From Deinococcales bacterium (GTDB taxonomy: Bacteria > Deinococcota > Deinococci > Deinococcales > JAAFIG01): a stretch of DNA of 64,000 nt. The notes beneath the pieces are model-generated. The model saw nothing but the letters and a program-made list of their open reading frames with translations, did not search any database and had not been told where the DNA came from. The stretch spans positions 9,497-73,496 of the forward strand of contig JANNVX010000114.1 of NCBI GenBank assembly GCA_031414595.1. The letters run 5' to 3'. The position numbers and the translations under genes are program-made. Below, in pieces: positions 1 to 64,000 of the stretch; within the stretch, counting starts at the first letter, position 1; every line of letters begins with the position of its first letter.

Positions 1-375
1 AATGCTGGCATCAAGCCAGACATGGGCATCTATTCGTCCGGGTTGCCCAATACGCAAAAATTCGGCTTGTTCGGCGAGTTTGACCAACCGTGCTTGTTGT
101 CCACCAACCCGCCATAACCGCTCGAGCCACGCATCTATGCCGTAACCATTTAAGAGCAGTAAGTCGGCATTTCGCACCGTCAGTACATCTTTGGGCGTTG
201 GGTCAAAAGTGTGCGGGCTTGCACCTGCTGACAGCAGCATCCGCACCTCGAGCCGCCCAGAAGCAATTCTTTGGGCGCTCTCGAGCAAAGGCAGAAAGCT
301 GACCAAAACTATTTTGGGGGTTTCCTGAGCGCTGGCAGTCATCAGCAATGCCACCGCCAAAATAAACCATCTCAT
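1..375 (-). CDS. Zn/Mn ABC transporter substrate-binding protein (ZnuA/TroA family), 3' end runs off the window
   Basis: Not in ORF track. Hand translation from ATG 375: [27 protein letters not shown]...[17 protein letters not shown]...ADLLLLNG...DAHVWLDA. Signal peptide plus PHxFDP and DxHVWL metal-binding motifs; ATGA overlap with the stop of the upstream GTPase. Confidence 0.85.
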
Positions 376-1574
376 GCTTGGTGTTCTGCACCCCAGACTG
401 GAAATGGGTCACGGTAAAATTCCCACTTTTCTGGTTCACACATTTCCGAATCGGTTAAAAGCGCTGCGTTCAACTGGCTCTCAATGAGTTCGCGGTTCAT
501 TTTTGCACCAATAAAAACAATTTCTTGGCGGCGGTCGCCGTATGGTTCTGCCCAAATATCCTCGAGATAACCCAAGAATTCTGGGTCGTCGGAACGCTGC
601 GATTTATCCACCGCCGCCCACCAAAAACCCGCCATATCAAAACGCGCTACTCGCCCAGCTTGCGCCCACAAACCCGCGTACTCCATCCGACTGGCAAGCC
701 AAAAATGACCCTTGGAACGCACCACGCCAACAAAATTGCCTTGTAAAACCTTATGAAAACGCTCAGGGTGAAATGGTTTACGTGAGCGGTAGACAAAACT
801 GCTGATGCCGTACTCCTCGGTTTCTGGGGTGTGTTCACCTCGAACCTCACGCAACCAACCCGCGTTCTGGCTGGCTTGGTCAAAATCAAACAAACCTGTG
901 CCAAGTACATTCTCAAGCGGTGTTTGACCAAAGCTCGAGTGAATGATTTTTGCCACGGGATTAAGGTGATGCAGAATTCCCTCGAGCCTCGAGATTTCCT
1001 CGGTAGTACAAAGGTCAGTTTTGTTTAGCAGCAGCACATTAGCAAATTCGACTTGTTCAACCAGTAAATCAGTCACGGTGCGCTCATCGCCTTCGCCAGC
1101 CGTTTCACCGCGTTCGCGCAAACTTTGGGCGGCATCCCAGTCGCGCAGCCAGTTATAACCATCCACAACCGTGACCATCGTGTCTAGCCGTGCAATGCTG
1201 TTCAGGCTTTGCCCATTTTCATCTTCAAAGGTGAAGGTTTCGGCAACGGGTAATGGTTCAGAGATACCCGTGGATTCGATAATCACATAATCAAAACGCC
1301 CTTCTTTGGCGAGTTTTCCGACCTCGAGCAGCAAGTCTTCACGCAGGGTACAACAGATACAGCCGTTGGATATTTCGATTAGTTTTTCTTCGGTGCGCGA
1401 CAGGTGAGCTTCGTTCTGGACAATCTGCGCGTCTATATTGACCTCGGACATATCATTGACAATCACTGCTACGCGCTTGCCTTGGCGGTTAGCCAGAATA
1501 TGGTTTAAGAGCGTGGTTTTGCCGCTGCCGAGAAAGCCAGATAAAACGGTCACGGGTAAAGGAGAAGTATTCAC
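372..1574 (-). CDS. COG0523/CobW-family zinc metallochaperone GTPase (YciC/ZigA-like)
   Basis: GFLGSGKTT Walker A, GCICC motif, ESTG, NKTD, C-terminal CobW_C ([14 protein letters not shown]). Confidence 0.93.
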
Positions 1575-1585
1575 CGTTTTATCTT

Positions 1586-1605
1586 AATGATAATTTATTC
1601 TCAAT
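1586..1605. promoter_or_regulatory. Putative Zur/Fur-type operator
   Basis: Imperfect palindrome TGATAAT-TT-ATTCTCA directly upstream of the COG0523-znuA operon; resembles the TGATAAT-N-ATTATCA Fur/Zur box but with a 2-nt spacer. Confidence 0.55.
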
Positions 1606-1646
1606 AGCAAGGGCGTTTGTTCTCGAGGACATTGTAAGATAGCCGG

Positions 1647-2423
1647 ATGTTGTTCCATGATGCGTTTTACCGCTTTATTTATTTAGAGAACCCCGAAGAA
1701 ACTCGAGGACACCTCGAGCAAGTCTGCCAAACGGCGGGTGTGCTTGGTACGATTTTACTGGCTGAGGAAGGCATTAACGGGATGCTTTGCGGCTCGAGTG
1801 AGCAATTAAAAATAGTGCGGGATGTTCTCGAGGCAGATAAAAAGTTCCAAAACTTTTTTTATAAACGCACGGCTTGCAGTCAACAAGTTTTTAAGCGCCT
1901 CAAAGTCAAAGTAAAACCCGAAATTGTACCACTTGGGATTGAAGGCATTGACACCCAAAACTTTAAGGGAACAGATGTTTCGCCGCAGCAGTGGCAAGAA
2001 TTATTAAAGCGCGACGATGTGATTTTAATAGACAACCGCAACAGCTTTGAATTTGAACTCGGGCATTTTAAGGGCGCAATCAACCCGAATATCGAGCATT
2101 TTAGGGACTTTGCCGAGTATCTCAAGACACACCTCCCCGAATGGCAAGCCCAGAACAAAACTGTTGCCATGTACTGCACTGGTGGGATTCGTTGCGAAAA
2201 AACAACCGCTTGGCAAGCCATGCGTGGCTTTAACATTTTGCAACTCGAGGGCGGAATCCTAAATTACTTTCAGAACATAGACAACGCCGAAGACGATTAT
2301 GATGGTACATGTTTTGTCTTTGATGCCCGCGAAGTGCTGGACACCAAAAACCAAGAAGCCCAGATTTATGACACCGATTTTGTCAGCAATACTGCACGGC
2401 TTTTTAGTTCGGCTCGAAAATAA
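1647..2423 (+). CDS. trhO: tRNA uridine(34) hydroxylase, rhodanese domain (TrhO/YceA)
   Basis: GTILLAEEGING, LKVKVKPEIV, DNRN..E..GHF.GA, YCTGGIRCEK, LEGGIL.Y, G.CFVFD. Confidence 0.88.
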   Translation: MLFHDAFYRFIYLENPEETRGHLEQVCQTAGVLGTILLAEEGINGMLCGSSEQLKIVRDVLEADKKFQNFFYKRTACSQQVFKRLKVKVKPEIVPLGIEGIDTQNFKGTDVSPQQWQELLKRDDVILIDNRNSFEFELGHFKGAINPNIEHFRDFAEYLKTHLPEWQAQNKTVAMYCTGGIRCEKTTAWQAMRGFNILQLEGGILNYFQNIDNAEDDYDGTCFVFDAREVLDTKNQEAQIYDTDFVSNTARLFSSARK

Positions 2424-2455
2424 ATCTCATCAAAAAAAACTATACTCGAGCCAGC

Positions 2456-2884
2456 ATGAAAAACATTCTGATACTCGCCCTAGCAATACTGCTCAGCTTT
2501 GCCCTCGCTCACTCCAAACCCGTCAAAATCGTTCCCGCCAATGGCTCGAGTGTCAAAAGTGCAAGCACAGTCAAAGTAACCTTTGATGAAGCCATAGAAG
2601 CTGGTTTTAGTACCTTCAAGGTTTACCCGTACACTGGCGCTTTAACCGCTTTAGCGATGAACACGTTTAGTCAAGCCAAGCTCAAACTTAAAAACGACGC
2701 AGCTACTCGAGCCGATTTGAGAACCACAGTTCTAGGCACAACCACAGGGTCTGGCACAACCAAAACAATAGAAATCAGCTTAAAACCCAAACTTAAAGCT
2801 GGCATCTATCTGGTGATGTGGCGAATCCTTGGCACGGACACACACGGTGTAAATGGAAATTCGTACTTTGGAATCAAGCCCTAG
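2456..2884 (+). CDS. CopC-like periplasmic copper-binding protein
   Basis: Signal peptide ending ALA followed by His as first mature residue; C-terminal YLVMWRILGTDTH matches the CopC YxVxWxxxxxDGH pattern. Confidence 0.7.
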   Translation: MKNILILALAILLSFALAHSKPVKIVPANGSSVKSASTVKVTFDEAIEAGFSTFKVYPYTGALTALAMNTFSQAKLKLKNDAATRADLRTTVLGTTTGSGTTKTIEISLKPKLKAGIYLVMWRILGTDTHGVNGNSYFGIKP

Positions 2885-2942
2885 ACAGTAAAAAAGCACA
2901 GCGCATGACTCGAGCCTCAATTTTAGGTTATCATCTCGGGTC

Positions 2943-3395
2943 ATGCGATTTTTTGTCCTTATTCTTTTTTTACTGGTCTCGAGCCTCGCCGATGCCAAAA
3001 GCGCAGCCGAAACTCGAGTGGTCGGTCTGATCAACACTTTTAGAGCCTCTGGCGCAAGGTGTAACGGGGCTGGCGGCGTGAGGTTATCTGCCATGCGTTG
3101 GAACAACACCCTTGCCAAAGCCGCCAAAACCCACGCTCTGAACATGGGTAGTAAAAAATTCGTTTCGCATTATTACCAAGGCATTGGACCACGGACTCGA
3201 GTCACCAGAGCCGGCTATTCGTACTCGAGAATGTCCGAAATTATTTTTTTGGGAAACGGTGGCGCATCCAAAGCCGTCAATTGGTGGAAAAACTCGAGAA
3301 TACATTGTTGGGCAATCTCCAATCCACTTTACACCGAAGTCGGCGCAGCCCAATACAACGGCGCTTGGGTTGTTGTCATGGCAAGACCGAAATGA
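2943..3395 (+). CDS. Secreted CAP/SCP-domain protein
   Basis: Signal peptide; LINTFR, WNNTLAKAAKTHA..M, SH, WWKNS..H, EVGAA. Confidence 0.8.
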   Translation: MRFFVLILFLLVSSLADAKSAAETRVVGLINTFRASGARCNGAGGVRLSAMRWNNTLAKAAKTHALNMGSKKFVSHYYQGIGPRTRVTRAGYSYSRMSEIIFLGNGGASKAVNWWKNSRIHCWAISNPLYTEVGAAQYNGAWVVVMARPK

Positions 3396-3402
3396 CAAAC
3401 AA

Positions 3403-3430
3403 CTCAAAGCTCAAAGCTCAAAGCTCATAG
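3403..3430 (+). repeat. Intergenic heptamer tandem repeat (CTCAAAG)x3-4
   Basis: CTCAAAG CTCAAAG CTCAAAG CTCATAG directly before dnaB. Confidence 0.8.
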
Positions 3431-3436
3431 CCCCTT

Positions 3437-4783
3437 ATGGAAGAACTCCACGGACGCATCCCACCTCATAACCTTGACGCTGAAGCCAGCGTGCTGGGCA
3501 GTATTTTACTTGACAACGAGGCATACCACAGTCTAGAGGGTACGCTAAAACCCGACCAGTTTTACAAAGAAGCCAACCGTAAAATCTATGCTGCCATCGA
3601 GAACCTGATTTCAAAAGGCAACCCTGCCGATTCGGTCACGCTCATCGAAGAACTCCGCACCAAAGACCAACTCGAGGAAGTCGGCGGGGTGGCATATCTG
3701 GTGGGCTTATCCGACGGTGTGCCAACCAGTGTCTACGCCAAGTTCTATGCCGATATTGTGGTTGAAAAAAGCAATTTACGCGGGTTGATTAACGCCTCTT
3801 CAAAAATCATGCAAATGGCTTATGACGAAGCCGCCCCTGCCGAAGAACTGATGGACAGAGCTGAAAAACTGGTCTTTGAGGTGGCACAAAAAAAGAGCCA
3901 GCAGCCATTTCAAAACATGAACACGCTGGTCAATGAAACCTTTGAGTACATTTCTAAAATCTCGAGCGACAGCAACTTTATCACCGGTGTCGCCACTGGT
4001 TTTAGAGATTTAGACGAAATGACCACAGGCTTACAACCGGGGTCGCTTAATGTCATTGCGGCACGCCCAAGTATGGGAAAAACTGCCTTTGCGCTTTCCA
4101 TCGCCCAAAATATTTCGGTACGCCAAAATAAAGCCGTGGCAGTCTTTAGTCTCGAGATGCCCGCTTCACAGCTTGTGTTGCGAATGATGTGCGCCGAGGC
4201 TCGAGTAGACATGAACCGTGTGCGTCAAGGGGCGCTCAACGAAAAAGACTTTGAGCGTCTGGTCAATGCGGCGGGTAAACTAAGCGAAGCGCCAATGTTT
4301 ATTGATGATGCTTCGGATTTAACCGTCACCGAACTGCGAAGTAAATCGAGGCGCTTAATGGCAGAAAAAGATTTGCATTTAATTGTGATTGATTACATGC
4401 AGTTAATGTCGGGCAGTGGTACTTCCAAGGGTGGCGGCGAGAATCGGCAACAAGAAATTTCGACCATTTCACGTGGGCTAAAATCTTTAGCAAGGGAACT
4501 CAATATCCCTGTGGTGGTCTTAAGCCAACTCTCGAGACAAGTGGAGTCACGTCCTAATCACCGTCCGATGTTGTCAGATTTACGTGAATCAGGTGCGATT
4601 GAGCAGGACGCAGACCTTGTTTCTTTTATTTACCGCGATGAGTATTACCACAAAGATTCCGAAAAACAAGGCATTGCCGAAATTATTATTGGTAAGCAGC
4701 GCAATGGTCCTGTCGGTACAGTCGAGTTGCAATTTCATTCGCAGCACGTTAGATTCAATGACCTCGCCAAAGATGGCGTTTAG
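3437..4783 (+). CDS. dnaB: Replicative DNA helicase
   Basis: PPHNLDAEASVLG, AARPSMGKT, FSLEM, IDYMQLM, SQLSR, SDLRESGAIEQDAD, KQRNGP; no intein. Confidence 0.98.
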   Translation: MEELHGRIPPHNLDAEASVLGSILLDNEAYHSLEGTLKPDQFYKEANRKIYAAIENLISKGNPADSVTLIEELRTKDQLEEVGGVAYLVGLSDGVPTSVYAKFYADIVVEKSNLRGLINASSKIMQMAYDEAAPAEELMDRAEKLVFEVAQKKSQQPFQNMNTLVNETFEYISKISSDSNFITGVATGFRDLDEMTTGLQPGSLNVIAARPSMGKTAFALSIAQNISVRQNKAVAVFSLEMPASQLVLRMMCAEARVDMNRVRQGALNEKDFERLVNAAGKLSEAPMFIDDASDLTVTELRSKSRRLMAEKDLHLIVIDYMQLMSGSGTSKGGGENRQQEISTISRGLKSLARELNIPVVVLSQLSRQVESRPNHRPMLSDLRESGAIEQDADLVSFIYRDEYYHKDSEKQGIAEIIIGKQRNGPVGTVELQFHSQHVRFNDLAKDGV

Positions 4784-4864
4784 CGACCCACAAAAGTTGG
4801 GATTTAAGTCTAAATACGTCCCTCTTGAAATTCACCCCTGTTTATACGGTATAATCATATTATT

Positions 4865-5572
4865 ATGGGGCGCATGACCAGTAGATCAATTTCTTTTAAG
4901 ACCACTTCTGTGACACGAATCTCGAGCTATGGACAAGTGCTTTCTTGTCCTGTCTGCGAGCGTACCCTCATGCTTAAAGACATCCGCGATGGCGACCAAG
5001 CCTACTGGTGTCATACCTGCGAACGTGGCTGGCGAGCGGGGCATCTACCACCCGAAGCCAGACGCGCCAAAGCCAAGGCGCTGCTCGAAGAAAGCCTAGA
5101 AGTTATGCCTATTCCCGAGCCAGAAGTGGTTATTCCCCAACTTGAAGTAGTTGCACCAGTCAAAAAACCACGGGCTTCTAAAGCTGTACCTATTATTCTC
5201 GAGCCTAAAATTACCGAACCACAAAGCAAGTCTAAACCAGTCAGCGCACCGTTAAAACCAGTGCTTCTCGAGCCAGAAGTGAGCCTCAAAACCAAAGTCA
5301 CTCGAGTCGCAAAAGTCAAAACCACACCAGAAGCGGTTGTCCTCGAAACACCACCCGTGATTGTGGCAGCCCCCAGAAAACCCCGAACACCCAAAGCTGT
5401 TGTTCCTGTAACGCCTAAAGCCATTGTACCAGTGGTTTTAACACAACCAGAACCAGCCATCCCAGAAGTGAAAAAACAAAAATCTCGAGCCAGCCCTCGA
5501 ACTGTCAAACATACAAATACTGTGGTTCAACAAGATTTATTCGCCTACCTAATCCAGCACGGCTCGAGCTAG
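4865..5572 (+). CDS. Hypothetical protein, N-terminal zinc ribbon plus Pro/Lys/Val-rich low-complexity tail
   Basis: CPVC...WCHTC pair, then a long PK-rich tail; start could be ATG 4874. Confidence 0.6.
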   Translation: MGRMTSRSISFKTTSVTRISSYGQVLSCPVCERTLMLKDIRDGDQAYWCHTCERGWRAGHLPPEARRAKAKALLEESLEVMPIPEPEVVIPQLEVVAPVKKPRASKAVPIILEPKITEPQSKSKPVSAPLKPVLLEPEVSLKTKVTRVAKVKTTPEAVVLETPPVIVAAPRKPRTPKAVVPVTPKAIVPVVLTQPEPAIPEVKKQKSRASPRTVKHTNTVVQQDLFAYLIQHGSS

Positions 5573-6754
5573 GCGCTTCATGCCTTCTTGTATTTGCTCT
5601 ACACTTGGGGTGGCAAAACTGAGGCGCAAATAATTACTGCGTTTTGCATCTGGGAAAAAACCTGCTCCAGGAACAAAAATAATGCCATTTTCTACAGCTT
5701 TTTGTACCATGCTCATGGTATCTACACCTTCTGCCATTTTGACCCAAATAAACATACCGCCGCTTGGGGCGTTAAACTCGAGCATTCCACTTGGGAAGGT
5801 TTTAGCAATGGCTTCCATCATCGCATTGCCTTTTGCGCCGTATGTACTGCGGATTTTTGGTAATTGTGTCTCGAGCCGTCCAGTCTCGAGGTAGGCGGCG
5901 GCGACATATTGCGCGAAACTCGAGGAATGCAGGTCAGCGGCTTGCTTAACGATGGTCAGCGGTTGAATCAGTCCAGCAGGCGCAAGCATCCAGCCTAAGC
6001 GCAGTCCGGGCGCAACAAATTTAGACAAGGTACTCATGTAAATAATCTGTTCACTCGAGCCGGGTACTTCGTTTGTCAGGGCATAAATCGGTGGGACGCT
6101 CTCCCCAGCAAAACGCAGTTCGCTGTACGGGTCGTCTTCGACAATGAGAATTTGTTCTCGAGTTGCAATCTCGAGCAGTTTTTTACGGCGCTCTAAACTG
6201 AGTGTTGCCCCGCTCGGATTGCCAAAAGTAGCCACGGTATAAATAAATTTGGGGCGTTTGCCAGCCTGTTTGCACTCGAGAATAGCGCGTTCTAAATCCT
6301 CGATTTGAATACCGTCGGCATCTTGTTCGATACCGTGCAGTTGGGCTTGGTACAATTCAAAAACTTGCACTGCCGCCAAATACGCTGGGCGTTCGACCAA
6401 CACGACATCGTCTGGGTCAAGCATGATTTTAGAGACCAAATCAATTCCTTGTTGTGAACCTGTAGTGACGAGCATCTGATCCAAATTCAGCCCATGCACC
6501 CCACGATTTGCCATGACCCGTTCAATTTGTTGCTTAAAACCAATGTACCCGTCGGTTGGACCATACTGCAAAGCCGCACTGCTGTGGGTGGATAAAGCCA
6601 GTTCAGTGGCGGTTTTTATCCCTTCGACATCAAATAAACTTGGGTCGGGAAGTCCGCCAGCAAAAGAAATGATATCTTTGCGGTTTGCCACCTTGAGGAT
6701 TTCTCGGACAAATGAGGGTTTGGCGAATTCCATTCGGCTTGATAGCGGATACAT
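5549..6754 (-). CDS. PLP-dependent class I aminotransferase (LysN/2-aminoadipate-type)
   Basis: ISFAGGLPDP, LQYG, GSQQ, NPSG, EDDPY, SKFVAPGLRLGW, RLSFA; start set at ATG 6754, preceded by TATACT-N6. Confidence 0.9.
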   Translation of the reverse strand: MYPLSSRMEFAKPSFVREILKVANRKDIISFAGGLPDPSLFDVEGIKTATELALSTHSSAALQYGPTDGYIGFKQQIERVMANRGVHGLNLDQMLVTTGSQQGIDLVSKIMLDPDDVVLVERPAYLAAVQVFELYQAQLHGIEQDADGIQIEDLERAILECKQAGKRPKFIYTVATFGNPSGATLSLERRKKLLEIATREQILIVEDDPYSELRFAGESVPPIYALTNEVPGSSEQIIYMSTLSKFVAPGLRLGWMLAPAGLIQPLTIVKQAADLHSSSFAQYVAAAYLETGRLETQLPKIRSTYGAKGNAMMEAIAKTFPSGMLEFNAPSGGMFIWVKMAEGVDTMSMVQKAVENGIIFVPGAGFFPDAKRSNYLRLSFATPSVEQIQEGMKRLARAVLD

Positions 6755-6803
6755 ACCCAAAGTATACGCTTTTTGGGTGCTAGATGCCAGAAGTGTCAAG
6801 TGT

Positions 6804-7091
6804 TTATTCCACAGTTCTTGGTACTTTGAAAAAACCATCTTCGGCTTCTATTGCCACTGCCAAGGCTTGATGCTGCTCGAGTCCAGCGATTGCAAGGTCT
6901 TCGCGCATGATGTTTTTCATTGGGACTGGGCGCGGCATTTCCGGGTAAGCACTTAAATCAAGATTTTGTAGGGTTTGAAAACTGGCTAAGATATTGTTGA
7001 TGTCCTTGGCTGCCGCAACTGTTTCTTCGGCGCTCATCTCGAGCCGAGCTAGTTTTTTTAGGTGTTCCATTTCGGTAGGCGTGACAGTCAT
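6804..7091 (-). CDS. gatC: Asp/Glu-tRNA amidotransferase subunit C
   Basis: EHLKKLARLE, MRED, DGFFKVPRTVE. Confidence 0.93.
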   Translation of the reverse strand: MTVTPTEMEHLKKLARLEMSAEETVAAAKDINNILASFQTLQNLDLSAYPEMPRPVPMKNIMREDLAIAGLEQHQALAVAIEAEDGFFKVPRTVE

Positions 7092-7100
7092 ACCCAGAGT

Positions 7101-8513
7101 TTACCCGTTGGTGGCTTCCTGCATCAATGCCCACAAGTGCGCTACATCTTCGCGGCTCGTCTCGAGTGCGCCAATCGAAACCCTGACCATCCAGCGCCCC
7201 TCGAGAATAGCTGGTGTTAAATAAGCACTGCCGCTCGAGTTGATTTGGTTCACCCACGCTAAAGTGTGCTGGTCAAGCGCTTCCCCCTCGAGTCCGTCTG
7301 GTTCGTGGCGGATGCACAGGGTTTGTAAACGCACAGGATTGAGTACCGTCCAATTTGGTGTATTTTTGATTTCTCCCTCGAGCCAAGTGGCATTTTCAAG
7401 GTCACGGCGTAAGCGGGCTTGGAGTTTTGTTATGCCCTCGAGCCGTAGTAAAAACCATAGTTTTAAGGCTCGCATTCGTCGCCCAAGTGGAATACCCCAA
7501 TCGCGGTATTGTTTAACTTGTCCATCGGTACTGGTTTGCAAGTAACTTGGGTTGGTACTCATCACCCGTACCAGATGTTCAGGGTCTGCCACATAATAAA
7601 GCGAGCAATCAAAAGTAGCACCAAGCCATTTATGTGGGTTTAAGCATAACGAATCTGCGCCCTCGAGTCCAGCGAATAATTCTTGTTTTTCGGGCAGAAT
7701 CATGGCGCTACCTGCCATCGCTGCATCCACATGTAGCCAAAGCCCGTAATCTTTGGCAATCTTGGCAATCTCGGGCAATGGGTCGCAAGCTGTGGTGGTT
7801 GTGCCACCAACCGTGGCAACTATCGCGCAGGGTTTTTTACCCAGCTTTATGTCCTCGAGAATCATTTTTTCAAGCTTACTGGGGATTAAATCAAAGTTCT
7901 TATCCACTGGTACGATTCGCAGATTGTCCTTGCCAAATCCTGCCAATAAGCCGCCTTTTTCAACACTCGAGTGGCACTGCGAAGAAAAATAAATCATTTG
8001 GGCTTGCGGTTCAGACTGCAAGCCACCCCGTGCCAAAGCGTAATTGGTACTGCGTTCCCTTGCCGAAATCAGGGCGACCATCGTGGCGGTGCTGGCGGTG
8101 TCTTGAATCACGCCTTTCATCTGGCTTGGGATGTTTGAGGCTACCTGCATCCATTCAAGCATTCGCTCCTCGAGTTCGGTCAAGGCTGGACTAGCTGCCC
8201 AATTTAGCCCGAGTTGCCCCAGTCCGCTCGAGACCAAATCGCCAAGGACAGCTTCTAAGCTCGAGTTAGCTGGGAAGTAGCCGTAAAACATCGGGTGTTG
8301 CCAATTGGAGATGTGTGGCAGAATTAGCGTCTCGAGGTCGTGCAGCAGGGCTTGTGGGCTATCTGGGCTATTTGGTGCGGTGCTTGGAAGTTTCTCGAGA
8401 ACTGCGTTAGGTTGGCTGTTGCTCCAAACACGGCGGTCACGGATACCAGCACGATAATCGGCAATCCAGTCAATCAAGGTGTGTCCAAAAGCTCTGAATT
8501 CATTGGGGGTCAT
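7101..8513 (-). CDS. Group II PLP decarboxylase (aromatic-L-amino-acid decarboxylase family)
   Basis: WQHP.FYGYFP, WAASPALTELE, HSSVEK, HVDAA, NPHKW, DWGIPLGRR.RALKLW. Confidence 0.9.
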   Translation of the reverse strand: MTPNEFRAFGHTLIDWIADYRAGIRDRRVWSNSQPNAVLEKLPSTAPNSPDSPQALLHDLETLILPHISNWQHPMFYGYFPANSSLEAVLGDLVSSGLGQLGLNWAASPALTELEERMLEWMQVASNIPSQMKGVIQDTASTATMVALISARERSTNYALARGGLQSEPQAQMIYFSSQCHSSVEKGGLLAGFGKDNLRIVPVDKNFDLIPSKLEKMILEDIKLGKKPCAIVATVGGTTTTACDPLPEIAKIAKDYGLWLHVDAAMAGSAMILPEKQELFAGLEGADSLCLNPHKWLGATFDCSLYYVADPEHLVRVMSTNPSYLQTSTDGQVKQYRDWGIPLGRRMRALKLWFLLRLEGITKLQARLRRDLENATWLEGEIKNTPNWTVLNPVRLQTLCIRHEPDGLEGEALDQHTLAWVNQINSSGSAYLTPAILEGRWMVRVSIGALETSREDVAHLWALMQEATNG

Positions 8514-8544
8514 GGTCAGTATTTTAATACGCTATGATGAAGCC

Positions 8545-9726
8545 ATGTCAGATACGCGGTTACTGCTCGAGATAACACCAAAAGGCATTTTGTCGTTTGG
8601 TGATGAAACAAAACCGATTAAACTCTCGAGTCTGAATGTCTTGATTGGAACAAATGGTTCGGGAAAGTCCAATTTGATAGATGTAATTGGATTGGTGCGA
8701 GCTACAGGAGGAGATTTGGCAGGTGAGTTTATTGAAAACGGCGGTCTAAAAGAATGGATTTGGAAAGGTAACGAGAAATCAGCTTTACTTTTGGAAACAA
8801 AAACAGCAGGTGTTTTTTCGACCAGACATCTATTAGAAATCTACGCTTTAGAAACTTTTGGCTTCTTTATCGCTCGAGAAGAAATAGAAAGTATCACTGA
8901 TGAGAATGCTCATTCCAAAGAAGATTACTTTGTATATAAAAATGAAAAAAATAAGGCGCGTATTTTGTTAGATTATTCTGAAAAGAATGAATTAGAAGAT
9001 TTTCCTATGGAAAGTCTCCGTCGCAACCAATCAATTATTCAACAATTTAGAGACCCAAGACAAAATACGCTAATTCAAGTTCTTTCAACCATTTATCCAC
9101 AAATTCGTATTTACCGAGAATGGTCTTTTGGGCGTAAAAACATCCTTCGTAATCCAAAATCAGCCGACTCGAGAAACGATTACTTGGCAGAAGATTACTC
9201 TAATCTCGGGCTAGTTTTAAGCCGCTCGAGTGTCAATCCGGATTTTAAGAATGCAATTCTCGAGAACCTGCGTTTGTTGTATCAAGGCTTAACCGATTTT
9301 AATGTGCTGATTCAGGGCGGTACAACCCAGATTTTTTTAACCGAAGGAAAGTTTAGTATTCCAGCCACGCGCTTATCTGATGGAACACTGCGTTATTTGT
9401 GCTTGCTGGCTATACTTTGCGACCCTAAGCCACTGCCGCTTATTTGTATTGAAGAACCCGAGCTTGGCTTGCATCCTGATATTCTGCCGAGCCTCGCGCA
9501 GTTGCTTGTAACGGCAGCTACGCGAACACAGTTAATTGTGACAACACATTCAGAAATTTTGATTGATGCCCTGACCGATTACCCAGAGTATGTGCTAATT
9601 TGCGAAAAAACCGATGGGCAGACACAAATTAAGAATCTGGATGCCGAGAAACTAAAAATTTGGCTTGAAGATTATCGTTTGGGTCAACTTTGGATGCGTG
9701 GTCAACTTGGGGGGACTCGCTGGTGA
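8545..9726 (+). CDS. ABC-type AAA ATPase (AAA_21-like)
   Basis: GTNGSGKSN Walker A, LSDGT signature, IEEPELGLHP, TTHS; start at ATG 8545 after TATGAT-N6. Confidence 0.88.
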   Translation: MSDTRLLLEITPKGILSFGDETKPIKLSSLNVLIGTNGSGKSNLIDVIGLVRATGGDLAGEFIENGGLKEWIWKGNEKSALLLETKTAGVFSTRHLLEIYALETFGFFIAREEIESITDENAHSKEDYFVYKNEKNKARILLDYSEKNELEDFPMESLRRNQSIIQQFRDPRQNTLIQVLSTIYPQIRIYREWSFGRKNILRNPKSADSRNDYLAEDYSNLGLVLSRSSVNPDFKNAILENLRLLYQGLTDFNVLIQGGTTQIFLTEGKFSIPATRLSDGTLRYLCLLAILCDPKPLPLICIEEPELGLHPDILPSLAQLLVTAATRTQLIVTTHSEILIDALTDYPEYVLICEKTDGQTQIKNLDAEKLKIWLEDYRLGQLWMRGQLGGTRW

Positions 9727-10316
9727 GAATTGTTTTACTGGTTGAAGGTGGTGGTGATACGCCAGCTTTGCAAAGTGAGTGCCGTAAGGGTTTTCGGCTG
9801 CTGCTCGAGAAAGCTGGTTTTCTGGGGCGAATGCCAGAAATTGTAGCGTGTGGCTCGAGAAATCAGACCTTTAAGGATTTTAAGTCGGCATTGCAGGATT
9901 CCTCAGCATTGACAATGATGTTGGTGGACAGCGAAGACCCTGTGGTTTTGCTACCGTGGGCGCATTTGAAAACTCGAGATGGCTGGTTGCAACCTAATGA
10001 AACAACCGAAAATCAGGTGCAATTCATGACGACTTGTATGGAAACTTGGTTGGTAGCTGACCCAGAGGCATTAAAAAGTTTTTTTGGTGATGGTTTTAAG
10101 GTAGGTAAATTATTGCCTATTACCAATTTGGAATCCCGTCCTCGAGATAAAGTTCAGGATGCTCTGGCAGATGCAACTAAAGATTGTGGTCGGGCTAGAA
10201 AGTATCAAAAAGGTAGGCGTTCGTTTCAGGCACTTGCCAAACTCAACCCTAGTGTGTTGATACAATTAAAGTATTTTAAGCGCTTGGTAGATGAGCTACA
10301 GGCTTTGCATTCATAG
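9723..10316 (+). CDS. DUF4276-like (TOPRIM/RloB-like) protein, partner of the ATPase
   Basis: GTGA overlap with the ATPase stop; LVEGGGD, LVDSE, METWLVAD, Y.KG motifs. Confidence 0.7.
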   Translation: MRIVLLVEGGGDTPALQSECRKGFRLLLEKAGFLGRMPEIVACGSRNQTFKDFKSALQDSSALTMMLVDSEDPVVLLPWAHLKTRDGWLQPNETTENQVQFMTTCMETWLVADPEALKSFFGDGFKVGKLLPITNLESRPRDKVQDALADATKDCGRARKYQKGRRSFQALAKLNPSVLIQLKYFKRLVDELQALHS

Positions 10317-10400
10317 TAGACAGCAAGTAACTTTACTCTATCAATGTGTTTATACCGCCACCTAATTTTGTTGATTTTTTACACCAAACCACTGTGAATT

Positions 10401-13400
10401 TTATCCCATCACAACCCGAACATGGTGTGACAATCCATCTTTTAATAAATCAATACTCGAGTGCATTACGCCGTCAATCTCGATGGACTTCACCCCTTTT
10501 GATACACCATTTGGGTTTTCGACTTTGATGGTGTACACAGAATTATGGTACTTAAAAGTAATCTGATACTCTGCCCAATTCGTGGGAATACACGGGTCTA
10601 GCTCGAGCCGATTGCCACGCAACTTAAAACCCAGAATTGACTCGAGTCCAGCGCGGTAGAGCCAGCCACTCGAGCCAGTGTACCAAGTCCAACCACCACG
10701 CCCGATGTGTGGGTTTTTGGCATAAACATCGGCGGAAAGGACATACGGTTCGACTTTATATTGGTTGACTTTGGCAAGGTTACTGCTGTGAGAAATTGGG
10801 TTCAGTAAATCAAATAAAGCTGCTGATTTATTGCCCTTGCCAAGCATCGCAAACGCCACAATTGACCAAATAGCAGCGTGGGTGTACTGCCCACCATTTT
10901 CACGCACACCCGGCACATAGCCTTTAATATACCCGGGGTCAAGGGTTGTGTTTTCAAATGGCGGCGTAAACAGTAAAATCAGTTGGTCAGCACGTTTAAT
11001 CAGGTGCTGCTCGAGCGAATTCATGGCTTGGGTGGCTCGAGAGTTTTCGGCTGCCCCTGAAATAACCGCCCAAGTCTGGGCAATCGAATCTATTTGGCAT
11101 TCATCATTTTGGCTTGAACCGAGTGCTGTGCCATCATCAAAAAAGGCACGTTTGTACCATTGTCCATCCCAGCCGTGGGTCTCGAGGGCTTGCTGTAAGG
11201 TTTGGGCGTGGTTGTGCCAGATTTGCGCCCGTTCGGGTTCTTGGCGAGTTAAAGCAAGTTTTGCCCATGCAATTAAGTTGGTATACAAAAACCAGCCCAA
11301 CCAAACACTTTCGCCTTTTCCGTGCTGACCAACGCGGTTCATACCATCGTTCCAGTCGCCTGAACCAATCAGGGGCAAGCCGTGAATGCCAACCGCAAGG
11401 CTTTTATCAAGCGCTCGAGCACCATGTTCAAACAACGAGGCAGACAATGCCGAAACATTCGGGGTGAAGTAGGCATCTTCTTGGTCTGGCTCGAGCAGTA
11501 TTCCTTCTATAAAGGCAACCGGTTCATCTAACACTTCAGCATCACCTGAAATCTCGAGATAGTGGCTAATCGCATATGGCAACCAAATCAAGTCATCCGA
11601 GATTCTGGTTCGCACCCCGCGTCCAACTGGCGGATGCCACCAATGTTGGACATCGCCCTCAAGAAATTGTCGGCTGGCAGATAATAAAATCTGCTTTCTT
11701 GCCAGTTCGGGTTTGATACTTGCCATTGCCATGGTGTCTTGGAGTTGGTCACGGAAACCATATGCACCACCCGCTTGGTAAAAACCTGTACGCGCCAGAA
11801 TTCTCGAGGAGAGTGTTTGGTATGGCAACCAACGATTAAGCATGATGTCCATCGCTCGGTTTGGGGTTTGGACTTGGATGGTGGTTAGGGTTTGATGCCA
11901 ATGGTTTTTTGTTGATTCGAGAATTTGATTTATATCGGTGTTGCGGTAAAATTTGATCAGGTCTTGGGCTTGGGTTACTGATTCGGTTTGCCCGAGTAAA
12001 AAAATCACTTCAATTTTTGCACCAGCCGCTAATTCAAGGGTGGTTTGCATCGCGGCGCACGAATCAAACCCAGCCCCGATTTTGCCACTGAGTTTGGTTT
12101 TGCTTTGCAGTGAAGCAGGCGACTCGAGCTTGCCATACTGTCCAATAAATTCTAAACGGTCACAGGTAAAACGGGCATCTTTACCCGCTTGCCACTGCAC
12201 AATTAAATCGGTAAAAGCTACTTTTTTGCTGTTTTCAGAGTTCCAATGGTTACGGGCAAAAATCGCTTTGGTCAGAGGGTCTTGTTCGGTGATAATATAC
12301 GCCGATTTATTTGCGCCTAGTACCCACTCGAGGTAGGCAGTCACAGATAATTTACGGGTTTTACCAGAGCGGTTTTCAATGCTTAAACGCGAGATTTTTA
12401 CAGGGTCGTCAGCCGCCACAAATTGGCTTAGCTCGAGTTGTAAACCATGTGTGGCATGGCTAAAATGGCTATAACCTTGTCCGTGACAAATGGTGTATGG
12501 GCTGGATTCCCGAATCGGGGATGGGGTAGCCGTAAATAAAGCCAAAGTCTCTTCATCACGGATGTAAAGAATTTCTGAAATTGGGTCGGTCACGGGGTCG
12601 TTAGACCAAGGGGTGAGTTTATTTTCACGGCTGTTTTCTGCCCATGTATAACCAGCCCCCGATTCGGAGACTGTAAAACCTAGTTTTTGGTTGGCAATCA
12701 CGTTAATCCACGGGGCTGGGGTGGACTGTCCAGCCTCTAAAAAGATTTGGTACTCGAGTCCGTTGTGGGCAAAACCACCTAAGCCATTAAAAAACTCGAG
12801 GTTAGGACGGTTTAGTGTTAAAGGTGGATTATGTTTTGCAAGACTGGTTGGCGGTTTTTGTGGCAGCACTGATCGGATGGTGCGGCTGCGAATCACTTGT
12901 TCGGTCAGCGTGCCTTGTTGACTGAGCAGCATGGCTCGAGCCGTGCTTTGCAGTAAATCCTGTTCGGCACTTAAAAGTAAATCGGCACGCAGCGTAAAAA
13001 CACGCCCTTGGCTTTGGTCTTCGGTTTGCGGGCTGGTAGAACGCAACAAATGCACAATTGCTTCTTGCAGTTCCAGTTTATACGAGGTCGGCTGTTGGTT
13101 GAGGATAACCACATCCACCTTTAAGCATTTGCTGCGCCAGTATTCGTGCGCTCGCAGGATTTGACGGACAATCTCGAGGTCGGCAAGGTCGTTTATTCGC
13201 AGTAGCAGCATCGGTAAATCGCCCGAGATACCATGCCGCCATAAACCAGACTGTCCAAGGGTGTTGCGTTCTAAGACAGCACTCGAGGCTTGCATTTCGG
13301 GGCTTTGGTACAATAATTGGGTAGCAAGTCTTTGGAAAATATGGGCTTCGTCGGGACTGATTCCCAAATGATGCAATTGCACCTGAGCGCGAGTCCATGC

Positions 13401-16400
13401 CAGCGTCAAACCCCGTTCAAAAGCATCTGGGTCATTGTAACGGTCGGCTAAGTCCAGTGCAGCTTGGCGACTCGGGGCAATCATGGTTGCAAAAGTGACT
13501 CGAGCCGTTGCACCAGCCGGCAAGCCAATGGTTTGGCGGAGACTAAAAATCGGGTCTAGCACTGCACCAACTGTGCCAGACAAGGGTCTGCCAGCCGTTA
13601 TTGCCACTGGATTTTTAAGGCTCTGGTTGCGTCCGATAAAACGCGCTCGGTCGGTTTCAAATTGTAGTGCGGGTTGCGTCTCGAGAACTGTACCCTCGAG
13701 CCGAATGCTTTCAATAACTGCGGTGTGGGCTGCCCAGTAGACTGGTTCTTCGGGTGAACGCGGACGACGGGTTGCCAGTAATACCCCAAGGCTCGGTTCA
13801 AATTCGGTTTGTACAAATAGCTTGGCAAAGGCTGGATGGGCAAGGTCGGCGGCAGCCGAAGTCAAGACAATTTCGGCATACGAAGTCAGTTCAAGTTCAC
13901 GGCTAACTAAACCATGATTAGTAATCGTCACACGGCGCATTTCGGCATCGTCTTCAGGCGAAACCAAGACCTCGAGCTTAGTGGTAAAAACCCCATCTCG
14001 GCGATTAAATTCGGCACGGTCTTCAAAAAATTTAACCACCAAATCGCTTGGGTTTAAGCCAAGTGGCTGTGGCGTGACTGACCAGATTTGTTCAGGCTGT
14101 GCGGTCGGTAAAACGCGCACATAAATATAACTGCCTTGGTTATCTAGGGTGCTATCTTGTACATGACGGGTAATGGCAAGATTGTTAAAATGGCTGTAGC
14201 CAGAGCCAACCCCACTGAGCATGACGCTGTAACGCCCATTGGATAAAACATGAGTCTGCCCTACAGCTTCGCGCAGCCCATTCAAACGGCGCTCACTTGG
14301 GCTGTCGGTGGTCTCGAGTGTCCGCGCTGCCAGCACCTCCTCGGCTCGAGGTCGCGCCACCAAAGCCGCCCTTGGGGTACGTTCTTGAAGCAGCAATTCG
14401 GCAGATTGGACTCGAGTATCCGAATGAAAACGAGTCGTCATCAGGTCATTCAGTAGCACATTGGCAAAAGCCACCAAAGACATCCCCTGATGGTGCGCCA
14501 TATAATTGCGGACAACCACAAAACGAGCCGTGATTGGCAAGTTATCTGGCAAGCGTAAAGTCGTAAAGTCGAGGGCATCATAAAAACCATATTGACCACT
14601 ACCACCCATTTTCTCGAGCCGTAAAAGGTTTTGGGTGGCTGCCACAGGGTCAATCATCGCGGCTAAAGCGGTGGCATAGGGCGCAATTACCAAGTCATCG
14701 CTCAATCCCCGTTTTAAGCCCAGACCCGGCACACCAAATGCCAAATACTGATAATCAAGGCTTAAATCCCGAGCCGCAAATGCCGATTCAGAAATCCCCC
14801 ACGGGATGCGCTGAGGTGGCGCACTACGTGAATTGGCATAGGCAATCTGAGCTTGAACCACCAAATGCGAAGTTTCCTCGAGTAAACTGCCCGGTGGTGA
14901 GCGCATCACCAGCCGAGGCATCAAGTATTCAAACATCGAACCAGTCCAAGAAATGAGTGCCGTACCCCGACCCACTGGGGTTAATTCACGCCCAAGATGA
15001 AACCAATGGGCAGTCAGGACTTCGTTCTTGGCAATTGCAATAAAACTGGTTAAACGAGCCTCAGAAGCCAGTAAATCATAAAAACTTGGGTCGAGGCGCT
15101 GATTGCTGACATCAAAGCCAATTGAAAAAAGTTTTTTTTGTGGGTCAAATAAAAAACCAAAATCCATAGCCACAAATAAGCGTTCGGCTCGGGTTGCCAA
15201 TTGCTCAAACCTCGGCTCGAGTTCAGATGCTAAATCGCGTTGATGGCTGTGCAAAGTGGCACGGATGGCGTGAATCCAGTACAGCAGTTCGGGGTTAGCA
15301 TCTGTATCAGACAAGTTTTTGGTTAATCCTAGAAGTTCTTCAAAACGAATTTCCCAGCTTGTCAAATCTGTGGGCATAACATGCAAAGCCTGCTCGAGAG
15401 TTTCGAGGGCAGTTTCTAATTGCTTGGTAACTTGTGGTAATTTCAACAGCACCACTCGAGCCAAATGCAGTGCATCAGACACCCCAAGTAAGGTTGCCGT
15501 TCCAAAAAGTGCTTGATGCTTAAAGCCCAAACAGGCTGCCTTAAAAGCAATTAGATGACCTGCCAAATTGCCACTGTCTACCGTGGACACATAACGTGGC
15601 TCGAGCGGTTGGAGTGTTCGGGTATCGTACCAATTGAGTAAATGCCCATGGTGGGTTTGCAGTTGTTCAATCGCATCAAAAGCCATTTCACAACGCTCTA
15701 TAGTCTCGAGTCTGCCAATCCAAGCAAAGTCATGTGCCGAAACCGTAGCCAGTAGTGCCAAGCCGATGTTGGTCGGAGAAGTACGGTGAGCAACTAAAGG
15801 CAGCGGTATTTCTTGAAAATTATCGGGTGGCAAAAAGTGGTCTTCTACACCAACAAAACGCTCAAAGAAGCGCCAAGTACGCCGTGCCATCAAACGCAGG
15901 GTTTGTTTGTGGTCTTGGGTCAGTACCTCGAGATTCTGCCGTGGGCGATAGAGGCTTGCCCAACGTGCCACCACCGGCGAGAACCCCCACAGCAGCCCAA
16001 ACGCTAAAGCCAAGGGCAGCGAAGAGGGTTGGAACAACCACACCAGAATAATCATCAGCCCAGCGAAAATCGGTGCCGCCAGCATTTGCTGATAAAAACT
16101 GCTTAAGGCAAGATTTGCCCCTGCTTGGGCTTGGGCAGCCGTTCGCCACTCGAGCAGATGCTGCTTGGTGATAAACAATCGCCCAAGGGTACGAAAAATG
16201 GCATCCAGCATGGTAAAGGACTGGTCGGCAAGAAAAGTTATGGTCAGGGCAAATTGTGCCAAGCCCAAAGAAATCTGCTCGAGCAGTGCCAAACCATAAC
16301 TGCGCCATGAAATTTTAGCCCGAAAAGACAGTAAAGCCGTAAAAAACGGCAATAACATCGGCAACAGTAGCAGCAAAGCCACAAAACCAGTCCAGGCATA

Positions 16401-18863
16401 AGCACTTTCGAGCCATAACCAGCCCATGATTAAAGACAAAACCAATGCCACTGGCGATAAACTGCGCCGCAAGTTATCGAGCATTTTCCAGCGTCCAATT
16501 AAAGAAATCCTTGCTCGAGCAGAAAAAATCCACGGTAACAACTGCCAATCGCCACGCACCCAACGGTGTTGCCTTGCCGAACGGACACCATAATGCGAAG
16601 GGTATTCCTCGACCAGTTCAACATCGCTTAAAAGCCCGGCTCGAGCAAATAAACCCTCAAATAAATCATGACTGAGCATCGAGGCTTCTGGGATACGCTG
16701 CTGCAAAGCGGTTTCAAAAGCATCAAGGTCGTAGATACCCTTACCGGCATAACTGCCTTCGTTAAATAAATCTTGGTAGACATCGGAAACTGCACTGGCA
16801 TAGGGATCCATACCAGCTTGGCTCGAGAAGACTTGTTGAAAGACTGTGGCTTGGTGTTGGCTTGGCAGCGACAAGGTAATCCGTGGTTGTAATACTGCGT
16901 AGCCTTCAACCACACGGTTACTCGAGTCAAAACGCGGACGGTTAAGTGGATGCGCCATCGCCCCCACCAAACGCCTCACTGCCCCGCGTGGCAATTGTGT
17001 ATCGGCATCGAGGGTGATGATAAAACGCACATCTTTTGGTAACTCGAGTATCGCAGCTTTGGTCAAGACAAAACTGGTGTCAAGCGCACCACGCAGCAAA
17101 CGATTAAATTCATGTAACTTACCGCGTTTGCGCTCCCAACCCATAAAAGTTTTTTCGCTGCGGCTTTCTAAGCGTTGCCGATAAAAAAATAAGAATCGCG
17201 CACCTGCGTATCGTAAATTTAACTGCTCGACCGCCACATACGCCACTTTTAGAAGTGAAGCATCAAGTGGCATGGTGGCTGCTTGGGCATCGGTGAAATC
17301 ACCAAGAATCGCAAACAACAAGTCGCCACTCGAGTTGGCTAGATAGCGCACTTCTAAACGCTCAAATTCCTCGAGAATCGCAGTTTTTGAAGTCAGTAAA
17401 GTTGGAATCACAATCATCGTGCGTAAGGCACTTGGAATCCCCTCTTTTAGCTCGAGTTTCGCCAAGGTACGCGGTGCAAAAGTTCTGATGGCATACTGAT
17501 TGACCAAAGAAATCGCCAAATCAAGGGCTGGAATAAAAATAAGTACCAGTAAAAGTATTTGCTCGAATAAACCAATTTGCTTGGTTAGCGTTAAAAAACC
17601 AAGGGCTAGAACCAACAAACCCACCAAGCCAATTGTGCCAAGGTAGCCCCAGAGGGCGGCGGCTCGAAAACCACGCCAGAACCATTTGAAGACTCCAACT
17701 TGAAAACCAACTGCATTTTCTAAAGTTGGTCGTCCGCCCGAAATCAGGTAATAACCAACGTCGGCTGTCCGCACATCAGAGGCTTGGTTTTTTTTTGCCT
17801 CGGCTGCCAACCCCACTGCGATGCCCGCAATTTCAATTTCGGAATGCTTTGAACCTCGAGCCAATTCTTCTATCGCATGACGATACCTATCCCGAGTGGC
17901 GAAATCCGATGGTGCAAAACCAGAATCTTGAAGTAAGACCACATCCACAGCACTGACCGATTCAAAAAAAACTGCCCAATCCACCAATGAAATCAGGCGC
18001 ATACTGGTGATGATATTTCGCACCGTGACATTTGCCGAGGCTTGCAACACATATTCTTCGGCAACCGCTTGTTCCGAAGTTGTGCCTTGGGCAGCTAAAC
18101 GCAACTCGAGAAGCTGCATAATCTGAAAAGCCACTTCTTCGCGTTCACGCATCCTTTGGGTTAATTGGACCACAAATGCCCGCGCTAAACTCTGGCGCTG
18201 CAAACGCTTTTTCATGGCTTCCAACGGCACTTTTTGCCGACCATTTAAGCCCAGTAAATCGTCGGCAAAATTATCGGCGGCTTCTCTGGCTTGACGGGCT
18301 TCTAAAACACGTTTCGAGATTCGTCGCAGGTTCTCGATTAAAACAATCCGCAAGGTAATCGGTAAAGCCCAGAGTTCTCCTATCTCGAGGGTCTGTTTTT
18401 TTTGGAACGCCAGTACAAAGCGGCTTAGCGTCTCAGCTTCAAAATGACTGTCGGTATGCGCTACAAAAGCCCATGCCAAACCAAAAACCCGAGGAAAAAA
18501 TTGTAAATGACCACTGGCAAGCTTAGGTAAACGCCGATAAAAACCCGCCGGTAAATCCTGGGTAATCTGGCGCAGTTGCTCATCTATCAGGTAATAATTG
18601 TCCACCAACCACTCGGCAGCAGGCGTGATGGAGCGCCCCGCTTTGATGGCTGCCACCATTGCCTTGTAAGAAGTCAGCAGCACGGCTGCATTATCAGCCA
18701 CCCGCCTAGAAATGCCACGTCCAAAAGACGGATTCTTTGCTAAGATTTGTTCGTCCGCCAAAGAAGCAGCCACTTGCTCGAGTCGCTCGAGATTAAAAAT
18801 TGCCCCACGAATCGGTTCATCTAAACCATCGGGCGAAGCGGCATCAAAAGGTAGAGCAATCAT
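10401..18863 (-). CDS. ndvB: Cyclic beta-1,2-glucan synthase / GH94 phosphorylase (NdvB/Cgs/ChvB-like), 2820 aa
   Basis: EWLVDNYY, GWERKRGK, TLDADT, GKGIYD, LSHDLFEG, RWVRGDWQ, DLLASEARL, PWGISES, GFRDQLQD, GDWNDG, ENGGQYTH, WTWYTGS. Confidence 0.92.
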   Translation of the reverse strand: MIALPFDAASPDGLDEPIRGAIFNLERLEQVAASLADEQILAKNPSFGRGISRRVADNAAVLLTSYKAMVAAIKAGRSITPAAEWLVDNYYLIDEQLRQITQDLPAGFYRRLPKLASGHLQFFPRVFGLAWAFVAHTDSHFEAETLSRFVLAFQKKQTLEIGELWALPITLRIVLIENLRRISKRVLEARQAREAADNFADDLLGLNGRQKVPLEAMKKRLQRQSLARAFVVQLTQRMREREEVAFQIMQLLELRLAAQGTTSEQAVAEEYVLQASANVTVRNIITSMRLISLVDWAVFFESVSAVDVVLLQDSGFAPSDFATRDRYRHAIEELARGSKHSEIEIAGIAVGLAAEAKKNQASDVRTADVGYYLISGGRPTLENAVGFQVGVFKWFWRGFRAAALWGYLGTIGLVGLLVLALGFLTLTKQIGLFEQILLLVLIFIPALDLAISLVNQYAIRTFAPRTLAKLELKEGIPSALRTMIVIPTLLTSKTAILEEFERLEVRYLANSSGDLLFAILGDFTDAQAATMPLDASLLKVAYVAVEQLNLRYAGARFLFFYRQRLESRSEKTFMGWERKRGKLHEFNRLLRGALDTSFVLTKAAILELPKDVRFIITLDADTQLPRGAVRRLVGAMAHPLNRPRFDSSNRVVEGYAVLQPRITLSLPSQHQATVFQQVFSSQAGMDPYASAVSDVYQDLFNEGSYAGKGIYDLDAFETALQQRIPEASMLSHDLFEGLFARAGLLSDVELVEEYPSHYGVRSARQHRWVRGDWQLLPWIFSARARISLIGRWKMLDNLRRSLSPVALVLSLIMGWLWLESAYAWTGFVALLLLLPMLLPFFTALLSFRAKISWRSYGLALLEQISLGLAQFALTITFLADQSFTMLDAIFRTLGRLFITKQHLLEWRTAAQAQAGANLALSSFYQQMLAAPIFAGLMIILVWLFQPSSLPLALAFGLLWGFSPVVARWASLYRPRQNLEVLTQDHKQTLRLMARRTWRFFERFVGVEDHFLPPDNFQEIPLPLVAHRTSPTNIGLALLATVSAHDFAWIGRLETIERCEMAFDAIEQLQTHHGHLLNWYDTRTLQPLEPRYVSTVDSGNLAGHLIAFKAACLGFKHQALFGTATLLGVSDALHLARVVLLKLPQVTKQLETALETLEQALHVMPTDLTSWEIRFEELLGLTKNLSDTDANPELLYWIHAIRATLHSHQRDLASELEPRFEQLATRAERLFVAMDFGFLFDPQKKLFSIGFDVSNQRLDPSFYDLLASEARLTSFIAIAKNEVLTAHWFHLGRELTPVGRGTALISWTGSMFEYLMPRLVMRSPPGSLLEETSHLVVQAQIAYANSRSAPPQRIPWGISESAFAARDLSLDYQYLAFGVPGLGLKRGLSDDLVIAPYATALAAMIDPVAATQNLLRLEKMGGSGQYGFYDALDFTTLRLPDNLPITARFVVVRNYMAHHQGMSLVAFANVLLNDLMTTRFHSDTRVQSAELLLQERTPRAALVARPRAEEVLAARTLETTDSPSERRLNGLREAVGQTHVLSNGRYSVMLSGVGSGYSHFNNLAITRHVQDSTLDNQGSYIYVRVLPTAQPEQIWSVTPQPLGLNPSDLVVKFFEDRAEFNRRDGVFTTKLEVLVSPEDDAEMRRVTITNHGLVSRELELTSYAEIVLTSAAADLAHPAFAKLFVQTEFEPSLGVLLATRRPRSPEEPVYWAAHTAVIESIRLEGTVLETQPALQFETDRARFIGRNQSLKNPVAITAGRPLSGTVGAVLDPIFSLRQTIGLPAGATARVTFATMIAPSRQAALDLADRYNDPDAFERGLTLAWTRAQVQLHHLGISPDEAHIFQRLATQLLYQSPEMQASSAVLERNTLGQSGLWRHGISGDLPMLLLRINDLADLEIVRQILRAHEYWRSKCLKVDVVILNQQPTSYKLELQEAIVHLLRSTSPQTEDQSQGRVFTLRADLLLSAEQDLLQSTARAMLLSQQGTLTEQVIRSRTIRSVLPQKPPTSLAKHNPPLTLNRPNLEFFNGLGGFAHNGLEYQIFLEAGQSTPAPWINVIANQKLGFTVSESGAGYTWAENSRENKLTPWSNDPVTDPISEILYIRDEETLALFTATPSPIRESSPYTICHGQGYSHFSHATHGLQLELSQFVAADDPVKISRLSIENRSGKTRKLSVTAYLEWVLGANKSAYIITEQDPLTKAIFARNHWNSENSKKVAFTDLIVQWQAGKDARFTCDRLEFIGQYGKLESPASLQSKTKLSGKIGAGFDSCAAMQTTLELAAGAKIEVIFLLGQTESVTQAQDLIKFYRNTDINQILESTKNHWHQTLTTIQVQTPNRAMDIMLNRWLPYQTLSSRILARTGFYQAGGAYGFRDQLQDTMAMASIKPELARKQILLSASRQFLEGDVQHWWHPPVGRGVRTRISDDLIWLPYAISHYLEISGDAEVLDEPVAFIEGILLEPDQEDAYFTPNVSALSASLFEHGARALDKSLAVGIHGLPLIGSGDWNDGMNRVGQHGKGESVWLGWFLYTNLIAWAKLALTRQEPERAQIWHNHAQTLQQALETHGWDGQWYKRAFFDDGTALGSSQNDECQIDSIAQTWAVISGAAENSRATQAMNSLEQHLIKRADQLILLFTPPFENTTLDPGYIKGYVPGVRENGGQYTHAAIWSIVAFAMLGKGNKSAALFDLLNPISHSSNLAKVNQYKVEPYVLSADVYAKNPHIGRGGWTWYTGSSGWLYRAGLESILGFKLRGNRLELDPCIPTNWAEYQITFKYHNSVYTIKVENPNGVSKGVKSIEIDGVMHSSIDLLKDGLSHHVRVVMG

Positions 18864-18869
18864 GGCTGT

Positions 18870-18912
18870 AGTCTGAGCTTTGAAACTGTCTCCAAACTGA
18901 AGGTAAACTAAA
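18870..18912 (-). promoter_or_regulatory. TTCAG-type 11-bp-period array plus -10, leaderless ndvB promoter
   Basis: Minus strand: TTTAG-N6-TTCAG-N6-GACAG-N10-CAGACT-N6-ATG. Confidence 0.55.
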
Positions 18913-18934
18913 GTACAGACTTGAGATTTAGAAT

Positions 18935-20143
18935 TTACTGGGTAGGCTCGAGCGTTACTGGCTCGAGTGGCACAGGCTCAAGTGTTACTGGTTCGAGTGG
19001 CACAGGCTCGAGCGACACATCTAAGACCGCCGCAATGTCTTGTTCTGAAACCAGAGCGTTAGCAATGTTAGGTAAGTAAATCTCTTCGTAAATCGCTTTG
19101 ACAATAATCACCATCGGGACAGCCAAAAACGTACCAATAAAACCCATTAACGAACTAAACACCGAAACACTAATGATAATAGAAAGCGGCTGCAACTGCG
19201 TGGTACGCCGAAAAATATAGGGGCTAAAAAAATAGCCATCCAACTGCTGAAGTAAAACAGGAATAATCATTGCCCACAATAAAGCCGTCCATTGACCATT
19301 GGCAGCCGCAAACAGCATTGCCGGCAGCATCCCAACCAATGGTCCAATGACCGGAACTAAGTTGCAAACAGCATAAATTGCGCCGAACAACAATGCGTCC
19401 TGAAATCCAACCAGCGCCAAACCAACTGTTACCAAAACGCCTAACAACACCGAAATTGTTAAGGCAGCCACCAACCAAAGACTGAGTTGACGACCTAACC
19501 TTGATAACAAACGCTCAAAAGTGGAACGCATTGAACCAGGAATAGCACTGAGTAAACCCCGAACCACAGGCTGAGGATTAACCAATAAAAAGATGATCAT
19601 GGTAAGCAGTAAAAATAGCGAGGCAATCACACCAATCAGACCAGTAGCAGCATTGGAAACACCAAACATCAAAGCATTACTGCTCGAGCCAAGTAAAGCA
19701 CTAAGACTGGTTTTACCAGAGACCAAATCCGCCACTCCAGGAAACTGCATCAGCCACGGCAAGGACTCATTTAAGCGACCAAGCATATTTGGTACACCAA
19801 CCACAAAACGAGTACCCTGCACATAAAGTAACGGGGCAATCAAAATTACACCACCACCAATAAAGCCCATAACCAACAACACCACCACAACCGCACTCAA
19901 ACTCCGTGGTACACGGTGTACCTCGAGCCACATCACCAAGGGATTAAGCGCCAACGCCAGCACACTTGCTACCAACAACAATAACAAAGACCCAGCCGCC
20001 GCCGATGCCCACGACCCCAGCAGCAAAACCCCTAGGATTACCCCAGCCACAATCAGCAGTGTCCGCAGCAGTGCCGCTTGTTTCAAAGAAATCCAAGCCC
20101 CCTCGGTTTTGTCTCGAGTCTGTTTTTGAATAGAATTTGACAT
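18935..20143 (-). CDS. AI-2E family (PerM/YhhT) transporter
   Basis: LALALNPLV.WLE, NLVPVIGP, QQLDG..FSP, GTFLAVP; C-terminal (LEPV[PT])n tail. Confidence 0.88.
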   Translation of the reverse strand: MSNSIQKQTRDKTEGAWISLKQAALLRTLLIVAGVILGVLLLGSWASAAAGSLLLLLVASVLALALNPLVMWLEVHRVPRSLSAVVVVLLVMGFIGGGVILIAPLLYVQGTRFVVGVPNMLGRLNESLPWLMQFPGVADLVSGKTSLSALLGSSSNALMFGVSNAATGLIGVIASLFLLLTMIIFLLVNPQPVVRGLLSAIPGSMRSTFERLLSRLGRQLSLWLVAALTISVLLGVLVTVGLALVGFQDALLFGAIYAVCNLVPVIGPLVGMLPAMLFAAANGQWTALLWAMIIPVLLQQLDGYFFSPYIFRRTTQLQPLSIIISVSVFSSLMGFIGTFLAVPMVIIVKAIYEEIYLPNIANALVSEQDIAAVLDVSLEPVPLEPVTLEPVPLEPVTLEPTQ

Positions 20144-20150
20144 CAAACTG

Positions 20151-20204
20151 ATTCTTACAAACCAAGCTGTTAGCCTGACTTGGCATGGCTGAACTAGGGC
20201 TGAA
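20151..20204 (-). promoter_or_regulatory. TTCAG-type array upstream of the AI-2E gene
   Basis: Plus-strand CTGAA at 20189 and 20200 and CTGTT at 20167 (11-bp grid); on the minus strand followed by N10-AAGAAT-N7-ATG. Confidence 0.5.
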
Positions 20205-21824
20205 TTATTTGGGTTTAACGGTTGGTAATTTACTCAAATCGAGCCTAATGAACGTAACTATCCCATCAACTTTTACCACCACACTTTTTTGCCCTGCATC
20301 CCAAGCGATGCTCACCCCCAGCAAACCATTTAAGGCTCGCAGTGGCACATACATTTTGCCATTGTGTAAAATCGGGGCAGTATAGCCAGCACCACCCAAA
20401 CCAATGCTTAAACGAAGCACCGACCCAAGCCGCACAATCGTGGCTGTGCCTGCCGAATAAGCGGTTACTTCTGCCCCAACCAAAGCTGCCAATTCACGCA
20501 CAGGCAACATAATTGTGCTGCCCACCAAAATAGCTTTGGAAGCCAGTACAGTTGTATTCACGGTACTCGAGACGGCTGGACTCGAGATGACGGGCGTTAT
20601 GGCAGTTGGCGTTGAAGTAACTGGACTCGAGACGGCTGGCGTTGTGCCAGTTGGCGTTGAAACAACAGGACGAATGACCACAGGACTAGGCAAACCAACG
20701 CCACTTGTATCAGGTTCGGTTAAGGCTTGCAATTCAACCAGACTTAAACTGCGCCCCAGACCAAGGTTACTGCCCTTAAAACGCCCCCACGGAGCAAGCT
20801 GAGGGCTGGTGCTGCCTTGCAAGGCAAAGAGTGTTCCAGCCAAATTAGAAATAATAATTGTGCCATCATTAGCAATAATCGGCGAGGCATCAATTCGACT
20901 ATTTAAGTTCTTTTTCCATAATAGTTGCCCTGTGGCATTCAGCGCATAAAAGTTTGAATCAAAAGACCCAAAATAAATTGTGCCATCTTTGGCTAGGGCT
21001 GGAATTGAAGAAATATAACCTTCAGCTAAAAAAGTCCAAAGCGCTGTTCCATCACTACCAATGGCGTGCAGCTTTTTATCGTGTGAACCAACATAAATCG
21101 TGCCGTCTATGGCAACCACTGGACTCGAGAGAACATAAAAACCCGTTTTGTACTTCCAGCGCTGTGTACCATCGGCATTGACAGCATACAAATTTGAATC
21201 ACTCGAGCCAATATAAATCGTGCCGTCACTGGCAATGGCGGGCGAAGAAAACAAAAAGCCCTCGGTTTGGAATTTCCAGCGCTGTGTGCCATCAGGGTTA
21301 AAAGCGTGCAAGGCTTTATCGTGAGCGCCGATGTAAATTGTGCCATCTGTACCAATGGCTGGCGAAGAAAAAACCGATTGCCCGATTTTATACTCCCATT
21401 TAAGCTGCCCATCTGGGTTTAAGGCAAAAACCGTTCCCTTGCTGTTGCCAAAGTACAATGTGCCATCTGTGCCAATCGCGGGCGAAGAATAAATATCGCC
21501 GCCCGAAGCAAACGACCATTTGAGTTTTCCACTCGAGCTTAAAGCATAAAACGATTTGTTGTACGCACCAAAATAAATTGTGCCATCTGTGCCAAGTGCC
21601 GCACTTGACTTAACAATGCCACCAACCAAGAACTTCCATTTGAGTTTACCCAACGCCGAAACCGCATAAAAATACTGGTCTGTGCCGCCAAAGTAAATTG
21701 TGCCATCTGTGCCAATGATTGGAGAATTCGAGGCTGCACCAGTCAATTGCCATTTTATATCGCCAGACTTTGCTGTTGCAAAGCCACTGAGTAAAAACAC
21801 AAGTGCCATTAAAATCTTTTGCAT
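20205..21824 (-). CDS. Secreted PQQ-like beta-propeller repeat protein with Ser/Thr/Pro linker and C-terminal copper-amine-oxidase-N-like domain
   Basis: About 8 repeats SSPAIGxDGTIYxG...YAxxxDGxxKW; C-terminal 'G.MYVPLRAL...LG.SIAWD'. Confidence 0.8.
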   Translation of the reverse strand: MQKILMALVFLLSGFATAKSGDIKWQLTGAASNSPIIGTDGTIYFGGTDQYFYAVSALGKLKWKFLVGGIVKSSAALGTDGTIYFGAYNKSFYALSSSGKLKWSFASGGDIYSSPAIGTDGTLYFGNSKGTVFALNPDGQLKWEYKIGQSVFSSPAIGTDGTIYIGAHDKALHAFNPDGTQRWKFQTEGFLFSSPAIASDGTIYIGSSDSNLYAVNADGTQRWKYKTGFYVLSSPVVAIDGTIYVGSHDKKLHAIGSDGTALWTFLAEGYISSIPALAKDGTIYFGSFDSNFYALNATGQLLWKKNLNSRIDASPIIANDGTIIISNLAGTLFALQGSTSPQLAPWGRFKGSNLGLGRSLSLVELQALTEPDTSGVGLPSPVVIRPVVSTPTGTTPAVSSPVTSTPTAITPVISSPAVSSTVNTTVLASKAILVGSTIMLPVRELAALVGAEVTAYSAGTATIVRLGSVLRLSIGLGGAGYTAPILHNGKMYVPLRALNGLLGVSIAWDAGQKSVVVKVDGIVTFIRLDLSKLPTVKPK

Positions 21825-21877
21825 TTGCCACCCTCGCATAAAAATCAGTCCCTGTCAAACAACCGATTTATGAATAC

Positions 21878-21912
21878 GATTTATCGTCGTATAAAAAACA
21901 CGACGATAAATC
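21878..21912. other. 13-bp perfect stem-loop between co-oriented genes (possible terminator/stabiliser)
   Basis: GATTTATCGTCGT-N9-ACGACGATAAATC. Confidence 0.5.
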
Positions 21913-21932
21913 CAAACGAAATTGTTGAGCTA

Positions 21933-22418
21933 CTATTTGCTTTGGGCGCGAAGCAACATGGCACGTACCGAAGCACTTTCTTGCCAACGCAAAGAATCAA
22001 TCAGGTAAGGAATGGCTTCTGATTTTAAGTTGCGTTGTAAACGCAGATAACCCATTTTAGCACCAGTCTTGGCTGCCCAACCAAGGGCTTCTTTGTCTAA
22101 ATTACTTTTACTTTCATAGGTTTTCCAAACCGAGTAGCCTTCAGACCACCATTGGGTGGTGGTGAACAACTCTCCAAGGTAACGCAAGTACGGCAATTGT
22201 TCTGGCTCGAGTTGCACTGCCATCGCCGCATGTCCAACCGCGTCATCCCATAACGGAAGGTCAATAAAGGCTTGTGGATAAGCAATTTCGGCTTGGGCAG
22301 CCAACGCCTGAGCCGTCTCGTAATGGCTACTGGCACTGACTACATTTTGTTGGGCATGTGAGTTGGCGACGGTTAAACCTAGGGCGAGTGTAAAAACGAA
22401 CATCAATACTTTTTTCAT
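21933..22418 (-). CDS. Secreted TPR-like protein
   Basis: Signal peptide MKKVLMFVFTLALG..AHA; helical 'AVQLEPE..YLRYLGELF' segment; RBS AAGGAG. Confidence 0.65.
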   Translation of the reverse strand: MKKVLMFVFTLALGLTVANSHAQQNVVSASSHYETAQALAAQAEIAYPQAFIDLPLWDDAVGHAAMAVQLEPEQLPYLRYLGELFTTTQWWSEGYSVWKTYESKSNLDKEALGWAAKTGAKMGYLRLQRNLKSEAIPYLIDSLRWQESASVRAMLLRAQSK

Positions 22419-22447
22419 AGCTTTCTCCTTGAACATTGATTTTTTTG

Positions 22448-23176
22448 TTACGGTAAGTAATTACCGGGGATGGCTAGAGTGCCAGGTTTCATGCTGTACT
22501 GTCCACCAATTCCAAGAACAAATCCGCCGTTGTAACCAGCGTAAAAGCCCAAGCGAAATTGCGGCACGAGGTCGTAATACAAGCCAACTCGAGCATCAAA
22601 CAGCAAACCCGCACCAAATGATTCAACACTGGCAATGCTGTTTAAGCCAAGGGCAGCTTGGGTGTACAAGGAAATCCCACCCAAAGGTTCAAATTTAAGA
22701 CCTGCGTAACCACTAATTTGTGGGCTAAACTGTCCAACACTAAAGTTGTATGCCACTGCGCCGTCCATGCCACCGTAGGCTTTAATAAGCTCGGACAAGC
22801 CATAACGAGCCACAAACCCCGCGTTGATGTCAGCCGCAAAACTCGAGGACGGTAAAACAGCAAAGTTGAATCCAGCCCCGAGGTAAACATTGACAAAGGT
22901 GTTATTGGCACTCAAAACCTGAACGATGTACTTTGCACCAACTCGAGCATCAATTCCAATTTGCGAAGCGGCTGGAAAACTTGGGGTAAAGCCAAGGTTT
23001 AAGCTACCACCGACAAATAAATTGGGAGTCAGTTCGGTGCTGTAATGTAAGCCAGCCCCAACACTAAAAGTCGGTGTAATCGGTAAATCTATTGTCGCTG
23101 AAAAACCATCTGCCAAAGCAGGAGCCGCCGAAAGTACCAGACCTACACACACAAGAGCCAAATTTTTTAATCGCAT
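22448..23176 (-). CDS. Putative outer-membrane beta-barrel protein
   Basis: Signal peptide ending PALA; alternating hydrophobic/Gly/Tyr beta strands. Confidence 0.6.
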   Translation of the reverse strand: MRLKNLALVCVGLVLSAAPALADGFSATIDLPITPTFSVGAGLHYSTELTPNLFVGGSLNLGFTPSFPAASQIGIDARVGAKYIVQVLSANNTFVNVYLGAGFNFAVLPSSSFAADINAGFVARYGLSELIKAYGGMDGAVAYNFSVGQFSPQISGYAGLKFEPLGGISLYTQAALGLNSIASVESFGAGLLFDARVGLYYDLVPQFRLGFYAGYNGGFVLGIGGQYSMKPGTLAIPGNYLP

Positions 23177-23266
23177 ACATATCCTTACACACAAACCGTT
23201 AAGCAAGCCGTTGGCATTGCCCAAATCGGGAGAGAATTTTTTGTTGGCACAAAACACTAAATCTGA

Positions 23267-23533
23267 TTAGCGCAAAACACTAAAACTTCTCAGAATCACA
23301 ATTAGAATCGCCGCACCAATCACGCCCCAAACCAAACCAATCAGTGAAAATGCACCCGCCACCTGAGCGCCGCCAATGTTGAGTAAATCACCAAAAATCC
23401 AGCGTCCTAAGGCAGCCCCAAAAATACCAATCAGCACATTGGCAATTGCACCTTGTTGACCGTTGGTTTTCATCACAAGGCTGGCTAGCCAACCTATTAA
23501 ACCACCAACTAAAATAACCGCAATCCAATCCAT
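23267..23533 (-). CDS. GlsB/YeaQ/YmgE (transglycosylase-associated) stress membrane protein
   Basis: [42 protein letters not shown]. Confidence 0.9.
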
Positions 23534-23581
23534 ACAAACCTCCTTCTTGCCATTCATAGCGCTCGGCGTTTGAATGACATG

Positions 23582-23679
23582 ACTGTACAAATAGCCTTTG
23601 AACATGCCCTGTCTTTCTCCTGAAGCCGACCTGAAGACATGATTTAGCAAAATTCAGGCAAGCCTCAGTTTTTATTCAA
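23582..23679. promoter_or_regulatory. Back-to-back TTCAG-type arrays in the glsB-like/dps divergent region
   Basis: Minus: TTCAG-N6-TTCAG-N6-GACAG-N6-TTCAA-N10-TACAGT (23635-23582). Plus: TTCAG 23653, CTCAG 23664, TTCAA 23675. Confidence 0.7.
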
Positions 23680-23777
23680 CTGCTTAAAAGTCGCTCGATT
23701 CAAAATAAGTTGATTAAGCCCTGGCTCGAAACTTCTCGAGCAGAAATAGATGCTTGGTATTAAAACAGGAGTGATTC

Positions 23778-24287
23778 ATGACAACATTTGCCCCAACCAT
23801 GCTTGCCACACCAACTGATTTAAGTGCAAAAGAAGTACAAATAATCAGTCAAAGCCTGAATGCCTTAATTGCCGATGCTTTGGCTTTATATATCAAAACC
23901 AAAAATTACCATTGGCATTTGTACGGTGCAAGTTTTAAGGAACTCCACGAACTTTTTGACACCCATGCCGAGCAACTTCTCGAGTCAGTAGACCCTCTTG
24001 CCGAACGGGTGCGTAAACTTGGTGCGACCACACTGCATTCAATTTCGCAAATTGCCAAGTTACAACAAATTAAAGACGACGAAGACGATTTGGTTAAACC
24101 ACTGGAAATGGTCAAGCGCTTACTGAGCGACAATCAATATATGGCACGTTGTCAACGCACTGCCATCAGTGTTTGCGAAGAAAACAACGATACCGTCAGC
24201 AGTGATATTTTACAAAGTTACCTCGACCAAACCGAACGTCGGGTTTGGTTTTTGTTTGAAATTGCCCAAGGCAAAGCCCATCAATAA
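23778..24287 (+). CDS. dps: Dps family ferritin-like DNA protection protein (copy 1)
   Basis: LYIKTKNYHWH..G..F.ELHELFD, D.LAERVR.LG, ERRVWFL. Confidence 0.92.
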   Translation: MTTFAPTMLATPTDLSAKEVQIISQSLNALIADALALYIKTKNYHWHLYGASFKELHELFDTHAEQLLESVDPLAERVRKLGATTLHSISQIAKLQQIKDDEDDLVKPLEMVKRLLSDNQYMARCQRTAISVCEENNDTVSSDILQSYLDQTERRVWFLFEIAQGKAHQ

Positions 24288-24409
24288 AAAATAAATTGGC
24301 GATTTGGAAAATAATCATGTGCGCGGGAGAAATCCGAACAATGATGAATCAGTTCTTGCCACTCGAGATGATGCCGTGCATCTCGGGTGAGACTTTTATC
24401 AGGAGCAAC

Positions 24410-25066
24410 ATGAAAACCGATCAGCAACTTCGAGAAGATATTATTGCCGAACTGGAATATGACCCAAGCATTGAGACCAAAAAAATCTCGGTGGCAACCT
24501 TGAATGGCATTGTTACTTTATCTGGCAGTGTGCCAAATTTTTATGAAAAATGGAGCATCGAACGAGCCGTAAAGCGAGTGGCTGGCGTGAGCGGGATTGC
24601 CGAGGAATTAACCGTTCAAACTTTTCCCAATACTGAACAAACAGATAGCGAAATTGCCCAAGCCGCTCGATTGGCAATCCAATGGAGTGTGGCTATTGCC
24701 GAAGAACAGATTCAAATTATGGTTGAACAAGGGATCATTACACTCGAGGGTGCAGTGGATTGGCAGTACCAAAAGCAAAATGTCTACGATGCGGTTATTC
24801 ATTTACGCGGGGTTCAAGGTATTCATAATCGGATAACCTTAAAACCATACCTGACAAGTACCGACGTGCGTGAAAAAATCGAAGCTGCCTTTAAGCGCAG
24901 TGCCAACTTTAACGCAAAACAAGTTCATGTAACCGTGGACAACGGCAATGTCACGCTCGAAGGCAACTTGCCCACATGGACTGAACGTGACACCGCTAGC
25001 CGAGTGGCTTGGAACGCGGCGGGGGTGATGACGGTCAACAATCAAATTATGGTGGGTGGCATCTAA
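24410..25066 (+). CDS. Triple BON-domain (OsmY-like) protein
   Basis: Three BON repeats (GIVTLSG, GIITLEG, GNVTLEG...AWNAAGV..VNN); RBS AGGAG before ATG 24410. Confidence 0.9.
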   Translation: MKTDQQLREDIIAELEYDPSIETKKISVATLNGIVTLSGSVPNFYEKWSIERAVKRVAGVSGIAEELTVQTFPNTEQTDSEIAQAARLAIQWSVAIAEEQIQIMVEQGIITLEGAVDWQYQKQNVYDAVIHLRGVQGIHNRITLKPYLTSTDVREKIEAAFKRSANFNAKQVHVTVDNGNVTLEGNLPTWTERDTASRVAWNAAGVMTVNNQIMVGGI

Positions 25067-25110
25067 GAATGCGTTCAAAAAATGCGGCTGGCAAACAAAG
25101 GACCAAAATC

Positions 25111-25437
25111 ATGAAAGAAATTATGCCAAGTAAAGCCTCGGATATGTCAGATCGGATTCATGCCAATATGTACATAGAAAGTTGTATCAAAACCGCCAAA
25201 ACATTTGTTGGAACGGTTGCAGGTATAAAAAACGATCTTTTTATTAAATTGCGTAAACGCGACACACCAGATGGTAAACGCCGTTTTATTCCACTCGAGT
25301 GGGTTCTGTCAGTCGAAGGGGATACGGTGCTGCTGAGTAAAAAAGCTGAAACCGTCAGGCGCAGATGGTTGACCAAAGCAGCCGTTAAAAAGCATCTGCA
25401 CAAAATACATAAATCCCAAAGTCAGTCAAAGCCTTAA
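25111..25437 (+). CDS. DUF2171-like protein
   Basis: VGTV...IKLRKRDTPDGKRRFIPLEWV.SVEGDTV.LSK; start uncertain. Confidence 0.65.
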   Translation: MKEIMPSKASDMSDRIHANMYIESCIKTAKTFVGTVAGIKNDLFIKLRKRDTPDGKRRFIPLEWVLSVEGDTVLLSKKAETVRRRWLTKAAVKKHLHKIHKSQSQSKP

Positions 25438-25465
25438 AAAATCCGCCATCCAAAAAGGAGGAAAC

Positions 25466-25690
25466 ATGTACGACATCCCTAACCATCTCAGCGATGATTT
25501 ACCAACTTTAAGTCCGTTGGTCAGTTTAAGCCCCGAAGTCTTTCTCAAGAGCCAGCCAATGCTGCTTTATGCCGATATTCTCGAGCAACCAGACCACTTA
25601 CTGATTCGCATAAACGTACCAGGTGCAAGACCAGGGAACATTATTGTCACCTTGGAGAACAATGTTTTATCGGTAGCAGCCAAACTCGAG
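25466..25690 (+). pseudogene. 3'-truncated Hsp20/alpha-crystallin gene
   Basis: Paralogous to 38564..39046 up to ...NNVLSVAAKLE; homology stops at CTCGAG 25685-25690 and the ORF then reads antisense into the USP fragment. Confidence 0.8.
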
Positions 25691-25885
25691 CCACGGCTGG
25701 AGAATCTGTTGCGCTTCGTTTTTATTTGTTTCTTCAGGAATTATCAGAAAACGACCATGTTGCACATTGGTTAGAATCACAGTTGCTTCGAGTTGATGTG
25801 CCAGCAAAAAACCCGATTCGATGGCTTTATTTACGGCGGTTTGTTCATTGTGGGCAACGGGTATAAGAATTCGTTTGATGGTCAT
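25685..25885 (-). pseudogene. 3'-truncated universal stress protein gene
   Basis: MTIKRILIPV...AHQLEATVIL..V...EAQQILQPWLE with RBS AAGGAG; USP similarity ends at the same CTCGAG. Confidence 0.75.
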
Positions 25886-25911
25886 GATTCACGCTCCTTT
25901 TGTTAAAAGCT

Positions 25912-25943
25912 ACGTTAGAACCAGTGCATTACGGCGATATTAC
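25912..25943 (-). promoter_or_regulatory. SARP-type operator site 1
   Basis: GTAATAT-cgcc-GTAATGC-N8-TAACGT, upstream of the truncated USP. Confidence 0.65.
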
Positions 25944-26800
25944 TGCCAGCGCTCGAGAACCTGATTATGTTGACCCACACAAGCTCCATCGCTCGAGAAT
26001 GGACAATTGGCTGTAACTTGCACTGGTTGACGATTACAGATTTTCTCCCCGTTTTTGATCCGCTCAGCAAGCACTAAAGTTTCTGGCATTGGTGAATCCT
26101 CGAGTTCTGCGCGTAAAAAATGAATGAACCGACGGTAATGTTCGATGGCAGCGTACTTATCTTCCACCACTGATAGACAAGTCATCAGTTTTTGATGGTA
26201 GTTCTCGCCAATATACGGGTCTATTCGTAACGCCCTGACTAAAGCACCAACTGCACCTGCACACGCTCCTGTTCCGCAATGCAGCAAAGAAATCTCGAGA
26301 TTAGCTCGGACATATACACCGCGCAGTTCTTCGCGTAATTCATTTGCCCAAGCTACTGTCATACTGGGTAAGAAATCTCCTTTGTACAAACCAATAACAT
26401 TCTGAAAAGCCCTGAGTTTTAATTCTTCAGTTGCGGCATGATGGGCTGATTCAAGGGTTCTATACATCTGGTTTAAGTCGGTGGATGCCAGCACATAGGC
26501 ATTTAAGCGGTAACGATTGTGCTGCTCGAGTAACACATCGTTATTTTCGAGTGCCTGACGAATACGGTGTACCGTGACCCGAAACCGATTATTGCTTTCT
26601 TTAGTCGGTTCGGTTTGCCAGAGTTGCTCAAAAATTTCTTCTTTTTGCTTACCTTCAGGGTGGGCAAGTAAATAAAAAAAGAGTTCCTCGGCAGTTTTAC
26701 TCTTAAATTGAGCCTCTGCTCCATTCACCAGCACTTGATGCGTGCCTAGCGTTCTAATCTCGAGACTGATAAAGACCTCCAAGTGTAACCGAGCTTTCAA
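25940..26800 (-). CDS. SARP/AfsR-like transcriptional regulator (wHTH + BTAD) with Cys-rich C-terminus, paralog 1
   Basis: EIRTLG..QV, ELFFYLLAHP, EQLW, FRVTVHRIRQAL (wHTH); LYKGDFL, WANELRE, ALRIDPY.E..HQKLM, E..DSP.PET (BTAD). Start uncertain: GGAGG sits 5 nt before ATC 26770. Confidence 0.85.
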   Translation of the reverse strand: MKARLHLEVFISLEIRTLGTHQVLVNGAEAQFKSKTAEELFFYLLAHPEGKQKEEIFEQLWQTEPTKESNNRFRVTVHRIRQALENNDVLLEQHNRYRLNAYVLASTDLNQMYRTLESAHHAATEELKLRAFQNVIGLYKGDFLPSMTVAWANELREELRGVYVRANLEISLLHCGTGACAGAVGALVRALRIDPYIGENYHQKLMTCLSVVEDKYAAIEHYRRFIHFLRAELEDSPMPETLVLAERIKNGEKICNRQPVQVTANCPFSSDGACVGQHNQVLERWQ

Positions 26801-26835
26801 AGTGACCTAAACACAGCCTACAGCTTTGTAGACAG

Positions 26836-26867
26836 ATTATCCTAATTATTAATTACCAAAGCATTAC
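26836..26867 (-). promoter_or_regulatory. SARP-type operator site 2 (upstream of BTAD regulator 1)
   Basis: GTAATGC-tttg-GTAATTA-N8-GATAAT. Confidence 0.65.
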
Positions 26868-26896
26868 CAGTCTGTGAATCACGAATTAGTTAGGCT

Positions 26897-26928
26897 GTAA
26901 CGCTATGGTAATGCCAACCTTGCAGACT
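26897..26928 (+). promoter_or_regulatory. SARP-type operator site 3
   Basis: GTAACGC-tatg-GTAATGC-N8-CAGACT, then RBS AAGGAGG and USP ATG 26947. Confidence 0.7.
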
Positions 26929-26946
26929 CTTTCAAGGAGGCATTCC

Positions 26947-27375
26947 ATGTTTCAACATATCCTCGTTCCAATAGACTCGAGCCAATCCAGCAAAGCCGCC
27001 GCACAACTCGCTGCACGGTTGGCTCGAGCATGGGGAAGTCAGGTTACTTTTGTGCATATTTACGAAGGTGACGCGACCCAAGAAGCTCGGGCTTTACTCG
27101 AGGGTTTTATACAATACACCCGTCTTGTCCCACACCTGATTCTCGAGCCGATGCAGCATAACTTATCAGAAACACTGGTTGGACTTGCCACTCGAGAAGC
27201 CACCGAACTAATCCTGATTGGTGTTCATGCCTATGCCAGACTCGAGCAAGAAGTGCTGGATGGGGTGGCAGGAAGCATTTCGGAACAAGCCAAAATACCC
27301 GTCTTAATCGTGCCAATAGAAAGTAAAAAAGTTGGGTTTGAAGCGCGTTGGGCAAGTGCGGTAATGCAGCCGTAA
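26947..27375 (+). CDS. Universal stress protein (single domain)
   Basis: MFQHILVPIDSS..S..A, LILIGVH, PVLIVP. Confidence 0.85.
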   Translation: MFQHILVPIDSSQSSKAAAQLAARLARAWGSQVTFVHIYEGDATQEARALLEGFIQYTRLVPHLILEPMQHNLSETLVGLATREATELILIGVHAYARLEQEVLDGVAGSISEQAKIPVLIVPIESKKVGFEARWASAVMQP

Positions 27376-27392
27376 TGCCAGTACCGCAAACT
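27361..27392 (+). promoter_or_regulatory. SARP-type operator site 4 (upstream of the sORF-USP-nrfHA-pyk run)
   Basis: Perfect GTAATGC-agcc-GTAATGC-N8-CAAACT. Confidence 0.75.
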
Positions 27393-27412
27393 ATTCTCGA
27401 GTGAGGTGAACC

Positions 27413-27586
27413 ATGCGAACCATTCCAGTAATCGGTAGTTTAACCCTATTTCTAGCCAGTTTATTTGTTGCCATAAATTTACAAAAACCATTGGCAGGAC
27501 TGATTATTTTAATTGTTAGCTTGCTGACTTTGTGGCTCGAAGTTAGCCACCGAGATTCACAAGAAGGAGAACATCATGTTCGCTAA
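27413..27586 (+). CDS. Small two-helix membrane protein, 57 aa
   Basis: Below ORF-track cutoff; RBS GAGGTG; MRTIPVIGSLTLFLASLFVAINLQKPLAGLIILIVSLLTLWLEVSHRDSQEGEHHVR; overlaps the next start. Confidence 0.6.
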   Translation: MRTIPVIGSLTLFLASLFVAINLQKPLAGLIILIVSLLTLWLEVSHRDSQEGEHHVR

Positions 27587-28526
27587 AGTCTGCATTCCTG
27601 TTACCAACGAATCCCTGTCCATTCATGCGGCTCGAGCCGCGCTGGATTTTGCCCATAAACTCAAGGCTACAGCTGTGTTTGTATCGGTCTTTACAATGCC
27701 GATTATTTACCGCTCTCAGACCGAAGAAGAAGTTCGGCTTGAATTACAAAAAAATACTGAAGCCTTTCTCGAGACTTGGATAGAATTTGCCGAGCATCGC
27801 CAAGTTCCAGTCAGTACAATCGCCATTGAAGCTCGAGCCTCGGGAATCGCCCAAACCATTGCCGAAATTGCTCTTGAGGAACACTGCGATTTAATCGCTA
27901 TGGGAACACACGCCTACGAAGGGATGAACCGACTTTTGCTTGGTAGTATCGCCGAAGCTGTGACACGTTATTCGCACTTACCAGTGATGCTATTCCATAT
28001 CGGTCTTGTACCAACCGCCAAACCATTTGATTGCAACCGAATTCTGGTGGCTGTGGATGGTAGTCAAGCTACAGCCGAAGCACTTGATATTACCAGAGCT
28101 TTGGCTAAACAATTGCCTGCCAGTGTTGAAATCTTGCACGTAGTACCTGACGTTCCACCGACTTACGATACCATCATGCCAATGATTGATTACTCAAACC
28201 TAGCTACTGATTACTTAAACGAAGGTAAGCATATTTTGTACAACGCTGAAGCTAAACTAACCGACATTAGCAACAAGGAATTGGTTCTCGAGCCAGCCGG
28301 TGGTCGGCGAATTGCCACTGTGATTCTCGAGATTGCTAAAAATCATCACGCTGATTTGATTGTGCTGGGAACACACGGGTACGGTGGTTTAGACCGAATT
28401 TTACTCGGCAGCGTGGCGCAAGCCGTGGCGCACCATGCTCATGTGCCTGTGCTGCTGACTCGAGCAGCACAGCGCGAAGATGTGGCTGCCTCTGCTGCTA
28501 CTGCCCTCCCAAGTTTAGCTGTTTAA
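27576..28526 (+). CDS. Tandem-domain universal stress protein
   Basis: Two USP domains (DLIAMGTH...LLGSIAE; RILVAVDGS...DLIVLGTHG...LGSVAQ). Confidence 0.92.
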   Translation: MFAKVCIPVTNESLSIHAARAALDFAHKLKATAVFVSVFTMPIIYRSQTEEEVRLELQKNTEAFLETWIEFAEHRQVPVSTIAIEARASGIAQTIAEIALEEHCDLIAMGTHAYEGMNRLLLGSIAEAVTRYSHLPVMLFHIGLVPTAKPFDCNRILVAVDGSQATAEALDITRALAKQLPASVEILHVVPDVPPTYDTIMPMIDYSNLATDYLNEGKHILYNAEAKLTDISNKELVLEPAGGRRIATVILEIAKNHHADLIVLGTHGYGGLDRILLGSVAQAVAHHAHVPVLLTRAAQREDVAASAATALPSLAV

Positions 28527-28563
28527 GAATTTGTGACCTCGAGTTCCGTAAGGGGAGCAACCA

Positions 28564-29052
28564 ATGAAACTGACTTTTACTGCAATTCTTGCTTGGCTAT
28601 CGGGCAGTGGTTTCTTGGTAGCACTGGCGGCTGGTTTTGGTATTCTAGGCGGGGCTAGTGGATATACTGCTTATTATGCAGGTGCAACCAGTTACTTGTC
28701 GAGCGACCCGAAAGCCTGTGTCAATTGTCATATCATGCGCGAAGTCTACGATTCATGGGCAAAAGCACCGCATCATAACGTGGCGGTTTGTACCGATTGT
28801 CATTTACCCCATGATTTTATTGGCAAATGGCTTGCCAAAGCCGAAAATGGCTGGAATCACTCAAAGGCATTTACCTTACAAAATTTCCATGAACCAATCC
28901 GAATTAACAAAAAGAACCTAGAAATTCTCGAGCATAACTGCAAATCTTGTCATGCCGACACAGTGCATCAAATGGTATCCGAAGTCAAACAAGACAACAG
29001 CTTAGGTTGCTTGCATTGTCATGCTGATGTTGGGCATGGACCACAACGATAA
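28564..29052 (+). CDS. nrfH: Cytochrome c nitrite reductase small (tetraheme, membrane-anchored) subunit
   Basis: N-terminal TM; CVNCHIM, CTDCH, CKSCH, CLHCH; adjacent to nrfA. Confidence 0.93.
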   Translation: MKLTFTAILAWLSGSGFLVALAAGFGILGGASGYTAYYAGATSYLSSDPKACVNCHIMREVYDSWAKAPHHNVAVCTDCHLPHDFIGKWLAKAENGWNHSKAFTLQNFHEPIRINKKNLEILEHNCKSCHADTVHQMVSEVKQDNSLGCLHCHADVGHGPQR

Positions 29053-29061
29053 GGAGCAAAA

Positions 29062-30468
29062 ATGGCAAAGATTCGAGGTCCGGTACTGACTGCCAGTGTG
29101 TTCTTAGCTGGCGCACTTGTGACTGTTGGCGTATTAGCACTGTACACCAATATCGTGCAGCGCAAAGCTGAGGAAAAACAACACGTTTTCCAAGTTGTGG
29201 AAATTACTGAAGACACCATAGACCCTGCCGAATGGGGCAAGAATTACCCCAAGCAATATGATAGTTACAAACGCACTGTGGATACCGAACGCACCCGTTA
29301 TGGTGGTTCGGAAAACTTTCAAAAACTTGATTCCGACCCGTTCCTACGCACCATCTTTGCAGGTTACGCCTTTGGCATAGATTTCAGGGAAGAACGCGGT
29401 CATGCCTTTATGCTCGACGACCAACGCGAAACCAAACGAGTCACCGAACGCAAACAACCCGGCGCGTGCCTAAATTGCCATGCCAGTGTACTGACCGCCT
29501 TTCGGGAAACTGGTGTCAAAGCAGGAGTACCAAACGACGAAGACCACCGTTGGGAAGCCGTAGCCAAAGGCTTTACATTGGTCAATAAACTCACGTACTC
29601 GGCTGCTACAGCCCTTGTGACCCACCCTGTTTCATGTGTGGACTGCCATAACCCAACCGACATGGCTGTGCGTGTGACCCGACCAGCCTTTATGAATGGA
29701 ATCCAAGCTCTTGCCAAATCAAACGACCCACTGCCTAATTTCCCCAGCATCGAACGCTGGCGCAAAACCAATCAAGCCGTGCCGTATGACCCAAACAAAG
29801 AAGCCTCACGCCAAGAACTGCGAAGCATGGTCTGCACCCAATGCCATGTCGAGTATTACATCACCAAAGAAGACAAACAACTGACCTTCCCGTGGCAGAA
29901 CGGACTTAAGCTCGAGCAAATCGAAAAGTATTACGACGATGTGGGTTGGAAAGACTGGGAACACAAAATTTCTAAAGCCCCAGTGTTAAAAGCCCAACAC
30001 CCAGAAATGGAACTCTGGTCACAAGGCATTCATGCTCGAAGCGGCGTAGCCTGCGCCGACTGCCATATGCCCTATCAGCGCCAAGGCGCAATTAAAGTCT
30101 CGAGCCACCATGTTCGTAGTCCGATGTTAAACGTGGCACAAGCCTGCCAGACTTGCCACCGGTACGACGAAACAGAAATCAAAGCTCGAGTCGAAGTTAT
30201 TCAAGACCGCACTCAGAAATTATTGACCCAATCAGAATCGGCAGTTGTGGACTTGATCAATGCCATTGCAACCGCCATGAAAGCCAAAAAAACCGACTCA
30301 CAACTTAAAACTGCCCGCGATTTCCAACGCAAAGCCCAATTCCGAGCCGATTTTATCAATGCCGAGAACAGCATGGGATTCCATGCACCCCAAGAAGCTG
30401 CACGCTTACTAGCCGAGAGTATTAATTTTGCGCGGCTTGGACAACTCGAGGTTGCAAAACTAAAGTAA
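29062..30468 (+). CDS. nrfA: Ammonia-forming pentaheme cytochrome c nitrite reductase, CxxCH heme-1 variant
   Basis: RGH, CLNCH, CVDCH, CTQCHVEYY, KAQHPE, CADCHMPY, CQTCH, AENSMGFHAP. Confidence 0.93.
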   Translation: MAKIRGPVLTASVFLAGALVTVGVLALYTNIVQRKAEEKQHVFQVVEITEDTIDPAEWGKNYPKQYDSYKRTVDTERTRYGGSENFQKLDSDPFLRTIFAGYAFGIDFREERGHAFMLDDQRETKRVTERKQPGACLNCHASVLTAFRETGVKAGVPNDEDHRWEAVAKGFTLVNKLTYSAATALVTHPVSCVDCHNPTDMAVRVTRPAFMNGIQALAKSNDPLPNFPSIERWRKTNQAVPYDPNKEASRQELRSMVCTQCHVEYYITKEDKQLTFPWQNGLKLEQIEKYYDDVGWKDWEHKISKAPVLKAQHPEMELWSQGIHARSGVACADCHMPYQRQGAIKVSSHHVRSPMLNVAQACQTCHRYDETEIKARVEVIQDRTQKLLTQSESAVVDLINAIATAMKAKKTDSQLKTARDFQRKAQFRADFINAENSMGFHAPQEAARLLAESINFARLGQLEVAKLK

Positions 30469-30480
30469 GGATTTGAATTT

Positions 30481-32335
30481 ATGAAAACTAAGTCGCTCGA
30501 GCCACCGCTTAAAAAAATGATTGCCCAAGTCCTTAACCTACGCAACCAAGCTATTGCCCTCGAGCAAACGTACCACGTTGAACTTAAAAAAATTCGCCCC
30601 CCATATTTGCAAAGCGCTCGAAATTTAATTCATTACTTGGCGGTGCGCCAACAAGACATTCGTGAGATACAACTTGAGTTGCAACGCCTTGGTCTGAGTT
30701 CGCTTGGGCGCATGGAAGCCAATGTTTTAGCAACGCTCAATGCCGTGTTGTTCGCTTTGCAACGCATGGCTGGCTCGAGCGAACAGCTTGAGGTAACGCT
30801 TGACCCACAGCTTGAGGTAACGCTTGACCCACAGCTTGGGCGCTTACTTCGTAATCACACCACCCGAATTCTTGGTAAAAGTCCACGACATCGGGCAGTG
30901 AGAATCATGGTCACAATGCCCGAACAAGCTGCCACCGATGCTGGTTTAATTGCCAAATTTCTCGAGTGTGGTATGGATATTATGCGAATAAACTGCGCTC
31001 ATGACGATGCCATAACTTGGGCAAAGATGCTCGAAAATCAGCGCCAAGCAACCATTCAACTTGGACGCAGTTGTCGTGTTGTCTTTGATTTGGCTGGACC
31101 AAAACTTCGCACTGGATTATTTGAAGCGAGCGCAGAAGTCCTCAAAATAAAACCAGCGCGATCAATTTGGACGAGTGGTGACCAAAGCTCGAGTCTTTTT
31201 TACAACCACAAAGTTAAGTGCGCCAACCCAAACAGTCTGTATTCCAGTAACCGAGTTACAATTGCAAAGCTGCCAACTAGGTGATCAATTTTTGTTGACC
31301 GATGCTCGAGGTCGCTCGAGAATTTTTGAGATTATTGAGCTTTTAGCCACTGGTTGTATTTGCCAAATCGAACGAACTGCCTACTTGACTTCGGGAATGC
31401 CAATTTGTGTTTACCACAATAAAAAACAATTGCTTGAGGGTCGAATTGGCAAGTTGCCCTCAAAACCACAAGCCCTCGAGTTGCGAGTTGGAGATACGTT
31501 AATCGTGACCCACGATAGTATTCTTGGCAATCAAGCCCGAATTGAGAACGGGATGCCAATACCAGTCCAGATTGGTTGTACTTTGCCACAAGTCTTTGGT
31601 GATGTCAAACCAAACGAGCGAATTCTATTTGACGACGGCATCATCGCTGGCATCATCAAAAAAGTCAGTCCAGAACAACTCGAGGTAGAAATCACCAATG
31701 TGGCTGGAGGTCTAGCAAAACTTCGTTCCGAAAAAGGCATTAACTTACCTGATACCGATTTTTCGATAGCTGCTTTGACTGAAAAAGACCTCGAAGACCT
31801 CAAGTTTATTGTTAAAAACAGCGATATGGTTTCGTTATCCTTTGTCCGAAACCGAAAAGACATCGAAATGTTGATTGCTCAACTCGAGCAATTAGGCGGG
31901 AAGCACCTTGGCATTGTCTTAAAGATTGAGAATCGTCTTGCTTTTGAGAATTTACCCGATTTACTACTGACAGCCTTGTCTCACCCACCGGTTGCAATCA
32001 TGATTGCTCGAGGCGACTTAGCTGTGGAAATAGGGTTTGAGCGCCTTGCTGAAGTCCAAGAAGAAATTCTTTGGCTCTGCGAAGCGGCGCATATTCCCGT
32101 GATTTGGGCAACCCAAGTGCTGGATTCGTTAGCAAAAAATGGTTCACCAACTCGAGCCGAAGTGACCGACGCTGCCATGTCAGGACGCGCTGAATGCGTC
32201 ATGCTTAACAAAGGCTCATACATTCCCGAAGCCTTGTTGTTTCTTGATAATGTTCTGCGACGCATGAAGCAACATCAGAACAAAAAAACTTCGATGCTCA
32301 GACGCTTAAAAGTAACAACGCCAAAGCTCGAGTAG
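30481..32335 (+). pseudogene. pyk: Long-type pyruvate kinase, split by a frameshift near 31156-31160
   Basis: ORF1: GLSSLGR.E, RIMVTMP, RINCAHD, DLAGPKLRTG. ORF2: FDDG, KGINLP, KIE, ARGDL.VE, WATQVL, TRAEVTDA, CVMLNKG. The frames join as KIKPA(R)DQFGRVV if 2 nt are restored in GCGCG. Confidence 0.85.
30784..30838 (+). repeat. In-frame 24-bp tandem duplication inside pyk (QLEVTLDP x2)
   Basis: CAGCTTGAGGTAACGCTTGACCCA repeated exactly twice, plus a partial third copy. Confidence 0.9.
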
Positions 32336-32366
32336 CTGATGTACCTCTAAAACAAATACCAAATAA

Positions 32367-33215
32367 CTAAGCCAGACCAACGTAAGCACCATCTCTCGAG
32401 AAACAGCAATTGGTTGTAAATGACATCGGTTCGCGGTTACAAATTTTCTCACCGTTTTTGATTCGTTCAGCCAGAGCAACCGTTTCGGGCATTGGTGAAT
32501 CCTCAAGTTCTACTTGTAAAAAATGAATAAAGCGTCGGTAATGCTCTATTGCAATGTATTTATCTTCGACCACGGATAAACAGGTCATTAGTTTTTGATG
32601 ATGATTCTCTCCCATATACGGGTCTATCCGCAGGGCTGCATCTAAGGTACTGACTGCTTTGGCACACGTACCAGTTCCACAATAAAGCAGCGAAATCTCG
32701 AGGTTAGCACGAACAAAAACCCCGCGCAGTTGTTCACGCAGTTCATTTGCCCAAGTTGTGGTTATGCTCGGTAAAAAGTCGCCTTGATAGAGTGCGATAA
32801 CACGCTTAAAGGCTTGCAATCGCAGTTCTTTGTTTGGGGCATGGCGGGCTTCTTCTAGGGTCTGATAAATTTGGTTTAAGTCGGTAGCCGCCAGCACAGC
32901 CGCGTTTAAGCGGTAACGATTATCTTGCTCGAGCAGTGCCTGATTATGCCCGAGTGCCTGACGAATACGGTGTACGGTGACTCTAAAACGATTATTGCTT
33001 TGGTTGGTTGGTTCGGTTTGCCAGAGTTGCTCGAGAATTTCTTCTTTTTGCTTACCGTTTGGATGAGCCAGTAAGTAAAAAAAGAGTTCTTCGGCGGTTT
33101 TACTCTTAAATTGGGCGGCTTGGTTATTGACCAAAACATGGTGTCTGCCAAGGGTCGCAATCTCAAGAATCGGGCAAACCTCAAGAAGTTCTTGCCCAAT
33201 CCGACCTTGCTCCAT
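32367..33215 (-). CDS. SARP/AfsR-like regulator (wHTH + BTAD) with Cys-rich C-terminus, paralog 2
   Basis: Closely similar to 25940..26800 (AQFKSKTAEELFFYLLAHP, NNRFRVTVHRIRQAL, ANLEISLL.CGTG.C, KLMTCLSVVEDKY, AERIKNGEKICNR); RBS AAGGAG before ATG 33215. Confidence 0.88.
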   Translation of the reverse strand: MEQGRIGQELLEVCPILEIATLGRHHVLVNNQAAQFKSKTAEELFFYLLAHPNGKQKEEILEQLWQTEPTNQSNNRFRVTVHRIRQALGHNQALLEQDNRYRLNAAVLAATDLNQIYQTLEEARHAPNKELRLQAFKRVIALYQGDFLPSITTTWANELREQLRGVFVRANLEISLLYCGTGTCAKAVSTLDAALRIDPYMGENHHQKLMTCLSVVEDKYIAIEHYRRFIHFLQVELEDSPMPETVALAERIKNGEKICNREPMSFTTNCCFSRDGAYVGLA

Positions 33216-33299
33216 TTTTTTCTCCTTGACACTGCGTAAAAAACCCAAATTCTGGAGTATTGCAACTCGAGCGAATTTGGGTTTTGCAGGAGTAAAATC

Positions 33300-33342
33300 A
33301 GAGTAAGGCGCAGAACTGAAGTCTGGCTGAAGAGTAACTGAA
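33300..33342 (-). promoter_or_regulatory. Perfect triple TTCAG array upstream of BTAD paralog 2
   Basis: TTCAG-N6-TTCAG-N6-TTCAG-N10-TACTCT. Confidence 0.75.
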
Positions 33343-33371
33343 CATAAACTACCTTGGCTCGAGCCTTAGGT

Positions 33372-33893
33372 TTAACTTTGTGCTACGGCTCTTAGAATAT
33401 CGCTGGTGGTCACAATACCTTTAAGTTCATCGCCGTACAGCACCACTAAACACGAAATGTTCTCCTCGAGCATGACTCTGGCTGCATATGCCACTGGCGC
33501 GTCTTGGAGGATTGTAATCACTGGGTTGTGCATCAGTTCTTTAGCCGTGGTTTTCTCGAGCAGCAGAGGGATTTCCCATTGGGCGAGGCTAGTTGCATCC
33601 GACGGTAAGGCACGGCGAATGTCTCGGTCAGTAATAATACCAACGATTCGGTCATGATTTTTAACCAATAAATGCCGAAAACCATGTTCTTGTAAAATCC
33701 GTCGAATCTCGGGCAGGGTGGTGCTGACTTCGACGCTGATAACCTTGGCAGTCATGATTTCATGGACGCACCAATAACCGCTTTCACGGGCAAGCAATGG
33801 GGTTTGACTACTGATGTGGTCTTGATGCCCGAAACGCAATATAAATTCATCTTTGGTTTGCTCGAGCTTGGTGATACCTGTGGTTGTGGTCAT
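33372..33893 (-). CDS. CBS-domain pair protein
   Basis: EIMT..VISV, FRHLLV, VGIITDRDI, LM..PVITI, KGIVTTSDIL. Confidence 0.9.
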   Translation of the reverse strand: MTTTTGITKLEQTKDEFILRFGHQDHISSQTPLLARESGYWCVHEIMTAKVISVEVSTTLPEIRRILQEHGFRHLLVKNHDRIVGIITDRDIRRALPSDATSLAQWEIPLLLEKTTAKELMHNPVITILQDAPVAYAARVMLEENISCLVVLYGDELKGIVTTSDILRAVAQS

Positions 33894-33909
33894 ATATTTT
33901 CTCCTTTTG

Positions 33910-35511
33910 TTACAGCGTTAGCAGAATTTGCGCCAGCAGTATCTTGGCAATCATTGCCATTGGATAAACAGTCGCGTAACCTTGATTGGGTAGGTCGTTG
34001 CCGCTTCGTTCGGTGGCAAAGGCAAGCACGGCTGGTTGGGTTTGCAAGCCTGCCAGCATTCCAATCGCAATCGGGAACGGGACGCGCAGGATTTTATGGG
34101 CAATAAATAACAAAGTAATGGCTACAAAACAAGTCAGGAACGTACCCAGTAAAAATAAGGTGATTCCGAGGCTCGAGAAGACTGTTTGACCAAAAGCAAA
34201 ACCCGAACGTGTGCCGACCCCCGCTAAAAACAGCACAATCCCAATTTGGCGTAAGGTCAGGTTAGCACTGTACGGAATCTGCCATAAGACCCCTAAAAAA
34301 CGTTCTCCCCAACCGAGCAACAAACCAACAATCAGTGTGCCACCCGCAATACCAAGTTCAAAATGACCACCGTTTGGCAATGGGATTTTTAGACTACCGA
34401 GCAGCAAGCCAAGGGCGATTCCTAAGCCAAACGACAGCACATCAATTTCAGAAAGATGCTGGTACGAATCGCCTAGAAAACTCGAAATCGCTTTCATTTC
34501 TTGGGGCGCACAAACCACCCGCACTCGGTCGCCTAACTCAAGAACGGTGTCTTTATTGGGTAAAAATTCTATATCTCCGCGCCGAACTCGAGTTATCAAT
34601 GCCCCAAAACGCTGTGGCAATTGCAACTCTAGTAGGCTTCGCCCAGCCACAGCTTGGCTAGAAACAAAAACCCGACGGTAATCAAAATGACTGCGGTCTA
34701 GTTCGAGTGCGGCTGGAATAACCTCACCAAGCCGATTGATACTTTTTTGAACAGCTTCTTCTGTACCAATCAGGGTAATAATATCACCAAGCTCAAAAGT
34801 TGTTTTTGGCGAGACCAGACTTTGAATTTGACCACGCTGATGTCGCGCAAACAGCACATTCCAGCCCTCTGACTGTGCCACCACGGTTAAACCAATTAAA
34901 TCTGGGTTGGTCAGGCGTACCGAGGCACTTTTTAAGCCGTTGGCTGTAAACCCAGCCACTCGAGCCGACTCGAGTTTCATATCTACCCGCCAGAATCGCT
35001 CGAGTAAGCCAATACAAAGCAGCATCGCAATCACACCCATTGGGTACGCCACGCTGTAACCAAGCACCGGTAAGGATTCGGCACTCGTACCCTTGATCGC
35101 CTCGAGTACCCCTGCTAAGGCGGGCGTATTGGTGAAAGCACCAGCAAAGACCCCAGCCACTAAACTCGGCTCGAGATTGAGAATGCGGCGCAGCAAACTC
35201 GAGACCAGCACGGCTAGTATTAACGCCCCCAGCACCAGGGCATTATCGCGCAGACCACGCTTGCCTAGACTGCGAAAAAAACCTGTGCCACTGGATAAAC
35301 CAATCGTATAGACAAATAACACCAAGCCAAGGCGCTGAATAATCTCGGGCAGTTTAAGTTCGGCATCCAAACTACCAAACGCTAGCCCTACAAATAAAAC
35401 GGCGGCAATACCCAAGGAAAAACCCGCAATTTTGACCCGCCCGAGCAGAAAGCCTAAGCTCGAGACCAGAAAAAGCAGCAGCAGTGGGTTTTCTTTGAGT
35501 AAGGTCAGCAT
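33910..35511 (-). CDS. AspT/YidE/YbjL family transporter with TrkA-C domains
   Basis: LGIAAVLFVGL, GLVLFVYTIGL, GAFTNTPALA, YSVAYP.G, RVRRGD, GMLAG.QTQPAVLAFA. Confidence 0.9.
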   Translation of the reverse strand: MLTLLKENPLLLLFLVSSLGFLLGRVKIAGFSLGIAAVLFVGLAFGSLDAELKLPEIIQRLGLVLFVYTIGLSSGTGFFRSLGKRGLRDNALVLGALILAVLVSSLLRRILNLEPSLVAGVFAGAFTNTPALAGVLEAIKGTSAESLPVLGYSVAYPMGVIAMLLCIGLLERFWRVDMKLESARVAGFTANGLKSASVRLTNPDLIGLTVVAQSEGWNVLFARHQRGQIQSLVSPKTTFELGDIITLIGTEEAVQKSINRLGEVIPAALELDRSHFDYRRVFVSSQAVAGRSLLELQLPQRFGALITRVRRGDIEFLPNKDTVLELGDRVRVVCAPQEMKAISSFLGDSYQHLSEIDVLSFGLGIALGLLLGSLKIPLPNGGHFELGIAGGTLIVGLLLGWGERFLGVLWQIPYSANLTLRQIGIVLFLAGVGTRSGFAFGQTVFSSLGITLFLLGTFLTCFVAITLLFIAHKILRVPFPIAIGMLAGLQTQPAVLAFATERSGNDLPNQGYATVYPMAMIAKILLAQILLTL

Positions 35512-35526
35512 AAATACCTCGAGATT

Positions 35527-37356
35527 TTATTCGTGGGCGAGTTCCCCAAGTTCTGGTGAACGCCATAGCGCACTGAGCATTAACTCGCGGATAAAAATAA
35601 ATTCTTTGGGCAATCTATCGTAGAGTTTGATAAATAATTCGTCGTGCGAGGCAATTTCTTGTTGCCATAATTCGCGGTCAATACTGATTAACTGCTCGAA
35701 TTGGGTTTTGGTCATGTCCAGACCGCGCCAATCCATGTCCTCATAGCGGGGAACCCAACCAAGGACACTTTCGACGCTAGTGGCATGACCTCTGGCACGT
35801 TCGACAATCCATTTGAGGACGCGCATATTTTCGCTAAAACCATGCCATAAGTAGTTGCCGGCTGCGTCTTTGCGAAACCAATTGACATTAAAAATTCTTG
35901 GTGGGTTGGGTAATTCCCTGCCAAGTTGCACCCAATGATTAAAGTAATCACCCATGTGATAACCACAAAAAGGTAGCATCGCAAATGGATCGCGGCGGAC
36001 TGCCCCTGTTGCACCAACTGCCGCCGCCGTAGTTTCGCTACCCATTGTAGCAGCCGCATAAACACCATAAGTCCAATTAAAACTCTGGTAAACCAGTGGT
36101 ACAACCTTCGAGCGTCTGCCACCAAAGATAAAGGCAGAAATTGGTACGCCATCTGGGTCGTTATAAGCTGGGTCAATGACTGGGCATTGGGCTATCGGCG
36201 CGGTAAATCTCGAGTTAGGATGGGCGGCTTTGCGTCCACAATCAGGGGTCCAGTCTTGTCCTGTCCAGTCTATTAAATGCGCGGGTGGTGTGGCGCTCAT
36301 ACCTTCCCACCAAACATCGAGGTCGTCGGTCAGGGCAACATTGGTAAAAATCGTATTCTCGAGAATGCTGTTCATGGCGTTGGGATTAGATTCAAAATTT
36401 GTGCCTGGAGCAACCCCAAAAAAACCTGCTTCTGGGTTGATGGCTCGGAGTTGCCCGTGGCTGTCTGCTTTTATCCAAGCAATGTCATCTCCAACTGTAC
36501 TGATTTCCCAACCATCATCGGTAAAAGGTTTTGGTGGTATCAGCATCGCAAAATTGGTTTTACCACAAGCACTTGGAAAGGCTGCCGCCACATAGGTTTT
36601 TTCGCCGTTCGGGTCTTTAACACCAAGAATCAGCATATGTTCGGCTAACCAATTTTGTTCTTTTGCCAGCACACTAGCGATTCTTAGGGCAAAACACTTT
36701 TTACCAAGCAAGGCGTTGCCACCGTAACCAGAACCATAACTCCAGATACTGCGTTCCTCGGGGAAATGAACGATGTACTTGTCAAAGTTACATGCCCAGC
36801 TACTGTCTTTTTGTCCAAACTCGAGCGGTGCGCCAAGGCTGTGTAAGCAATGCACAAAATCGTTGTTCCCCAATGCTTCGAGTACCGCTTGTCCCATGCG
36901 CGTCATAATTCGCATATTGACCGCCACATATGGCGAATCGGATAATTCTACGCCAATGTGCGAAATTGAACTGCCAATCGGACCCATGCTGAACGGAATC
37001 ACATACATCACCCGTCCGCGCATTGAACCCGCAAATAAGCCTTGCAACTTGGTTTTCATGGCTTTGGGTTCAAACCAATTGTTCATCGGACCCGCGTCGG
37101 ATTTACTTCTCGAGCAAATATAAGTGCGGTCTTCGACCCGTGCCACATCGGTCACTGCGGAACGTGCCAAAAAACTATTCAGGCGCTTATCGGGGTTAAG
37201 CCGTATAAACGTACCACTTTGCACCATTTGTTCACAGAGCTTGTCGTATTCTTCTTGTGAGCCATCGCACCAATGAATGCTGTCTGGCTGGCATAATGCC
37301 GCGACTTCTGCGACCCAACGTTGTAACTCGAGGTTGCTTGTGAATTCTTTTGTCAT
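35527..37356 (-). CDS. pckG: Phosphoenolpyruvate carboxykinase (GTP)
   Basis: [69 protein letters not shown]; start at ATG 37356 after AGGAGG. Confidence 0.96.
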
Positions 37357-37374
37357 ATAAATCCTCCTGTTTGA

Positions 37375-37406
37375 AGTTTGCAACTCGAGAATTACCAGTG
37401 CATTAC
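37375..37406 (-). promoter_or_regulatory. SARP-type operator site 5 (pckG operon)
   Basis: GTAATGC-actg-GTAATTC-N8-CAAACT. Confidence 0.72.
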
Positions 37407-37427
37407 CACACGGGTGGGAACACAACC

Positions 37428-37459
37428 GTAATGCCTTGGTAATGCCAGCCTTCGAGACT
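37428..37459 (+). promoter_or_regulatory. SARP-type operator site 6 (ldh-like gene)
   Basis: Perfect GTAATGC-cttg-GTAATGC-N8-GAGACT, then RBS GGAGG. Confidence 0.75.
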
Positions 37460-37476
37460 CTTGTTCGGAGGTACTT

Positions 37477-38382
37477 ATGAAAATCAGTATTATTGGAGCA
37501 GGAATGGTTGGTGGCGCAATTGCCAATGCTTTAGCCCAAAAGAACTTGGCTTTAGAAGTCGTTTTAATAGATAAAGAACACAGTCTTGCCGATGCACAAG
37601 CCCTTGACATCAATAGTGGATTCATGGGACAAACCATTATTCGCGCAGGTGAACTCAGTGATGTTCATGATTCAAAAATCATTATTCTCGCCGCAGGTCA
37701 ACGCACCACCTTTAATTACAGCAGTAAGCAATTACTCGAAGTCAACACCACCATCTTACAAACCACCCTCAGCACCATCCGAGCCATAGAGTTACAATCA
37801 GACGTGATCATCATCAATGCGATTCAACCAATTGACATGATGACCAATCACATTGCCAAATTATTTGGCGAAAAATATACAAATCGAATTATTGGCACAG
37901 GCACAATCCTCGAGACCAACTTATTCCGACAAGCCATCGCTAAACAAGTTGGTGTTCATTTAAGTCAAGTTCATGGGTATGTACTTGGACAACAAGGCGG
38001 CAGTGCTTTAATGGCATGGAGTACGGTTCGCGTAGCTGGCATTCCGTTTGAAACCTACCTCGAGCAGCACGGACAGCACCTGACCAATCAAACCAAGAAT
38101 AAAATCGCAGAAGCCGTACAGTACGCGGTCAATAAAGCCTTGCAGCAAAAAGGATCGTTTTTGTTTGGCTTAGGTCATGCCATTACCCATTTAATCAATG
38201 CAATTATCGAAGACCGTCATGAAATCATGACCGTCAGTGCATGGGATGAAGCTCAGGGCGTTGCGATTGCCTTACCACGAATTATCGGTAATAGTGGTGT
38301 TCTCGAGACGGTCGAACCGATGTTATCGCCCGATGAAGCTGCAAAACTCGAAGTGATTATCGGCTATTTTCGCAACGTTTAG
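37477..38382 (+). CDS. L-lactate/malate dehydrogenase-fold protein with substituted catalytic residues
   Basis: [11 protein letters not shown]ossmann motif intact, but NPVD->QPID, GTxLDxxR->[12 protein letters not shown]->GQQG. Confidence 0.8.
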
Positions 38383-38411
38383 TTGTGTATTTAGGATAGA
38401 AATCTATTGTT

Positions 38412-38449
38412 TTCAGCAAGTCTTCAGCTAAATAACCTTACGCATTCAG
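38412..38449 (+). promoter_or_regulatory. TTCAG array upstream of the hsp20-dps-BON run
   Basis: TTCAG at 38412, 38423 and 38445 (11-bp grid); -10 not clearly placed. Confidence 0.6.
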
Positions 38450-38563
38450 GTGATGATGCTTACTTATGGAGAGTCAAATTTTCCACTGGCAGATTGTGGC
38501 ATAGGTCGTGGTTTAAGTAAATTATTTTACTTGAAGAAGATGGGTTAGTTAAGGAGAAAAACA

Positions 38564-39046
38564 ATGGTTCATTATGATATTCCCAAGCAGCTTCTTCCTG
38601 AAAAACAACTTACCCATGAAATTTGTCCACCCCAAAAGCTAGGCATCAGTCCAGAGGTGATTCTCAACGGCTTACCGAGGTTGTTACATACCGATGTTCT
38701 CGAGCAGCCAGACCATTTGTTAATCCGTATGAACTTGCCAGGTGTAAAACCAGAAAATGTGGCGGTCACACTAATGAACAATGTCTTATCGGTAGTGGCG
38801 CGGCTCGAGACTGAATCGCTAGAAGCACAGTATTTGTGGCGTGAACGCCCAAGTGGTGAAGTTTTTCGTTCGATTGCTTTAATTGGCGACCTCGAGATGT
38901 GTGGTGGTCGGGCTTTTCTCGAGCATGGCGTGTTGACTGTGCGGGTTAATAAAGTCAATAGCCATGTGCTTGCAGTACAACTTGGGGCGCTCGAGCATGA
39001 TTACTTAGAGCTTGTGCAAACAGACTTTTGTCAAGCTTGGTACTGA
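38564..39046 (+). CDS. Hsp20/alpha-crystallin family small heat shock protein
   Basis: DVLE..D.LLIR..LPGVKPE...V.L..NVL.V, RERP.G.V.RSI.L, A.LEHGVLTV. Confidence 0.85.
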   Translation: MVHYDIPKQLLPEKQLTHEICPPQKLGISPEVILNGLPRLLHTDVLEQPDHLLIRMNLPGVKPENVAVTLMNNVLSVVARLETESLEAQYLWRERPSGEVFRSIALIGDLEMCGGRAFLEHGVLTVRVNKVNSHVLAVQLGALEHDYLELVQTDFCQAWY

Positions 39047-39058
39047 ACAAGGAGTTTT

Positions 39059-39568
39059 ATGACGATTCCAGCCACAAAAATGTTGGCGACTCCAACAGAC
39101 CTAAGCCCAGACCAAGTGACAGCCATTAGCCAAACCATTAATATTTTAATTGCTGATACTTTGGCGCTCTATATTAAAACCAAGAATTTTCATTGGCATT
39201 TGTATGGCGCAGACTTCAAGGAACTGCACGAGCTTTTTGACTCGCACGCCGACCAATTACTGGCTTATGTAGATGTGCTTGCCGAGCGTGTCCGCAAACT
39301 TGGTGAACCAACCCTACATTCAATTTCGCAAATTGCCAAGTTACAACAAATTAAAGATGACAATGAACCCTCGGTCAAGCCACTTGAGATGGTTAAGCGG
39401 TTATTGAGCGATAACCAACAGATGGTTCGTCAGCAACGAACAGCCATTGCACTTTGCGAAGCCAACCACGATTCGCCTACCAGCAATGTTTTACAAACGT
39501 TCCTTGATGAAACCGAGCGTCGTGTTTGGTTTTTATTTGAGATTACCCAAGGAGAAAAATCCAAATAG
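39059..39568 (+). CDS. dps: Dps family protein (copy 2)
   Basis: Same motifs as 23778..24287, with long identical stretches (LHSISQIAKLQQIKDD). Confidence 0.92.
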   Translation: MTIPATKMLATPTDLSPDQVTAISQTINILIADTLALYIKTKNFHWHLYGADFKELHELFDSHADQLLAYVDVLAERVRKLGEPTLHSISQIAKLQQIKDDNEPSVKPLEMVKRLLSDNQQMVRQQRTAIALCEANHDSPTSNVLQTFLDETERRVWFLFEITQGEKSK

Positions 39569-39776
39569 TTTTTTCTAGGTCAAAAGGAGTATTTATGGAC
39601 AGCACTAAAAAAAACTTGAGGCGGCAACTCGAGCCGCTTGGAATACCCAGGGTGTGACTTCGGTCAGAAACGACATTTTGATTGCTTGAAACTCGGAAGT
39701 GAAAACTGAACCAGTCGTTTCTCGCCACTCGAGATGATGCCGTGCATATTAAGTGAGACGCTAAACAGGAGTAATC

Positions 39777-40439
39777 ATGAAAACCGATAAAAAATTACAA
39801 GAAGATGTTCTTGCCGAACTGGATTTTGAACCAAGTGTCAATGCGGCTCACGTTGGAGTAACCGCCAATAATGGCGTGGTTACACTGACAGGGACAGTGG
39901 ATTCATTTGCTGGCAAAATGGCTATCTCGAGGGTGATTGAACGGGTCAATGGCGTTTTTGGCATCGCCGATGAAATGAAGGTTAATCTGCCCTCGAGCCA
40001 TCAGCGCAACGATACCGACATTGCCCGAGCCGCCGTTGAAGCCCTAGAGTGGAGTTGGCTTATACCGCGTGAGAGCATCAAAGTGAAGGTGCAAAGTGGT
40101 TGGGTGACACTTGAAGGCGAAGTTCATTGGGAGTTTCAGCGCGGTCAGGCACATCAAACGATGAATAGTTTGGTTGGGGTACGCGGGGTCAGCAATAACC
40201 TTAAAATCAAAGCCAGCCAAATTAACATTCAACCGTACAGCATCGAAACCAGCATCAAAAATGCCTTCGAGCGCAACGCCGAACTAAACAGCAAAGCCAT
40301 TTCCATCGAGGTTATGGCTGGACGTGTCACCTTGCGTGGCAATTTACCATCGTTAAAAGAACGTGATTCAGCAGTGTTGGCAGCTTGGAGCGCTCCAGGT
40401 GTGATTGGTGTGGAAAACCGCATTGTGATTGGTACTTAG
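39777..40439 (+). CDS. Triple BON-domain (OsmY-like) protein
   Basis: MKTD..LQ.DV.AEL.FEPSV, GVVTLTG, GWVTLEG, AAWSAPGV..VEN. Confidence 0.9.
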   Translation: MKTDKKLQEDVLAELDFEPSVNAAHVGVTANNGVVTLTGTVDSFAGKMAISRVIERVNGVFGIADEMKVNLPSSHQRNDTDIARAAVEALEWSWLIPRESIKVKVQSGWVTLEGEVHWEFQRGQAHQTMNSLVGVRGVSNNLKIKASQINIQPYSIETSIKNAFERNAELNSKAISIEVMAGRVTLRGNLPSLKERDSAVLAAWSAPGVIGVENRIVIGT

Positions 40440-40506
40440 AACCCATATGGCAATTGGTACTTAGAAAACTTGGCTCGAGACTGCTCGAGATGATTAAAGG
40501 AGAACG

Positions 40507-41166
40507 ATGAATAAGCGAACCGATATTCAAGTCCATAAAGACGTACTTGATGAACTGGGCTTTGACCCAAGTATTGACATATCACAAATTTCAGTGGCTG
40601 TTTCGGATGGCATTGTCACACTTTCGGGCAGTGTGACAAATTTCTATGAAAAATGGAATGCCGAACGTGCTGTCAAGCGCGTAGTAGGAGTCGAGGGTTT
40701 TGCCGAAGAACTAAGCGTTCAGCCTTTTCCAAAAACTGAGCAATCCGACACCGACATTGCTGCTGCGGCTCGTCATGCAATTAAGTGGGGGGTGTCAGTC
40801 CCCGACGAAGACATTCAAATCAAGGTTGAAAACGGCATTATTACGCTTGAAGGGCAAGTGGACTGGCACTACCAAATGAAGAATGTCTATAGCGCTGTGT
40901 TGTACTTACGTGGTGTTAAAGGCGTGAATAACTTAATCAGCCTTAAACCAACTTTAAGCAGTGCTGATGTCCGTGAAAAAATTGAAGCTGCCTTTAAGCG
41001 CAGTGCCTACCTTGATTCCGAACATATTTATGTGACTGCCCAAGGTGGCAATATTACTTTGCGCGGTCATTTGCCCACTTGGACGGAACGCGAATCTGCC
41101 AGCCGTGTGGCGTGGAATGCAGGTGGCGTAATTGCTGTCAACAACGAAATTACAGTCGGTTACTAA
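40507..41166 (+). CDS. Triple BON-domain (OsmY-like) protein
   Basis: Closest in-window paralog of 24410..25066 (NFYEKW..ERAVKRV, DVREKIEAAFKRSA, LPTWTER). Confidence 0.9.
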   Translation: MNKRTDIQVHKDVLDELGFDPSIDISQISVAVSDGIVTLSGSVTNFYEKWNAERAVKRVVGVEGFAEELSVQPFPKTEQSDTDIAAAARHAIKWGVSVPDEDIQIKVENGIITLEGQVDWHYQMKNVYSAVLYLRGVKGVNNLISLKPTLSSADVREKIEAAFKRSAYLDSEHIYVTAQGGNITLRGHLPTWTERESASRVAWNAGGVIAVNNEITVGY

Positions 41167-41205
41167 AAAATTAAACACGAGGCTCGCGTCTTAGGGAGGA
41201 ATATT

Positions 41206-41370
41206 ATGAAACATCTTATTCAAGGCTACTTTACAACCCACGAACTGGCAGAATCGGCTGTACGGGCTGGAAATTATTTGGTATTGGCACACGGCGATGA
41301 ACACCAAATTATGCATTCTCGAGAAGTGTTGGTGGCTCAGGACATCGAAGTCTCGAGTCGGTCGGCTTAA
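41206..41370 (+). CDS. 54-aa ORF resembling an internally deleted general stress protein
   Basis: Strong RBS GGGAGG; MKHLIQGYFTTHELAESAVRAGNYLVLAHGDEHQIMHSREVLVAQDIEVSSRSA. Confidence 0.5.
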   Translation: MKHLIQGYFTTHELAESAVRAGNYLVLAHGDEHQIMHSREVLVAQDIEVSSRSA

Positions 41371-41375
41371 CAATC

Positions 41376-43883
41376 ATGAGCCAACAATTGAGTAAAAATG
41401 TACAGGGTCCAGTCATTATTCAGGGCTTGAACGATACGGCTGTCGCTCAGTCATCGGCTCAGTTTGGACTGAATACATTGTTATTGAGTACCAAACCACG
41501 TTTTCTCGAGATGCTTAAAGGCGTGGTTCTTGAACCGATGTTTTTACTTTTGGTGGTGGCTTGTGCGGTCTATTTTTCGCTAGGAAAATCCAGTGAAGCC
41601 ATCACCCTGATTGTTGCCTTATTTTTAGTGGCGGGAATTTCTTTGTACCAAACTGTCCGCAGTAACCAAGCCTTAAGTGCGCTTCATGACTTAACCCAAC
41701 CGACCGCCCAAGTTTGGCGCAATGGTGCAATCACAACCCTAGCCGTCGAAAAAATTGTGGTCGGTGACTGGGTGGCAACCGCCGAAGGTCAGCAGATTCC
41801 GGCTGATGGTTTAATCAAAAATAGCCAAGATTTTTCCTTAGATGAATCGGTTTTAACGGGCGAATCGGTGGCGGTCTTAAAAGCCGAAAAAGACCAAGTT
41901 TTTGCCGGTACAAGCATTTCGACTGGCAGTGCTTTACTCGAGATTAATGCAGTTGGCTTAAAAACCAAAATCGGGCAGATTGGCAAAAGCATGGCGGTTA
42001 TTCAAACCGAAAAAACACCGTTGCAGTTGCAGATTAATCAATTTGTGATTCGTATGGCATGGGTTGGGGCTGGCGCGTTTATTTTGGTCGGCGGTATCAA
42101 TTATGCCCGTTCAGGCGATTGGATTACGGCATTGCTGCTGAGTTTAACTTTGGTGATGGCGCTACTGCCCGAAGAAATTCCTGTCGCATTTAGTAGTTTT
42201 ATGGCACTTGGGGCGGCTCGGTTAAGTAAAATCGGGGTGCTGACCAAACAACCCCAAACCGTCGAAAGCCTCGGTTCGGCAACCGTAATTTGCTCGGACA
42301 AAACTGGCACAATTACCCAAGATGGCATGACCCTGCGGCAAATTTATGATGCTACAAGCAAAACCGTTGTTTCCTTAGACCAAGGGCTTTCCGCCTCGAG
42401 CCAAGAAATACTGACTTTTGCGCGTTGGGCAAGCGAAGATAAACCATTTGATGCCATGGAACACGCCATTGTGAGTGCCTTTGAAAAATCAAATCAAGAG
42501 GCAGTTTATCCGATGCTGCACGAATATCCTTTAGACGGTACACCACCGATGATGACCCATGTGCGCCAAGCCCCAAATGGTGATGTGCTAATTGCTGGCA
42601 AAGGCGCAGTTGACCATATTCTGGCTGTCTGTAAGCCACAAGCCAAAGAACAGATTCTAGCCATCACCAAAGAACTCTCGAGCCAAGGTTTGCGGGTGCT
42701 TGGTGTGGCTCGAGGTCAGTTTCAAGGCACAACTTACCCTAGCCAACAAGATGATTTTACTTGGACATTTCTTGGTTTACTGGCACTTGAGAATCCACCC
42801 AAAGTAAATGCTGCCAGTACGGTTAAAGCCTTTGGTGAAGCTGGAATCAAAGTTAAGTTAATTACTGGTGATTACCTCGAGACTGCCCAAGCCATTGCCA
42901 GACAAGTCGGATTACCAAATAGTGAACGATTTATGACTGGCGAACAAGTTATGGGCTTAGAGGCGCACTTGTTTCAAGCACAAGTCACCGACACGGCTGT
43001 GTTTGCACGAATGTTCCCAGAAGCAAAACTTAAAGTGGTCGAAGCCCTTAAAGCCAACGGTGAAGTTGTCGCCATGACAGGTGATGGAGTCAACGACGGA
43101 CCCGCCCTCAAAGCCGCCCATATTGGTGTAGCAATGGGTCAGCGTGGCTCGGAAGTGGCTCGGCAAGCCGCTTCATTGGTTTTGGTCAATGACGACCTTG
43201 CTAAAATGGTAGATGCTATCGCCCAAGGTAGACGCATTTACTCAAACCTCAAAAAAGCCGTTTTATACATTGTTGGCATTCATATTCCAATCATTTTGGT
43301 AGTGGCTGTGCCATTACTTGCTGATTGGAAATTTGCAAATTTATTCACCCCAATTCACATAATTTTTCTTGAACTGGTGATGGGACCAACTTGCTCGATT
43401 GCTTTTGAAAACGAACCCGCCGAAGCTGGGCAAATGCAGCAAGCGCCGCGCAAGCTGACCGATTCTTTTTTGTCGGGCGCAGAGTTAAGGCGCAGCATAG
43501 CTCAGGGTTTAGGAATTGCTTTTGCAATTTTAAGTGTTTATTACCTAGCCATGCAAAACGGCTCGAGTCTCGAAGTGGTGCGAACCCTTGTTTTTTGTAC
43601 CTTGGTCATCAGTAATATCTTTTTAACACTGGTCAATCGTTCGCTCAAGGCGTTTGTTTTTCAGACCCTTGGTGTACCCAATAAATTGCTTTGGCTGATG
43701 CTCGGAATAACCCTTTTACTTTTACTGACAACCTTATTTTTTGTACCAGCCCAAAAGTTATTTGGTTTTGCAGCCGTGCCGATTGCTGATTTAGCTTGGG
43801 CAGCCCTAGCTGCCTTACTCGGTGTGGTCTGGATTGAAATTTATAAAGCCCTTGGGTCTGTTAAGCCAACTCAAACCGTCTAA
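41376..43883 (+). CDS. Cation-translocating P-type ATPase (type II-like)
   Basis: DESVLTGES, PEEIP, DKTGT, TGD, GDGVNDGPALK. Confidence 0.93.
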   Translation: MSQQLSKNVQGPVIIQGLNDTAVAQSSAQFGLNTLLLSTKPRFLEMLKGVVLEPMFLLLVVACAVYFSLGKSSEAITLIVALFLVAGISLYQTVRSNQALSALHDLTQPTAQVWRNGAITTLAVEKIVVGDWVATAEGQQIPADGLIKNSQDFSLDESVLTGESVAVLKAEKDQVFAGTSISTGSALLEINAVGLKTKIGQIGKSMAVIQTEKTPLQLQINQFVIRMAWVGAGAFILVGGINYARSGDWITALLLSLTLVMALLPEEIPVAFSSFMALGAARLSKIGVLTKQPQTVESLGSATVICSDKTGTITQDGMTLRQIYDATSKTVVSLDQGLSASSQEILTFARWASEDKPFDAMEHAIVSAFEKSNQEAVYPMLHEYPLDGTPPMMTHVRQAPNGDVLIAGKGAVDHILAVCKPQAKEQILAITKELSSQGLRVLGVARGQFQGTTYPSQQDDFTWTFLGLLALENPPKVNAASTVKAFGEAGIKVKLITGDYLETAQAIARQVGLPNSERFMTGEQVMGLEAHLFQAQVTDTAVFARMFPEAKLKVVEALKANGEVVAMTGDGVNDGPALKAAHIGVAMGQRGSEVARQAASLVLVNDDLAKMVDAIAQGRRIYSNLKKAVLYIVGIHIPIILVVAVPLLADWKFANLFTPIHIIFLELVMGPTCSIAFENEPAEAGQMQQAPRKLTDSFLSGAELRRSIAQGLGIAFAILSVYYLAMQNGSSLEVVRTLVFCTLVISNIFLTLVNRSLKAFVFQTLGVPNKLLWLMLGITLLLLLTTLFFVPAQKLFGFAAVPIADLAWAALAALLGVVWIEIYKALGSVKPTQTV

Positions 43884-43895
43884 AAGGAGACGATC

Positions 43896-44102
43896 ATGAT
43901 ACTCAATCCAAATGAACTTGGCGCATTGGTACTGCTTGCTTTTTTAAGTGCTGGACTGGTGCTGTTTGTACTGCAAATCCACAAAGGCTTCCAGCAAAGC
44001 GAGATTAAACCCGCCCTCGAGAAAAACCAAGAATTGCTTGACCACGGCAAAATTAGTAAAGAAGACTTTGAAACAATCAATCGTGGTCTTAAGTTGCTGT
44101 AA
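43896..44102 (+). CDS. Small membrane protein with SHOCT-like C-terminus
   Basis: One TM, then ELLDHGKISKEDFE; RBS AAGGAG. Confidence 0.6.
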   Translation: MILNPNELGALVLLAFLSAGLVLFVLQIHKGFQQSEIKPALEKNQELLDHGKISKEDFETINRGLKLL

Positions 44103-44125
44103 ATGCAGTGTACAGGAGAAAACCA

Positions 44126-45049
44126 ATGAGTGAAATTGAACGCACCTTAACCGCGCAAAATGTCTCTGCTCAGGTAGCCCCATCACCTAAAACCAGTCGT
44201 TGGGCATATGTGCTGATTGTTCTGGGGTTGTTGTCGTTGCTTGATACGATTGGGCTAAGAAATTGGGGTTTACCTTTGCTGATGGTGATTATTGGTATTG
44301 CCATGGTCATCAAACCTTACGCTTGGGGTAGACCACTAACGCTAGGATTGGTGCTTGTGGCATTGCTTGGCGTTGCTTGGTGGTTTTTTACACAACCTAT
44401 AAACCACATCAGTACCGAACCGATCAGTTATGGCATCACCGCATCTCGAGCCAAAATTGAACTGAATACCAGCCTTGGGCGGCTTGAGATTAACGCCAAT
44501 AATACAGGGTTACTGATGCAAGGCAAGCTCGAGATAAACAGCAATGAACGGCTTGAGCGTCAAGATGAGCTACGCGGCGGTGTGCAGTTTGTGCGATTGG
44601 CAGCAGTTACAACAGGTTCAAACATTTTACTGCCAGACTTCAAAGGCGAACTGGACTCGGGTTGGCAGCTTGGGCTTTCAAAAAATCTACCACTTGAACT
44701 GCAAATAAAAACAGGTGTAGGAAGCGCAAATCTAGATTTAACCAGTCTCAAAGTCGTAAATCTAACGGTTAAAAGTGGAGTCGGTTCAATGACCGTGCAT
44801 TTGCCAGTGGCGGGTCGGGTAATGGCTACTATCGAAGGTGGGGTTGGCGAAATAAGGGTCACGATTGCCCGTGGCATGGCAGCCCGAATTCGCGCCTCAA
44901 GTGGGATTGGTTCAATCAGTGTGCTTGGTGATTATCAGAAGAACGGTGATGTTTATACCTCGAGCAACTTTGAAACTGCTTCTAACCGTCTCGAACTCGA
45001 GGTCAAAGGTGGCATTGGGCGGATTGCTATTGAGCAGGTGGGGCGCTGA
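44126..45049 (+). CDS. Membrane protein with LiaF/DUF2154-like (toast-rack) beta-helix domain
   Basis: Three N-terminal TMs; repeats KTGVGS..LDL, KSGVGS, EGGVGE, SSGIGS, KGGIGRI. Confidence 0.65.
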   Translation: MSEIERTLTAQNVSAQVAPSPKTSRWAYVLIVLGLLSLLDTIGLRNWGLPLLMVIIGIAMVIKPYAWGRPLTLGLVLVALLGVAWWFFTQPINHISTEPISYGITASRAKIELNTSLGRLEINANNTGLLMQGKLEINSNERLERQDELRGGVQFVRLAAVTTGSNILLPDFKGELDSGWQLGLSKNLPLELQIKTGVGSANLDLTSLKVVNLTVKSGVGSMTVHLPVAGRVMATIEGGVGEIRVTIARGMAARIRASSGIGSISVLGDYQKNGDVYTSSNFETASNRLELEVKGGIGRIAIEQVGR

Positions 45050-45258
45050 TGAATGTAAGAGATAAACTCCATGACCAAATAGATAGAATGACCCAAGCCG
45101 AAATCGAGTTGTTTGATGCAATTCTCGAGCATCGCCGCCGAACCTTGGAGGCTCGAGTGCCGCGTCACCCAGATGAAGTTGTTGAATTTAAGCGTTTGCT
45201 GAATCAGTTGACCGAAGCCCACTTGGTAGTACCTGCCCAACAAGGAGAAATATCATGA
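45049..45258 (+). CDS. Hypothetical small helical protein
   Basis: Overlaps both neighbours (TGATG, ATGA), suggesting translational coupling. Confidence 0.55.
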   Translation: MNVRDKLHDQIDRMTQAEIELFDAILEHRRRTLEARVPRHPDEVVEFKRLLNQLTEAHLVVPAQQGEIS

Positions 45259-45524
45259 CCCCTAGCACCCAAGAATTCAAACTGAGCGGTAGCAGCTTAC
45301 TCGGCAAACTCAAAGAATTGGTTCATGAAGGCGATATTCGCCGCATCACGATTAAAAACGAAGAAGGGCATACCTTAATCGAAATCCCACTGACGTATGG
45401 GGTGGTTGGGGTGTTGCTACTGCCTGTCTGGGCAGCCATCGGTGCGATTGCGGCTTTGGCTGCCAGTTTAACGATTGTGGTTGAACGCACCGATGCCGCC
45501 CAAATGCCACCGCTCGAGCCATAA
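45255..45524 (+). CDS. DUF4342 domain protein
   Basis: LLGKLKELVHEGDIRRITIK...LIEIPLTYGVVG..L.P.WAAIGAIAAL...TIVVER. Confidence 0.85.
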   Translation: MTPSTQEFKLSGSSLLGKLKELVHEGDIRRITIKNEEGHTLIEIPLTYGVVGVLLLPVWAAIGAIAALAASLTIVVERTDAAQMPPLEP

Positions 45525-45791
45525 GGGTGACTGATGCAAACCATACGGCGCTCGGTGGTTTTTATTAAATCGGTGCATCCCTTAAATTTTTTGGTGATGT
45601 GCGGCTTTATGGTGGTGTTACTTTTTGAAGTGATAACCAACCAAATAATGTATCTGACTGGCAATTGTTATTTTTTGCATCGAGCATCCGAAAAATTCAA
45701 AAATTTGCCCGAATAATTTGTTGATTTTTAGCGTGTACTTAATCTGCTGACCAAAACTCACTTGGTTGTAGCACCATAATAAGGCAAGTTC

Positions 45792-46221
45792 ATGACCCCT
45801 AAAGAATTCAAATTTGGTAGCAACGGGTTAAACCTCAAGAAGAGGTCGGCGCTGACTTTCTTTACACTAACCTTTGCGCTCTCAATCCCATTTTGGATTG
45901 CTGCTGGGCGTGGTTTGGGCTGTCTGGCATCTGATTCCGTTGCTTTCGGTACAGCGCCCACTAGCATGGGTTGCTTGGTGGTCGCTCAGTTCCGTGGCTT
46001 ACCGGGTGATCATCACTTGGCTTTATAACAACACAGGCAAGAGCGTTTTTATTGCCATTCTTTTTCACGCTACAATCAACGTCACTTATTTTCTCTTTCC
46101 GATACAAGGTTCAAATTACGACCCGCGCATAACGGGCTTAATTGTGGCTTTTTTAGCAGCCATCATCACCCTAGCATTTGGCTCACGCAGCATGGTTCGA
46201 GCGCGAGCCATGCCAACTTGA
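45792..46221 (+). pseudogene. Decayed CPBP/Abi (CAAX-type) intramembrane protease
   Basis: N-terminus (FFTLTFALSIPFW) in one frame; C-terminal motifs (WAVWH.P, WLYN.TG.SV..AILFHA..N) in another; central EE.GWRG motif absent. Confidence 0.7.
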
Positions 46222-46246
46222 AGCTCGAGATTGTAGCAGCCAACTG

Positions 46247-46699
46247 TTATTTACTTCTCGAGGTAAGCCGCACCCGATGTGGTAGTACCAGACGTATCTG
46301 ACTGAAATTACAAGTGATAATTTCAGTGGTTTTGGAAAATTCAATCGCTCCATCGGGTGCGAGTACAAGATTAACTTTTATACTTGGCGACTCGAGACAA
46401 AATCCAACCATTAGCTTCAAGCGTATGGCTTGGGCTTGGTAATGACCAGTGGCGGTTAAAGTCAGTGGGAAAATTGAATTTTGAGCTTGGACAGTTAAAT
46501 ACCCTGTAAGTTGTCCTTGGGTATCGGTCAGGCTAAGTTTTAAGTCCACAAGCACACTCGAGCCTGTCGTTTCGTTTAGTCCAATTACAATTTCTGATTG
46601 ACTGGTGTACAAACCGCTCAGGTTAGGAGCAGAGGTTTGTATAGTCCCAAGCCAAAGCATGGTCATAAGCGCTTGAATAATTGGGCTAAAATTGGACAT
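46247..46699 (-). CDS. Hypothetical exported protein
   Basis: 150-aa ORF with RBS GGAG and a hydrophobic N-terminus; no family recognised. Confidence 0.5.
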   Translation of the reverse strand: MSNFSPIIQALMTMLWLGTIQTSAPNLSGLYTSQSEIVIGLNETTGSSVLVDLKLSLTDTQGQLTGYLTVQAQNSIFPLTLTATGHYQAQAIRLKLMVGFCLESPSIKVNLVLAPDGAIEFSKTTEIITCNFSQIRLVLPHRVRLTSRSK

Positions 46700-46764
46700 A
46701 AGTCTCCAAGGGATTGATCTTTATTTCTTGAGTTTGGTTATAAAGTTTAGCCAGCCGACGAAAT

Positions 46765-47340
46765 CTACTCGAGCAAAATCATAGACTCGACTGGTGCTTC
46801 AGGTGGGATAATTTTAGATTCACTGACCTTAGCATCCGATTCTTTGGCTTTAGATTTTTGCGAAACATACCAACCCAATGCAGCAATCACTGCCCCTACA
46901 CCAACACCTATCTCGAGTAGATTTTGCTCTGGGTCGTTCTTGATTAAGACACCTAAAAATAATACCGACATGGCGACCACCACAACGCCAATCAGGTTCT
47001 GCTTTAAGTCGTCGAGTGTTTCCACCTCGAGCCACTTGGCTGCACCACCTTTTGGGGTTCTGACTTTACGACTGATAAATAGCTCAAATAATCCTGCCGC
47101 AATAACATATAAAACTACCGCCACCAAAAATAAATCGGCTGTCTCTACCGCAAATAACATCAGTGTTTTGGTACTGCCTTCAGAAAACTGACTTAAGAGC
47201 TTTGGTAATAAAAGCATCGTCTTGATGGTTGCATAAATAAACAATGCCAGCGATAACAGGTAGAGCGTTACCACGGCTAAAACCACGATATAACGGGTAT
47301 GCAGCAGTGTTTTTAAGTTTTTTTGTTCTTGTGCTTTCAT
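46765..47340 (-). CDS. YqhA/UPF0114 family membrane protein
   Basis: TRYIVVLAV, DLFLVAVVLY..A.GLFELFI, WL.V.TLDDLK..L..VVVV. Confidence 0.8.
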   Translation of the reverse strand: MKAQEQKNLKTLLHTRYIVVLAVVTLYLLSLALFIYATIKTMLLLPKLLSQFSEGSTKTLMLFAVETADLFLVAVVLYVIAAGLFELFISRKVRTPKGGAAKWLEVETLDDLKQNLIGVVVVAMSVLFLGVLIKNDPEQNLLEIGVGVGAVIAALGWYVSQKSKAKESDAKVSESKIIPPEAPVESMILLE

Positions 47341-47390
47341 GAATCCTCCAAAATTTCTTCAGTTCCCAAGTAAAAGTCAAGCAAAGTCAA

Positions 47391-47495
47391 TTGAATTTAA
47401 CCTGAGCCAAAACTGTGCTTGGACTGAAGAGCCGTGTTTTCCTCAGCTTGGCTTCAAGCATCAAACAGCTTCCGAGCAGCCCTTGAGCCTAACCT
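47391..47495. promoter_or_regulatory. Back-to-back TTCAG-type arrays in the yqhA-like/eRF1-like divergent region
   Basis: Minus-facing TTGAA/CTGAG/CTGTG/CTGAA at 47391/47402/47413/47424. Plus: CTCAG-N6-TTCAA-N6-AACAG-N6-AGCAG-N10-TAACCT. Confidence 0.65.
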
Positions 47496-47518
47496 GTACT
47501 CGAGTAAAAGGAGTTCAT

Positions 47519-48625
47519 ATGCTGGAATCACAAAAACTCGACCAAGAGACAATCAAAGCGCTAACTTTGGAGCTTCCAAAAACCGAGGTTTTGACGGCTG
47601 TTTGCCATGTCAATCCGGGTAGCCAAGTGAACCAAGGGGCGGCACTACGGATTCGGATAAAAAATGCACTGCATCAACTCGAGTTGCCTGATGCGCTTAA
47701 GAACGCGGTGATGGATGATTTGAGTCTTGCCCAAACCCAGACCCGAACAAGGGTTTATTACCTTTGGGATGAACACGGTCATGTCAAATCGCGGATGATC
47801 GATGTACAACTCGAGTTACCGGAAGTGGTGCGTTTTGGTCTGCCAGATTTTGAACCATTGCATTTTGCACTTGAAACCAATCCCGTCACCGCAATTGTGC
47901 TGGTTGACCGTGAATGGCGGCGTTTATTTACCGTCAACCTAGGCGAAATCCATGAACTGCTAAATAGCGAAGATACACTCGAGAATGATAAATCTGGGGT
48001 GCTTGGGCGCGACACCGATAAAAGTCAACGCGAGCAGCACGATGACCAAGTTTTTTGGCGCAAGCTGATAGAGCAAATTATTCATTTACATCAGGCGGTT
48101 GGGTTTACACAATTGCTACTTGCGGGTACGCCCGAAGCCCGTTCAAGTTTATTTGAGCAAATGCCTCTGGTTTTACAGCAATTGGTGGCTGGTGAGTTTA
48201 TTGTGTTAGGCGATGCGACACCTGCCGATGTTCTCGAGGCGGCGCAAATGACTTTAGCACTTGCCACATACAACACTGGCACTACCCTGCTCGAAAAAGT
48301 TCTTGGGTATGGTATGAAAGGGGCTGAGACAACACTAACGGCTGTTCAGGAAGGGCAAATTTATGAACTTCTGGTTTCTGGCGATGCCTTTGATATTCCA
48401 GTCTGGCGTGATGCCCAAGGGTACATTTTTGCCACCTATCCCGCCCAAGGTATTTCACCATTGACTGGTCTTGGTGTAGAGGGCATGGTCTTGCGGGATG
48501 CACTTCCAGAATTACGTGAGCGTTTTGGTCTAAAAGTGCATTTTTTGCATGGCGAGCTTGCCAAAAGGCTCGAGACCGAAATGGGCGGCTTGGCTGGATT
48601 AGCACACTACCAAGCAGTCAAATGA
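47519..48625 (+). CDS. Bacterial archaeo-eukaryotic release factor (baeRF/eRF1/pelota-like) protein
   Basis: IVLVDR...RLF...LGEI.E, LLLAG.PE...L...P..L, G.E.TL.AVQEGQI.ELLV, C-terminal GGLAGLAHY (eRF1 GGIGAxLRY-like); RBS AAGGAG. Confidence 0.7.
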   Translation: MLESQKLDQETIKALTLELPKTEVLTAVCHVNPGSQVNQGAALRIRIKNALHQLELPDALKNAVMDDLSLAQTQTRTRVYYLWDEHGHVKSRMIDVQLELPEVVRFGLPDFEPLHFALETNPVTAIVLVDREWRRLFTVNLGEIHELLNSEDTLENDKSGVLGRDTDKSQREQHDDQVFWRKLIEQIIHLHQAVGFTQLLLAGTPEARSSLFEQMPLVLQQLVAGEFIVLGDATPADVLEAAQMTLALATYNTGTTLLEKVLGYGMKGAETTLTAVQEGQIYELLVSGDAFDIPVWRDAQGYIFATYPAQGISPLTGLGVEGMVLRDALPELRERFGLKVHFLHGELAKRLETEMGGLAGLAHYQAVK

Positions 48626-49449
48626 AAACTGTCTTTGAGGCACGGCTACCGACTGGGCATACCCTGACCAAAGACCATGCGCCCAGTTTATATGCCCGTT
48701 GGGATGAACTCGAGGCATTTTGGGGCAGCCTAGACCCAAGTGCCGAACATGTGCTGCTCGAGTACCATTTTGATGATTGGCTCGATAACCCAGACCAGCG
48801 CTGGTATTTTTTGGTGCGGGTCAATGGACAATGGTTGCCTCAGCCACTGCCTTATGGTTTATTGGTCTTAGAAACTCGGGTCACACAATTGCGCGATTAT
48901 ATTGGTCGGGCTAAACAAATCCTTGATGCTCGAGCGCCACATTCTAAGTTGGAACGGATTCAACGTTGGTTGCGTGGCTTTGTCCCAGACCCAAAAGCGC
49001 AGGTACGTCAAGCCCTCGAGCAACGTTTTCTCGAGGAGGCACATGCCACAGCTTTAATTATCGAGCTTGCGAGTAAAATGCAGTACCCCCAAGATAAAAC
49101 ACGCTTAGAAAATATCCAGCAACGCAAACAAGACCACCTTGAACGGTTAAAAGGCTTTATTCGGCATTTTGATGGCACAGTGCCGAGTTTTACTGCGCCT
49201 GATTTAAGTGGGCGGACTTGGCGGGGTTTAGCCGCCGCCCTAGCCCAAGAAATTCGAGACATCGAACGCTATCACGAACTTCGTCCTTTGCTACAAGACG
49301 ACCCAAAACTGGTGGCGCAACTTGAATTGATGATTGACGAAGAACGCATCAACAAAAGCGATTTACTCGATTTGATGGGAAAACTTGACCCCTATGCCAA
49401 TGGTGAATCCATTTGGGCAAAAGAAATGGAACTGCCACCAACCAGCTAA
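48622..49449 (+). CDS. Hypothetical protein with C-terminal ferritin-like four-helix bundle
   Basis: ATGA-coupled; EE..., K..H..RL...I...G, E......Y, ...DEE helical pattern; metal ligands partly degenerate. Confidence 0.5.
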   Translation: MKTVFEARLPTGHTLTKDHAPSLYARWDELEAFWGSLDPSAEHVLLEYHFDDWLDNPDQRWYFLVRVNGQWLPQPLPYGLLVLETRVTQLRDYIGRAKQILDARAPHSKLERIQRWLRGFVPDPKAQVRQALEQRFLEEAHATALIIELASKMQYPQDKTRLENIQQRKQDHLERLKGFIRHFDGTVPSFTAPDLSGRTWRGLAAALAQEIRDIERYHELRPLLQDDPKLVAQLELMIDEERINKSDLLDLMGKLDPYANGESIWAKEMELPPTS

Positions 49450-49457
49450 AGGAGCTT

Positions 49458-50018
49458 ATGAAAAAAATTGTCTTAGCCATCGAAATTCTTGATAACTGGG
49501 TTGAATATATGCCAGACCTGATTCAGTATGCCCAAACCAGCAGTAGCGCGGTGCATATTCTCGAGTTTGCCGCCCCGCTTGGGACTGGAATGTTCACCTC
49601 GAACTTGCCAGCCAACCAGCCAGCCGCACCAACGTTATTTGAAGCCGAAAACACCGCTAGTCTTGACCCAGATTTAACCCCTGCTGATACGCTCAGGGTA
49701 GCCGCCGAGACCACCGCCTTTGTGGAGCTTATCGCCACCTATTTACGTGCCAATAAGCTAGAAGTCACTACTGCTTGGCTGCCCAATTTTGATCAGATGC
49801 AGCTTGGCGAGTACGCTCTGGCGCAAGGCGCGGATGCGGTTGCTTTAATCGAACAAGGTTGGTGGCAAAAATTGTTGAACGGCGACCCACACACATTTCT
49901 AAAAAAACTAAACCTAACAACCATTGACCTTAAACCCTCGAGCATCACACCAGCCGAACAAATGGCGCTTTCGGCAAACCTCGAGCCTAAAGATATTCAT
50001 GGCACAAGCCCGAATTGA
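49458..50018 (+). CDS. Divergent USP-like protein
   Basis: MKKIVLAI, AVHILE, A.AQGADAVAL; RBS AAGGAG. Confidence 0.45.
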   Translation: MKKIVLAIEILDNWVEYMPDLIQYAQTSSSAVHILEFAAPLGTGMFTSNLPANQPAAPTLFEAENTASLDPDLTPADTLRVAAETTAFVELIATYLRANKLEVTTAWLPNFDQMQLGEYALAQGADAVALIEQGWWQKLLNGDPHTFLKKLNLTTIDLKPSSITPAEQMALSANLEPKDIHGTSPN

Positions 50019-50040
50019 CAGCACCAGAAGTGACCTTATT

Positions 50041-50460
50041 TTAGAGTGGCATCAATACAGTATCTATGCAGTGAATTACGCCATTGCTGGCTACCATATC
50101 GGTTTTAACAACTTTAGCCTCGTTAATTTCAACCAATTGTTCAGTAATTGTGACGTTTAGGTTTGCCCCTTCAACGGTTTTAGCGGTTTTACCATTCATG
50201 CGTAAAACATCTTTAGCTGTAACAAGACCAAAAACAAGATGATAAGTCAAGATTTTGGTCAGACTGGCTTTATCAGCAAGCAGTGCTGCCCAATCGGTTT
50301 TACTGATTTTGGCAAAGGCTTCATTGGTTGGGGCAAAAACCGTGTAGCGACTCGAGCCGGATAAAGTATCTATTAAATCAGCCGCTTTTAAGGCTTTCAC
50401 AAAGGTACTTAAGGCTTGGCTACTCGAGGCGACTTGCACAATGTTAGCTGGTGCGGACAT
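50041..50460 (-). CDS. Fasciclin (FAS1) domain protein
   Basis: LKAADL.DTL, TVFAPTNEAF, ILTYHLV, SNGVIH.IDTVL. Confidence 0.93.
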   Translation of the reverse strand: MSAPANIVQVASSSQALSTFVKALKAADLIDTLSGSSRYTVFAPTNEAFAKISKTDWAALLADKASLTKILTYHLVFGLVTAKDVLRMNGKTAKTVEGANLNVTITEQLVEINEAKVVKTDMVASNGVIHCIDTVLMPL

Positions 50461-50592
50461 ATTGAACCCCTTTTGGTGCGGACACCTTAAACCCCTTTTG
50501 GTGCGGGTGTGACAAATTGCTAAGATTTTTTGACGCTACACCAAGCATAACACCTTCATCTGAGCTTTGTGCGTTTATCAAAAAGGAGTAAA

Positions 50593-51591
50593 ATGCTTCC
50601 CATGCGAGTTGCTGTCTTTAACACCAAACCTTATGACCGAACTTTTTTAACGGCTGCCAATGCCGAGCAGTTTGAATTGGTCTTTCTCGAGCCGCGTTTA
50701 GAGCTTCTGACCGCTCCACTGGCGGCGGGTTGCCAAGTGGTTTGTGCCTTTGTCAACGATGACCTAAGCGCCGCAACACTCGAGATTTTGGCGGGTCTGG
50801 GCGTACAACTGATTGCTTTGCGTTGTGCAGGATTTAATCAAGTTGACTTAAAAGCCGCCAAGCGCCTTGGTTTGATTGTGGTTCGTGTTCCGGCTTACTC
50901 ACCACATGCCGTGGCAGAACATGCTTTGGCACTGCTTTTAACCTTAAATCGGCAGATTCACAGGGCGTATAACCGTGTACGTGATGGTAATTTTGCTTTG
51001 GAAGGGTTACTTGGTTTTGACCTGCATAAAAAAACCATCGGGGTGATTGGCACAGGTAAAATCGGGGCTATTTTTGCCAAGCTGCTTCATGCTTTTGATT
51101 GCCGTATTGTGGCATTTGACCTGTTTCCAAATTTAGACCTTGGGTTTCTCGAGTACCTACCGCTTGAGCAGGTTTTTGCCGAGTCCGATGTGATTTCGCT
51201 GCATTGCCCATTAACCCCAGAAACCCAGCATTTGGTCAATCCAGAGCGCCTAGCCCAAATGAAACACGGCGCAATGCTGGTCAACACCTCAAGAGGCGGC
51301 TTAATTGATACTCCAGCCGTGCTAGAAGCCTTAAAGACTGGTCAGTTGGGGGCGTTGGCGTTAGATGTCTACGAAGAAGAAGCCGATTTATTCTTTGAGG
51401 ATTTATCGAACCGAGTGATTCAAGATGATGTTTTTATGCGCCTGATGACCCTGCCTAATGTTTTAATTACTGGACATCAAGGTTTTTTTACCAAGGAAGC
51501 ACTCGAGCAGATTGCTCGGACAACCATCGCCAACATTCAAGCATTTGCCAACAAGCAAGTGCTGACCAACCAGTGTTTAGCTGATTCTTAA
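50593..51591 (+). CDS. ldhA: Fermentative D-lactate dehydrogenase (D-2-hydroxyacid dehydrogenase)
   Basis: [57 protein letters not shown]. Confidence 0.9.
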
Positions 51592-52251
51592 GACATAGCC
51601 AACGTTACGAATGGTTTGCAATAAGCGCGGTTCGCCGTTTTCCTCGAGTTTTTGGCGCAACTGCGACATAAAGACTTCAACCACGTTGTCGTCACCCAAA
51701 AAGTCTTCATCCCAAACACGGTCAAGTAAGTACGATTTACTCATCACCCGTTCGGGCTGCTCTAAGAATTCTTGGAGCAACTTAAATTCTCGGCTAGTCA
51801 GGTTTAGAACCCGAGTACCGCGTTTGGCACTAAATGCGGGGACATCCATTTGTACGTCATCAAAGCGCAGTAAACTCGAGATTGTGCCTCCCATACGGCG
51901 TTGAATCGCTCGAATTCGCGCAATCAAAACATCGAAATTAACCGGTTTGACCACATAATCATCCGCGCCGGTATTTAAGCCTTCCATTTGGGCTTCTGCG
52001 GCATCGTTGGCGGTCAGCATAATGACTGGTAATTTTGTGTCCACCGCCCGTAAACGACGCAACACTTCAAAACCATCTATACCCGGCATCATCAGGTCTA
52101 AAATCATCATGTGTGGAGCGCGGTCAAGCACAGCCCGTAAGCCCTGTTCGCCGTTCTCAGCAGTATCGACTTGAAAACCCTCAAACGACAAGCCGCGCTT
52201 TAAGAAACTGCGAACACTTGCGTCGTCATCTACTACCAAGATTCGTTGCAT
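51577..52251 (-). CDS. OmpR/PhoB-family response regulator (MprA-like)
   Basis: [54 protein letters not shown]. Confidence 0.95.
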
Positions 52252-52275
52252 ATTACATAGTCTTACCACACGAAA

Positions 52276-52330
52276 TTGAACTCAAACTGAATTTCAGTTG
52301 GGCTTCAAGTTTACTTCAACAAAAATACAA
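52276..52330. promoter_or_regulatory. Back-to-back TTCAG-type arrays between the response regulator and doxX-like gene
   Basis: Minus: TTCAG-N6-TTCAA (52291-52276), then TAAGACT and a short leader. Plus: TTCAG 52293, TTCAA 52304, TTCAA 52315, TACAA 52326. Confidence 0.7.
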
Positions 52331-52378
52331 TCCAAGTTCGTAAATTGAGGTATAGCAAGAAATTTTTAAGGAGCTTTT

Positions 52379-52954
52379 ATGATGATTCCAATAGTAAAAA
52401 GTCCGCGCCTCGAGATTCCTGAACCCCGTATTAGCCGTTTTTTATTTGCCGATACACGACTAGCGCCACTTTGGACAATACTGCGCTTGTATCTTGGCTA
52501 TGAATGGCTGACGGCTGGCTGGGGCAAGCTGACCAATCCAGCCGGAGTTTGGGTTGGCGACAAAGCTGGCGCGGCAATTACTGGTTTTTTGAATGGCGCA
52601 CTTAAAAAAACAGATGGTGACCACCCAGATGTCCAAGGTTTTTATGCCTGGTTTATCAGCAATGTTGCCTTACCCAATGCCACGCTTTTTAGTTACTTGG
52701 TGACGTTTGGCGAAATAATCGTTGGGGTTGCGCTTATCTTGGGTTTATTTACGGGATTAGCCGCTTTTTTTGGTGGCTTTATGAACAGCAACTTTTTACT
52801 GGCTGGAACAGTCTCGAGTAACCCAGTCTTGTTTATCTTAGCCACATTTATTGTCTTGGCATGGCGCACCTCGGGGTATTGGGGTTTAGACCGCTTTGTT
52901 TTGCCAGCCGTAGGTATACGGGCGGTGTTCAGCCCGAATTCAGATAACAAATAG
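52379..52954 (+). CDS. DoxX/DoxD family membrane protein
   Basis: LRLYLGYEWL.AG.GK, GE..VG.ALILGLFT, NFLLAG.VS.NP, GLD. Confidence 0.88.
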   Translation: MMIPIVKSPRLEIPEPRISRFLFADTRLAPLWTILRLYLGYEWLTAGWGKLTNPAGVWVGDKAGAAITGFLNGALKKTDGDHPDVQGFYAWFISNVALPNATLFSYLVTFGEIIVGVALILGLFTGLAAFFGGFMNSNFLLAGTVSSNPVLFILATFIVLAWRTSGYWGLDRFVLPAVGIRAVFSPNSDNK

Positions 52955-52987
52955 CCCATCTAAAGCTGCCTGTTTTAACTTGGTGCT

Positions 52988-53326
52988 ATGAAAATAAGTT
53001 TGATTATTGCGGCGTTTATCCTGACCCTGATAACAATAGCCACGGTTGCCATTGCTATTTTCTCGAGTCCTTTACCACAACCTTTGCAAGTCTATAGGTG
53101 CAGGGCAAATCAAGTTTTATTGGTGCGAGTTTCCAACACTTCGGTGCAGATAGGACAAGCCAGACGTTCGCATTCACTGACTTGGGTGACGGTTAATCGG
53201 GCAGCCAATAAAAAATTTGAATGGCTGGTCAATGGTAAAACCGCACAATTACGCAGAATCTCAAATCGTTCGGTGGTGGTTAGTCAGTGCAATGCCACAA
53301 AACAAGATGAACCCTTCAGGAGTTGA
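52988..53326 (+). CDS. Hypothetical exported protein (possibly MliC-like)
   Basis: N-terminal TM/signal; YRC ... W..NG..A.L ... C; family assignment weak. Confidence 0.4.
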   Translation: MKISLIIAAFILTLITIATVAIAIFSSPLPQPLQVYRCRANQVLLVRVSNTSVQIGQARRSHSLTWVTVNRAANKKFEWLVNGKTAQLRRISNRSVVVSQCNATKQDEPFRS

Positions 53327-53328
53327 TT

Positions 53329-53538
53329 ATGAAAACAAAACGCGAATCTCGAGTACCGACTTTAACCCCCAAAGAAGTACCCGCTTTAACCCCCAAAGAA
53401 GCTGAGGTATTGCACGAAGCCTTACAACCCCAAGATGCTCCAACCCCCAAAGGAAGTAAGCACCTTGGGGCAAAAGAAGAACAGGTCAGTCCTCTATCCA
53501 GTCCCGAAATCGCGGACAGTGACGCACCCGGCGGCTAA
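53329..53538 (+). CDS. Small Pro/Glu-rich hydrophilic protein
   Basis: RBS AGGAG; internal repeat VPTLTPKE/VPALTPKE. Confidence 0.5.
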   Translation: MKTKRESRVPTLTPKEVPALTPKEAEVLHEALQPQDAPTPKGSKHLGAKEEQVSPLSSPEIADSDAPGG

Positions 53539-53539
53539 G

Positions 53540-53594
53540 TTCAGTTTCGCTTCAGTTTGGGTTCAGTAAACTTGTGGTTTTTAACTGCCATACT
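53540..53594 (+). promoter_or_regulatory. Perfect triple TTCAG array upstream of the histidine kinase
   Basis: TTCAG at 53540, 53551 and 53562; CATACT at 53589, then N6-ATG (leaderless). Confidence 0.7.
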
Positions 53595-53600
53595 GTACAC

Positions 53601-55508
53601 ATGAAGCATCAGCCTGTTAAAACCCGTTTTGCCAATTGGCTTGACCGCTCGAGTTTAGGTATAAAACTCAATGTTTTGGTGTTTCTGATTTTTTTTCCTC
53701 CCTTTGCTTTTACGATTGTTTTTGTCTGGATTACCACCCAATTGCAACAAAATGCCTTTAAGACAACTCAGTACCGCGAAGTTATTTTTGCTTTGAACGA
53801 CTTAAATGTTAGTTTGCTAAACATCGAAACTGGGATTCATGGTTATATTTTAACCAACAACCAAGAATTTCTTGAACCTTATGAAAATGGTCTTAAAGCC
53901 ACCCAAAAGGCGTTGGCTGAATTAGAAAGTAGTCTGGTACTTAGCCTCCAAGCTCAGATTTTAGGCTATGAAATTCAGATTTATCAAAGTTGGATTAAAA
54001 CCCAATTACAACAAAAAAGGTTTTTGAATCTAAAAACTCAAGATGCTGTTTTGTTAGAAAGTAAACGAAGATTTGATCGTTTGAGTCAGTCCTTTGCCCA
54101 AACCAAAACAGCCAGCTTAGAATTATTTGAAGGGAGTCGAACCAAGACTTTAGCGGATATAGGATTTTTAGGTTGGTTTCCGTGGTTACTCTTTATTTTA
54201 CTGCTTTTGGGTAATTTGTTATGGCGCTGGGGAGTCCAAAAATTTGTACTTTTTCCCTTAAAAGTCATTGCTGGCACTGTCCAAACCCAAGTTGTAGATT
54301 CAAAACCTCGTATTTCCTCGAAAAGTCAAGATGAAATTGGGCAACTGAGGAACAGCTTAAATATGTCCTATGAGGCTTTGCAGACTCGGACTCGAGATTT
54401 AGAGCTTTCTAATATCAATCTTGAAATTGGCAGGAAACAACTCGAGTTGAATTCAGAATTAGCCGTTAGTGCGGCTCGAATGGTGGCTTGGGATTGGAAG
54501 ATTCAAACCGATGTGGTTACACTTTCAAACAACACCGAAAGCATTTTGGGAGCAAAAGCCCTGACTTTTACCAGCGCCCAACCGTTTATGACAGCCATCC
54601 ACGAGGAAGATTTACCAGCCCATTTAGATATGATTCTCCAAACCCTAAAAACCAAGGAATCATACCGCTCGGCTTACCGAATTTGGAACGATACAAAACA
54701 AGATTACATTTGGATGGAGGAGTTTGGGACTGTGCGAACCGACCAGAACAATCAGATTATTGCCTTGAATGGGGTGACTCAAGACATCACCGAACGCAAA
54801 AAAATTGATATGGCACTGCGCCGCATCGTTGATGCCCAAAAGCGCTTTGTCGGCGATGCTGCCCATGAATTACGCGCCCCTTTAACCAGTATTCAAGGCA
54901 ATTTAGAATTGTTGCGCCGTTACCCAGATATGCCGCAACAAGACCGTTCAGAAACCGTTGCCGATGCCTACCGCGAAACGGCACGACTTGGGCGCTTAGT
55001 CGCCGATTTATTGGCACTGGCTCGAGGTGACGCTGGCGAAGGGCTACGGCTCGAGCCGTTAAAACTCCAAGACGTGCTAACTGACACCATACGGCAAGCC
55101 AGACACTTGGCAGTACATCACCGCCTCGAGTCCAGCGAATTGAAACCCTGTACCATCGAAGGCGACCATGACCGCTTAAAACAATTGCTGTTAATTCTCT
55201 TCGAGAATGCAATTAAGTACACCCCCAAACAAATGCTTATTCATTGTTCACTCGATTGTATAGATAACTGGGCAGAGATTCGTATCAAAGATTCGGGCAT
55301 GGGCATTGCCCCAGAAGATATTCCCTTTGTCTTTGAACGTTTCTTCCGTGCCGATAAGGGACGCACCCGAGGCATTGACCCTGGCGGCACAGGTTTAGGT
55401 TTACCGATTGCTCAATGGATTGTTGCCCAGCACGGCGGAGAAATTCGCCTCGAGAGCCAAGTTGGAATTGGCACAACCGCTATTTTGCGCTTACCGATTG
55501 CCCCATAA
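53601..55508 (+). CDS. Sensor histidine kinase (CHASE3-like - HAMP - PAS - HisKA - HATPase)
   Basis: ETG..GY.LT....FLEPY, DEIG.L...LN, WDW...IHEED...GV.QDITERK, HELRAPLT, ENAIKY, D.G.GI, GTGLGL. Confidence 0.93.
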   Translation: MKHQPVKTRFANWLDRSSLGIKLNVLVFLIFFPPFAFTIVFVWITTQLQQNAFKTTQYREVIFALNDLNVSLLNIETGIHGYILTNNQEFLEPYENGLKATQKALAELESSLVLSLQAQILGYEIQIYQSWIKTQLQQKRFLNLKTQDAVLLESKRRFDRLSQSFAQTKTASLELFEGSRTKTLADIGFLGWFPWLLFILLLLGNLLWRWGVQKFVLFPLKVIAGTVQTQVVDSKPRISSKSQDEIGQLRNSLNMSYEALQTRTRDLELSNINLEIGRKQLELNSELAVSAARMVAWDWKIQTDVVTLSNNTESILGAKALTFTSAQPFMTAIHEEDLPAHLDMILQTLKTKESYRSAYRIWNDTKQDYIWMEEFGTVRTDQNNQIIALNGVTQDITERKKIDMALRRIVDAQKRFVGDAAHELRAPLTSIQGNLELLRRYPDMPQQDRSETVADAYRETARLGRLVADLLALARGDAGEGLRLEPLKLQDVLTDTIRQARHLAVHHRLESSELKPCTIEGDHDRLKQLLLILFENAIKYTPKQMLIHCSLDCIDNWAEIRIKDSGMGIAPEDIPFVFERFFRADKGRTRGIDPGGTGLGLPIAQWIVAQHGGEIRLESQVGIGTTAILRLPIAP

Positions 55509-55543
55509 AAAAACCAACTTGGGTTAAACCCAAGTTGGTTTTT
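55509..55543. terminator. Bidirectional intrinsic terminator
   Basis: AAAAACCAACTTGGGT..ACCCAAGTTGGTTTTT between convergent genes. Confidence 0.85.
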
Positions 55544-55552
55544 ATTAAAGCC

Positions 55553-56182
55553 TTAGTTTGAGGCTTTGGATTTTGCATTGGCGGCTGGTGTTGGATAAGT
55601 GATCGTAATACCTGCCAAAGACTGGGTTACCACGTCATCGCCGCGTCCAAGATTAACATCGGTAGTGGTGTTGCGGTCAACATCGGTGACCATGTTCCAG
55701 CCTGCTTTGATTGGTTTACCGCTTGTCCATTCGCCGGCTGTTTTGGCAAACACCAAGAAACGGTTTCCCCCAGCAGCTTTGCCATTGGTGCTGTCTGCCA
55801 GTAACCTATCTTTCTCGCCATTGCCATTGGTGGCATCCATGTCGTACTTTGCATCGTTGGTTTTGTCTTCGTAAACAATAAACTTGTAAAAGCGTTGGGT
55901 ATCTGTTCCAAGGTCTAGGGTTGCCACCAATGTGCCACTAAACCCACCAACTCCACCTGTAATCTGAATTGCAGTTGCAAAAGCTGCCGTTTCTGATTGC
56001 TCGGTGTTTGCACCACCAAAACTGGTAAAGCGCAACATTGATAAGCCGTAATTGCTGGCGGCTGGTGCAGTCCCATTGACACCACCGGCAAAACCAGGTC
56101 CGCCGCTAATCACATTGCCTAAAAGTCCACAACTTGTTAATGCCATTCCAAGGGCTGTAACTGCCAAAATACTCTTTTTCAT
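55553..56182 (-). CDS. Putative lipoprotein
   Basis: MKKSILAVTALGMALTSC lipobox; RBS GGAGG. Confidence 0.75.
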   Translation of the reverse strand: MKKSILAVTALGMALTSCGLLGNVISGGPGFAGGVNGTAPAASNYGLSMLRFTSFGGANTEQSETAAFATAIQITGGVGGFSGTLVATLDLGTDTQRFYKFIVYEDKTNDAKYDMDATNGNGEKDRLLADSTNGKAAGGNRFLVFAKTAGEWTSGKPIKAGWNMVTDVDRNTTTDVNLGRGDDVVTQSLAGITITYPTPAANAKSKASN

Positions 56183-56253
56183 ATATCCTCCAAATCGCTT
56201 CTTGCGATACCGTGCAGTTTGCAACCCTTAACCAAAGCGCCAATAAAGCCAAA

Positions 56254-56323
56254 CTGAGGCATCGCTGAATCAAGCCACCGTACAGCCCTGCCTCAGCCAA
56301 GCGTCAGTTTGATTATTTAAGCT
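56254..56323. promoter_or_regulatory. Back-to-back TTCAG-type arrays between the lipoprotein and LEA-like genes
   Basis: Minus: TTCAG-N6-CTCAG (56269-56254). Plus: TACAG-N6-CTCAG-N6-GTCAG-N10-TAAGCT. Confidence 0.62.
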
Positions 56324-56369
56324 GCTTTTCGCGGCGCACCACACACCCAAAGCGCCGCACAGGAGATTT

Positions 56370-56684
56370 ATGATTCAAGATAAAGTTAAAGCTGGTGCAG
56401 AAGCAGTCAAAGAAGGCTTAAGCGATATTGCAGCCACTGCCAAAGAAGGCGTAGACCAAGCCAAAGAAGCCTTTGCCAAAGCCAAAGACGGCGTACAAGG
56501 CGTTGCTGATAAAGCCCGAGCCGTAGCCCATCACGGCGCAGCCGAAGCCCATGAAGCCAAAGCCGAAGCCAGTGACAACCTACTAGAAAAAGCCTCAGAA
56601 ACCATCAAAGCTGGTGTGGAACGGGTCAAAGGCGCAATAGATGATGCCAAAGGCAACCTTAAGTTAGAGCGTAGCAAAGACTAA
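56370..56684 (+). CDS. LEA-like hydrophilic helical stress protein
   Basis: Ala/Lys/Glu-rich amphipathic repeats (AKEGVDQAKEA, AKDGVQGVADK). Confidence 0.6.
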   Translation: MIQDKVKAGAEAVKEGLSDIAATAKEGVDQAKEAFAKAKDGVQGVADKARAVAHHGAAEAHEAKAEASDNLLEKASETIKAGVERVKGAIDDAKGNLKLERSKD

Positions 56685-56690
56685 ATAAAA

Positions 56691-56722
56691 AGATAAAGCG
56701 CCAAAATTTTGGCGCTTTATCT
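56691..56722. terminator. Perfect 32-bp palindrome between convergent genes
   Basis: AGATAAAGCGCCAAAA/TTTTGGCGCTTTATCT. Confidence 0.75.
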
Positions 56723-56726
56723 CGAG

Positions 56727-56957
56727 TCATTTTTTAGGTTTCAGTAAGCTATACAAAGCCAAACCACCCGTCAAAAGCAGTGAATTCCAAGTCAGGTATT
56801 TATCGAGTGTCTTAGAAGTTTGCAACAAACTGTTTTTACTTTTTGCAATTCGCTGCTCGAGGGCAGTCGTTTTGCCGCTTTTTACAGTTGGCTGTAACTC
56901 AAGCAGTTTTTGCTTACGAAGTTGAATCCGTCCACTTAGGGTTTGCGGCTGAGCCAT
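56727..56957 (-). CDS. Small C-terminally anchored protein (YqjK-like position in operon)
   Basis: Third gene of an overlapping trio; hydrophobic C-terminal tail followed by basic residues. Confidence 0.5.
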   Translation of the reverse strand: MAQPQTLSGRIQLRKQKLLELQPTVKSGKTTALEQRIAKSKNSLLQTSKTLDKYLTWNSLLLTGGLALYSLLKPKK

Positions 56958-57229
56958 AAAAACACCCCCGCCGCAAGCAACGAAAAACTACCGATGATAA
57001 ATGCCGCCAAAGCTGGCGATAGCGCCAAAGACAACGCTGTAAAAGCCGCCCAAGTCATCCAGACCGAGCCTGTTAATAACAATCCACCAGCCACCAGCAC
57101 AAAGACCAACGACTGCAACAACACCCGTAATTGCTGACGAAAACGTAATCCCTCGAGTTCAAATAGTTCCACGGCATTAATCAGCATTTGGGCTAAAGCC
57201 ACCGTCATTTTCGCCCACGTCCCATCCAA
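56936..57229 (-). CDS. YqjE/phage-holin-like two-TM protein
   Basis: ELFELE..., two TM helices; overlaps both neighbours. Confidence 0.6.
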   Translation of the reverse strand: MDGTWAKMTVALAQMLINAVELFELEGLRFRQQLRVLLQSLVFVLVAGGLLLTGSVWMTWAAFTALSLALSPALAAFIIGSFSLLAAGVFLWLSRKP

Positions 57230-57510
57230 GACAGCAATAAACCCGCCCCAAAGACCACGGCAAGTGTGGCTAATGGTTTAGCCCTTGTTTGAAGCTCGAG
57301 TTTCTCGAGTAAGCCCACAGCACTGCGTTTGGCAGCATCGGCAACCTCGGCAGCTTGGTCTACTGGAATACCCGCTTTTTCAGCCACTTGTTTACCATCC
57401 ACCATTAAGTTTTGAACTTCTGGGCGGGCAAAAAAATTGCGTAACCAGCTACTGAATGGTGTGTCGTCGGTTTGAGCCTCGGTTGTATTTTCAAATTCTT
57501 GGTTGGTCAT
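57205..57510 (-). CDS. ElaB/YqjD/DUF883-like tail-anchored protein
   Basis: C-terminal R.KP.ATLAV.FGAGLLL...RGRK motif. Confidence 0.65.
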   Translation of the reverse strand: MTNQEFENTTEAQTDDTPFSSWLRNFFARPEVQNLMVDGKQVAEKAGIPVDQAAEVADAAKRSAVGLLEKLELQTRAKPLATLAVVFGAGLLLSWMGRGRK

Positions 57511-57527
57511 GATGCACCTCGAGTTTA

Positions 57528-57581
57528 AGAATAGCCAAACAGCTTGAAGGCATTCTGTTTTAGGGCTGAAGTAAACCTGAA
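57528..57581 (-). promoter_or_regulatory. TTCAG-type four-unit array plus -10 upstream of the elaB-like operon
   Basis: TTCAG-N6-TTCAG-N6-AACAG-N6-TTCAA-N10-TATTCT; same layout as 23582-23635. Confidence 0.75.
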
Positions 57582-57623
57582 CAGCACATGATCAGTGAAT
57601 CTAATCAGCACAATGGAGACCTT

Positions 57624-58571
57624 ATGTTTAAGAAAATACTTATTCCTGTAGACGGCTCAGAACACAGTCAAGAAGCCGTCAGAATTGGCATTGAATTTGC
57701 CAAGCAACTACAATCTCAGATTGTCTTTACTTATGCCCAAGCCGCTTATATCACCGAATCCGATGGGCAAAAAATCCTTGCCCCAAGCCAAAAATTAGCC
57801 GAACAAGCAGGAGTAACCCATCAGACCCATTTTATAGATGGTGACAGGCAAGACGTTGGCGATGCAATCACCGACGAATCCAGCCGTTCAAACTGCGAAA
57901 TGATCATTATGGGAACACACGGACGAGACGGCATTGCCCGCCTTTTACTTGGCAGCATTGCCGAACAAGTCAGCCGTCAAGCCAAAGTACCCGTGATGTT
58001 GGTACGACCAAGTAGCACCCAAACCCCGCAATTCAAACGAATTCTGGTGGCAATAGATGGCAGCCCCTTAAGTTTACAAGCCCTGAGTATTGCCAATCAA
58101 CTTGCGGCAGGGCTTGGCGCGAACCTCGAAATTATTCATATTATTCCGAGTGTCAATTCCATCTATGGCTACACCGACATGGCATACGCGCCTATGCTTG
58201 ACTTTGCACAAATAGAAAAAGACCTCGAGAATGGCAGTCAAGCGATCATCAAAGCTGCCTTAGCCAGCCTCGAGACCAACCCAGTTAAAGTGACCCATAT
58301 TCGAGCCGAAAGTATCCCCGCCGGACTCCTGAGTGTTGGTCAAGCGATTCTTCAAGTCATCGCCGACCACAAAAGTGATTTAATGATCATCGGTACACAT
58401 GGTTATAGCGGTCTCGAGCGGCTGCTTTTGGGCAGTGTTGCCGAAGCTGTTTCGCACCATGCCAAAATTCCTGTTTTGCTGATTCGCGCCGACCCGAATA
58501 AGCCAGTTGCTCCATTACTGACAAATGGTTTACAAGATGCTCTGGAAAAGGGTTTGTTGGATGCTCTATAA
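57624..58571 (+). CDS. Tandem-domain universal stress protein
   Basis: MFKKILIPVDGS, MGTHGR.G..RLLLGSIAE, RILVAIDGS, GTHG..G..RLLLGSVAE. Confidence 0.93.
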   Translation: MFKKILIPVDGSEHSQEAVRIGIEFAKQLQSQIVFTYAQAAYITESDGQKILAPSQKLAEQAGVTHQTHFIDGDRQDVGDAITDESSRSNCEMIIMGTHGRDGIARLLLGSIAEQVSRQAKVPVMLVRPSSTQTPQFKRILVAIDGSPLSLQALSIANQLAAGLGANLEIIHIIPSVNSIYGYTDMAYAPMLDFAQIEKDLENGSQAIIKAALASLETNPVKVTHIRAESIPAGLLSVGQAILQVIADHKSDLMIIGTHGYSGLERLLLGSVAEAVSHHAKIPVLLIRADPNKPVAPLLTNGLQDALEKGLLDAL

Positions 58572-58622
58572 GCAACGCTAGGAATTGAAATTTCTCATCT
58601 CGAAGTGTAAAGATTTTTATCT

Positions 58623-59681
58623 ATGGTCACCCGTGAAGTCACAATGCCTTTTCTTGCTGCACTCATCCTTGGGATGGGCTTACTGACCGTCTCGAGTGTG
58701 GCGACTCCTGAAAACACACAAAAGCAATTGATTGGGGTGGGTTTGATGCTTGCTCCAATTCTGACATTGTGGTTTTTGGGTCGGCGGCGTATGTACCAGT
58801 TGACTGTGCCAGCTTACGCAGTTTCGATGTTTTTGTTGTGCTTGGTCAGCTTAATAGGAGTTGAAGTCAATGGCAATAAAAATTGGTTTGCCCTACCCGG
58901 TTTTCAGTTTCAACCACTCGAGTTTGGTAAAATCGCCCTGATTCTGATGCTGGCACGCTACTTGCGTGACCCTTTTAAGTCGGTGCGAGATTATATTCCC
59001 GTAGCGGCTATTTCTTTACCAATGCTGCTGGTCACTTTTATTGGCACAAGCGATACAGGTGGAGTGATGGTTCTGAGTGCGATTATCCTTGGGATGATGG
59101 CGGTACGCGGTATTCCGTGGAGGCATTTGTTGCTGGCAGTCGTATTTTTAGGGGTTGTAATTCCAACGGTGGTTGTGCCGCGTCTATCGGCTTTTCACAA
59201 GGAACGCTTAACGATGTTTCTCAATCCCGAAGCTGACTCGAGAGGCAAGGGCTATCAGTATATCCAAAGCCGTATTGCCATCGGTTCGGGTGGTGTGTCG
59301 GGCAAGGGCTACCGCCAAGGGACGCAATCCCAAGGGGGGTTTGTTCCCGCCGACCATACCGATTTTATTTTTGCGCCTTGGGCAGAAGAACAGGGGTTTA
59401 TTGGTGGGGTGCTGTTGATGCTGATTTTTGTGGCTCTTTTTTGGCGTTTAGCTGCTCTGGGTGGCGAATGTCTGCAAGGTACAGACCGCTTGGTGATTGG
59501 TGGGGTTTTGGCTTTACTTGGTTTTCAGGTGCTGCAAAACATTGGGGCGGCGATTGGGGTTGCACCACTGACCGGTTTAACTTTGCCGCTTTTTAGTTAT
59601 GGTCCCTCGAGCTTATTATCGACAGCGACAGCCTTAAGTGTTGCCTATGTGGTTCATCGTGACCGCTTTGAAGATTTTTAA
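58623..59681 (+). CDS. rodA: SEDS family peptidoglycan polymerase (RodA/FtsW)
   Basis: NG.K.W, QPLEF.K, GYQ..QS..AIGSGG..GKG, P..HTDFIF...AEE.G, P.TG.TLP.FSYG.SS. Confidence 0.85.
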   Translation: MVTREVTMPFLAALILGMGLLTVSSVATPENTQKQLIGVGLMLAPILTLWFLGRRRMYQLTVPAYAVSMFLLCLVSLIGVEVNGNKNWFALPGFQFQPLEFGKIALILMLARYLRDPFKSVRDYIPVAAISLPMLLVTFIGTSDTGGVMVLSAIILGMMAVRGIPWRHLLLAVVFLGVVIPTVVVPRLSAFHKERLTMFLNPEADSRGKGYQYIQSRIAIGSGGVSGKGYRQGTQSQGGFVPADHTDFIFAPWAEEQGFIGGVLLMLIFVALFWRLAALGGECLQGTDRLVIGGVLALLGFQVLQNIGAAIGVAPLTGLTLPLFSYGPSSLLSTATALSVAYVVHRDRFEDF

Positions 59682-59783
59682 GATTTAGGGCTAAGACACA
59701 ATTGAATTGTAGGGTCACAAGTTTGCTATTGCCAATGCAGACTCGGTAAAATGATGTCATCTAAAATACAAAGGGGTTGATGG

Positions 59784-60347
59784 ATGAGTTTTTTCTTGCG
59801 TATCTCCAAGGGCATTGATTGGTTTAACGAATGGGTTGGTGTAGCCATGTACTGGTTGTGCCTTGCAATGTCGTTAATTGCTGCTTATAACGCCATGGTG
59901 CGTTGGATTGGTGGAATTTTTAAGTGGCAACTTGCCAGTAATACCTTTATCGAATTGCAATGGTATTTGTTTGGAATTATGTTTTTGCTTGGCTCGGCAT
60001 ATGTACTGCGGCGTAATGGTCATGTGCGAATAGATTTGTTATTTGGCAAGTATTCGCCACGCACCCAGTCTTGGGTGGATGTGATTGGTTTTTTTATTGC
60101 CTTCCTACCATTTTATGGGTTTATGACCTACACCACTTTTCATTTTGCCCAAAAATCTTGGCAGACCTTAGAAATTTCTCCAGACCCTGGGGGTTTACCG
60201 TATTACCCGATTAAAACCATTATCCCAATCGCTTTTGCACTGCTTTTAATTCAAGGTATTTCGGAACTGATTAAACGGATTGCCCATTTACTTGGCAACG
60301 AAGACTATGCCCCGGGGCATTTTCAAAGCTCGAGGGAGGAACTCTAA
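59784..60347 (+). CDS. TRAP transporter small permease (DctQ)
   Basis: ELQWYLF..MFLLGSAY.L..NGHVRID, E.S.DPGGLP.YP.K. Confidence 0.9.
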   Translation: MSFFLRISKGIDWFNEWVGVAMYWLCLAMSLIAAYNAMVRWIGGIFKWQLASNTFIELQWYLFGIMFLLGSAYVLRRNGHVRIDLLFGKYSPRTQSWVDVIGFFIAFLPFYGFMTYTTFHFAQKSWQTLEISPDPGGLPYYPIKTIIPIAFALLLIQGISELIKRIAHLLGNEDYAPGHFQSSREEL

Positions 60348-61814
60348 ATGGAATGGATGGGTCCGGCAATGTTTGCCAGTTTAATTATTTTGCTGCTGAT
60401 TGGCTATCCTGTGGCGTTTACCCTTGGTGGTATTTCGATGCTTTGGATAGGTATTGGGCAGTTAATCGGCGCGCCCGGTGTCGAATGGATTGCTTTAGAG
60501 AGTATGCAGTTTCGGGTCTTTGGAATTATTCAAAATCAGAATTTACTAGCGATACCGTTTTTTACTTTAATGGGAACAATCCTTGATAAATCTGGGCTTG
60601 CCGAGGACATGCTCGAGACGATAGGGATGCTTTTTGGGCGGACTCGAGGCGGGATAGCCTACGCGGTTATTCTGGTTGGGGCGATTCTTGGGGCAATTAC
60701 AGGGGTAGTGGCTGCCAGTGTGGTTTCGATGGCGTTAATCAGCATTCCGATTATGCTTAAGTACGGCTATAACAAGCGCTTAATCACGGGGACAATTGCG
60801 GCTTCGGCAACCCTGACCCAAGTCATTCCGCCTAGTTTGGTGCTGATTGTACTTGCCGATGCGTTGCGAATTGGCTACCCAGAAGTTTCAGTGGGCGATA
60901 TGTACAAAGGTGCGTTTATTCCGGGCTTTATGCTGACGGGTTTATACATGCTTTATGTGCTTGCCCTAACCATTTGGCGACCCGCCGACGTACCAGCCTT
61001 GCCACCCGAAGCGATTAAATACAAAGGCATGGCACTATTTAATAAAACAATGGTTTCGGCTGTTCCACCGATTGCCCTGATTTTTGTGGTCCTCGGCACA
61101 ACCTTTATGGGCATTGCGACACCAACCGAAGGCGGGGCAATGGGTGTGGTGGGCGCGATTATTTTAACCATGTGGAAAAAAACCTTCAATATGAAAATGC
61201 TGATTGGCGCAGTTGAAGGGGCAACCCGTATCACCGCTTTGGTCTGCTTTATTCTGCTTGGCTCGAACGCCTTCAATTTGGTTTTTGAACTGGTTGGCGG
61301 GGCTGAGTGGCTCGAGGGCTTCTTTAAGAACCTGCCCGGTGGCGTGGTCGGCTTTATGATTGTGGCAAACTTAGCCTGTTTTTTCCTAGCATTTTTCCTC
61401 GAGTTCTTTGAAATCAGTTTTATTGTCATTCCGCTTCTTGCGCCTGTGGCATACTCGCTAGGTATAGATGCGGTTTGGTTTGGGGTGATGATTTCGGTCA
61501 ATATGCAGACCAGCTTTATGCACCCTCCGTTTGGCTTTGCATTGTTCTTTTTACGCGGTTGCGCCCCGCCAGAAATATCATCGAACGACATTTATATAGG
61601 TGCGATTCCTTATGTGTTTTTGCAAATAATTGGCACAGCCATTGTTGCCACTTTCCCAATTCTGACCAGTACGGTGGTTTTTGATTGGGCGTTTGGCACA
61701 CTTCCGGGATGGCTAACCAGCATCAGCATTGCCTTTGGATTTATTGCCGCCGTGGTTTTTGCCAGTCGGATTGGCGATTTGCGAATGGCTCGAGCCACCA
61801 AGAACGCAGGGTAA
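60348..61814 (+). CDS. TRAP transporter large permease (DctM)
   Basis: GYPVAF.L, LLAIPFF..MG, IPPS.VLI, G.ATPTE, NMQTSF.HPPFGFALF. Confidence 0.92.
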   Translation: MEWMGPAMFASLIILLLIGYPVAFTLGGISMLWIGIGQLIGAPGVEWIALESMQFRVFGIIQNQNLLAIPFFTLMGTILDKSGLAEDMLETIGMLFGRTRGGIAYAVILVGAILGAITGVVAASVVSMALISIPIMLKYGYNKRLITGTIAASATLTQVIPPSLVLIVLADALRIGYPEVSVGDMYKGAFIPGFMLTGLYMLYVLALTIWRPADVPALPPEAIKYKGMALFNKTMVSAVPPIALIFVVLGTTFMGIATPTEGGAMGVVGAIILTMWKKTFNMKMLIGAVEGATRITALVCFILLGSNAFNLVFELVGGAEWLEGFFKNLPGGVVGFMIVANLACFFLAFFLEFFEISFIVIPLLAPVAYSLGIDAVWFGVMISVNMQTSFMHPPFGFALFFLRGCAPPEISSNDIYIGAIPYVFLQIIGTAIVATFPILTSTVVFDWAFGTLPGWLTSISIAFGFIAAVVFASRIGDLRMARATKNAG

Positions 61815-61860
61815 AAGGCAAAAAGACGAAAGACGAAAGGCAAAAGACGAAAGGCGAAGG
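61814..61860 (+). repeat. Intergenic heptamer tandem repeat AAAG(A/G)C(G/A)
   Basis: AAAGGCA A AAAGACG AAAGACG AAAGGCA AAAGACG AAAGGCG. Confidence 0.75.
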
Positions 61861-61870
61861 TTAAAAGATT

Positions 61871-61902
61871 AAAGGGTCTGGGACAGTATCCAGACCTTTT
61901 TT
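61871..61902. terminator. Intrinsic terminator between convergent genes
   Basis: AGGGTCTGG-loop-CCAGACCT followed by a T run. Confidence 0.65.
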
Positions 61903-62350
61903 ATGTGGGATTAGTGGGGGTTTCTTCGAGTTCAAGGGCGGTTTGTGTGCCAGCGAATAAGCAGACACCAGCGCATAAAGCATACATTACACCCAGAACT
62001 AAGGTCGAGCGTTGTTGTAAACCAATGGTGATGAAAAGCGCCGAAATCATTAAAGACAGGCTGTACAAGCCGTACCAAAAAGCCGTAATTCTCGAGTAGG
62101 CGCGTATCCAACTTGGTAAGCGCCTACCAATCATCGTGGCGGTTGCGCCAGCGTTGACGGCTACACCAAGCACACAGACGGCTAGAACTGTACGACGAAT
62201 GGTCTCGAGCGTATCTGACAGCCCTAGTTTTTGGGCTTGGGTGGTAATGCTTTGAAAGCCGCTAAGTAAACCAAAGCATTCAAAAATTGCCATGACCCCC
62301 AAGAAAACAAAAAGCAATAAGCCTCGGATTCGCCATGGTGTTTGTTTCAC
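61901..62350 (-). CDS. Hypothetical four-TM membrane protein
   Basis: Four hydrophobic segments; GTG start preceded by TAAACT-N6. Confidence 0.6.
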   Translation of the reverse strand: MKQTPWRIRGLLLFVFLGVMAIFECFGLLSGFQSITTQAQKLGLSDTLETIRRTVLAVCVLGVAVNAGATATMIGRRLPSWIRAYSRITAFWYGLYSLSLMISALFITIGLQQRSTLVLGVMYALCAGVCLFAGTQTALELEETPTNPT

Positions 62351-62373
62351 GGCTTTAGTTTACTCGAGAAAAC

Positions 62374-62401
62374 AAAAAAGGGCGAGGATAAACTCGCCCT
62401 T
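62374..62401 (-). terminator. Intrinsic terminator of the TRAP solute-binding gene
   Basis: AAGGGCGAG-N6-CTCGCCCTT with a U tract on the minus strand. Confidence 0.75.
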
Positions 62402-62465
62402 CAAAAATCATTGTGTTGAATACAAAATACCAAAGCTAATAACTAGCGGCTAAAAGCTACTCGCT

Positions 62466-63551
62466 TTACTTCCCCAGACGGAAAGCAAATTCTTCGTAAC
62501 CGAGTTCGCCCACCGAATGCCAATCGTAAGAGGAATCACGGAAGGTTTTCCATTCGGCATAAATCTTTTTGTAGGTTGCGTCTTTTGCGCCAGTGTCCTC
62601 GAACAAATCAAAGGATTCTTTATTGGCAGCCCGCAAAATTTCGGTCGAGAAACGAATGAATTTTGCACCACGGCTCTTTAAGCGTTTAAGAGCGGCGGGG
62701 TTTTGTGCGTCGTAACGTGCCATCATGTCCACATTGGCTTCAGCCGAAGCCACTTCGATGGCGTTTTGGTAATCTTTTGGTAGGGCTTTCCATTTGTCTT
62801 TGTTGACCAAGAACGACAAGTTAGGACCTGGTTCCCACCAACCGGGGAAGTAGCAAATTGGCGCAACCTTATAAAAACCTAGTTTTTCGTCGTCATATGG
62901 ACCGACCCATTCGGCTGCGTCTACTGTACCTTTTTCTAAAGCTGGGTAAATATCGCCGCCAGCAATGGTCTGTGTGACCACACCAAGACGGGTCATGACT
63001 TGCCCACCCAAACCGGGGATACGCATTTTTAAGCCTTTTAGGTCAGCCACAGTCTTAATTTCTTTGCGCCACCAACCACCCATTTGTGCGCCTGTATTGC
63101 CACCAGGAAAATTGACGCAGTTAAAGTCATCATACACGCCACGCATTAAGGCTAAACCGCCACCTTGGTACAACCACGCATTTTGTTGACGGGCGGTTAA
63201 ACCAAACGGCAGGGCGGTATCAAAGGCTAAACTGGCGCTCTTACCAAGGTAGTAATAACCAGCAGTGTGACCCATCTCGACTGTACCGGCTTGAACTGCG
63301 TCTAGCACTTGTAGACCCGGTACGATTTCACCAGCTGCCGTCGCCCGAATTGTAAAACGCCCTTCGGTTAGTTCTTTGACCCGTTCAGAAAACACTTCTG
63401 AAGCGCCATAAATCGTGTCTAAGCTCTTGGGAAAGCTCGAGGCAAGCCGCCACCGCAGTTGTGGCGCGGTTTGGGCATAAACGGGCTGGTAGACGGTGCT
63501 GGCAGCCACCGCACCGAGACTAGCGGCTTTAAGAAAATCTCTACGCTTCAT
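62466..63551 (-). CDS. TRAP solute-binding protein, TakP (alpha-keto acid/monocarboxylate) type, Tat signal
   Basis: MKRRDFLK Tat motif, WRLASSFPKSLD, GNTGAQMGGW, KMRIPGLGG, EWVGPYDD, PGWWEP. Confidence 0.9.
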   Translation of the reverse strand: MKRRDFLKAASLGAVAASTVYQPVYAQTAPQLRWRLASSFPKSLDTIYGASEVFSERVKELTEGRFTIRATAAGEIVPGLQVLDAVQAGTVEMGHTAGYYYLGKSASLAFDTALPFGLTARQQNAWLYQGGGLALMRGVYDDFNCVNFPGGNTGAQMGGWWRKEIKTVADLKGLKMRIPGLGGQVMTRLGVVTQTIAGGDIYPALEKGTVDAAEWVGPYDDEKLGFYKVAPICYFPGWWEPGPNLSFLVNKDKWKALPKDYQNAIEVASAEANVDMMARYDAQNPAALKRLKSRGAKFIRFSTEILRAANKESFDLFEDTGAKDATYKKIYAEWKTFRDSSYDWHSVGELGYEEFAFRLGK

Positions 63552-63730
63552 ACATCCTCCTAGAACAAAACCTCGAGAAGAAACCCCAGGCTTTGATTCA
63601 TCAATTGTGGTTCGTTCGCTAGTATAGCCGATAATAATGCCTTTGGAATAGTGCATTCTTCGATAGTTTTGAAGTTATACTTGAGCTAAAGAATCAGCCT
63701 AAATTTCTCGAGACCAAACTTTTGGTTTTG

Positions 63731-63768
63731 ATTAAGGATGGTATTGTTTTTGCAATACCATCCTTAAT
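63731..63768. other. 16-bp perfect inverted repeat
   Basis: ATTAAGGATGGTATTG-N6-CAATACCATCCTTAAT. Confidence 0.7.
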
Positions 63769-63861
63769 GGGTCATAGGGCAACGTGCTGGTGGGTCATTC
63801 CTTTTGCAGAGTATCTTTAGAATTGCCCAAGAATTGTGTTTAGCATGTGATAACTAGAAGT

Positions 63862-64000
63862 TATACCAACTTTAGGTAGATAATAAGGAATGTCAAGATT
63901 AGGCACACCTCTAACCGCCCACCATACGACTGAAGAACTCGAGAAACACTACAAACAGTGCAAAGATGCCAAAGAAAAAACTCGTCGCCAAGTGATATGG
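63862..64000 (+). mobile_element. Left end of a probable IS630-family element (transposase ATG 63890, runs off the window)
   Basis: MSRLGTPLTAHHTTEELEKHYKQCKDAKEKTRRQVIW resembles the IS630 HTH N-terminus (H...EEL...Y....D..E..R.Q.IW); TA-containing TATACCAA at ~63862 is a candidate end. Confidence 0.6.

Follow-up and report, generated by a model that had tools for sequence, protein, structure and literature searches.

The analyzed window, a 64,000-nt stretch of contig C114, comes from an uncultured relative of Deinococcus and contains about 15 stress-protection genes that are clustered and share a common promoter signal. Its gene content agrees with the general-stress character proposed in an earlier note, with two Dps, four BON, and four USP-domain genes and genes for Hsp20, a GlsB/YmgE-type protein, and an eRF1-like factor. 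The window also encodes an OmpR/PhoB-type response regulator (RR) with receiver and Trans_reg_C domains (51577..52251, minus strand), a CHASE3-PAS histidine kinase presumed to be its partner (53601..55508, plus strand), and two SARP-like proteins that are 78% identical, BTAD-1 (25940..26800, minus strand) and BTAD-2 (32367..33248, minus strand). The earlier note named 13 stretches with arrays of TTCAG-like pentamers on an 11-bp grid. When these were read and aligned on the grid, the content was as described in all 13, confirming the motif observation.

On the minus strand, the GH94 cyclic-glucan-synthase-like gene (2820 aa) is preceded by TTTAG-TTCAG-GACAG (18886..18912) and the -10-like hexamer CAGACT (18870-18875), which is only 6 nt ahead of the ATG at 18863, so that the transcript looks leaderless. 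The AI-2E family transporter gene has TTCAG-TTCAG-CAAGT-AACAG (20167..20204) with AAGAAT (20151-20156), and the gene for the GlsB/YmgE-type small membrane protein (Pfam Transgly_assoc, E = 1.6e-4) has TTCAG-TTCAG-GACAG-TTCAA (23598..23635) with TACAGT (23582-23587), both on the minus strand. On the plus strand, dps1 and the next BON gene follow TTCAG-CTCAG-TTCAA-(AAAAG), with a degenerate fourth unit (23653..23690), and CAAAAT (23701-23706); this array is kept in G055 and G075, with a related form in G060 and G080. The BTAD-2 gene has a perfect array of three TTCAG units (33316..33342, minus strand) with TACTCT (33300-33305), and its array is also present in G015. A plus-strand array, TTCAG-TTCAG-AACCT-TTCAG (38412..38449) with TTACTT (38460-38465), precedes hsp20, dps2, and two BON genes. 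The UPF0114 (YqhA-like) gene on the minus strand has TTCAG-CACAG-CTCAG-TTCAA (47391..47428) with TTGACT (47375-47380), and the baeRF/eRF1-like gene on the plus strand has CTCAG-TTCAA-AACAG-AGCAG (47442..47479) with TAACCT (47490-47495). The latter array is present in G075 and G015 and absent in genera g3, g4, and g5; regulon membership turns over, this array being confined to the genus of the window.

The RR gene on the minus strand has a two-unit array, TTCAG-TTCAA (52276..52291), with TAAGAC(T) (52260-52265) 7 to 8 nt ahead of the ATG. The divergent doxX gene on the plus strand has TTCAG-TTCAA-TTCAA-TACAA (52293..52330) with TAAATT (52341-52346). A 112-aa open reading frame (ORF), not in the earlier list, has TTCAG-TTCAG-AATAG-TAAAG (52928..52965, plus strand) with TAACTT (52976-52981) 6 nt ahead of the ATG at 52988. 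The plus-strand kinase gene has three perfect TTCAG units plus TGTGG (53540..53577) and (C)CATACT (53588-53594), 6 to 7 nt ahead of its ATG. A 223-aa ORF on the minus strand has TTCAG-CTCAG-(TTTAT)-(TTTGG), with units three and four degenerate (56232..56269), and CAAACT (56216-56221). A 104-aa LEA/apolipoprotein-like ORF on the plus strand has TACAG-CTCAG-GTCAG (56281..56307) with TAAGCT (56318-56323), and two short minus-strand ORFs (101 and 97 aa) have TTCAG-TTCAG-AACAG-TTCAA (57544..57581) with TATTCT (57528-57533). Several earlier annotations required correction. The gene starts were amended to the ATG at 52251 for the RR, the ATG at 53601 for the kinase, and 47519 for the eRF1-like gene, and those of the GlsB-like gene and the 223-aa ORF (now near 56182, MKKS...) were moved downstream of their arrays, where they are preceded by Shine-Dalgarno sequences. 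The ElaB label has no Pfam match, and the YqjE-like (PF07332, 97-aa ORF) and LEA-like labels survive as weak, subthreshold Pfam matches only.

The exact motif TTCAGNNNNNNTTCAG matches nine times in the window, whereas 100 dinucleotide-preserving shuffles gave 0.13 matches on average and never more than 1. Across the whole genome (G000; 4,488,778 bases [4.49 Mb] in 120 contigs), TTCAG-N6-TTCAG matches 14 times, with 9 of the matches on C114, which at 73,496 bases makes up 1.6% of the genome. The only two perfect three-unit TTCAG arrays in the genome are those preceding the BTAD-2 and kinase genes. A position weight matrix (PWM) was built from the 14 aligned sites, 10 of which scored at least 14 bits in leave-one-out scoring. 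The PWM gave four hits of at least 14 bits and two of at least 16 bits (C107:873 and C88:267288) in the genome without C114, against six and none, respectively, in a Markov-simulated genome. In the window, the scan added one site (52928-52981), that of the 112-aa ORF. Only the pentamer is conserved in the arrays, and the spacers vary from array to array.

At the 15 promoters, two to four units lie on the 11-bp grid in the same orientation as the gene, with a -10-like hexamer 10 bp beyond the last unit. Across arrays, phase and orientation do not vary, and neither does the spacing to the -10 or to leaderless start codons. The six -10-like hexamers listed earlier each lie exactly 10 bp past the last unit. 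A NANNNT hexamer occupies the expected -10 place in 11 of 15 promoters (background frequency, 0.066; binomial P of ~1e-10), a figure to be read with the caveat that the degenerate fourth unit was picked with the -10 in view for dps1, the kinase gene, and the 223-aa ORF; among promoters with a clean last unit, the proportion is 7 of 10 (P of ~6e-7). These results support the view that the arrays mark a locally clustered promoter set with fixed geometry. The cluster had been described as an island. A mobile island is not supported, as the cluster has native composition, contains no tRNA gene and no integrase among its Pfam hits, and the sites in the complete genome G025 are scattered over the chromosome.

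The earlier note proposed that an MprA-like two-component system reads the arrays. The OmpR/PhoB-type RR is indeed the best candidate, but nothing specific supports the comparison to MprA: its nearest relatives of solved structure are PrrA and PhoP of Mycobacterium tuberculosis (PhoP, E = 2e-52), and no NCBIfam equivalog reaches its cutoff. PhoP is reported to bind direct repeats of TCACAGC that are separated by 4 bp and so recur every 11 bp, with Asn212 and Glu215 contacting the C-A-G-C portion (PMC4832192). Compared to PhoP, the RR retains Asn, Val, and Glu, whereas the residues reading the 5' T-C are altered, a pattern consistent with a retained CAG core and a changed 5' flank. Apart from a few single substitutions, the 26 orthologs listed share the helix NVVE(V/T)(F/Y)xxQLRQKL.

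SARPs bind 11-bp direct repeats of the same geometry, and the assignment to the RR therefore needed comparative evidence. The main rival is that BTAD-1 and BTAD-2 read the arrays, with side-by-side dimers covering the -35 region in the fashion of AfsR and the RR either simply belonging to the regulon or providing input from upstream. Both proteins carry a winged helix, overlooked earlier (weak Trans_reg_C matches with E values of 2e-4 and 4e-4, respectively), followed by BTAD, with an AfsR-type NCBIfam match. In SARP targets, the direct repeats are described as recurring every 11 bp and the 3' one as lying 8 bp from the -10, and the -35 element of afsS is given as TTCAGC (PMC10936776); this geometry equals that of the arrays if the unit is taken as a heptamer. 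The perfect array of BTAD-2 is also what autoregulation would predict. However, BTAD-1 and its orthologs (in G005, G075, G030, G070, G050, G085, and G045) have no TTCAG array and are instead preceded by another conserved repeat, GCATTACC (cATTAC-N5-cGTTAC, with inverted copies GTAAT-N6-GTAAT), which the window contains six times (expectation, 0.28).

The distribution of arrays over 151 genomes of the order, whose kinship means that the counts overstate independence, follows the RR more closely. Three-unit arrays average 4.45 per genome with both the RR and a SARP-like gene (n = 20), 1.14 with the SARP-like gene alone (n = 29), and 0.43 with neither (n = 93). The slight excess of 1.14 over 0.43 is in line with SARP reading, but the 9 of 29 RR-bearing genomes without a SARP-like match still average 4.78. 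No SARP-like match at an E value of 1e-25 or better was found in the complete genome G025, one of these nine, or in D. deserti, both of which have the RR and arrays, and the same-genus genomes G005 and G030, with a SARP-like gene and no RR ortholog, have no three-unit arrays. Reading by the SARP-like proteins is thus rather unlikely. Excluding the window's own family, three-unit arrays average 2.80 per genome with the RR (n = 15) versus 0.54 without it (n = 117), and in family f5 the means are 4.57 and 0.17, respectively.

The arrays also lie at the RR gene itself. At 22 of 28 loci (27 genomes including G000, from four families; locus GC content, 0.46 to 0.75), the 250 bp preceding the RR homolog include a pair of units on the 11-bp grid, with a shuffle expectation of 0.00 to 0.08 per locus; no pair was found upstream at the other six (G035, G060, G126, G139b, G119, and G134). 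Pair density is 5.6 per kb upstream of the RR versus 0.24 per kb in the remainder of the same loci. The arrays are kept upstream of RR orthologs while their flanks and the gene on the divergent side vary between genera. In G128, from another family (RR 62% identical; 65% GC), the 50 kb around the RR contain 32 grid-spaced pairs at some 20 separate sites, a cluster with the same architecture as that in the window.

One array coincides with a mapped start. On D. deserti plasmid NC_012529.1, CTCAG-N6-CTCAG-N6-TCCAG-N6-GACAG is followed by 10 bp, TACTGT, 6 nt, and ATG, and the array geometry predicts a start at 80250. This is the leaderless start published for Deide_2p00610 with the motif TACTGT, and a leaderless start of the RR gene, Deide_2p00600, is listed at 80150; two further predicted starts are not among the entries listed (Tables S3, S5, and S8 of de Groot et al. 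2014, PMC4007540). Of the 48 unit pairs in G130, by eye only the RR-adjacent pair resembles a promoter array.

Family f3, Deinococcus proper, counts against the RR as the reader, since arrays are no commoner with the RR than without it (5 three-unit arrays in 7 genomes versus 30 in 29). Such recurrence without an RR ortholog would fit another factor reading the arrays, for example, an OmpR-type paralog of 44 to 48% identity or a non-OmpR protein, with the RR gene as a conserved target only. G040 (92% complete) likewise retains good arrays, and neither an RR nor a kinase nor a full SARP ortholog was detected in it; the gap spans the whole RR-Dps-kinase block, however, and may be an unbinned contig. 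The apparent lack in G070 is a contig end. In G047, a homolog of 47% identity carries TTCAG-N6-TTCAG, 10 bp, and TACAGT ahead of its own gene, but it shares the helix signature and would broaden the RR explanation, not supplant it. The two G000 paralogs of the RR (45% and 41%) have different recognition helices and no arrays upstream. We therefore regard a different reader as unlikely. That the arrays are nonregulatory, either left over from a short dispersed repeat or an intergenic compositional quirk, is very improbable: other words, such as CTCGAG, are also overrepresented in the genome, but the retention of the pentamer alone, the fixed geometry, the persistence upstream of orthologs despite diverged flanks, and the mapped start all argue against it.

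The arrays are thus probably operators of the RR. The RR would be phosphorylated in response to a signal, presumably by the CHASE3-PAS kinase. The pairing proposed earlier is favored by synteny, the kinase and RR orthologs being 1 to 5 kb apart in G075, G015, G050, G045, and G085, but this synteny extends to two genera only, and the D. deserti RR is paired with a different, HAMP-type kinase. Phosphorylated RR molecules may bind head to tail, with one (T/C)TCAG unit per winged helix and per DNA turn. If the downstream hexamer is the -10 and occupies -12 to -7, units would begin near -27, -38, -49, and -60. The promoters lack a -35 hexamer, and in its place the bound RR would recruit RNA polymerase to a weak -10. 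Activation in which a response regulator substitutes for the -35 is of the pho-box or Bacillus subtilis PhoP kind. As the earlier note held, the RR and kinase promoters themselves bear arrays, which would create positive feedback, and the array of the SARP-like gene BTAD-2 would couple a second, nested circuit. The output would be the approximately 15 promoters for Dps, BON, Hsp20, GlsB/YmgE-like, LEA-like, and DoxX proteins, the eRF1-like factor, the glucan synthase, and the AI-2E transporter. A two-component RR switch of this sort would be of a familiar kind, and it would be the first such stress circuit described in this lineage.

The repeat TTCAG-N6-TTCAG occurs nine times in the window, compared with 0.13 expected and a maximum of one in 100 shuffles, and 9 of its 14 copies in the genome (4.49 Mb, 120 contigs, GC 47%) lie on contig C114, which represents 1.6% of the genome and of which the window covers bases 9497 to 73496. 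The recurrence of this element and its orientation, with all arrays directed at their gene, agree with what the earlier note had described. Aligned on an 11-bp grid, the arrays comprise two to four units per promoter at 15 promoters, with TTCAG as the most frequent unit, CTCAG, TTCAA, and NACAG as variants, and a weakly T-rich spacer. Perfect three-unit arrays are present at just two places in the genome, ahead of BTAD-2 and the kinase gene. With a matrix built from 14 sites, 10 of the 14 scored at least 14 bits in leave-one-out scoring, while a simulated genome gave six matches of at least 14 bits and none of at least 16 bits. The matrix scan added the fifteenth window promoter (52928-52981), and only two matches of at least 16 bits were found in the real genome outside C114 (C107:873 and C88:267288). 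The top-scoring array outside C114 (G000:C107:873-926, PWM score 22.8) is on a 7.9-kb contig, reads TTTAG-TTCAG-CACAG-TAAAG, 10 bp, TAGAAT, and lies ahead of a small membrane-protein-like ORF.

The proposal that the last unit stands at a fixed distance from a -10 element was also borne out. A NANNNT hexamer starts 10 bp past the last unit in 11 of the 15 promoters (background, 0.066) and in 7 of the 10 promoters where the last unit is unambiguous. Ahead of the genes for the glucan synthase, a 112-aa ORF, the kinase, and the response regulator (RR), the -10-like hexamer lies 6 to 8 nt before the start codon, which is the spacing required for a leaderless transcript. In Deinococcus deserti, 60% of mRNAs are leaderless (PMC4007540).

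The fixed array-to-(-10) distance agrees with a start site mapped in D. deserti. The best named ortholog of the RR (59.5% identity) comes from D. deserti VCD115, where plasmid NC_012529.1 carries its gene in an operon with a HAMP kinase gene and facing a gene for a 152-aa hypothetical protein. The intergenic region reads CTCAG-N6-CTCAG-N6-TCCAG-N6-GACAG, 10 bp, TACTGT, 6 nt, ATG. Applying the window geometry to this array predicts a start at 80250, and de Groot et al. 2014 (PMC4007540) give in their supplementary tables, for Deide_2p00610, a leaderless start at 80250 with motif TACTGT and 379 to 3205 reads at the start. In the same tables, the start of the regulator Deide_2p00600 is at 80150, likewise leaderless and with TAGAAT. 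Two more starts predicted from the geometry (~1650814 and ~2198954, coordinates of genome G130) were not found among the rows of these tables that the analysis covered (PMC4007540). The other 47 unit pairs in G130, inspected by eye, showed no clear array, and most look coding or due to chance; the regulon in this genome seems small.

The gene content of the cluster (18870-57581) was assigned by Pfam matches. It includes a 2820-aa GH94 glucan-synthase-like protein, an AI-2E transporter, a GlsB/YmgE-type protein (weak match), two Dps proteins, four BON-domain proteins, one Hsp20, four USP-domain genes, NrfA-type cytochromes, a P-type ATPase, a GTP-dependent PEPCK, a lactate/malate dehydrogenase, a UPF0114 protein, an eRF1-like (baeRF) protein, DoxX, the OmpR-type RR (51577..52251, minus strand), and a CHASE3-PAS histidine kinase (53601..55508, plus strand). 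Two further proteins of 286 and 293 aa combine a weak winged helix with a following BTAD domain, the architecture of small SARPs. The ElaB-like ORF had no match in the Pfam search, the LEA-like and YqjE-like ORFs had sub-threshold matches only, and an Rfam scan of the window gave zero matches. The overlapping ORFs at 30481-31284 and 31175-32335 both match the barrel domain of pyruvate kinase (positions 2-99 and 73-315 of the profile), and they may represent a frameshifted or split gene. Just beyond the stress cluster, at 8479-10316, a gene for an AAA_21 (AbiEii-type) ATPase is followed by a DUF4276 gene, a pair that could be a two-gene defence-like module. Metagenome-assembled Deinococcales are the genome's nearest relatives among public genomes. 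The earlier note had spoken of an island, and a mobile origin was not upheld: the GC content is 0.462 compared with 0.472 for the genome, there is no tRNA, no integrase is among the Pfam matches, and CTCGAG, a very frequent word in this genome, has a density of 4.2 per kb in the cluster versus 5.2 per kb genome-wide. The stress cluster is a resident gene cluster.

An OmpR-type winged helix is present in three proteins of the cluster, namely, the two SARP-like proteins and the RR. The RR matches Response_reg (E 1.6e-30) and Trans_reg_C (E 1.1e-24), and its nearest solved relatives are PrrA (E 3.7e-54) and PhoP (E 2e-52) of Mycobacterium tuberculosis, with MtrA also near. PhoP binds as a tandem head-to-tail dimer to 7-bp TCACAGC repeats that stand strictly 4 bp apart (structure 5ED4; PMC4832192), that is, with the 11-bp period of the arrays. 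According to that study, Asn212 touches C7, A8, and the T opposite A8, Glu215 touches the bases paired with G9 and C10, and Val213, Tyr217, and Tyr220 read the 5' T-C (PMC4832192). Compared with the PhoP helix VNVVESYVSYL, the RR retains the Asn, Val, and Glu, of which Asn and Glu read the CAG(C) whose CAG core is common to PhoP sites and the arrays, whereas Ser, Tyr, and Tyr are replaced by Val, Phe, and Gln, and the 5' half of the unit is TT rather than TCA. A retained CAG core with an altered 5' flank is what the motif shows, and this would fit the changes in the helix. Further differences from the PhoP system are arrays of up to four units here, a kinase of a different type, and a regulon with no relation to virulence lipids; we do not claim orthology of the RR to PhoP.

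The helix signature NVVE(V/T)(F/Y)xxQLRQKL is present in the 26 orthologs listed, save for a few single substitutions. A close form of it is found in a 47%-identical RR homolog of G047 (75% GC), which shares most of the signature. The promoter of this homolog (G047:C1:1386078-1386140, locus L133) reads TTCAG-N6-TTCAG, 10 bp, TACAGT directly before its own start codon. The two RR paralogs in the genome of the window (45% and 41% identity) were rejected as readers; they have different helices and no upstream arrays.

Of the 151 genomes sampled in the order, 29 have an RR ortholog, defined by an E value of 1e-73 or better (54 to 100% identity). We read 28 RR loci from 27 genomes, including that of the window, and added the G047 homolog; the loci of G055 and G075 (RR 98 to 100% identical to that of the window) and G045 (83%, the level of genus-mates read) were left out. 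In 22 of the 28 loci, the 250 bp upstream of the RR gene contain an 11-bp-grid unit pair, with a shuffle expectation of 0.00 to 0.08 per locus, and the density of unit pairs is 5.6 per kb upstream of the RR versus 0.24 per kb elsewhere in the same loci. These loci span four families and 46 to 75% GC, and their flanks and divergent gene vary by genus (doxX in the window, Dps in genus g4, and a small hypothetical gene in Deinococcus). No unit pair was found upstream of the RR in G035, G060, G126, the second G139 copy, G119, and G134. Order-wide two-unit counts were set aside, as high-GC genomes exceed the reversed control nearly everywhere, and identical two-unit matches recurring across species were taken for conserved coding sequence; the loci were therefore read individually and the three-unit pattern (YTCAR three times on the grid) was used. 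The 54-column PWM from the window's genome gave only 9.0 for the true RR-upstream site of G025, a failure to transfer to other genera for which it was dropped as a cross-genome test.

It is improbable, in our assessment, that the SARP-like proteins rather than the RR read the TTCAG arrays, but the geometry suits them equally well. SARP boxes are direct repeats spaced by 11 or 22 bp, of which the 3' repeat stands 8 bp away from the -10 element, and the AfsR box is centred at -29.5, overlapping a poor -35 that is TTCAGC in afsS (PMC10936776). Because a pentamer followed by 10 bp is as long as a heptamer followed by 8 bp, the arrays satisfy the SARP rule as well as the RR rule. Since geometry fits both, comparative evidence was used to choose between them. 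SARP-like proteins (E 1e-25 or better) are encoded in 49 of the 151 genomes, and the distribution of three-unit arrays tracks the RR, not the SARP-like gene. The mean number of arrays was 4.45 in the 20 genomes with both genes and 4.78 in the 9 genomes with the RR only, versus 1.14 in the 29 genomes with a SARP-like gene only and 0.43 in the 93 genomes with neither; the reversed-pattern control was 0.10 to 0.56 across the four groups. These means are descriptive and not tests, because the genomes are kin and not independent. Within the genus of the window, G005 and G030 have a SARP-like gene, no ortholog of the RR or kinase, and no three-unit array. In family f5, the mean was 4.57 with the RR versus 0.17 without it.

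However, family f3 (Deinococcus proper) showed no such contrast, with 0.71 in genomes with the RR versus 1.03 in those without, which argues against a simple one-reader picture in this family. Recurrent three-unit arrays, for example TTCAG-N6-CTCAG-N6-YTCAG, were observed in Deinococcus genomes that have no RR ortholog, one set in G096, G072, G115, and G012 and a second in G072, G115, G022, G052, G062, and G118. The arrays in RR-negative Deinococcus suggest related regulators that may have a common specificity. In G040, good arrays are present, yet the RR-Dps-kinase block was not found, owing to either a deletion or an unbinned contig; the apparent absence of the RR in G070 is due to a contig end. 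Taken from its co-occurrence with the arrays and the conservation of its recognition helix, the RR is most likely the reader, with binding predicted on these grounds.

The SARP-like genes also possess repeats of their own, of the GCATTACC type. Their BTAD domains are clear (E 1.6e-12 and 3.4e-14), while Trans_reg_C gave just E 2e-4 and 4e-4, under the Pfam cut-off. Upstream of BTAD-1 (25940..26800, minus strand) and its orthologs in seven other genomes, the TTCAG array is absent, and cATTAC-N5-cGTTAC together with an inverted GTAAT-N6-GTAAT is conserved. RTTAC-N6-RTTAC occurs six times in the window compared with 0.28 expected; the matches lie in the intergenic regions between BTAD-1 and usp and between the PEPCK and dehydrogenase genes (25928-25943, 26852-26867, 26897-26912, 27361-27376, 37391-37406, and 37428-37443). 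The GCATTACC-like units have an 11-bp period and are partly arranged as inverted pairs, and the SARP-like proteins may use them as their operator. Among the SARP-like genes, only BTAD-2 (32367..33248, minus strand) and its G015 ortholog have a TTCAG array; BTAD-2 therefore looks like a target that would couple a second circuit to the first.

The CHASE3-PAS kinase gene has its own perfect array. Orthologs of its C-terminal two thirds lie 1 to 5 kb from the RR in G075, G015, G050, G045, and G085. The pairing of this kinase with the RR is plausible in the window, but it is not a conserved feature, as the best kinase match in G025 is distant from the RR and the partner in D. deserti is a HAMP kinase.

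In the pho-box type of activation by PhoB of Escherichia coli and PhoP of Bacillus subtilis, direct repeats with an 11-bp period take the place of the -35 element, upstream of the -10 at a constant distance; for B. subtilis PhoP, the four repeats reach from about -60 to about -20. Four-unit arrays here would have the same span as these four repeats, but the unit sequence, signal, and regulon differ, and the RR scores 197.8 bits against NCBIfam PhoB models with a cut-off of 296.2. None of the NCBIfam equivalogs matched the RR above its cut-off. SARP activators such as AfsR have a matching 11-bp direct-repeat geometry, and two SARP-like proteins are in the cluster. The mycobacterial MprAB system, for which the earlier note gave TCTCAG-like repeats, has an autoregulated OmpR-family regulator controlling stress genes, as is proposed here; however, the comparisons showed no specific link in sequence, the nearest solved relatives being PrrA, PhoP, and MtrA, and the kinase here is of the CHASE3-PAS type. 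RadS/RadR of Deinococcus radiodurans is a two-component system beside a divergent dps2 (PMC6300522); the RR orthologs of genus g4 are likewise placed next to a divergent Dps gene, with arrays between the two. RadR was rejected as an ortholog because no D. radiodurans record is among the 30 plasmid matches listed, of which the weakest is 41.9% identical; no RadR binding motif was found in the papers searched. The RpoS and SigB regulons have Dps, BON/OsmY, and YmgE/GlsB-type families in common with the cluster, and the relatives also have YciE-type (DUF892) and YflT proteins. RpoS and SigB act as alternative sigma factors, whereas an activator-dependent housekeeping-type promoter is proposed here, and the analogy is one of content only.

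The complete genome G025 has 31 exact pairs compared with 6 in the control, dispersed over the chromosome. Promoter-like arrays in G025 and G040 precede genes for DUF892 (YciE-type), YflT, PRC-barrel, LEA/apolipoprotein-like, GGDEF, and PAS-GAF proteins. Arrays at Dps orthologs are retained in the genus of the window and in genus g5, while that of the eRF1-like gene is retained within the genus of the window only, indicating that membership of the regulon turns over. In G128 (family f5, RR 62% identical, 65% GC), 10 of 11 three-unit arrays are on the contig of the RR, and about 20 sites with the same +10-bp geometry lie within 50 kb (G128:C128:16000-64000, loci L217-L219). The genes they precede include those for a GlsB-type protein, an AI-2E transporter region, an Nramp transporter, a CRP-like regulator, glycosyltransferases, and SRPBCC proteins. 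This is a second, independent gathering of the putative regulon around its candidate regulator.

A broader picture, which we consider possible but hold tentatively, is that one ancient OmpR-type clade with the helix NVVE-x-(F/Y)-xx-QLRQKL reads YTCAG repeats as the general-stress/desiccation master switch of the Deinococcales, in the role of RpoS/SigB. Its regulon would tend to gather near the gene of the regulator, both here and, independently, in G128, and in this lineage it would drive a nested SARP-like circuit with GCATTACC operators for the USP, PEPCK, and malate/lactate-dehydrogenase genes.

Our literature searches (subscription journals outside their coverage) returned no report of the motif or of a binding site for this RR clade, and no mention of Deide_2p00600 or Deide_2p00610 in main texts. 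A Deinococcus review names several other two-component systems, without motifs for them in the passages concerned (PMC6300522). The mechanism is the textbook activator-operator arrangement of the OmpR/PhoB family and would thus be no surprise to a two-component specialist. The finding supplies a cis-element, a candidate regulator with a helix signature, and a regulon of protective proteins, and the cultured species D. deserti and D. ficus have the same regulator and operator, one of them with a mapped start, so that a bench test is directly possible. It is also a clean case in which the members of a regulon turn over, yet the regulon remains grouped around its regulator in two distant lineages.

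Follow-up and report, generated by a model that had tools for sequence, protein, structure and literature searches.

Replication slippage and annealing give rise to deletions between short direct repeats (microhomology), on which Bzymek and Lovett reportedly worked in 2001. Such deletions leave one copy of the repeat at the junction.

A palindrome can play the part of such a dispersed short repeat. HIP1, the octamer GCGATCGC of cyanobacteria, is hyper-abundant, and the deletion at the smt locus of Synechococcus PCC 6301 is said to be bordered by it. Elhai (2015; PMC4390886) describes illegitimate recombination between cloned sequences at HIP1, of low efficiency and seen in both Synechococcus and E. 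coli, along with some indication of site-specific recombination at this element. For the illegitimate recombination the account cites Robinson et al. (1997), who reportedly saw excision at similar frequencies in the two hosts. Since excision took place in E. coli too, host-specific machinery is not implied, as far as that account goes.

The locus described here joins the 5′ parts of two genes at CTCGAG, the commonest hexamer of the window (the whole 64-kb stretch of DNA that was analysed). One short-homology (illegitimate) recombination probably brought two 5′ parts together head-on, that of an hsp20 gene and that of a tandem universal stress protein (USP) gene, with the palindrome in a passive role. 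An earlier note had called the junction a rearrangement scar, and the orthologue alignments bear this out: the breakpoint interval that they define includes CTCGAG.

Two gene stubs and the interval that joins them

The plus-strand ORF (25466-25774, 102 aa) follows AAGGAGG, a ribosome-binding-like sequence at 25455-25461, and reads ...NNVLSVAAKLE and then PRLENLLRFVF.... A search of a large protein collection with this ORF returned three proteins from nine candidates, one of them the ORF itself, present on two contigs. The hsp20 orthologues, P0004 and P0005, are HSP20-family proteins of 158 aa each with precomputed PF00011 matches; the stub is 84% identical to the former over 81 aa and 73% identical to the latter over 82 aa. 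About 82 codons are missing. The Pfam HSP20 profile (PF00011) aligns with the stub over no more than positions 1-39 of its 102 (E 0.0072), and the score of 16.9 bits lies below the curated cut-off of 20.8. Judged from these matches, what remains is part of a PF00011 family member and not a complete one.

An intact paralogue in the second stress cluster (38564-39046) matches PF00011 over positions 2-90 with 45.4 bits. As the earlier note had claimed, the stub follows this paralogue up to Leu-Glu (41 of 79 residues identical, 52%, ending in ...VVARLE), and the paralogue carries CTCGAG at the same codons as the stub's junction site (38804-38809). Indeed, both CTCGAG sites of the stub are shared in position with the paralogue, which has five in total. 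In the plus-strand tail the window departs from the hsp20 orthologues, which have SLEATSYLWHERPSGEVF there, and the bases of the tail encode USP when read on the minus strand.

The minus-strand ORF (25667-25885, 72 aa) is likewise preceded by a ribosome-binding-like sequence, AAGGAGC (25893-25899, minus strand), and reads ...EAQQILQPWLE and then FGCYR before its stop. A search among longer proteins returned two from 22 candidates: P0001 (316 aa) and P0002 (323 aa), both two-domain USPs carrying PF00582. By tblastn, residues 1-69 of these proteins fall on 25885-25679, at 80% and 74% identity, respectively. A search with full-length P0001 added further orthologues of 316-333 aa, and the stub was aligned with 12 orthologues in this size range. 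The 72-aa stub itself matches no Pfam family at E ≤ 0.01, PF00582 included. At the position of the minus-strand tail, orthologues read EQLGV or QRFGV.

Both genes are thus truncated, as had been proposed, and each ORF does run into the antisense of the other past the junction; the two overlap in antisense over 25667-25774. The parent of the USP stub was a tandem two-domain gene, with about 250 codons gone rather than about 80. Coordinates of these and neighbouring features are collected in the table.

Table. Features at and around the junction, in window positions
Feature	Position	Strand	Remarks
Dps-like gene	23778-24287	+	Pfam; left of the stubs
BON gene	24296-25066	+	Pfam; left of the stubs
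DUF2171 protein gene	25009-25437	+	Pfam; left neighbour
5′ remnant of hsp20 (small heat-shock protein) gene	25466-25693	+	roughly the first 76 of some 158 codons
Non-hsp20 tail of the plus-strand ORF	25694-25774	+	RLENLLRFVF...HIG and stop; antisense of the USP remnant
Non-USP tail of the minus-strand ORF	25667-25678	-	CYR and stop; antisense of hsp20 codons LSVA
5′ remnant of tandem (two-domain) USP gene	25679-25885	-	codons 1-69 of about 316-323
Crossover interval, GCCAAACTCGAGCCA	25679-25693		15 nt; hsp20 A-K-L-E-P on plus, USP W-L-E-F-G on minus
CTCGAG	25685-25690		Leu-Glu on both strands; centre of the crossover interval
CTGGAG, one-off variant of the palindrome	25697-25702		L-E in the hsp20 frame, L-Q (CTCCAG) in the USP frame
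BTAD/winged-helix transcriptional regulator gene	25940-26800	-	Pfam; right neighbour
USP gene	26905-27375		right of the stubs
Tandem USP gene	27576-28526		right of the stubs
Intact hsp20 paralogue	38564-39046	+	160 aa; second stress cluster

The position given earlier for the hexamer, and the reading of both ORFs across it, proved correct when the sequence was re-read. All bases of the crossover interval are compatible with both parent genes at the level of protein fit. To its left, GCA (25676-25678) encodes the hsp20 Ala; in the USP frame it gives Cys at a position that E, Q, K, R, or A fills in the orthologues. To its right, CGG (25694-25696) gives Pro in the USP frame, a residue shared by 8 of the 12 orthologues, whereas the hsp20 frame has Arg against Ser in both hsp20 orthologues. 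These two codons discriminate between the parents and thereby confine the crossover to 15 nt.

Homology to each parent extends further than this. The tblastn match to the hsp20 orthologues continues to 25702-25705 (KLEPSLE against KLEPRLE in the window), and that to the USP orthologues reaches 25679 (PWLELG or PWLLFG against PWLEFG), so that 24 nt (25679-25702) belong to both homologies. Such family-compatible residues past the hexamer place the join within some 8-15 nt of homology, wider than CTCGAG alone. The earlier placement of the break at CTCGAG therefore stands in part: the interval is centred on the hexamer, but the homology runs past it in both directions.

What the parents carried can be approached through the alignments. 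Leu-Glu occupies the junction position in both hsp20 orthologues and in the paralogue. Among the 12 USP orthologues, the Trp is invariant, the next Gly is present in 11, and Pro precedes the Trp in eight; Leu-Glu at the junction is common only to the closest, P0001 (PWLE). At the neighbouring CTCCAG, where the window has L-Q, 11 of the 12 have L-E. Both parents most likely had Leu-Glu at the junction, as far as these residues tell. If both encoded it by CTCGAG, with Trp as TGG and Pro as CCN, at least CTCGAGCC (8 nt) would have been shared; the identical stretch can have been at most the 15 nt of the crossover interval. We infer the parental CTCGAG and the shared length of 8-15 nt from protein alignments that include only two hsp20 orthologues.

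The genetic code imposes a further constraint. CTCGAG is the sole hexamer that gives Leu-Glu on both strands in register, so a head-on fusion that keeps Leu-Glu in both genes must show CTCGAG.

Two other explanations for the position of the junction were considered and rejected. A foreign insertion or island boundary finds no counterpart in composition, as G+C is flat at 0.44-0.47 on either side of the junction (46.8% for the whole window). A hairpin or quasi-palindrome driver is not indicated by predicted DNA folding of 25667-25714: the fold is worth -4 kcal/mol, a value equalled or bettered by 165 of 200 shuffles (z = 0.87). Between the stubs, neither a terminator-like site nor an intergenic remnant was found.

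An assembly or cloning chimera formed at the shared word would account for a join within a stretch that is, in fact, a repeated word. But an overlap of at most 15 nt falls under the usual word sizes of assemblers, composition and CTCGAG density are continuous over the join, and the identical fused ORF of 102 aa occurs on two contigs in the protein collection, which are perhaps not independent. Such an artefact is very improbable.

The stubs sit in what is, by Pfam assignment, a stress-gene island, with Dps, BON, DUF2171, and USP genes around them; beyond the right-hand USPs lie NapC/NirT-type and c552 cytochromes. The window contains two paralogous stress clusters (23778-25437 and 38564-41166) of unlike gene order: Dps-BON-DUF2171-hsp20 stub in one, and hsp20-Dps-BON-BON in the other. 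The two Dps copies are identical at 123 of 169 residues.

Several features elsewhere in the window may be recorded here. A 2820-aa ORF on the minus strand (10401-18863), with GH94 supersandwich and catalytic domains and a glucoamylase-like domain, looks like a cyclic β-1,2-glucan synthase or phosphorylase. An AAA_21/AAA_15 ATPase gene followed by one for a DUF4276 protein (8479-10316, plus strand) presumably resembles a putative ATPase-plus-nuclease defence module. No tRNA genes and no Rfam matches were found in the window, and an atlas query with an unannotated neighbour returned nothing beyond weak, uninformative matches.

CTCGAG abundance and the coincidence it predicts

The window holds 300 copies of CTCGAG, one per 213 nt, versus 7.2 expected from 100 dinucleotide-preserving shuffles; the shuffle maximum was 12, and none of the 100 reached 300. 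This 42-fold over-representation extends to coding and non-coding sequence (4.6 sites per kb in ORFs, 5.7 outside), and in this sense the hexamer is HIP-like: a short palindrome present many-fold in excess in both. Among the 264 sites in ORFs, 151 lie in the Leu-Glu frame and 45 and 68 in the other two; 36 sites lie outside ORFs. The ORFs contain 259 Leu-Glu pairs versus 131 expected, and CTCGAG encodes 151 of the 259. CTC and GAG are minority codons, yet CTCGAG dominates Leu-Glu. The hexamer thus shapes the proteins of the window.

Relatives of the two stubs differ in this respect. The hsp20 orthologues P0004 and P0005 contain 5-6 Leu-Glu pairs versus about 1.7 expected, and the USP orthologues 2-5 versus 2-3 expected. 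These counts hint that relatives share the CTCGAG habit, unevenly across genes.

No strong extended consensus surrounds the CTCGAG sites of the window. Among one-off variants, those that change one of the four inner positions differ in number by type: transversions are rare (0-6 copies, including CTGGAG with four and CTCCAG with six), and transitions number about 15-18.

Other palindromes are skewed in the opposite direction. Absent from the window are 26 of the 64 palindromic hexamers (10-22 copies expected for each), and a further 17 are present at no more than three copies; 112 hexamers are absent in total, the 26 palindromes among them. GGCC does not occur (about 190-300 expected), and GATC occurs 31 times (about 190-250 expected). 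The palindrome statistics of the window are a stranger feature than the junction itself. A literature search found no paper describing a bacterium in which CTCGAG is hyper-abundant throughout the genome. In treating Nocardia, Blow et al. (2016; PMC4752239) report clusters of CTCGAG with an orphan methyltransferase at the replication origin, a pattern unlike that of the window.

With 300 copies instead of 7, coincidence between CTCGAG and any junction has a high baseline. A whole CTCGAG lies in 4.7% of random 15-nt intervals of the window. Among maximal direct repeats in the window that are 300-3000 nt apart, the share containing CTCGAG rises with repeat length: 7.7% for at least 6 nt (3870/50019); 16% for at least 8 nt (734/4504); 22% for at least 9 nt (312/1417); and 29% for at least 12 nt (16/55). 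One junction at CTCGAG is therefore only weak evidence of any special property.

The flanks of the hexamer are more informative. All 600 CTCGAG contexts (300 sites, both strands) were read in the Leu-Glu frame and compared with the continuations seen in the orthologues. After KLE, at least three of six residues of the hsp20 continuation are matched in nine of the 600 contexts, the junction included; after PWLE, at least two of six residues of the USP continuation are matched in 74. If the two are independent, their joint chance is about 0.002, a post hoc statistic. By this post hoc test, the recombined pair of sites appears to have shared more than the hexamer. Similarity past the hexamer argues for a homology-guided event over flank-blind cutting and ligation.

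End joining independent of homology, with CTCGAG coincidental and the flank matches due to chance, would find its hexamer in the 4.7% of random intervals noted above, but would leave to luck the orthologue-like residues on either side of the hexamer in both frames. This explanation appears highly improbable.

The remaining possibility for the hexamer is an active one, in which an enzyme specific for CTCGAG (a nuclease, nickase, or recombinase, either XhoI-type or belonging to a palindrome-linked system) cleaved at two sites before the ends were rejoined. CTCGAG is intact at the junction, the parents probably had Leu-Glu there, and an excess in coding and non-coding sequence alike suggests some system acting on the hexamer. 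Moreover, Elhai (2015; PMC4390886), in the account referred to above, mentions evidence tying HIP1 to site-specific recombination. Cutting followed by ligation would nonetheless not predict a fit to both parents outside the hexamer, and a baseline of 5-29% already covers the coincidence. Cut-and-rejoin would call for a cognate enzyme and a junction independent of flanking homology; Pfam scans of 63 window proteins revealed no methyltransferase, nuclease, or recombinase. Given restriction-site avoidance, a host is unlikely to leave open to cleavage a site that recurs in its own DNA every 213 nt. Finally, there is one case only. Enzymatic cutting at this junction is quite unlikely.

The wider proposal, that CTCGAG is an active recombination hotspot in this lineage, HIP-like outside cyanobacterial HIP1 and served by a dedicated nicking, cutting, or strand-exchange activity, looks very unlikely. 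If true, CTCGAG-driven gene loss would have left a natural footprint in the fusion of hsp20 and USP. The earlier note had likewise cast the palindrome as a point of recombination or of cutting and rejoining. That part of its reading is not supported as worded, given coincidence expected at 4.7% to about 29% and the similar flanks.

A second candidate lesion in the window was examined and rejected. A pyruvate-kinase-barrel gene (30481-32335, plus strand) is broken up between ORFs 30481-31284 and 31175-32335, which overlap; its frame changes at about 31150-31175, upstream of the CTCGAG at 31188-31193. This gene is either a frameshift pseudogene or bears a sequence error. It also contains a perfect tandem duplication of 24 nt (30783-30830, plus strand), which repeats the peptide QLEVTLDP; the 24-nt unit includes CTTGAG, a one-off variant of the palindrome.

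A probable short-homology event and its possible topologies

The preferred reading, recombination through short homology, would proceed as follows. The hsp20 sense strand and the USP antisense strand were presumably identical, or nearly so, over 8-15 nt; the exchange would have fallen inside that stretch, with similarity of the parents continuing beyond it, up to 25702. Because hsp20 sense and USP antisense are direct repeats on the plus strand, a deletion is simplest: it would have removed at least about 1 kb, taking everything between two convergent genes together with the 3′ end of each. Slipped mispairing in the course of replication is a likely route; so is repair of a break by single-strand annealing or microhomology end joining. 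Both stubs would then be pseudogene remnants that keep their start and ribosome-binding site and run in frame into each other's antisense. CTCGAG would be passive, a source of dispersed microhomology and not a dedicated site for cutting or recombination. It may form the core of the homology because it is both the commonest repeated word and the sole hexamer that specifies Leu-Glu on both strands.

The same short homology could have acted in another topology, either as an inversion between inverted copies or, had the genes never been neighbours, as a very large deletion; a reciprocal junction or a large loss would then be expected elsewhere in the genome. A palindromic core can be used in either orientation. 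Among the contigs found, moreover, none has an hsp20 orthologue as well as a USP orthologue: those of hsp20 come from contigs of 3,307 and 72,534 nt, and those of the USP from contigs of 2,409, 31,884, 1,348, 83,801, 5,283, and 366,608 nt and others. No sizes coincide, an indirect comparison in which short contigs are uninformative.

Set against this, a deletion requires one product only, and the 64-kb window contains neither the 3′ pieces of hsp20 or USP nor a reciprocal junction. In tblastn searches with P0001, P0002, P0004, and P0005, only the stubs appeared, together with paralogues at 34% and 61-62% identity. These other topologies, taken as rivals to a deletion between neighbours, are unlikely. 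On the contig comparison, though, a large deletion or an inversion may be viewed as no less open than a small deletion.

Wider searches yielded no close relative of the locus. A scan of genome contigs with the P0001/P0002 alignment produced 159 matches to the pattern, of which the one confirmed was an unrelated alphaproteobacterial locus at 25% identity; the genome of the window was not among the matches and appears to be absent from the contigs scanned. In a plasmid collection, blastn gave one 135-nt match to the BTAD gene, in Deinococcus, and nothing else; tblastn gave only matches below 60% identity.

Taken alone, the junction is an ordinary pseudogenisation event, another instance of a known event type, and one junction does not suffice to tell whether the palindrome was passive or active. 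Its value lies elsewhere. It offers a clean natural example of a hyper-abundant palindrome feeding genome decay: since CTCGAG specifies Leu-Glu on both strands, and 151 of 264 ORF sites are in that frame, genes on opposite strands share microhomology in register. It also comes with a concrete baseline for surveys of junctions, about 5% for random intervals and 8-29% for short direct repeats, and an active role of the palindrome becomes arguable only from an excess over these values.

Comparison with known systems

Rearrangements by restriction-modification systems of the PaeR7I/XhoI type involve the same recognition word, and cutting and rejoining would leave the site intact, as it is here. 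No such enzyme was seen in the window, however, and the site is hyper-abundant instead of avoided. This comparison also leaves the flank homology unexplained.

As in microhomology deletions, both flanking genes are truncated, a single copy of the repeat remains at the junction, and no sequence-specific enzyme is required; at the protein level, that one copy fits both parents. Unlike a generic microhomology deletion, the repeat is a word over-represented genome-wide from which either strand gives the same dipeptide, so head-on fusions keep both frames in register.

The deletions and excisions at HIP1 are the closest precedent; they share a hyper-abundant short palindrome at the join that serves as a dispersed short repeat. 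They differ in the word (an octamer, as against the hexamer CTCGAG, and CGATCG is absent from the window). They differ also in that the event here is reconstructed from its remnants, and in that the homology appears longer than the palindrome. By analogy, the junction fits the passive picture of HIP1, that of illegitimate recombination between copies of an abundant word.

Follow-up and report, generated by a model that had tools for sequence, protein, structure and literature searches.

Predicted operators of small SARP-like regulators precede respiration, fermentation and stress genes in Deinococcales

Introduction

SARPs are textbook activators of antibiotic pathways, and their dimers form on DNA. 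A 2024 review describes them as 'exclusively found in actinobacteria' and located in biosynthetic gene clusters, and portrays the small actinomycete SARPs ActII-ORF4, RedD and DnrI as self-contained activators of about 280-300 amino acids that recognize heptameric direct repeats over the -35 region (PMC10972967). According to a structural account of AfsR and the afs box of the Streptomyces coelicolor afsS promoter (PDB 8k60, 8hvr, 8jke), SARP repeats follow a period of 11 bp (or 22 bp), the distance separating the 3' repeat and the -10 element is 8 bp, and the 22-bp afs box, centred at -29.5, replaces the -35 element (PMC10936776).

Within the Deinococcota, the closest described system is DnrS of Thermus thermophilus, a GAF and BTAD protein that has been suggested to sense oxygen in the control of nitrate respiration (PMC5748679) and is described as necessary for the expression of anaerobic respiration genes and of its own operon (PMC5748679, PMC6282519). 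The Thermus literature also describes a Deinococcota lineage without FNR (PMC6282519). For SARPs in Deinococcus, the only relevant work found concerns response regulators of the REC-SARP type (COG3947, Deide_19260 type; PMC3564903); a second article using the acronym (PMC1274311) deals with an unrelated eukaryotic domain and was set aside. Literature searches on SARPs outside actinobacteria or in primary metabolism, and on oxygen limitation, USPs and transcriptomes in Deinococcus, returned nothing relevant among the papers listed. Members of this group are usually treated as strict aerobes. The DosR (DevR) regulon of mycobacteria contains many USPs, a CBS protein, functions for nitrate and nitrite handling and fermentative enzymes; DosR and the FNR protein of enterobacteria belong to unrelated protein families and use palindromic operators. 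Here, we describe a 64-kb stretch of DNA from a Deinococcales bacterium, referred to as the window, in which genes of comparable content are preceded by boxes with SARP-type geometry and accompany two small SARP-like regulators.

Results

Six paired boxes share one promoter geometry. Mismatches were counted against GTAATGC-N4-GTAATGC, and bit scores come from a weight matrix whose 49 training sites all belong to other genomes. Box 1 (25912..25943, minus strand; 2 mismatches, 8-bp spacer, hexamer TAACGT) is the weakest site, scoring below 12 bits. Box 2 (26836..26867, minus strand; 2 mismatches, GATAAT, 25.4 bits) lies upstream of the regulator gene BTAD-1 and is divergent from box 3 (26897..26928, plus strand; 1 mismatch, CAGACT, 34.7 bits), with 29 bp between them. 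Box 4 (27361..27392, plus strand; no mismatches, CAAACT, 36.0 bits) overlaps the 3' end of a usp gene. Boxes 5 (37375..37406, minus strand; 1 mismatch, CAAACT, 37.4 bits) and 6 (37428..37459, plus strand; no mismatches, GAGACT, 42.5 bits) also stand back to back, 21 bp apart, the latter being the top match of the genome. All six sites named in the preliminary description are thus present and oriented toward the adjacent gene, and its account of the geometry is accurate throughout: the heptamers are 11 bp apart and an xAxxxT hexamer follows exactly 8 bp past the second in six of six. Its observation that the pair does not recur in the window holds in substance, because the single additional match at up to 2 mismatches (32527-32544, plus strand) is located inside the coding sequence of the second regulator gene, BTAD-2, and lacks the hexamer T.

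The distance from hexamer to start codon is 17-26 nt for the boxed window genes except BTAD-1, which starts about 36-66 nt past the box 2 hexamer, its true start being uncertain. In four cases the hexamer and the start codon are no more than 17-20 nt apart, which implies very short leaders. A sigma-70 scan of positions 23500-41500 called a canonical promoter at none of the six boxes; over the same interval, sigma-70 and terminator calls were at the level of shuffled sequence (26 vs 24.7 and 22 vs 22.1, respectively).

The boxes are rare. At up to 3 mismatches the window holds 13 matches compared with 6.0 +/- 2.4 in shuffles, and the whole 4.49-Mb genome contains just 42 matches at up to 2 mismatches, with both of its perfect matches and two of its six one-mismatch matches falling in the window. 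The genome-wide motif scan proposed in the preliminary description, carried out with the weight matrix, placed boxes 6, 5, 4, 3 and 2 at ranks one to five (42.5-25.4 bits), so that five of the six window sites head the genome's ranking; three shuffled genomes gave no match as high as 20 bits. Only two matches outside the window reached at least 20 bits. The one at C1:26180 represents a second box class and is not a further member of the six-site class. The other, C21:6015, runs antisense within a 345-aa ORF and was rejected as a regulon member.

Both regulators are small and resemble SARPs. BTAD-1 (25940..26800, minus strand) encodes 286 amino acids from a TTG codon and BTAD-2 (32367..33215, minus strand) 282 amino acids from an ATG; the proteins are 78% identical. 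Reading of the upstream sequence and the matrix scan found no box upstream of BTAD-2. Both proteins match the Pfam BTAD domain (PF03704) well above the cut-off of 22.1 (48.4 and 53.9 bits), and the Trans_reg_C winged helix weakly (E 2e-4 and 4e-4; 21.6 bits vs a gathering score of 26.2). The AfsR NCBIfam model aligns at positions 67-275 (E 6e-8 and 1e-10). An AlphaFold model of BTAD-1 (pLDDT 89.4, pTM 0.82) has helices across residues 108-249 and a C-terminal tail modelled at low confidence. In Foldseek, this model aligns with the AfsR SARP domain and with EmbR across 245-252 columns, winged helix included (8k60_J, E 1.5e-10, TM 0.77 on target; also 8hvr_I and EmbR 2ff4/2fez). In an alignment with AfsR, a profile built from 35 orthologues spans residues 25-267 (E 3.6e-7); in sequence searches of the PDB, AfsR was reached only with this profile, the single protein having returned SaeR winged helices and nothing else. 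Taken together, the model and the profile alignment place an OmpR-type winged helix at the N-terminus, sub-threshold in Pfam, directly followed by an all-helical BTAD, which is the domain order of SARPs.

These two domains fill the 282-286 residues. Pfam detected neither a GAF domain nor a CheY-like receiver domain in either protein, which separates them from REC-SARP response regulators. The REC-SARP paralogue of this genome is a separate gene (349 aa, contig C18) about 30% identical to the small proteins, and its recognition-helix motif is SVFH compared with NRFR in the small SARPs. Longer relatives are SARP-NOD/TPR proteins of about 1000 amino acids, mostly labelled Chloroflexota and 24-34% identical, and none of the 54 found has the GAF-BTAD form.

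Four cysteines are near-invariant among the orthologues (C175, 33/35; C180, 35/35; C208, 35/35; C255, 34/35), within the motifs HC-x4-C, LMxCL and GExxC. They are retained in short Deinococcus forms (L015, L016); two C-terminal cysteines are absent from some orthologues. Neither the four cysteines, which have no counterparts in AfsR in the profile alignment, nor the cysteine-bearing tail is shared with that protein. Going by sequence conservation, the four cysteines suggest that the proteins may be redox or metal sensors.

The Deinococcales proteins have the winged helix and BTAD fold in common with AfsR, and their promoters share the 22-bp box, the 8-bp distance and the box centre near -30 described for it (PMC10936776). 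However, they are only about 20% identical to AfsR, lack NOD and TPR, belong to a Deinococcota host and are associated with a GTAATGC core; AfsR targets an antibiotic regulator, whereas the boxes described here precede respiration, fermentation and stress genes. By published description, ActII-ORF4, RedD and DnrI are alike in length, domain order, heptameric direct repeats over the -35 region and self-contained form (PMC10972967), but again differ from the proteins described here in host and in the predicted primary metabolism targets of the latter. The usual portrait of a SARP, an actinobacterial regulator of secondary metabolism, thus does not fit.

The boxes precede genes of respiration, carbon metabolism and stress response. 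Downstream of box 1 is a 72-aa usp remnant (usp'; 25667..25885, minus strand) without a Pfam match; its tblastn alignment to the 325-aa tandem USP of a relative (L030) is limited to residues 1-68 of the latter, at 45% identity. Box 3 is followed by usp (26947..27375, plus strand; 142 aa, Pfam Usp E 1.3e-16), with a start codon 18 nt past the hexamer and AAGGAGG before it. Behind box 4 lies a putative operon (27413..32335, plus strand), delimited by Pfam matches and by intergenic gaps of at most 37 nt, which would comprise a small ORF of 57 aa starting at 27413, a tandem USP (27576-28526), nrfH (28564-29052; TIGR03153, 157.7 bits, above cut-off), an NrfA-like gene below the equivalog cut-off (nrfA, 29062-30468) and a pyruvate kinase gene (30481-31284 and 31175-32335). 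Box 5 precedes a second predicted operon (33372..37356, minus strand) of GTP-dependent PEPCK (35527-37356; NF003253, 975 bits, above cut-off), an AspT/YidE-family transporter (33910-35511; AspT-family NCBIfam matches below cut-off) and a CBS-pair protein (33372-33893). Box 6 precedes an Ldh/Mdh-family dehydrogenase gene (37477..38382, plus strand; Pfam Ldh_1_N and Ldh_1_C), whose best NCBIfam match, L-LDH, is below cut-off. The gene labels given earlier are borne out with two amendments, namely that usp' is a remnant and that a frameshift interrupts the pyruvate kinase gene, splitting it. Genes for Hsp20, ferritin-like and BON-domain proteins flank the island.

Equivalent boxes adjoin the orthologues throughout an uncultured family of Deinococcales, and in Deinococcus as well. 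The window, together with 46 loci from relatives, yielded sixty-six distinct sites with up to 2 mismatches, the hexamer playing no part in their selection. In 55 of the 66, A2 and T6 of the hexamer follow a spacer of exactly 8, other spacers of 2-15 giving 1-12, and the spacer columns themselves are unconserved; at the level of the DNA pattern, SARP promoter geometry is therefore found in six of six window sites and in 55 of the 66 related ones. The orthologue has boxes next to it at L002-L014 and L017-L019, and boxes precede orthologous regulator genes in L031, L037, L038, L039 and L040; none were found beside the distant BTAD paralogues of L020 and L022-L029. Individual promoters are also maintained. 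The counterpart of box 1 precedes the tandem USP of L030, box 4 is kept ahead of the same small ORF in L031 and L004, and divergent PEPCK/Ldh or PEPCK/CBS promoter pairs recur in L033, L035, L036, L050, L051, L060, L078, L083 and L084.

The preliminary description had proposed that motif and orthologue should co-occur in other genomes, which is the pattern observed. Among 41 relatives, 28 perfect boxes were identified, all in 13 genomes, of which 12 encode the orthologue and one (G011) a partial one; the other 22 orthologue-free genomes have none. In the Deinococcaceae, 81 genomes were searched with GTAAY-N6-GTAAY-N11-A-N3-T. The orthologue is encoded by 61 of them, and these related, non-independent genomes contain 269 matches, with at least one in 60 of 61, compared with 10 matches, and at least one in 6 of 20, in the equally non-independent orthologue-free genomes. 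The reversed pattern, used as a control, gave 5 matches in all 81. The six exceptions comprise five genomes with 1-2 matches and G092, a Deinococcus genome assembled as one contig and rated 98% complete, which has three boxes, including a divergent USP-DoxX/CBS pair, and no orthologue match better than E 2e-24, that one being of the REC-SARP type.

Discussion

We consider it likely that the boxes are operators of the two small SARPs, which would act as activators of a regulon for low oxygen and energy limitation. The operator unit would be 22 bp long, a pair of 11-bp direct repeats whose core is GTAATGC and whose end is 8 bp short of a weak -10 hexamer (xAxxxT, often CARACT). By analogy with AfsR, two protomers would bind next to each other along the same face of the DNA, with the box centre near -30, and stand in for the -35 element that these promoters lack; once bound, they may recruit RNA polymerase and so turn on promoters that would otherwise be too weak. 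BTAD-1 would activate its own gene through box 2. Points against this explanation include box 1, which is weak and stands ahead of a gene remnant, the hexamers, which are poor -10 elements close to the start codons, and the boxes in orthologue-free genomes such as G092.

The predicted regulon would have several arms, namely nitrite ammonification through NrfHA, a branch from PEP to C4-acid or lactate fermentation together with an exporter-type transporter, and many USP and CBS proteins. Over the window and relatives, boxes precede genes for USPs, CBS proteins, PEPCK, Ldh/Mdh, NrfHA, a NarK-like transporter, PFOR (1730 bits vs TIGR02176), UbiU/TrhP-like U32 enzymes and Fe-S assembly; the last four could form a further arm in relatives, in which the U32 proteins are relatives of oxygen-independent hydroxylases. 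Judged by gene content, this set appears to be a low-oxygen programme. In gene content, it resembles the DosR and FNR systems, with its USPs, CBS proteins, nitrate and nitrite handling and fermentative enzymes, and the DosR- or FNR-like role proposed earlier fits a content that is conserved across genera. The novelty claimed for that role is reduced, because DnrS, by description a BTAD-containing activator of the same phylum tied to low-oxygen respiration, was already proposed as an oxygen sensor (PMC5748679, PMC6282519); DnrS differs from the small SARPs in its N-terminal GAF domain.

The same regulators and operators might instead serve a general stress, starvation or dormancy programme, for example in stationary phase or desiccation, and we regard this as the strongest alternative, although one that is unlikely on present evidence. 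USPs are the commonest boxed first genes (15 of 42 surveyed) and CBS proteins follow with 7 of 42, and the USP, CBS, Hsp20-type and ferritin-type genes in and around the island would suit such a programme. However, the flanking Hsp20, ferritin-like and BON genes have no box in the matrix scan, nor in the upstream regions read for the first two, and the boxed enzymes NrfHA, NarK-like transporter, PFOR, Ldh and UbiU/TrhP-like U32 are specific to anaerobic metabolism.

A different winged-helix regulator, either OmpR/PhoB-type or the REC-SARP, could bind the boxes, the small SARPs being mere members of the regulon. PhoB operators are similarly built, with direct repeats of 11-bp period that adjoin the -10 element. 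G092 has boxes and a REC-SARP-type match in the absence of a small SARP, and a related box (GTAACGC-N4-GTGACGC-N8-TACACT) stands ahead of genes for Liv-type ABC transporters, including in genomes free of small SARPs, where another protein must therefore read near-identical boxes. Nevertheless, we find this explanation improbable for the boxes described here. REC-SARP-type matches occur in nearly all genomes searched, box-free ones included, and thus cannot account for the pattern of boxes and orthologues in Deinococcaceae; their recognition-helix motif is unlike that of the small SARPs. Further, no other DNA-binding gene is found in the conserved neighbourhood (23.7-41 kb), and the small SARP gene itself carries the box across genera.

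It is very unlikely that the small SARPs are repressors blocking the -35 region, even though the box sits where a -35 element would be and a few SARPs are tabulated as repressors (PMC10972967). A -35-like hexamer that could be blocked is missing, and its absence, combined with weak -10 hexamers, is a hallmark of promoters that depend on an activator; the contacts between AfsR and polymerase require the fixed 8-bp distance (PMC10936776). Lastly, the two conserved blocks, one upstream and one -10-like, might in principle represent elements of an alternative sigma factor promoter, or the repeats part of a leader RNA, but this is scarcely credible, given that identical heptamers one helical turn apart argue for a dimer over a sigma factor and that the back-to-back arrangement of boxes 5/6 and 2/3 leaves no room for upstream promoters transcribing the boxes.

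Under the favoured explanation, in which small SARPs activate a low-oxygen regulon, the activator itself would probably be a redox or metal-cluster sensor acting via C175, C180, C208 and C255, and these conserved residues offer a concrete hypothesis on signal sensing. We tentatively extend this to a more far-reaching proposal, which is possible but doubtful: these would be the first SARPs to sense oxygen or redox state directly, and at one end of the BTAD bundle their cysteines would bind an Fe-S cluster or form a site in which a metal or thiols are redox-active. The small SARP would then be the equivalent of FNR or DosR as master switch across Deinococcales and much of Deinococcus, and the 8-bp 'sigma adaptation' of SARPs would be an old, cross-phylum mechanism and not an actinobacterial speciality. 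Finding an identical promoter architecture in another phylum, including the 8 bp to the -10 element, does argue that this geometry is set by conserved RNA polymerase contacts. A family best known from antibiotic pathways is here linked to a conserved set of respiration, fermentation and stress genes, providing a candidate master regulator and a defined putative operator for low-oxygen physiology in Deinococcota described as lacking FNR (PMC6282519). These proposals are testable in cultured species, as the orthologue is carried by Deinococcus pimensis, D. cellulosilyticus, D. roseus, D. hopiensis and others.

Six directed boxes in the window

A mismatch search of the window for GTAATGC-N4-GTAATGC recovered all six operators that the preliminary description had proposed around two SARP-like regulators, BTAD-1 (25940..26800, minus strand) and BTAD-2 (32367..33215, minus strand). 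These are box 1 (25943-25912, minus strand, two mismatches, hexamer TAACGT), box 2 (26867-26836, minus strand, two mismatches, GATAAT), box 3 (26897-26928, plus strand, one mismatch, CAGACT), box 4 (27361-27392, plus strand, no mismatch, CAAACT), box 5 (37406-37375, minus strand, one mismatch, CAAACT) and box 6 (37428-37459, plus strand, no mismatch, GAGACT). Reading the sequence bore out both the spacing and the orientation claimed for them, with an A2/T6 hexamer exactly 8 bp past the heptamer pair at six of six sites and every unit directed toward its neighboring gene. A Shine-Dalgarno sequence and ATG lie within 17-20 nt for four of the boxed genes. Boxes 2 and 3 form a divergent back-to-back pair 29 bp apart, as do boxes 5 and 6 at 21 bp. 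At up to three mismatches, the window (G000:C114:9497-73496) contains 13 matches versus 6.0 ± 2.4 in shuffles; the sole additional match at up to two mismatches, at 32527, falls inside the coding sequence of BTAD-2 and has no hexamer T.

The source genome, G000 (4.49 Mb, 120 contigs, 47% G+C), contains 42 matches at up to two mismatches, and the window holds both perfect and two of the six one-mismatch matches. When a weight matrix trained on 49 sites exclusively from other genomes was run over this entire genome, boxes 6, 5, 4, 3 and 2 were the top five matches (42.5 to 25.4 bits) and box 1 scored below 12 bits. The same matrix yielded zero matches of 20 bits or more in three shuffled G000 genomes.

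Based on Pfam and NCBIfam assignments, with operons inferred from gaps of at most 37 nt, box 1 precedes a 72-aa USP remnant, box 2 BTAD-1 itself, box 3 a usp gene and box 6 an Ldh/Mdh-family dehydrogenase. Box 4 is followed by a 57-aa membrane-like small ORF, a tandem USP, NrfH (scoring above its NCBIfam equivalog cut-off), an NrfA-like cytochrome c552 and pyruvate kinase, and box 5 by a GTP-dependent PEPCK (975 bits), an AspT/YidE-family transporter and a CBS-pair protein, with BTAD-2 next. Neither sequence reading nor the matrix scan found a box in the region upstream of BTAD-2. No other DNA-binding protein encoded between ~23.7 and 41 kb was found by Pfam or NCBIfam.

Several features of these genes deserve mention. 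The pyruvate kinase, with ~137 N-terminal residues outside the PK domain, occupies two overlapping frames (30481-31284 and 31175-32335); both halves share one frame in locus L039, and the split is due to frameshift or misassembly. The true start of BTAD-1 is uncertain: gene callers place it at a TTG ten codons upstream of an ATC (window 26768-26800) where the ortholog in L031 reads GGAGG-N4-ATG. In the gap separating BTAD-2 from the CBS gene, immediately ahead of the BTAD-2 ribosome-binding site, a 13-bp stem with a ~20-nt loop and a T run (33243-33290, minus strand) may act as a leaky terminator setting the BTAD-2 level; a terminator scan made no call there. On both sides, the island is bordered by box-free stress genes of similar make-up, namely ferritin-like, three-BON and DUF2171 proteins at 23778-25437, and Hsp20, a ferritin-like protein and two three-BON proteins, then a P-type ATPase and a LiaF-like protein, at 38564-41166.

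Small SARPs and their co-occurrence with the boxes

BTAD-1 and BTAD-2 share 78% identity. In each protein the BTAD domain exceeds the Pfam threshold and the OmpR-type winged helix is weak, and both match positions 67-275 of the NCBI AfsR model. An AlphaFold model based on a 35-ortholog alignment (pLDDT 89.4, pTM 0.82) has as its top PDB matches the AfsR SARP domain in transcription initiation complexes (8k60_J, E 1.5e-10, 245 columns, TM 0.77 on target; 8hvr_I) and EmbR (2ff4 and 2fez), and the ortholog profile aligns with AfsR over residues 25-267 (E 3.6e-7). By fold and domain order, the two regulators are therefore small SARPs, in agreement with their initial designation as SARP-like. Their nearest relatives are found in Deinococcales MAGs, and remoter orthologs in named Deinococcus species. 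To these a protein search adds orthologs in D. cellulosilyticus, D. roseus, D. irradiatisoli, D. sonorensis, D. aquaedulcis, D. arcticus, D. hopiensis and Calidithermus chliarophilus, annotated just as 'AfsR/SARP family' or 'BTAD' regulators.

Boxes built in the same way adjoin the ortholog in loci L002-L014 and L017-L019; none were found beside the distant BTAD paralogs of L020 and L022-L029. Absence of co-occurrence had been named as a refuting result, and the boxes do track the ortholog in two genome sets, given here as counts without a P value because related genomes are not independent samples. Among 41 relatives, 18 encode an ortholog (E 1e-50 or better), and 28 perfect boxes are spread over 13 genomes, 12 with the ortholog and one (G011) with a partial match. 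The remaining 22 ortholog-free relatives contain no perfect box, and their few one-mismatch matches recur in G000 too, as non-promoter matches. Across 81 evenly sampled Deinococcaceae genomes, the pattern GTAAY-N6-GTAAY-N11-A-N3-T (zero mismatches) gave 269 matches in the 61 genomes with an ortholog (E 1e-40 or better), 60 of them having at least one, and 10 matches in the 20 without, six having at least one; the reversed control pattern matched 5 times in all 81. G092, a one-contig assembly of 3.0 Mb rated 98% complete, departs most clearly from this pattern: its three box matches include a divergent USP-DoxX/four-CBS pair and a site ahead of cytochrome oxidase genes, and the ortholog search there returned nothing better than E 2e-24. 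Here, either a replicon is absent from the assembly, the gene was recently lost or another protein reads the boxes.

One such protein could be the receiver-bearing paralog REC-SARP, a 349-aa protein of the Deide_19260 type described in PMC3564903, which may bind boxes at individual sites. However, it is present in almost every genome searched, boxes present or absent, leaving the box distribution unexplained, and its recognition-helix motif is unlike that of the small SARPs. The pairing of boxes with small SARPs as operator and activator is the likely assignment, and comparative sequence evidence strongly supports the predicted operators as a real feature.

Predicted regulon content

Pfam analysis of the first gene after the box covered 42 of 53 box references, leaving out the six already scanned window genes and five near-duplicates (L036, L038, L051). 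USPs were most frequent (15), followed by CBS proteins (7), PEPCK and the regulator itself (4 each), Ldh/Mdh and multicopper oxidases with a cupredoxin tail (2 each), and an MFS transporter (best NCBIfam match NarK family) and DoxX (1 each); six had no Pfam family. Both multicopper oxidases are from Deinococcus, with copper nitrite reductase as best NCBIfam match, far under cut-off. A second set of 83 of 106 ORFs (the 23 omitted being alternative starts, very short reading frames or genes already covered) was chained into operons heuristically, making distal genes less certain. It adds pyruvate:ferredoxin oxidoreductase (TIGR02176, 1730 bits) with NifS/NifU-type genes, flavodoxin, DsbA with VKOR, multiheme cytochromes, DOMON and EB_dh proteins, a CoA-disulfide-reductase-like flavoprotein, DsrE and TusA, P-type ATPases and an 867-aa U32 protein with UbiU/TrhP-like matches under their cut-offs.

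The theme shared by these genes could well be life at little oxygen, with the chances of a low-oxygen signal about even; a general stress response is a possible alternative role. PEPCK, the Mdh/Ldh-type dehydrogenase and the exporter-type AspT-family transporter would together be consistent with a C4-acid fermentation branch, in which the transporter is tentatively placed because its family includes a succinate exporter.

Promoter layout

SARP targets are described as direct repeats spaced by 11 or 22 bp, the 3' repeat being 8 bp away from the -10 element; the afs box, 22 bp long with its center at -29.5, overlaps a poor -35 element, and two SARP protomers sit side by side and offer an alternative docking point to sigma region 4 (PMC10936776). 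The window boxes match this published arrangement exactly, as had been proposed. Two weakly conserved bases 5' of each heptamer extend the unit to two 11-bp repeats, and comparison of related sites revealed no third repeat upstream. Among 66 distinct sites (up to two mismatches) from the window and loci L030-L075, which were picked via the ortholog or the heptamers and not the hexamer, the A2/T6 hexamer occurs at spacer 8 in 55, compared with 1-12 at every other spacer within 2-15, and the spacer columns carry no information. SARP-like proteins acting as repressors fit this layout poorly, as do sigma-factor promoters or RNA elements.

Relation to known systems and a candidate sensor

Thermus DnrS (GAF+BTAD) is held to be an oxygen-responsive activator of nitrate respiration, and no operator is known for it (PMC5748679, PMC6282519). 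In contrast to DnrS, BTAD-1 and BTAD-2 lack a GAF domain. A non-exhaustive literature search returned no publication on this small-SARP/GTAATGC regulon. New here are a subfamily of small, stand-alone SARPs that has a defined, predicted GTAATGC operator, its broad distribution in Deinococcaceae, a conserved regulon of putative low-oxygen type and a candidate cysteine sensor.

Four cysteines are conserved in the 35-sequence alignment (C175 33/35, C180 35/35, C208 35/35, C255 34/35), and a tail motif with two more (C266, C274) is found in 31 of 35; two Deinococcus orthologs without the long tail keep the first four. AfsR has different residues at the four aligned positions. Judging from helix order in the model, one end of the helical bundle should hold all four cysteines. 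We hypothesize that they form a redox-active or cluster-binding site, a candidate sensor; the model tail is of low confidence.

Additional sequence features

A second box class, GTAACGC-N4-GTGACGC-N8-TACACT or -TAGACT, has the geometry of the GTAATGC boxes and lies ~10 nt ahead of a Liv-type ABC transporter's ATG (Peripla_BP_6, permeases, ATPases) in L098-L104 and L108 (Deinococcus genomes G040, G070, G105, G036, G112, G097 and G078). Found also in genomes without a small SARP, it probably serves a different winged-helix or SARP-type paralog as operator at near-leaderless promoters. A box of this class (20.2 bits) occurs at G000:C1:26180 (L076:2001-2032) between a TPR protein (at least 651 aa) and a lipoprotein-like gene, with a D12 adenine methyltransferase and a MutH-like nuclease next.

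The palindrome CTCGAG occurs 23,235 times in the 4.49 Mb G000 genome (5.2 per kb) and 300 times in the window; G000 has almost no other 6-bp palindromes (GAGCTC 6, GGATCC 24, GTCGAC 26, CTGCAG 51). Loci of the same uncultured family have 4.7-7.2 copies per kb irrespective of G+C (47-65%), and Deinococcus loci 0-0.43. Of 228 copies within long window ORFs, 129 fall in phase 0 and read Leu-Glu. This looks like a lineage-wide highly iterated palindrome together with strong restriction-site avoidance. The window further encodes a 2820-aa ORF (10401-18863, minus strand) and a 428-aa protein with a release-factor-like baeRF_family10 domain (47339-48625, plus strand).
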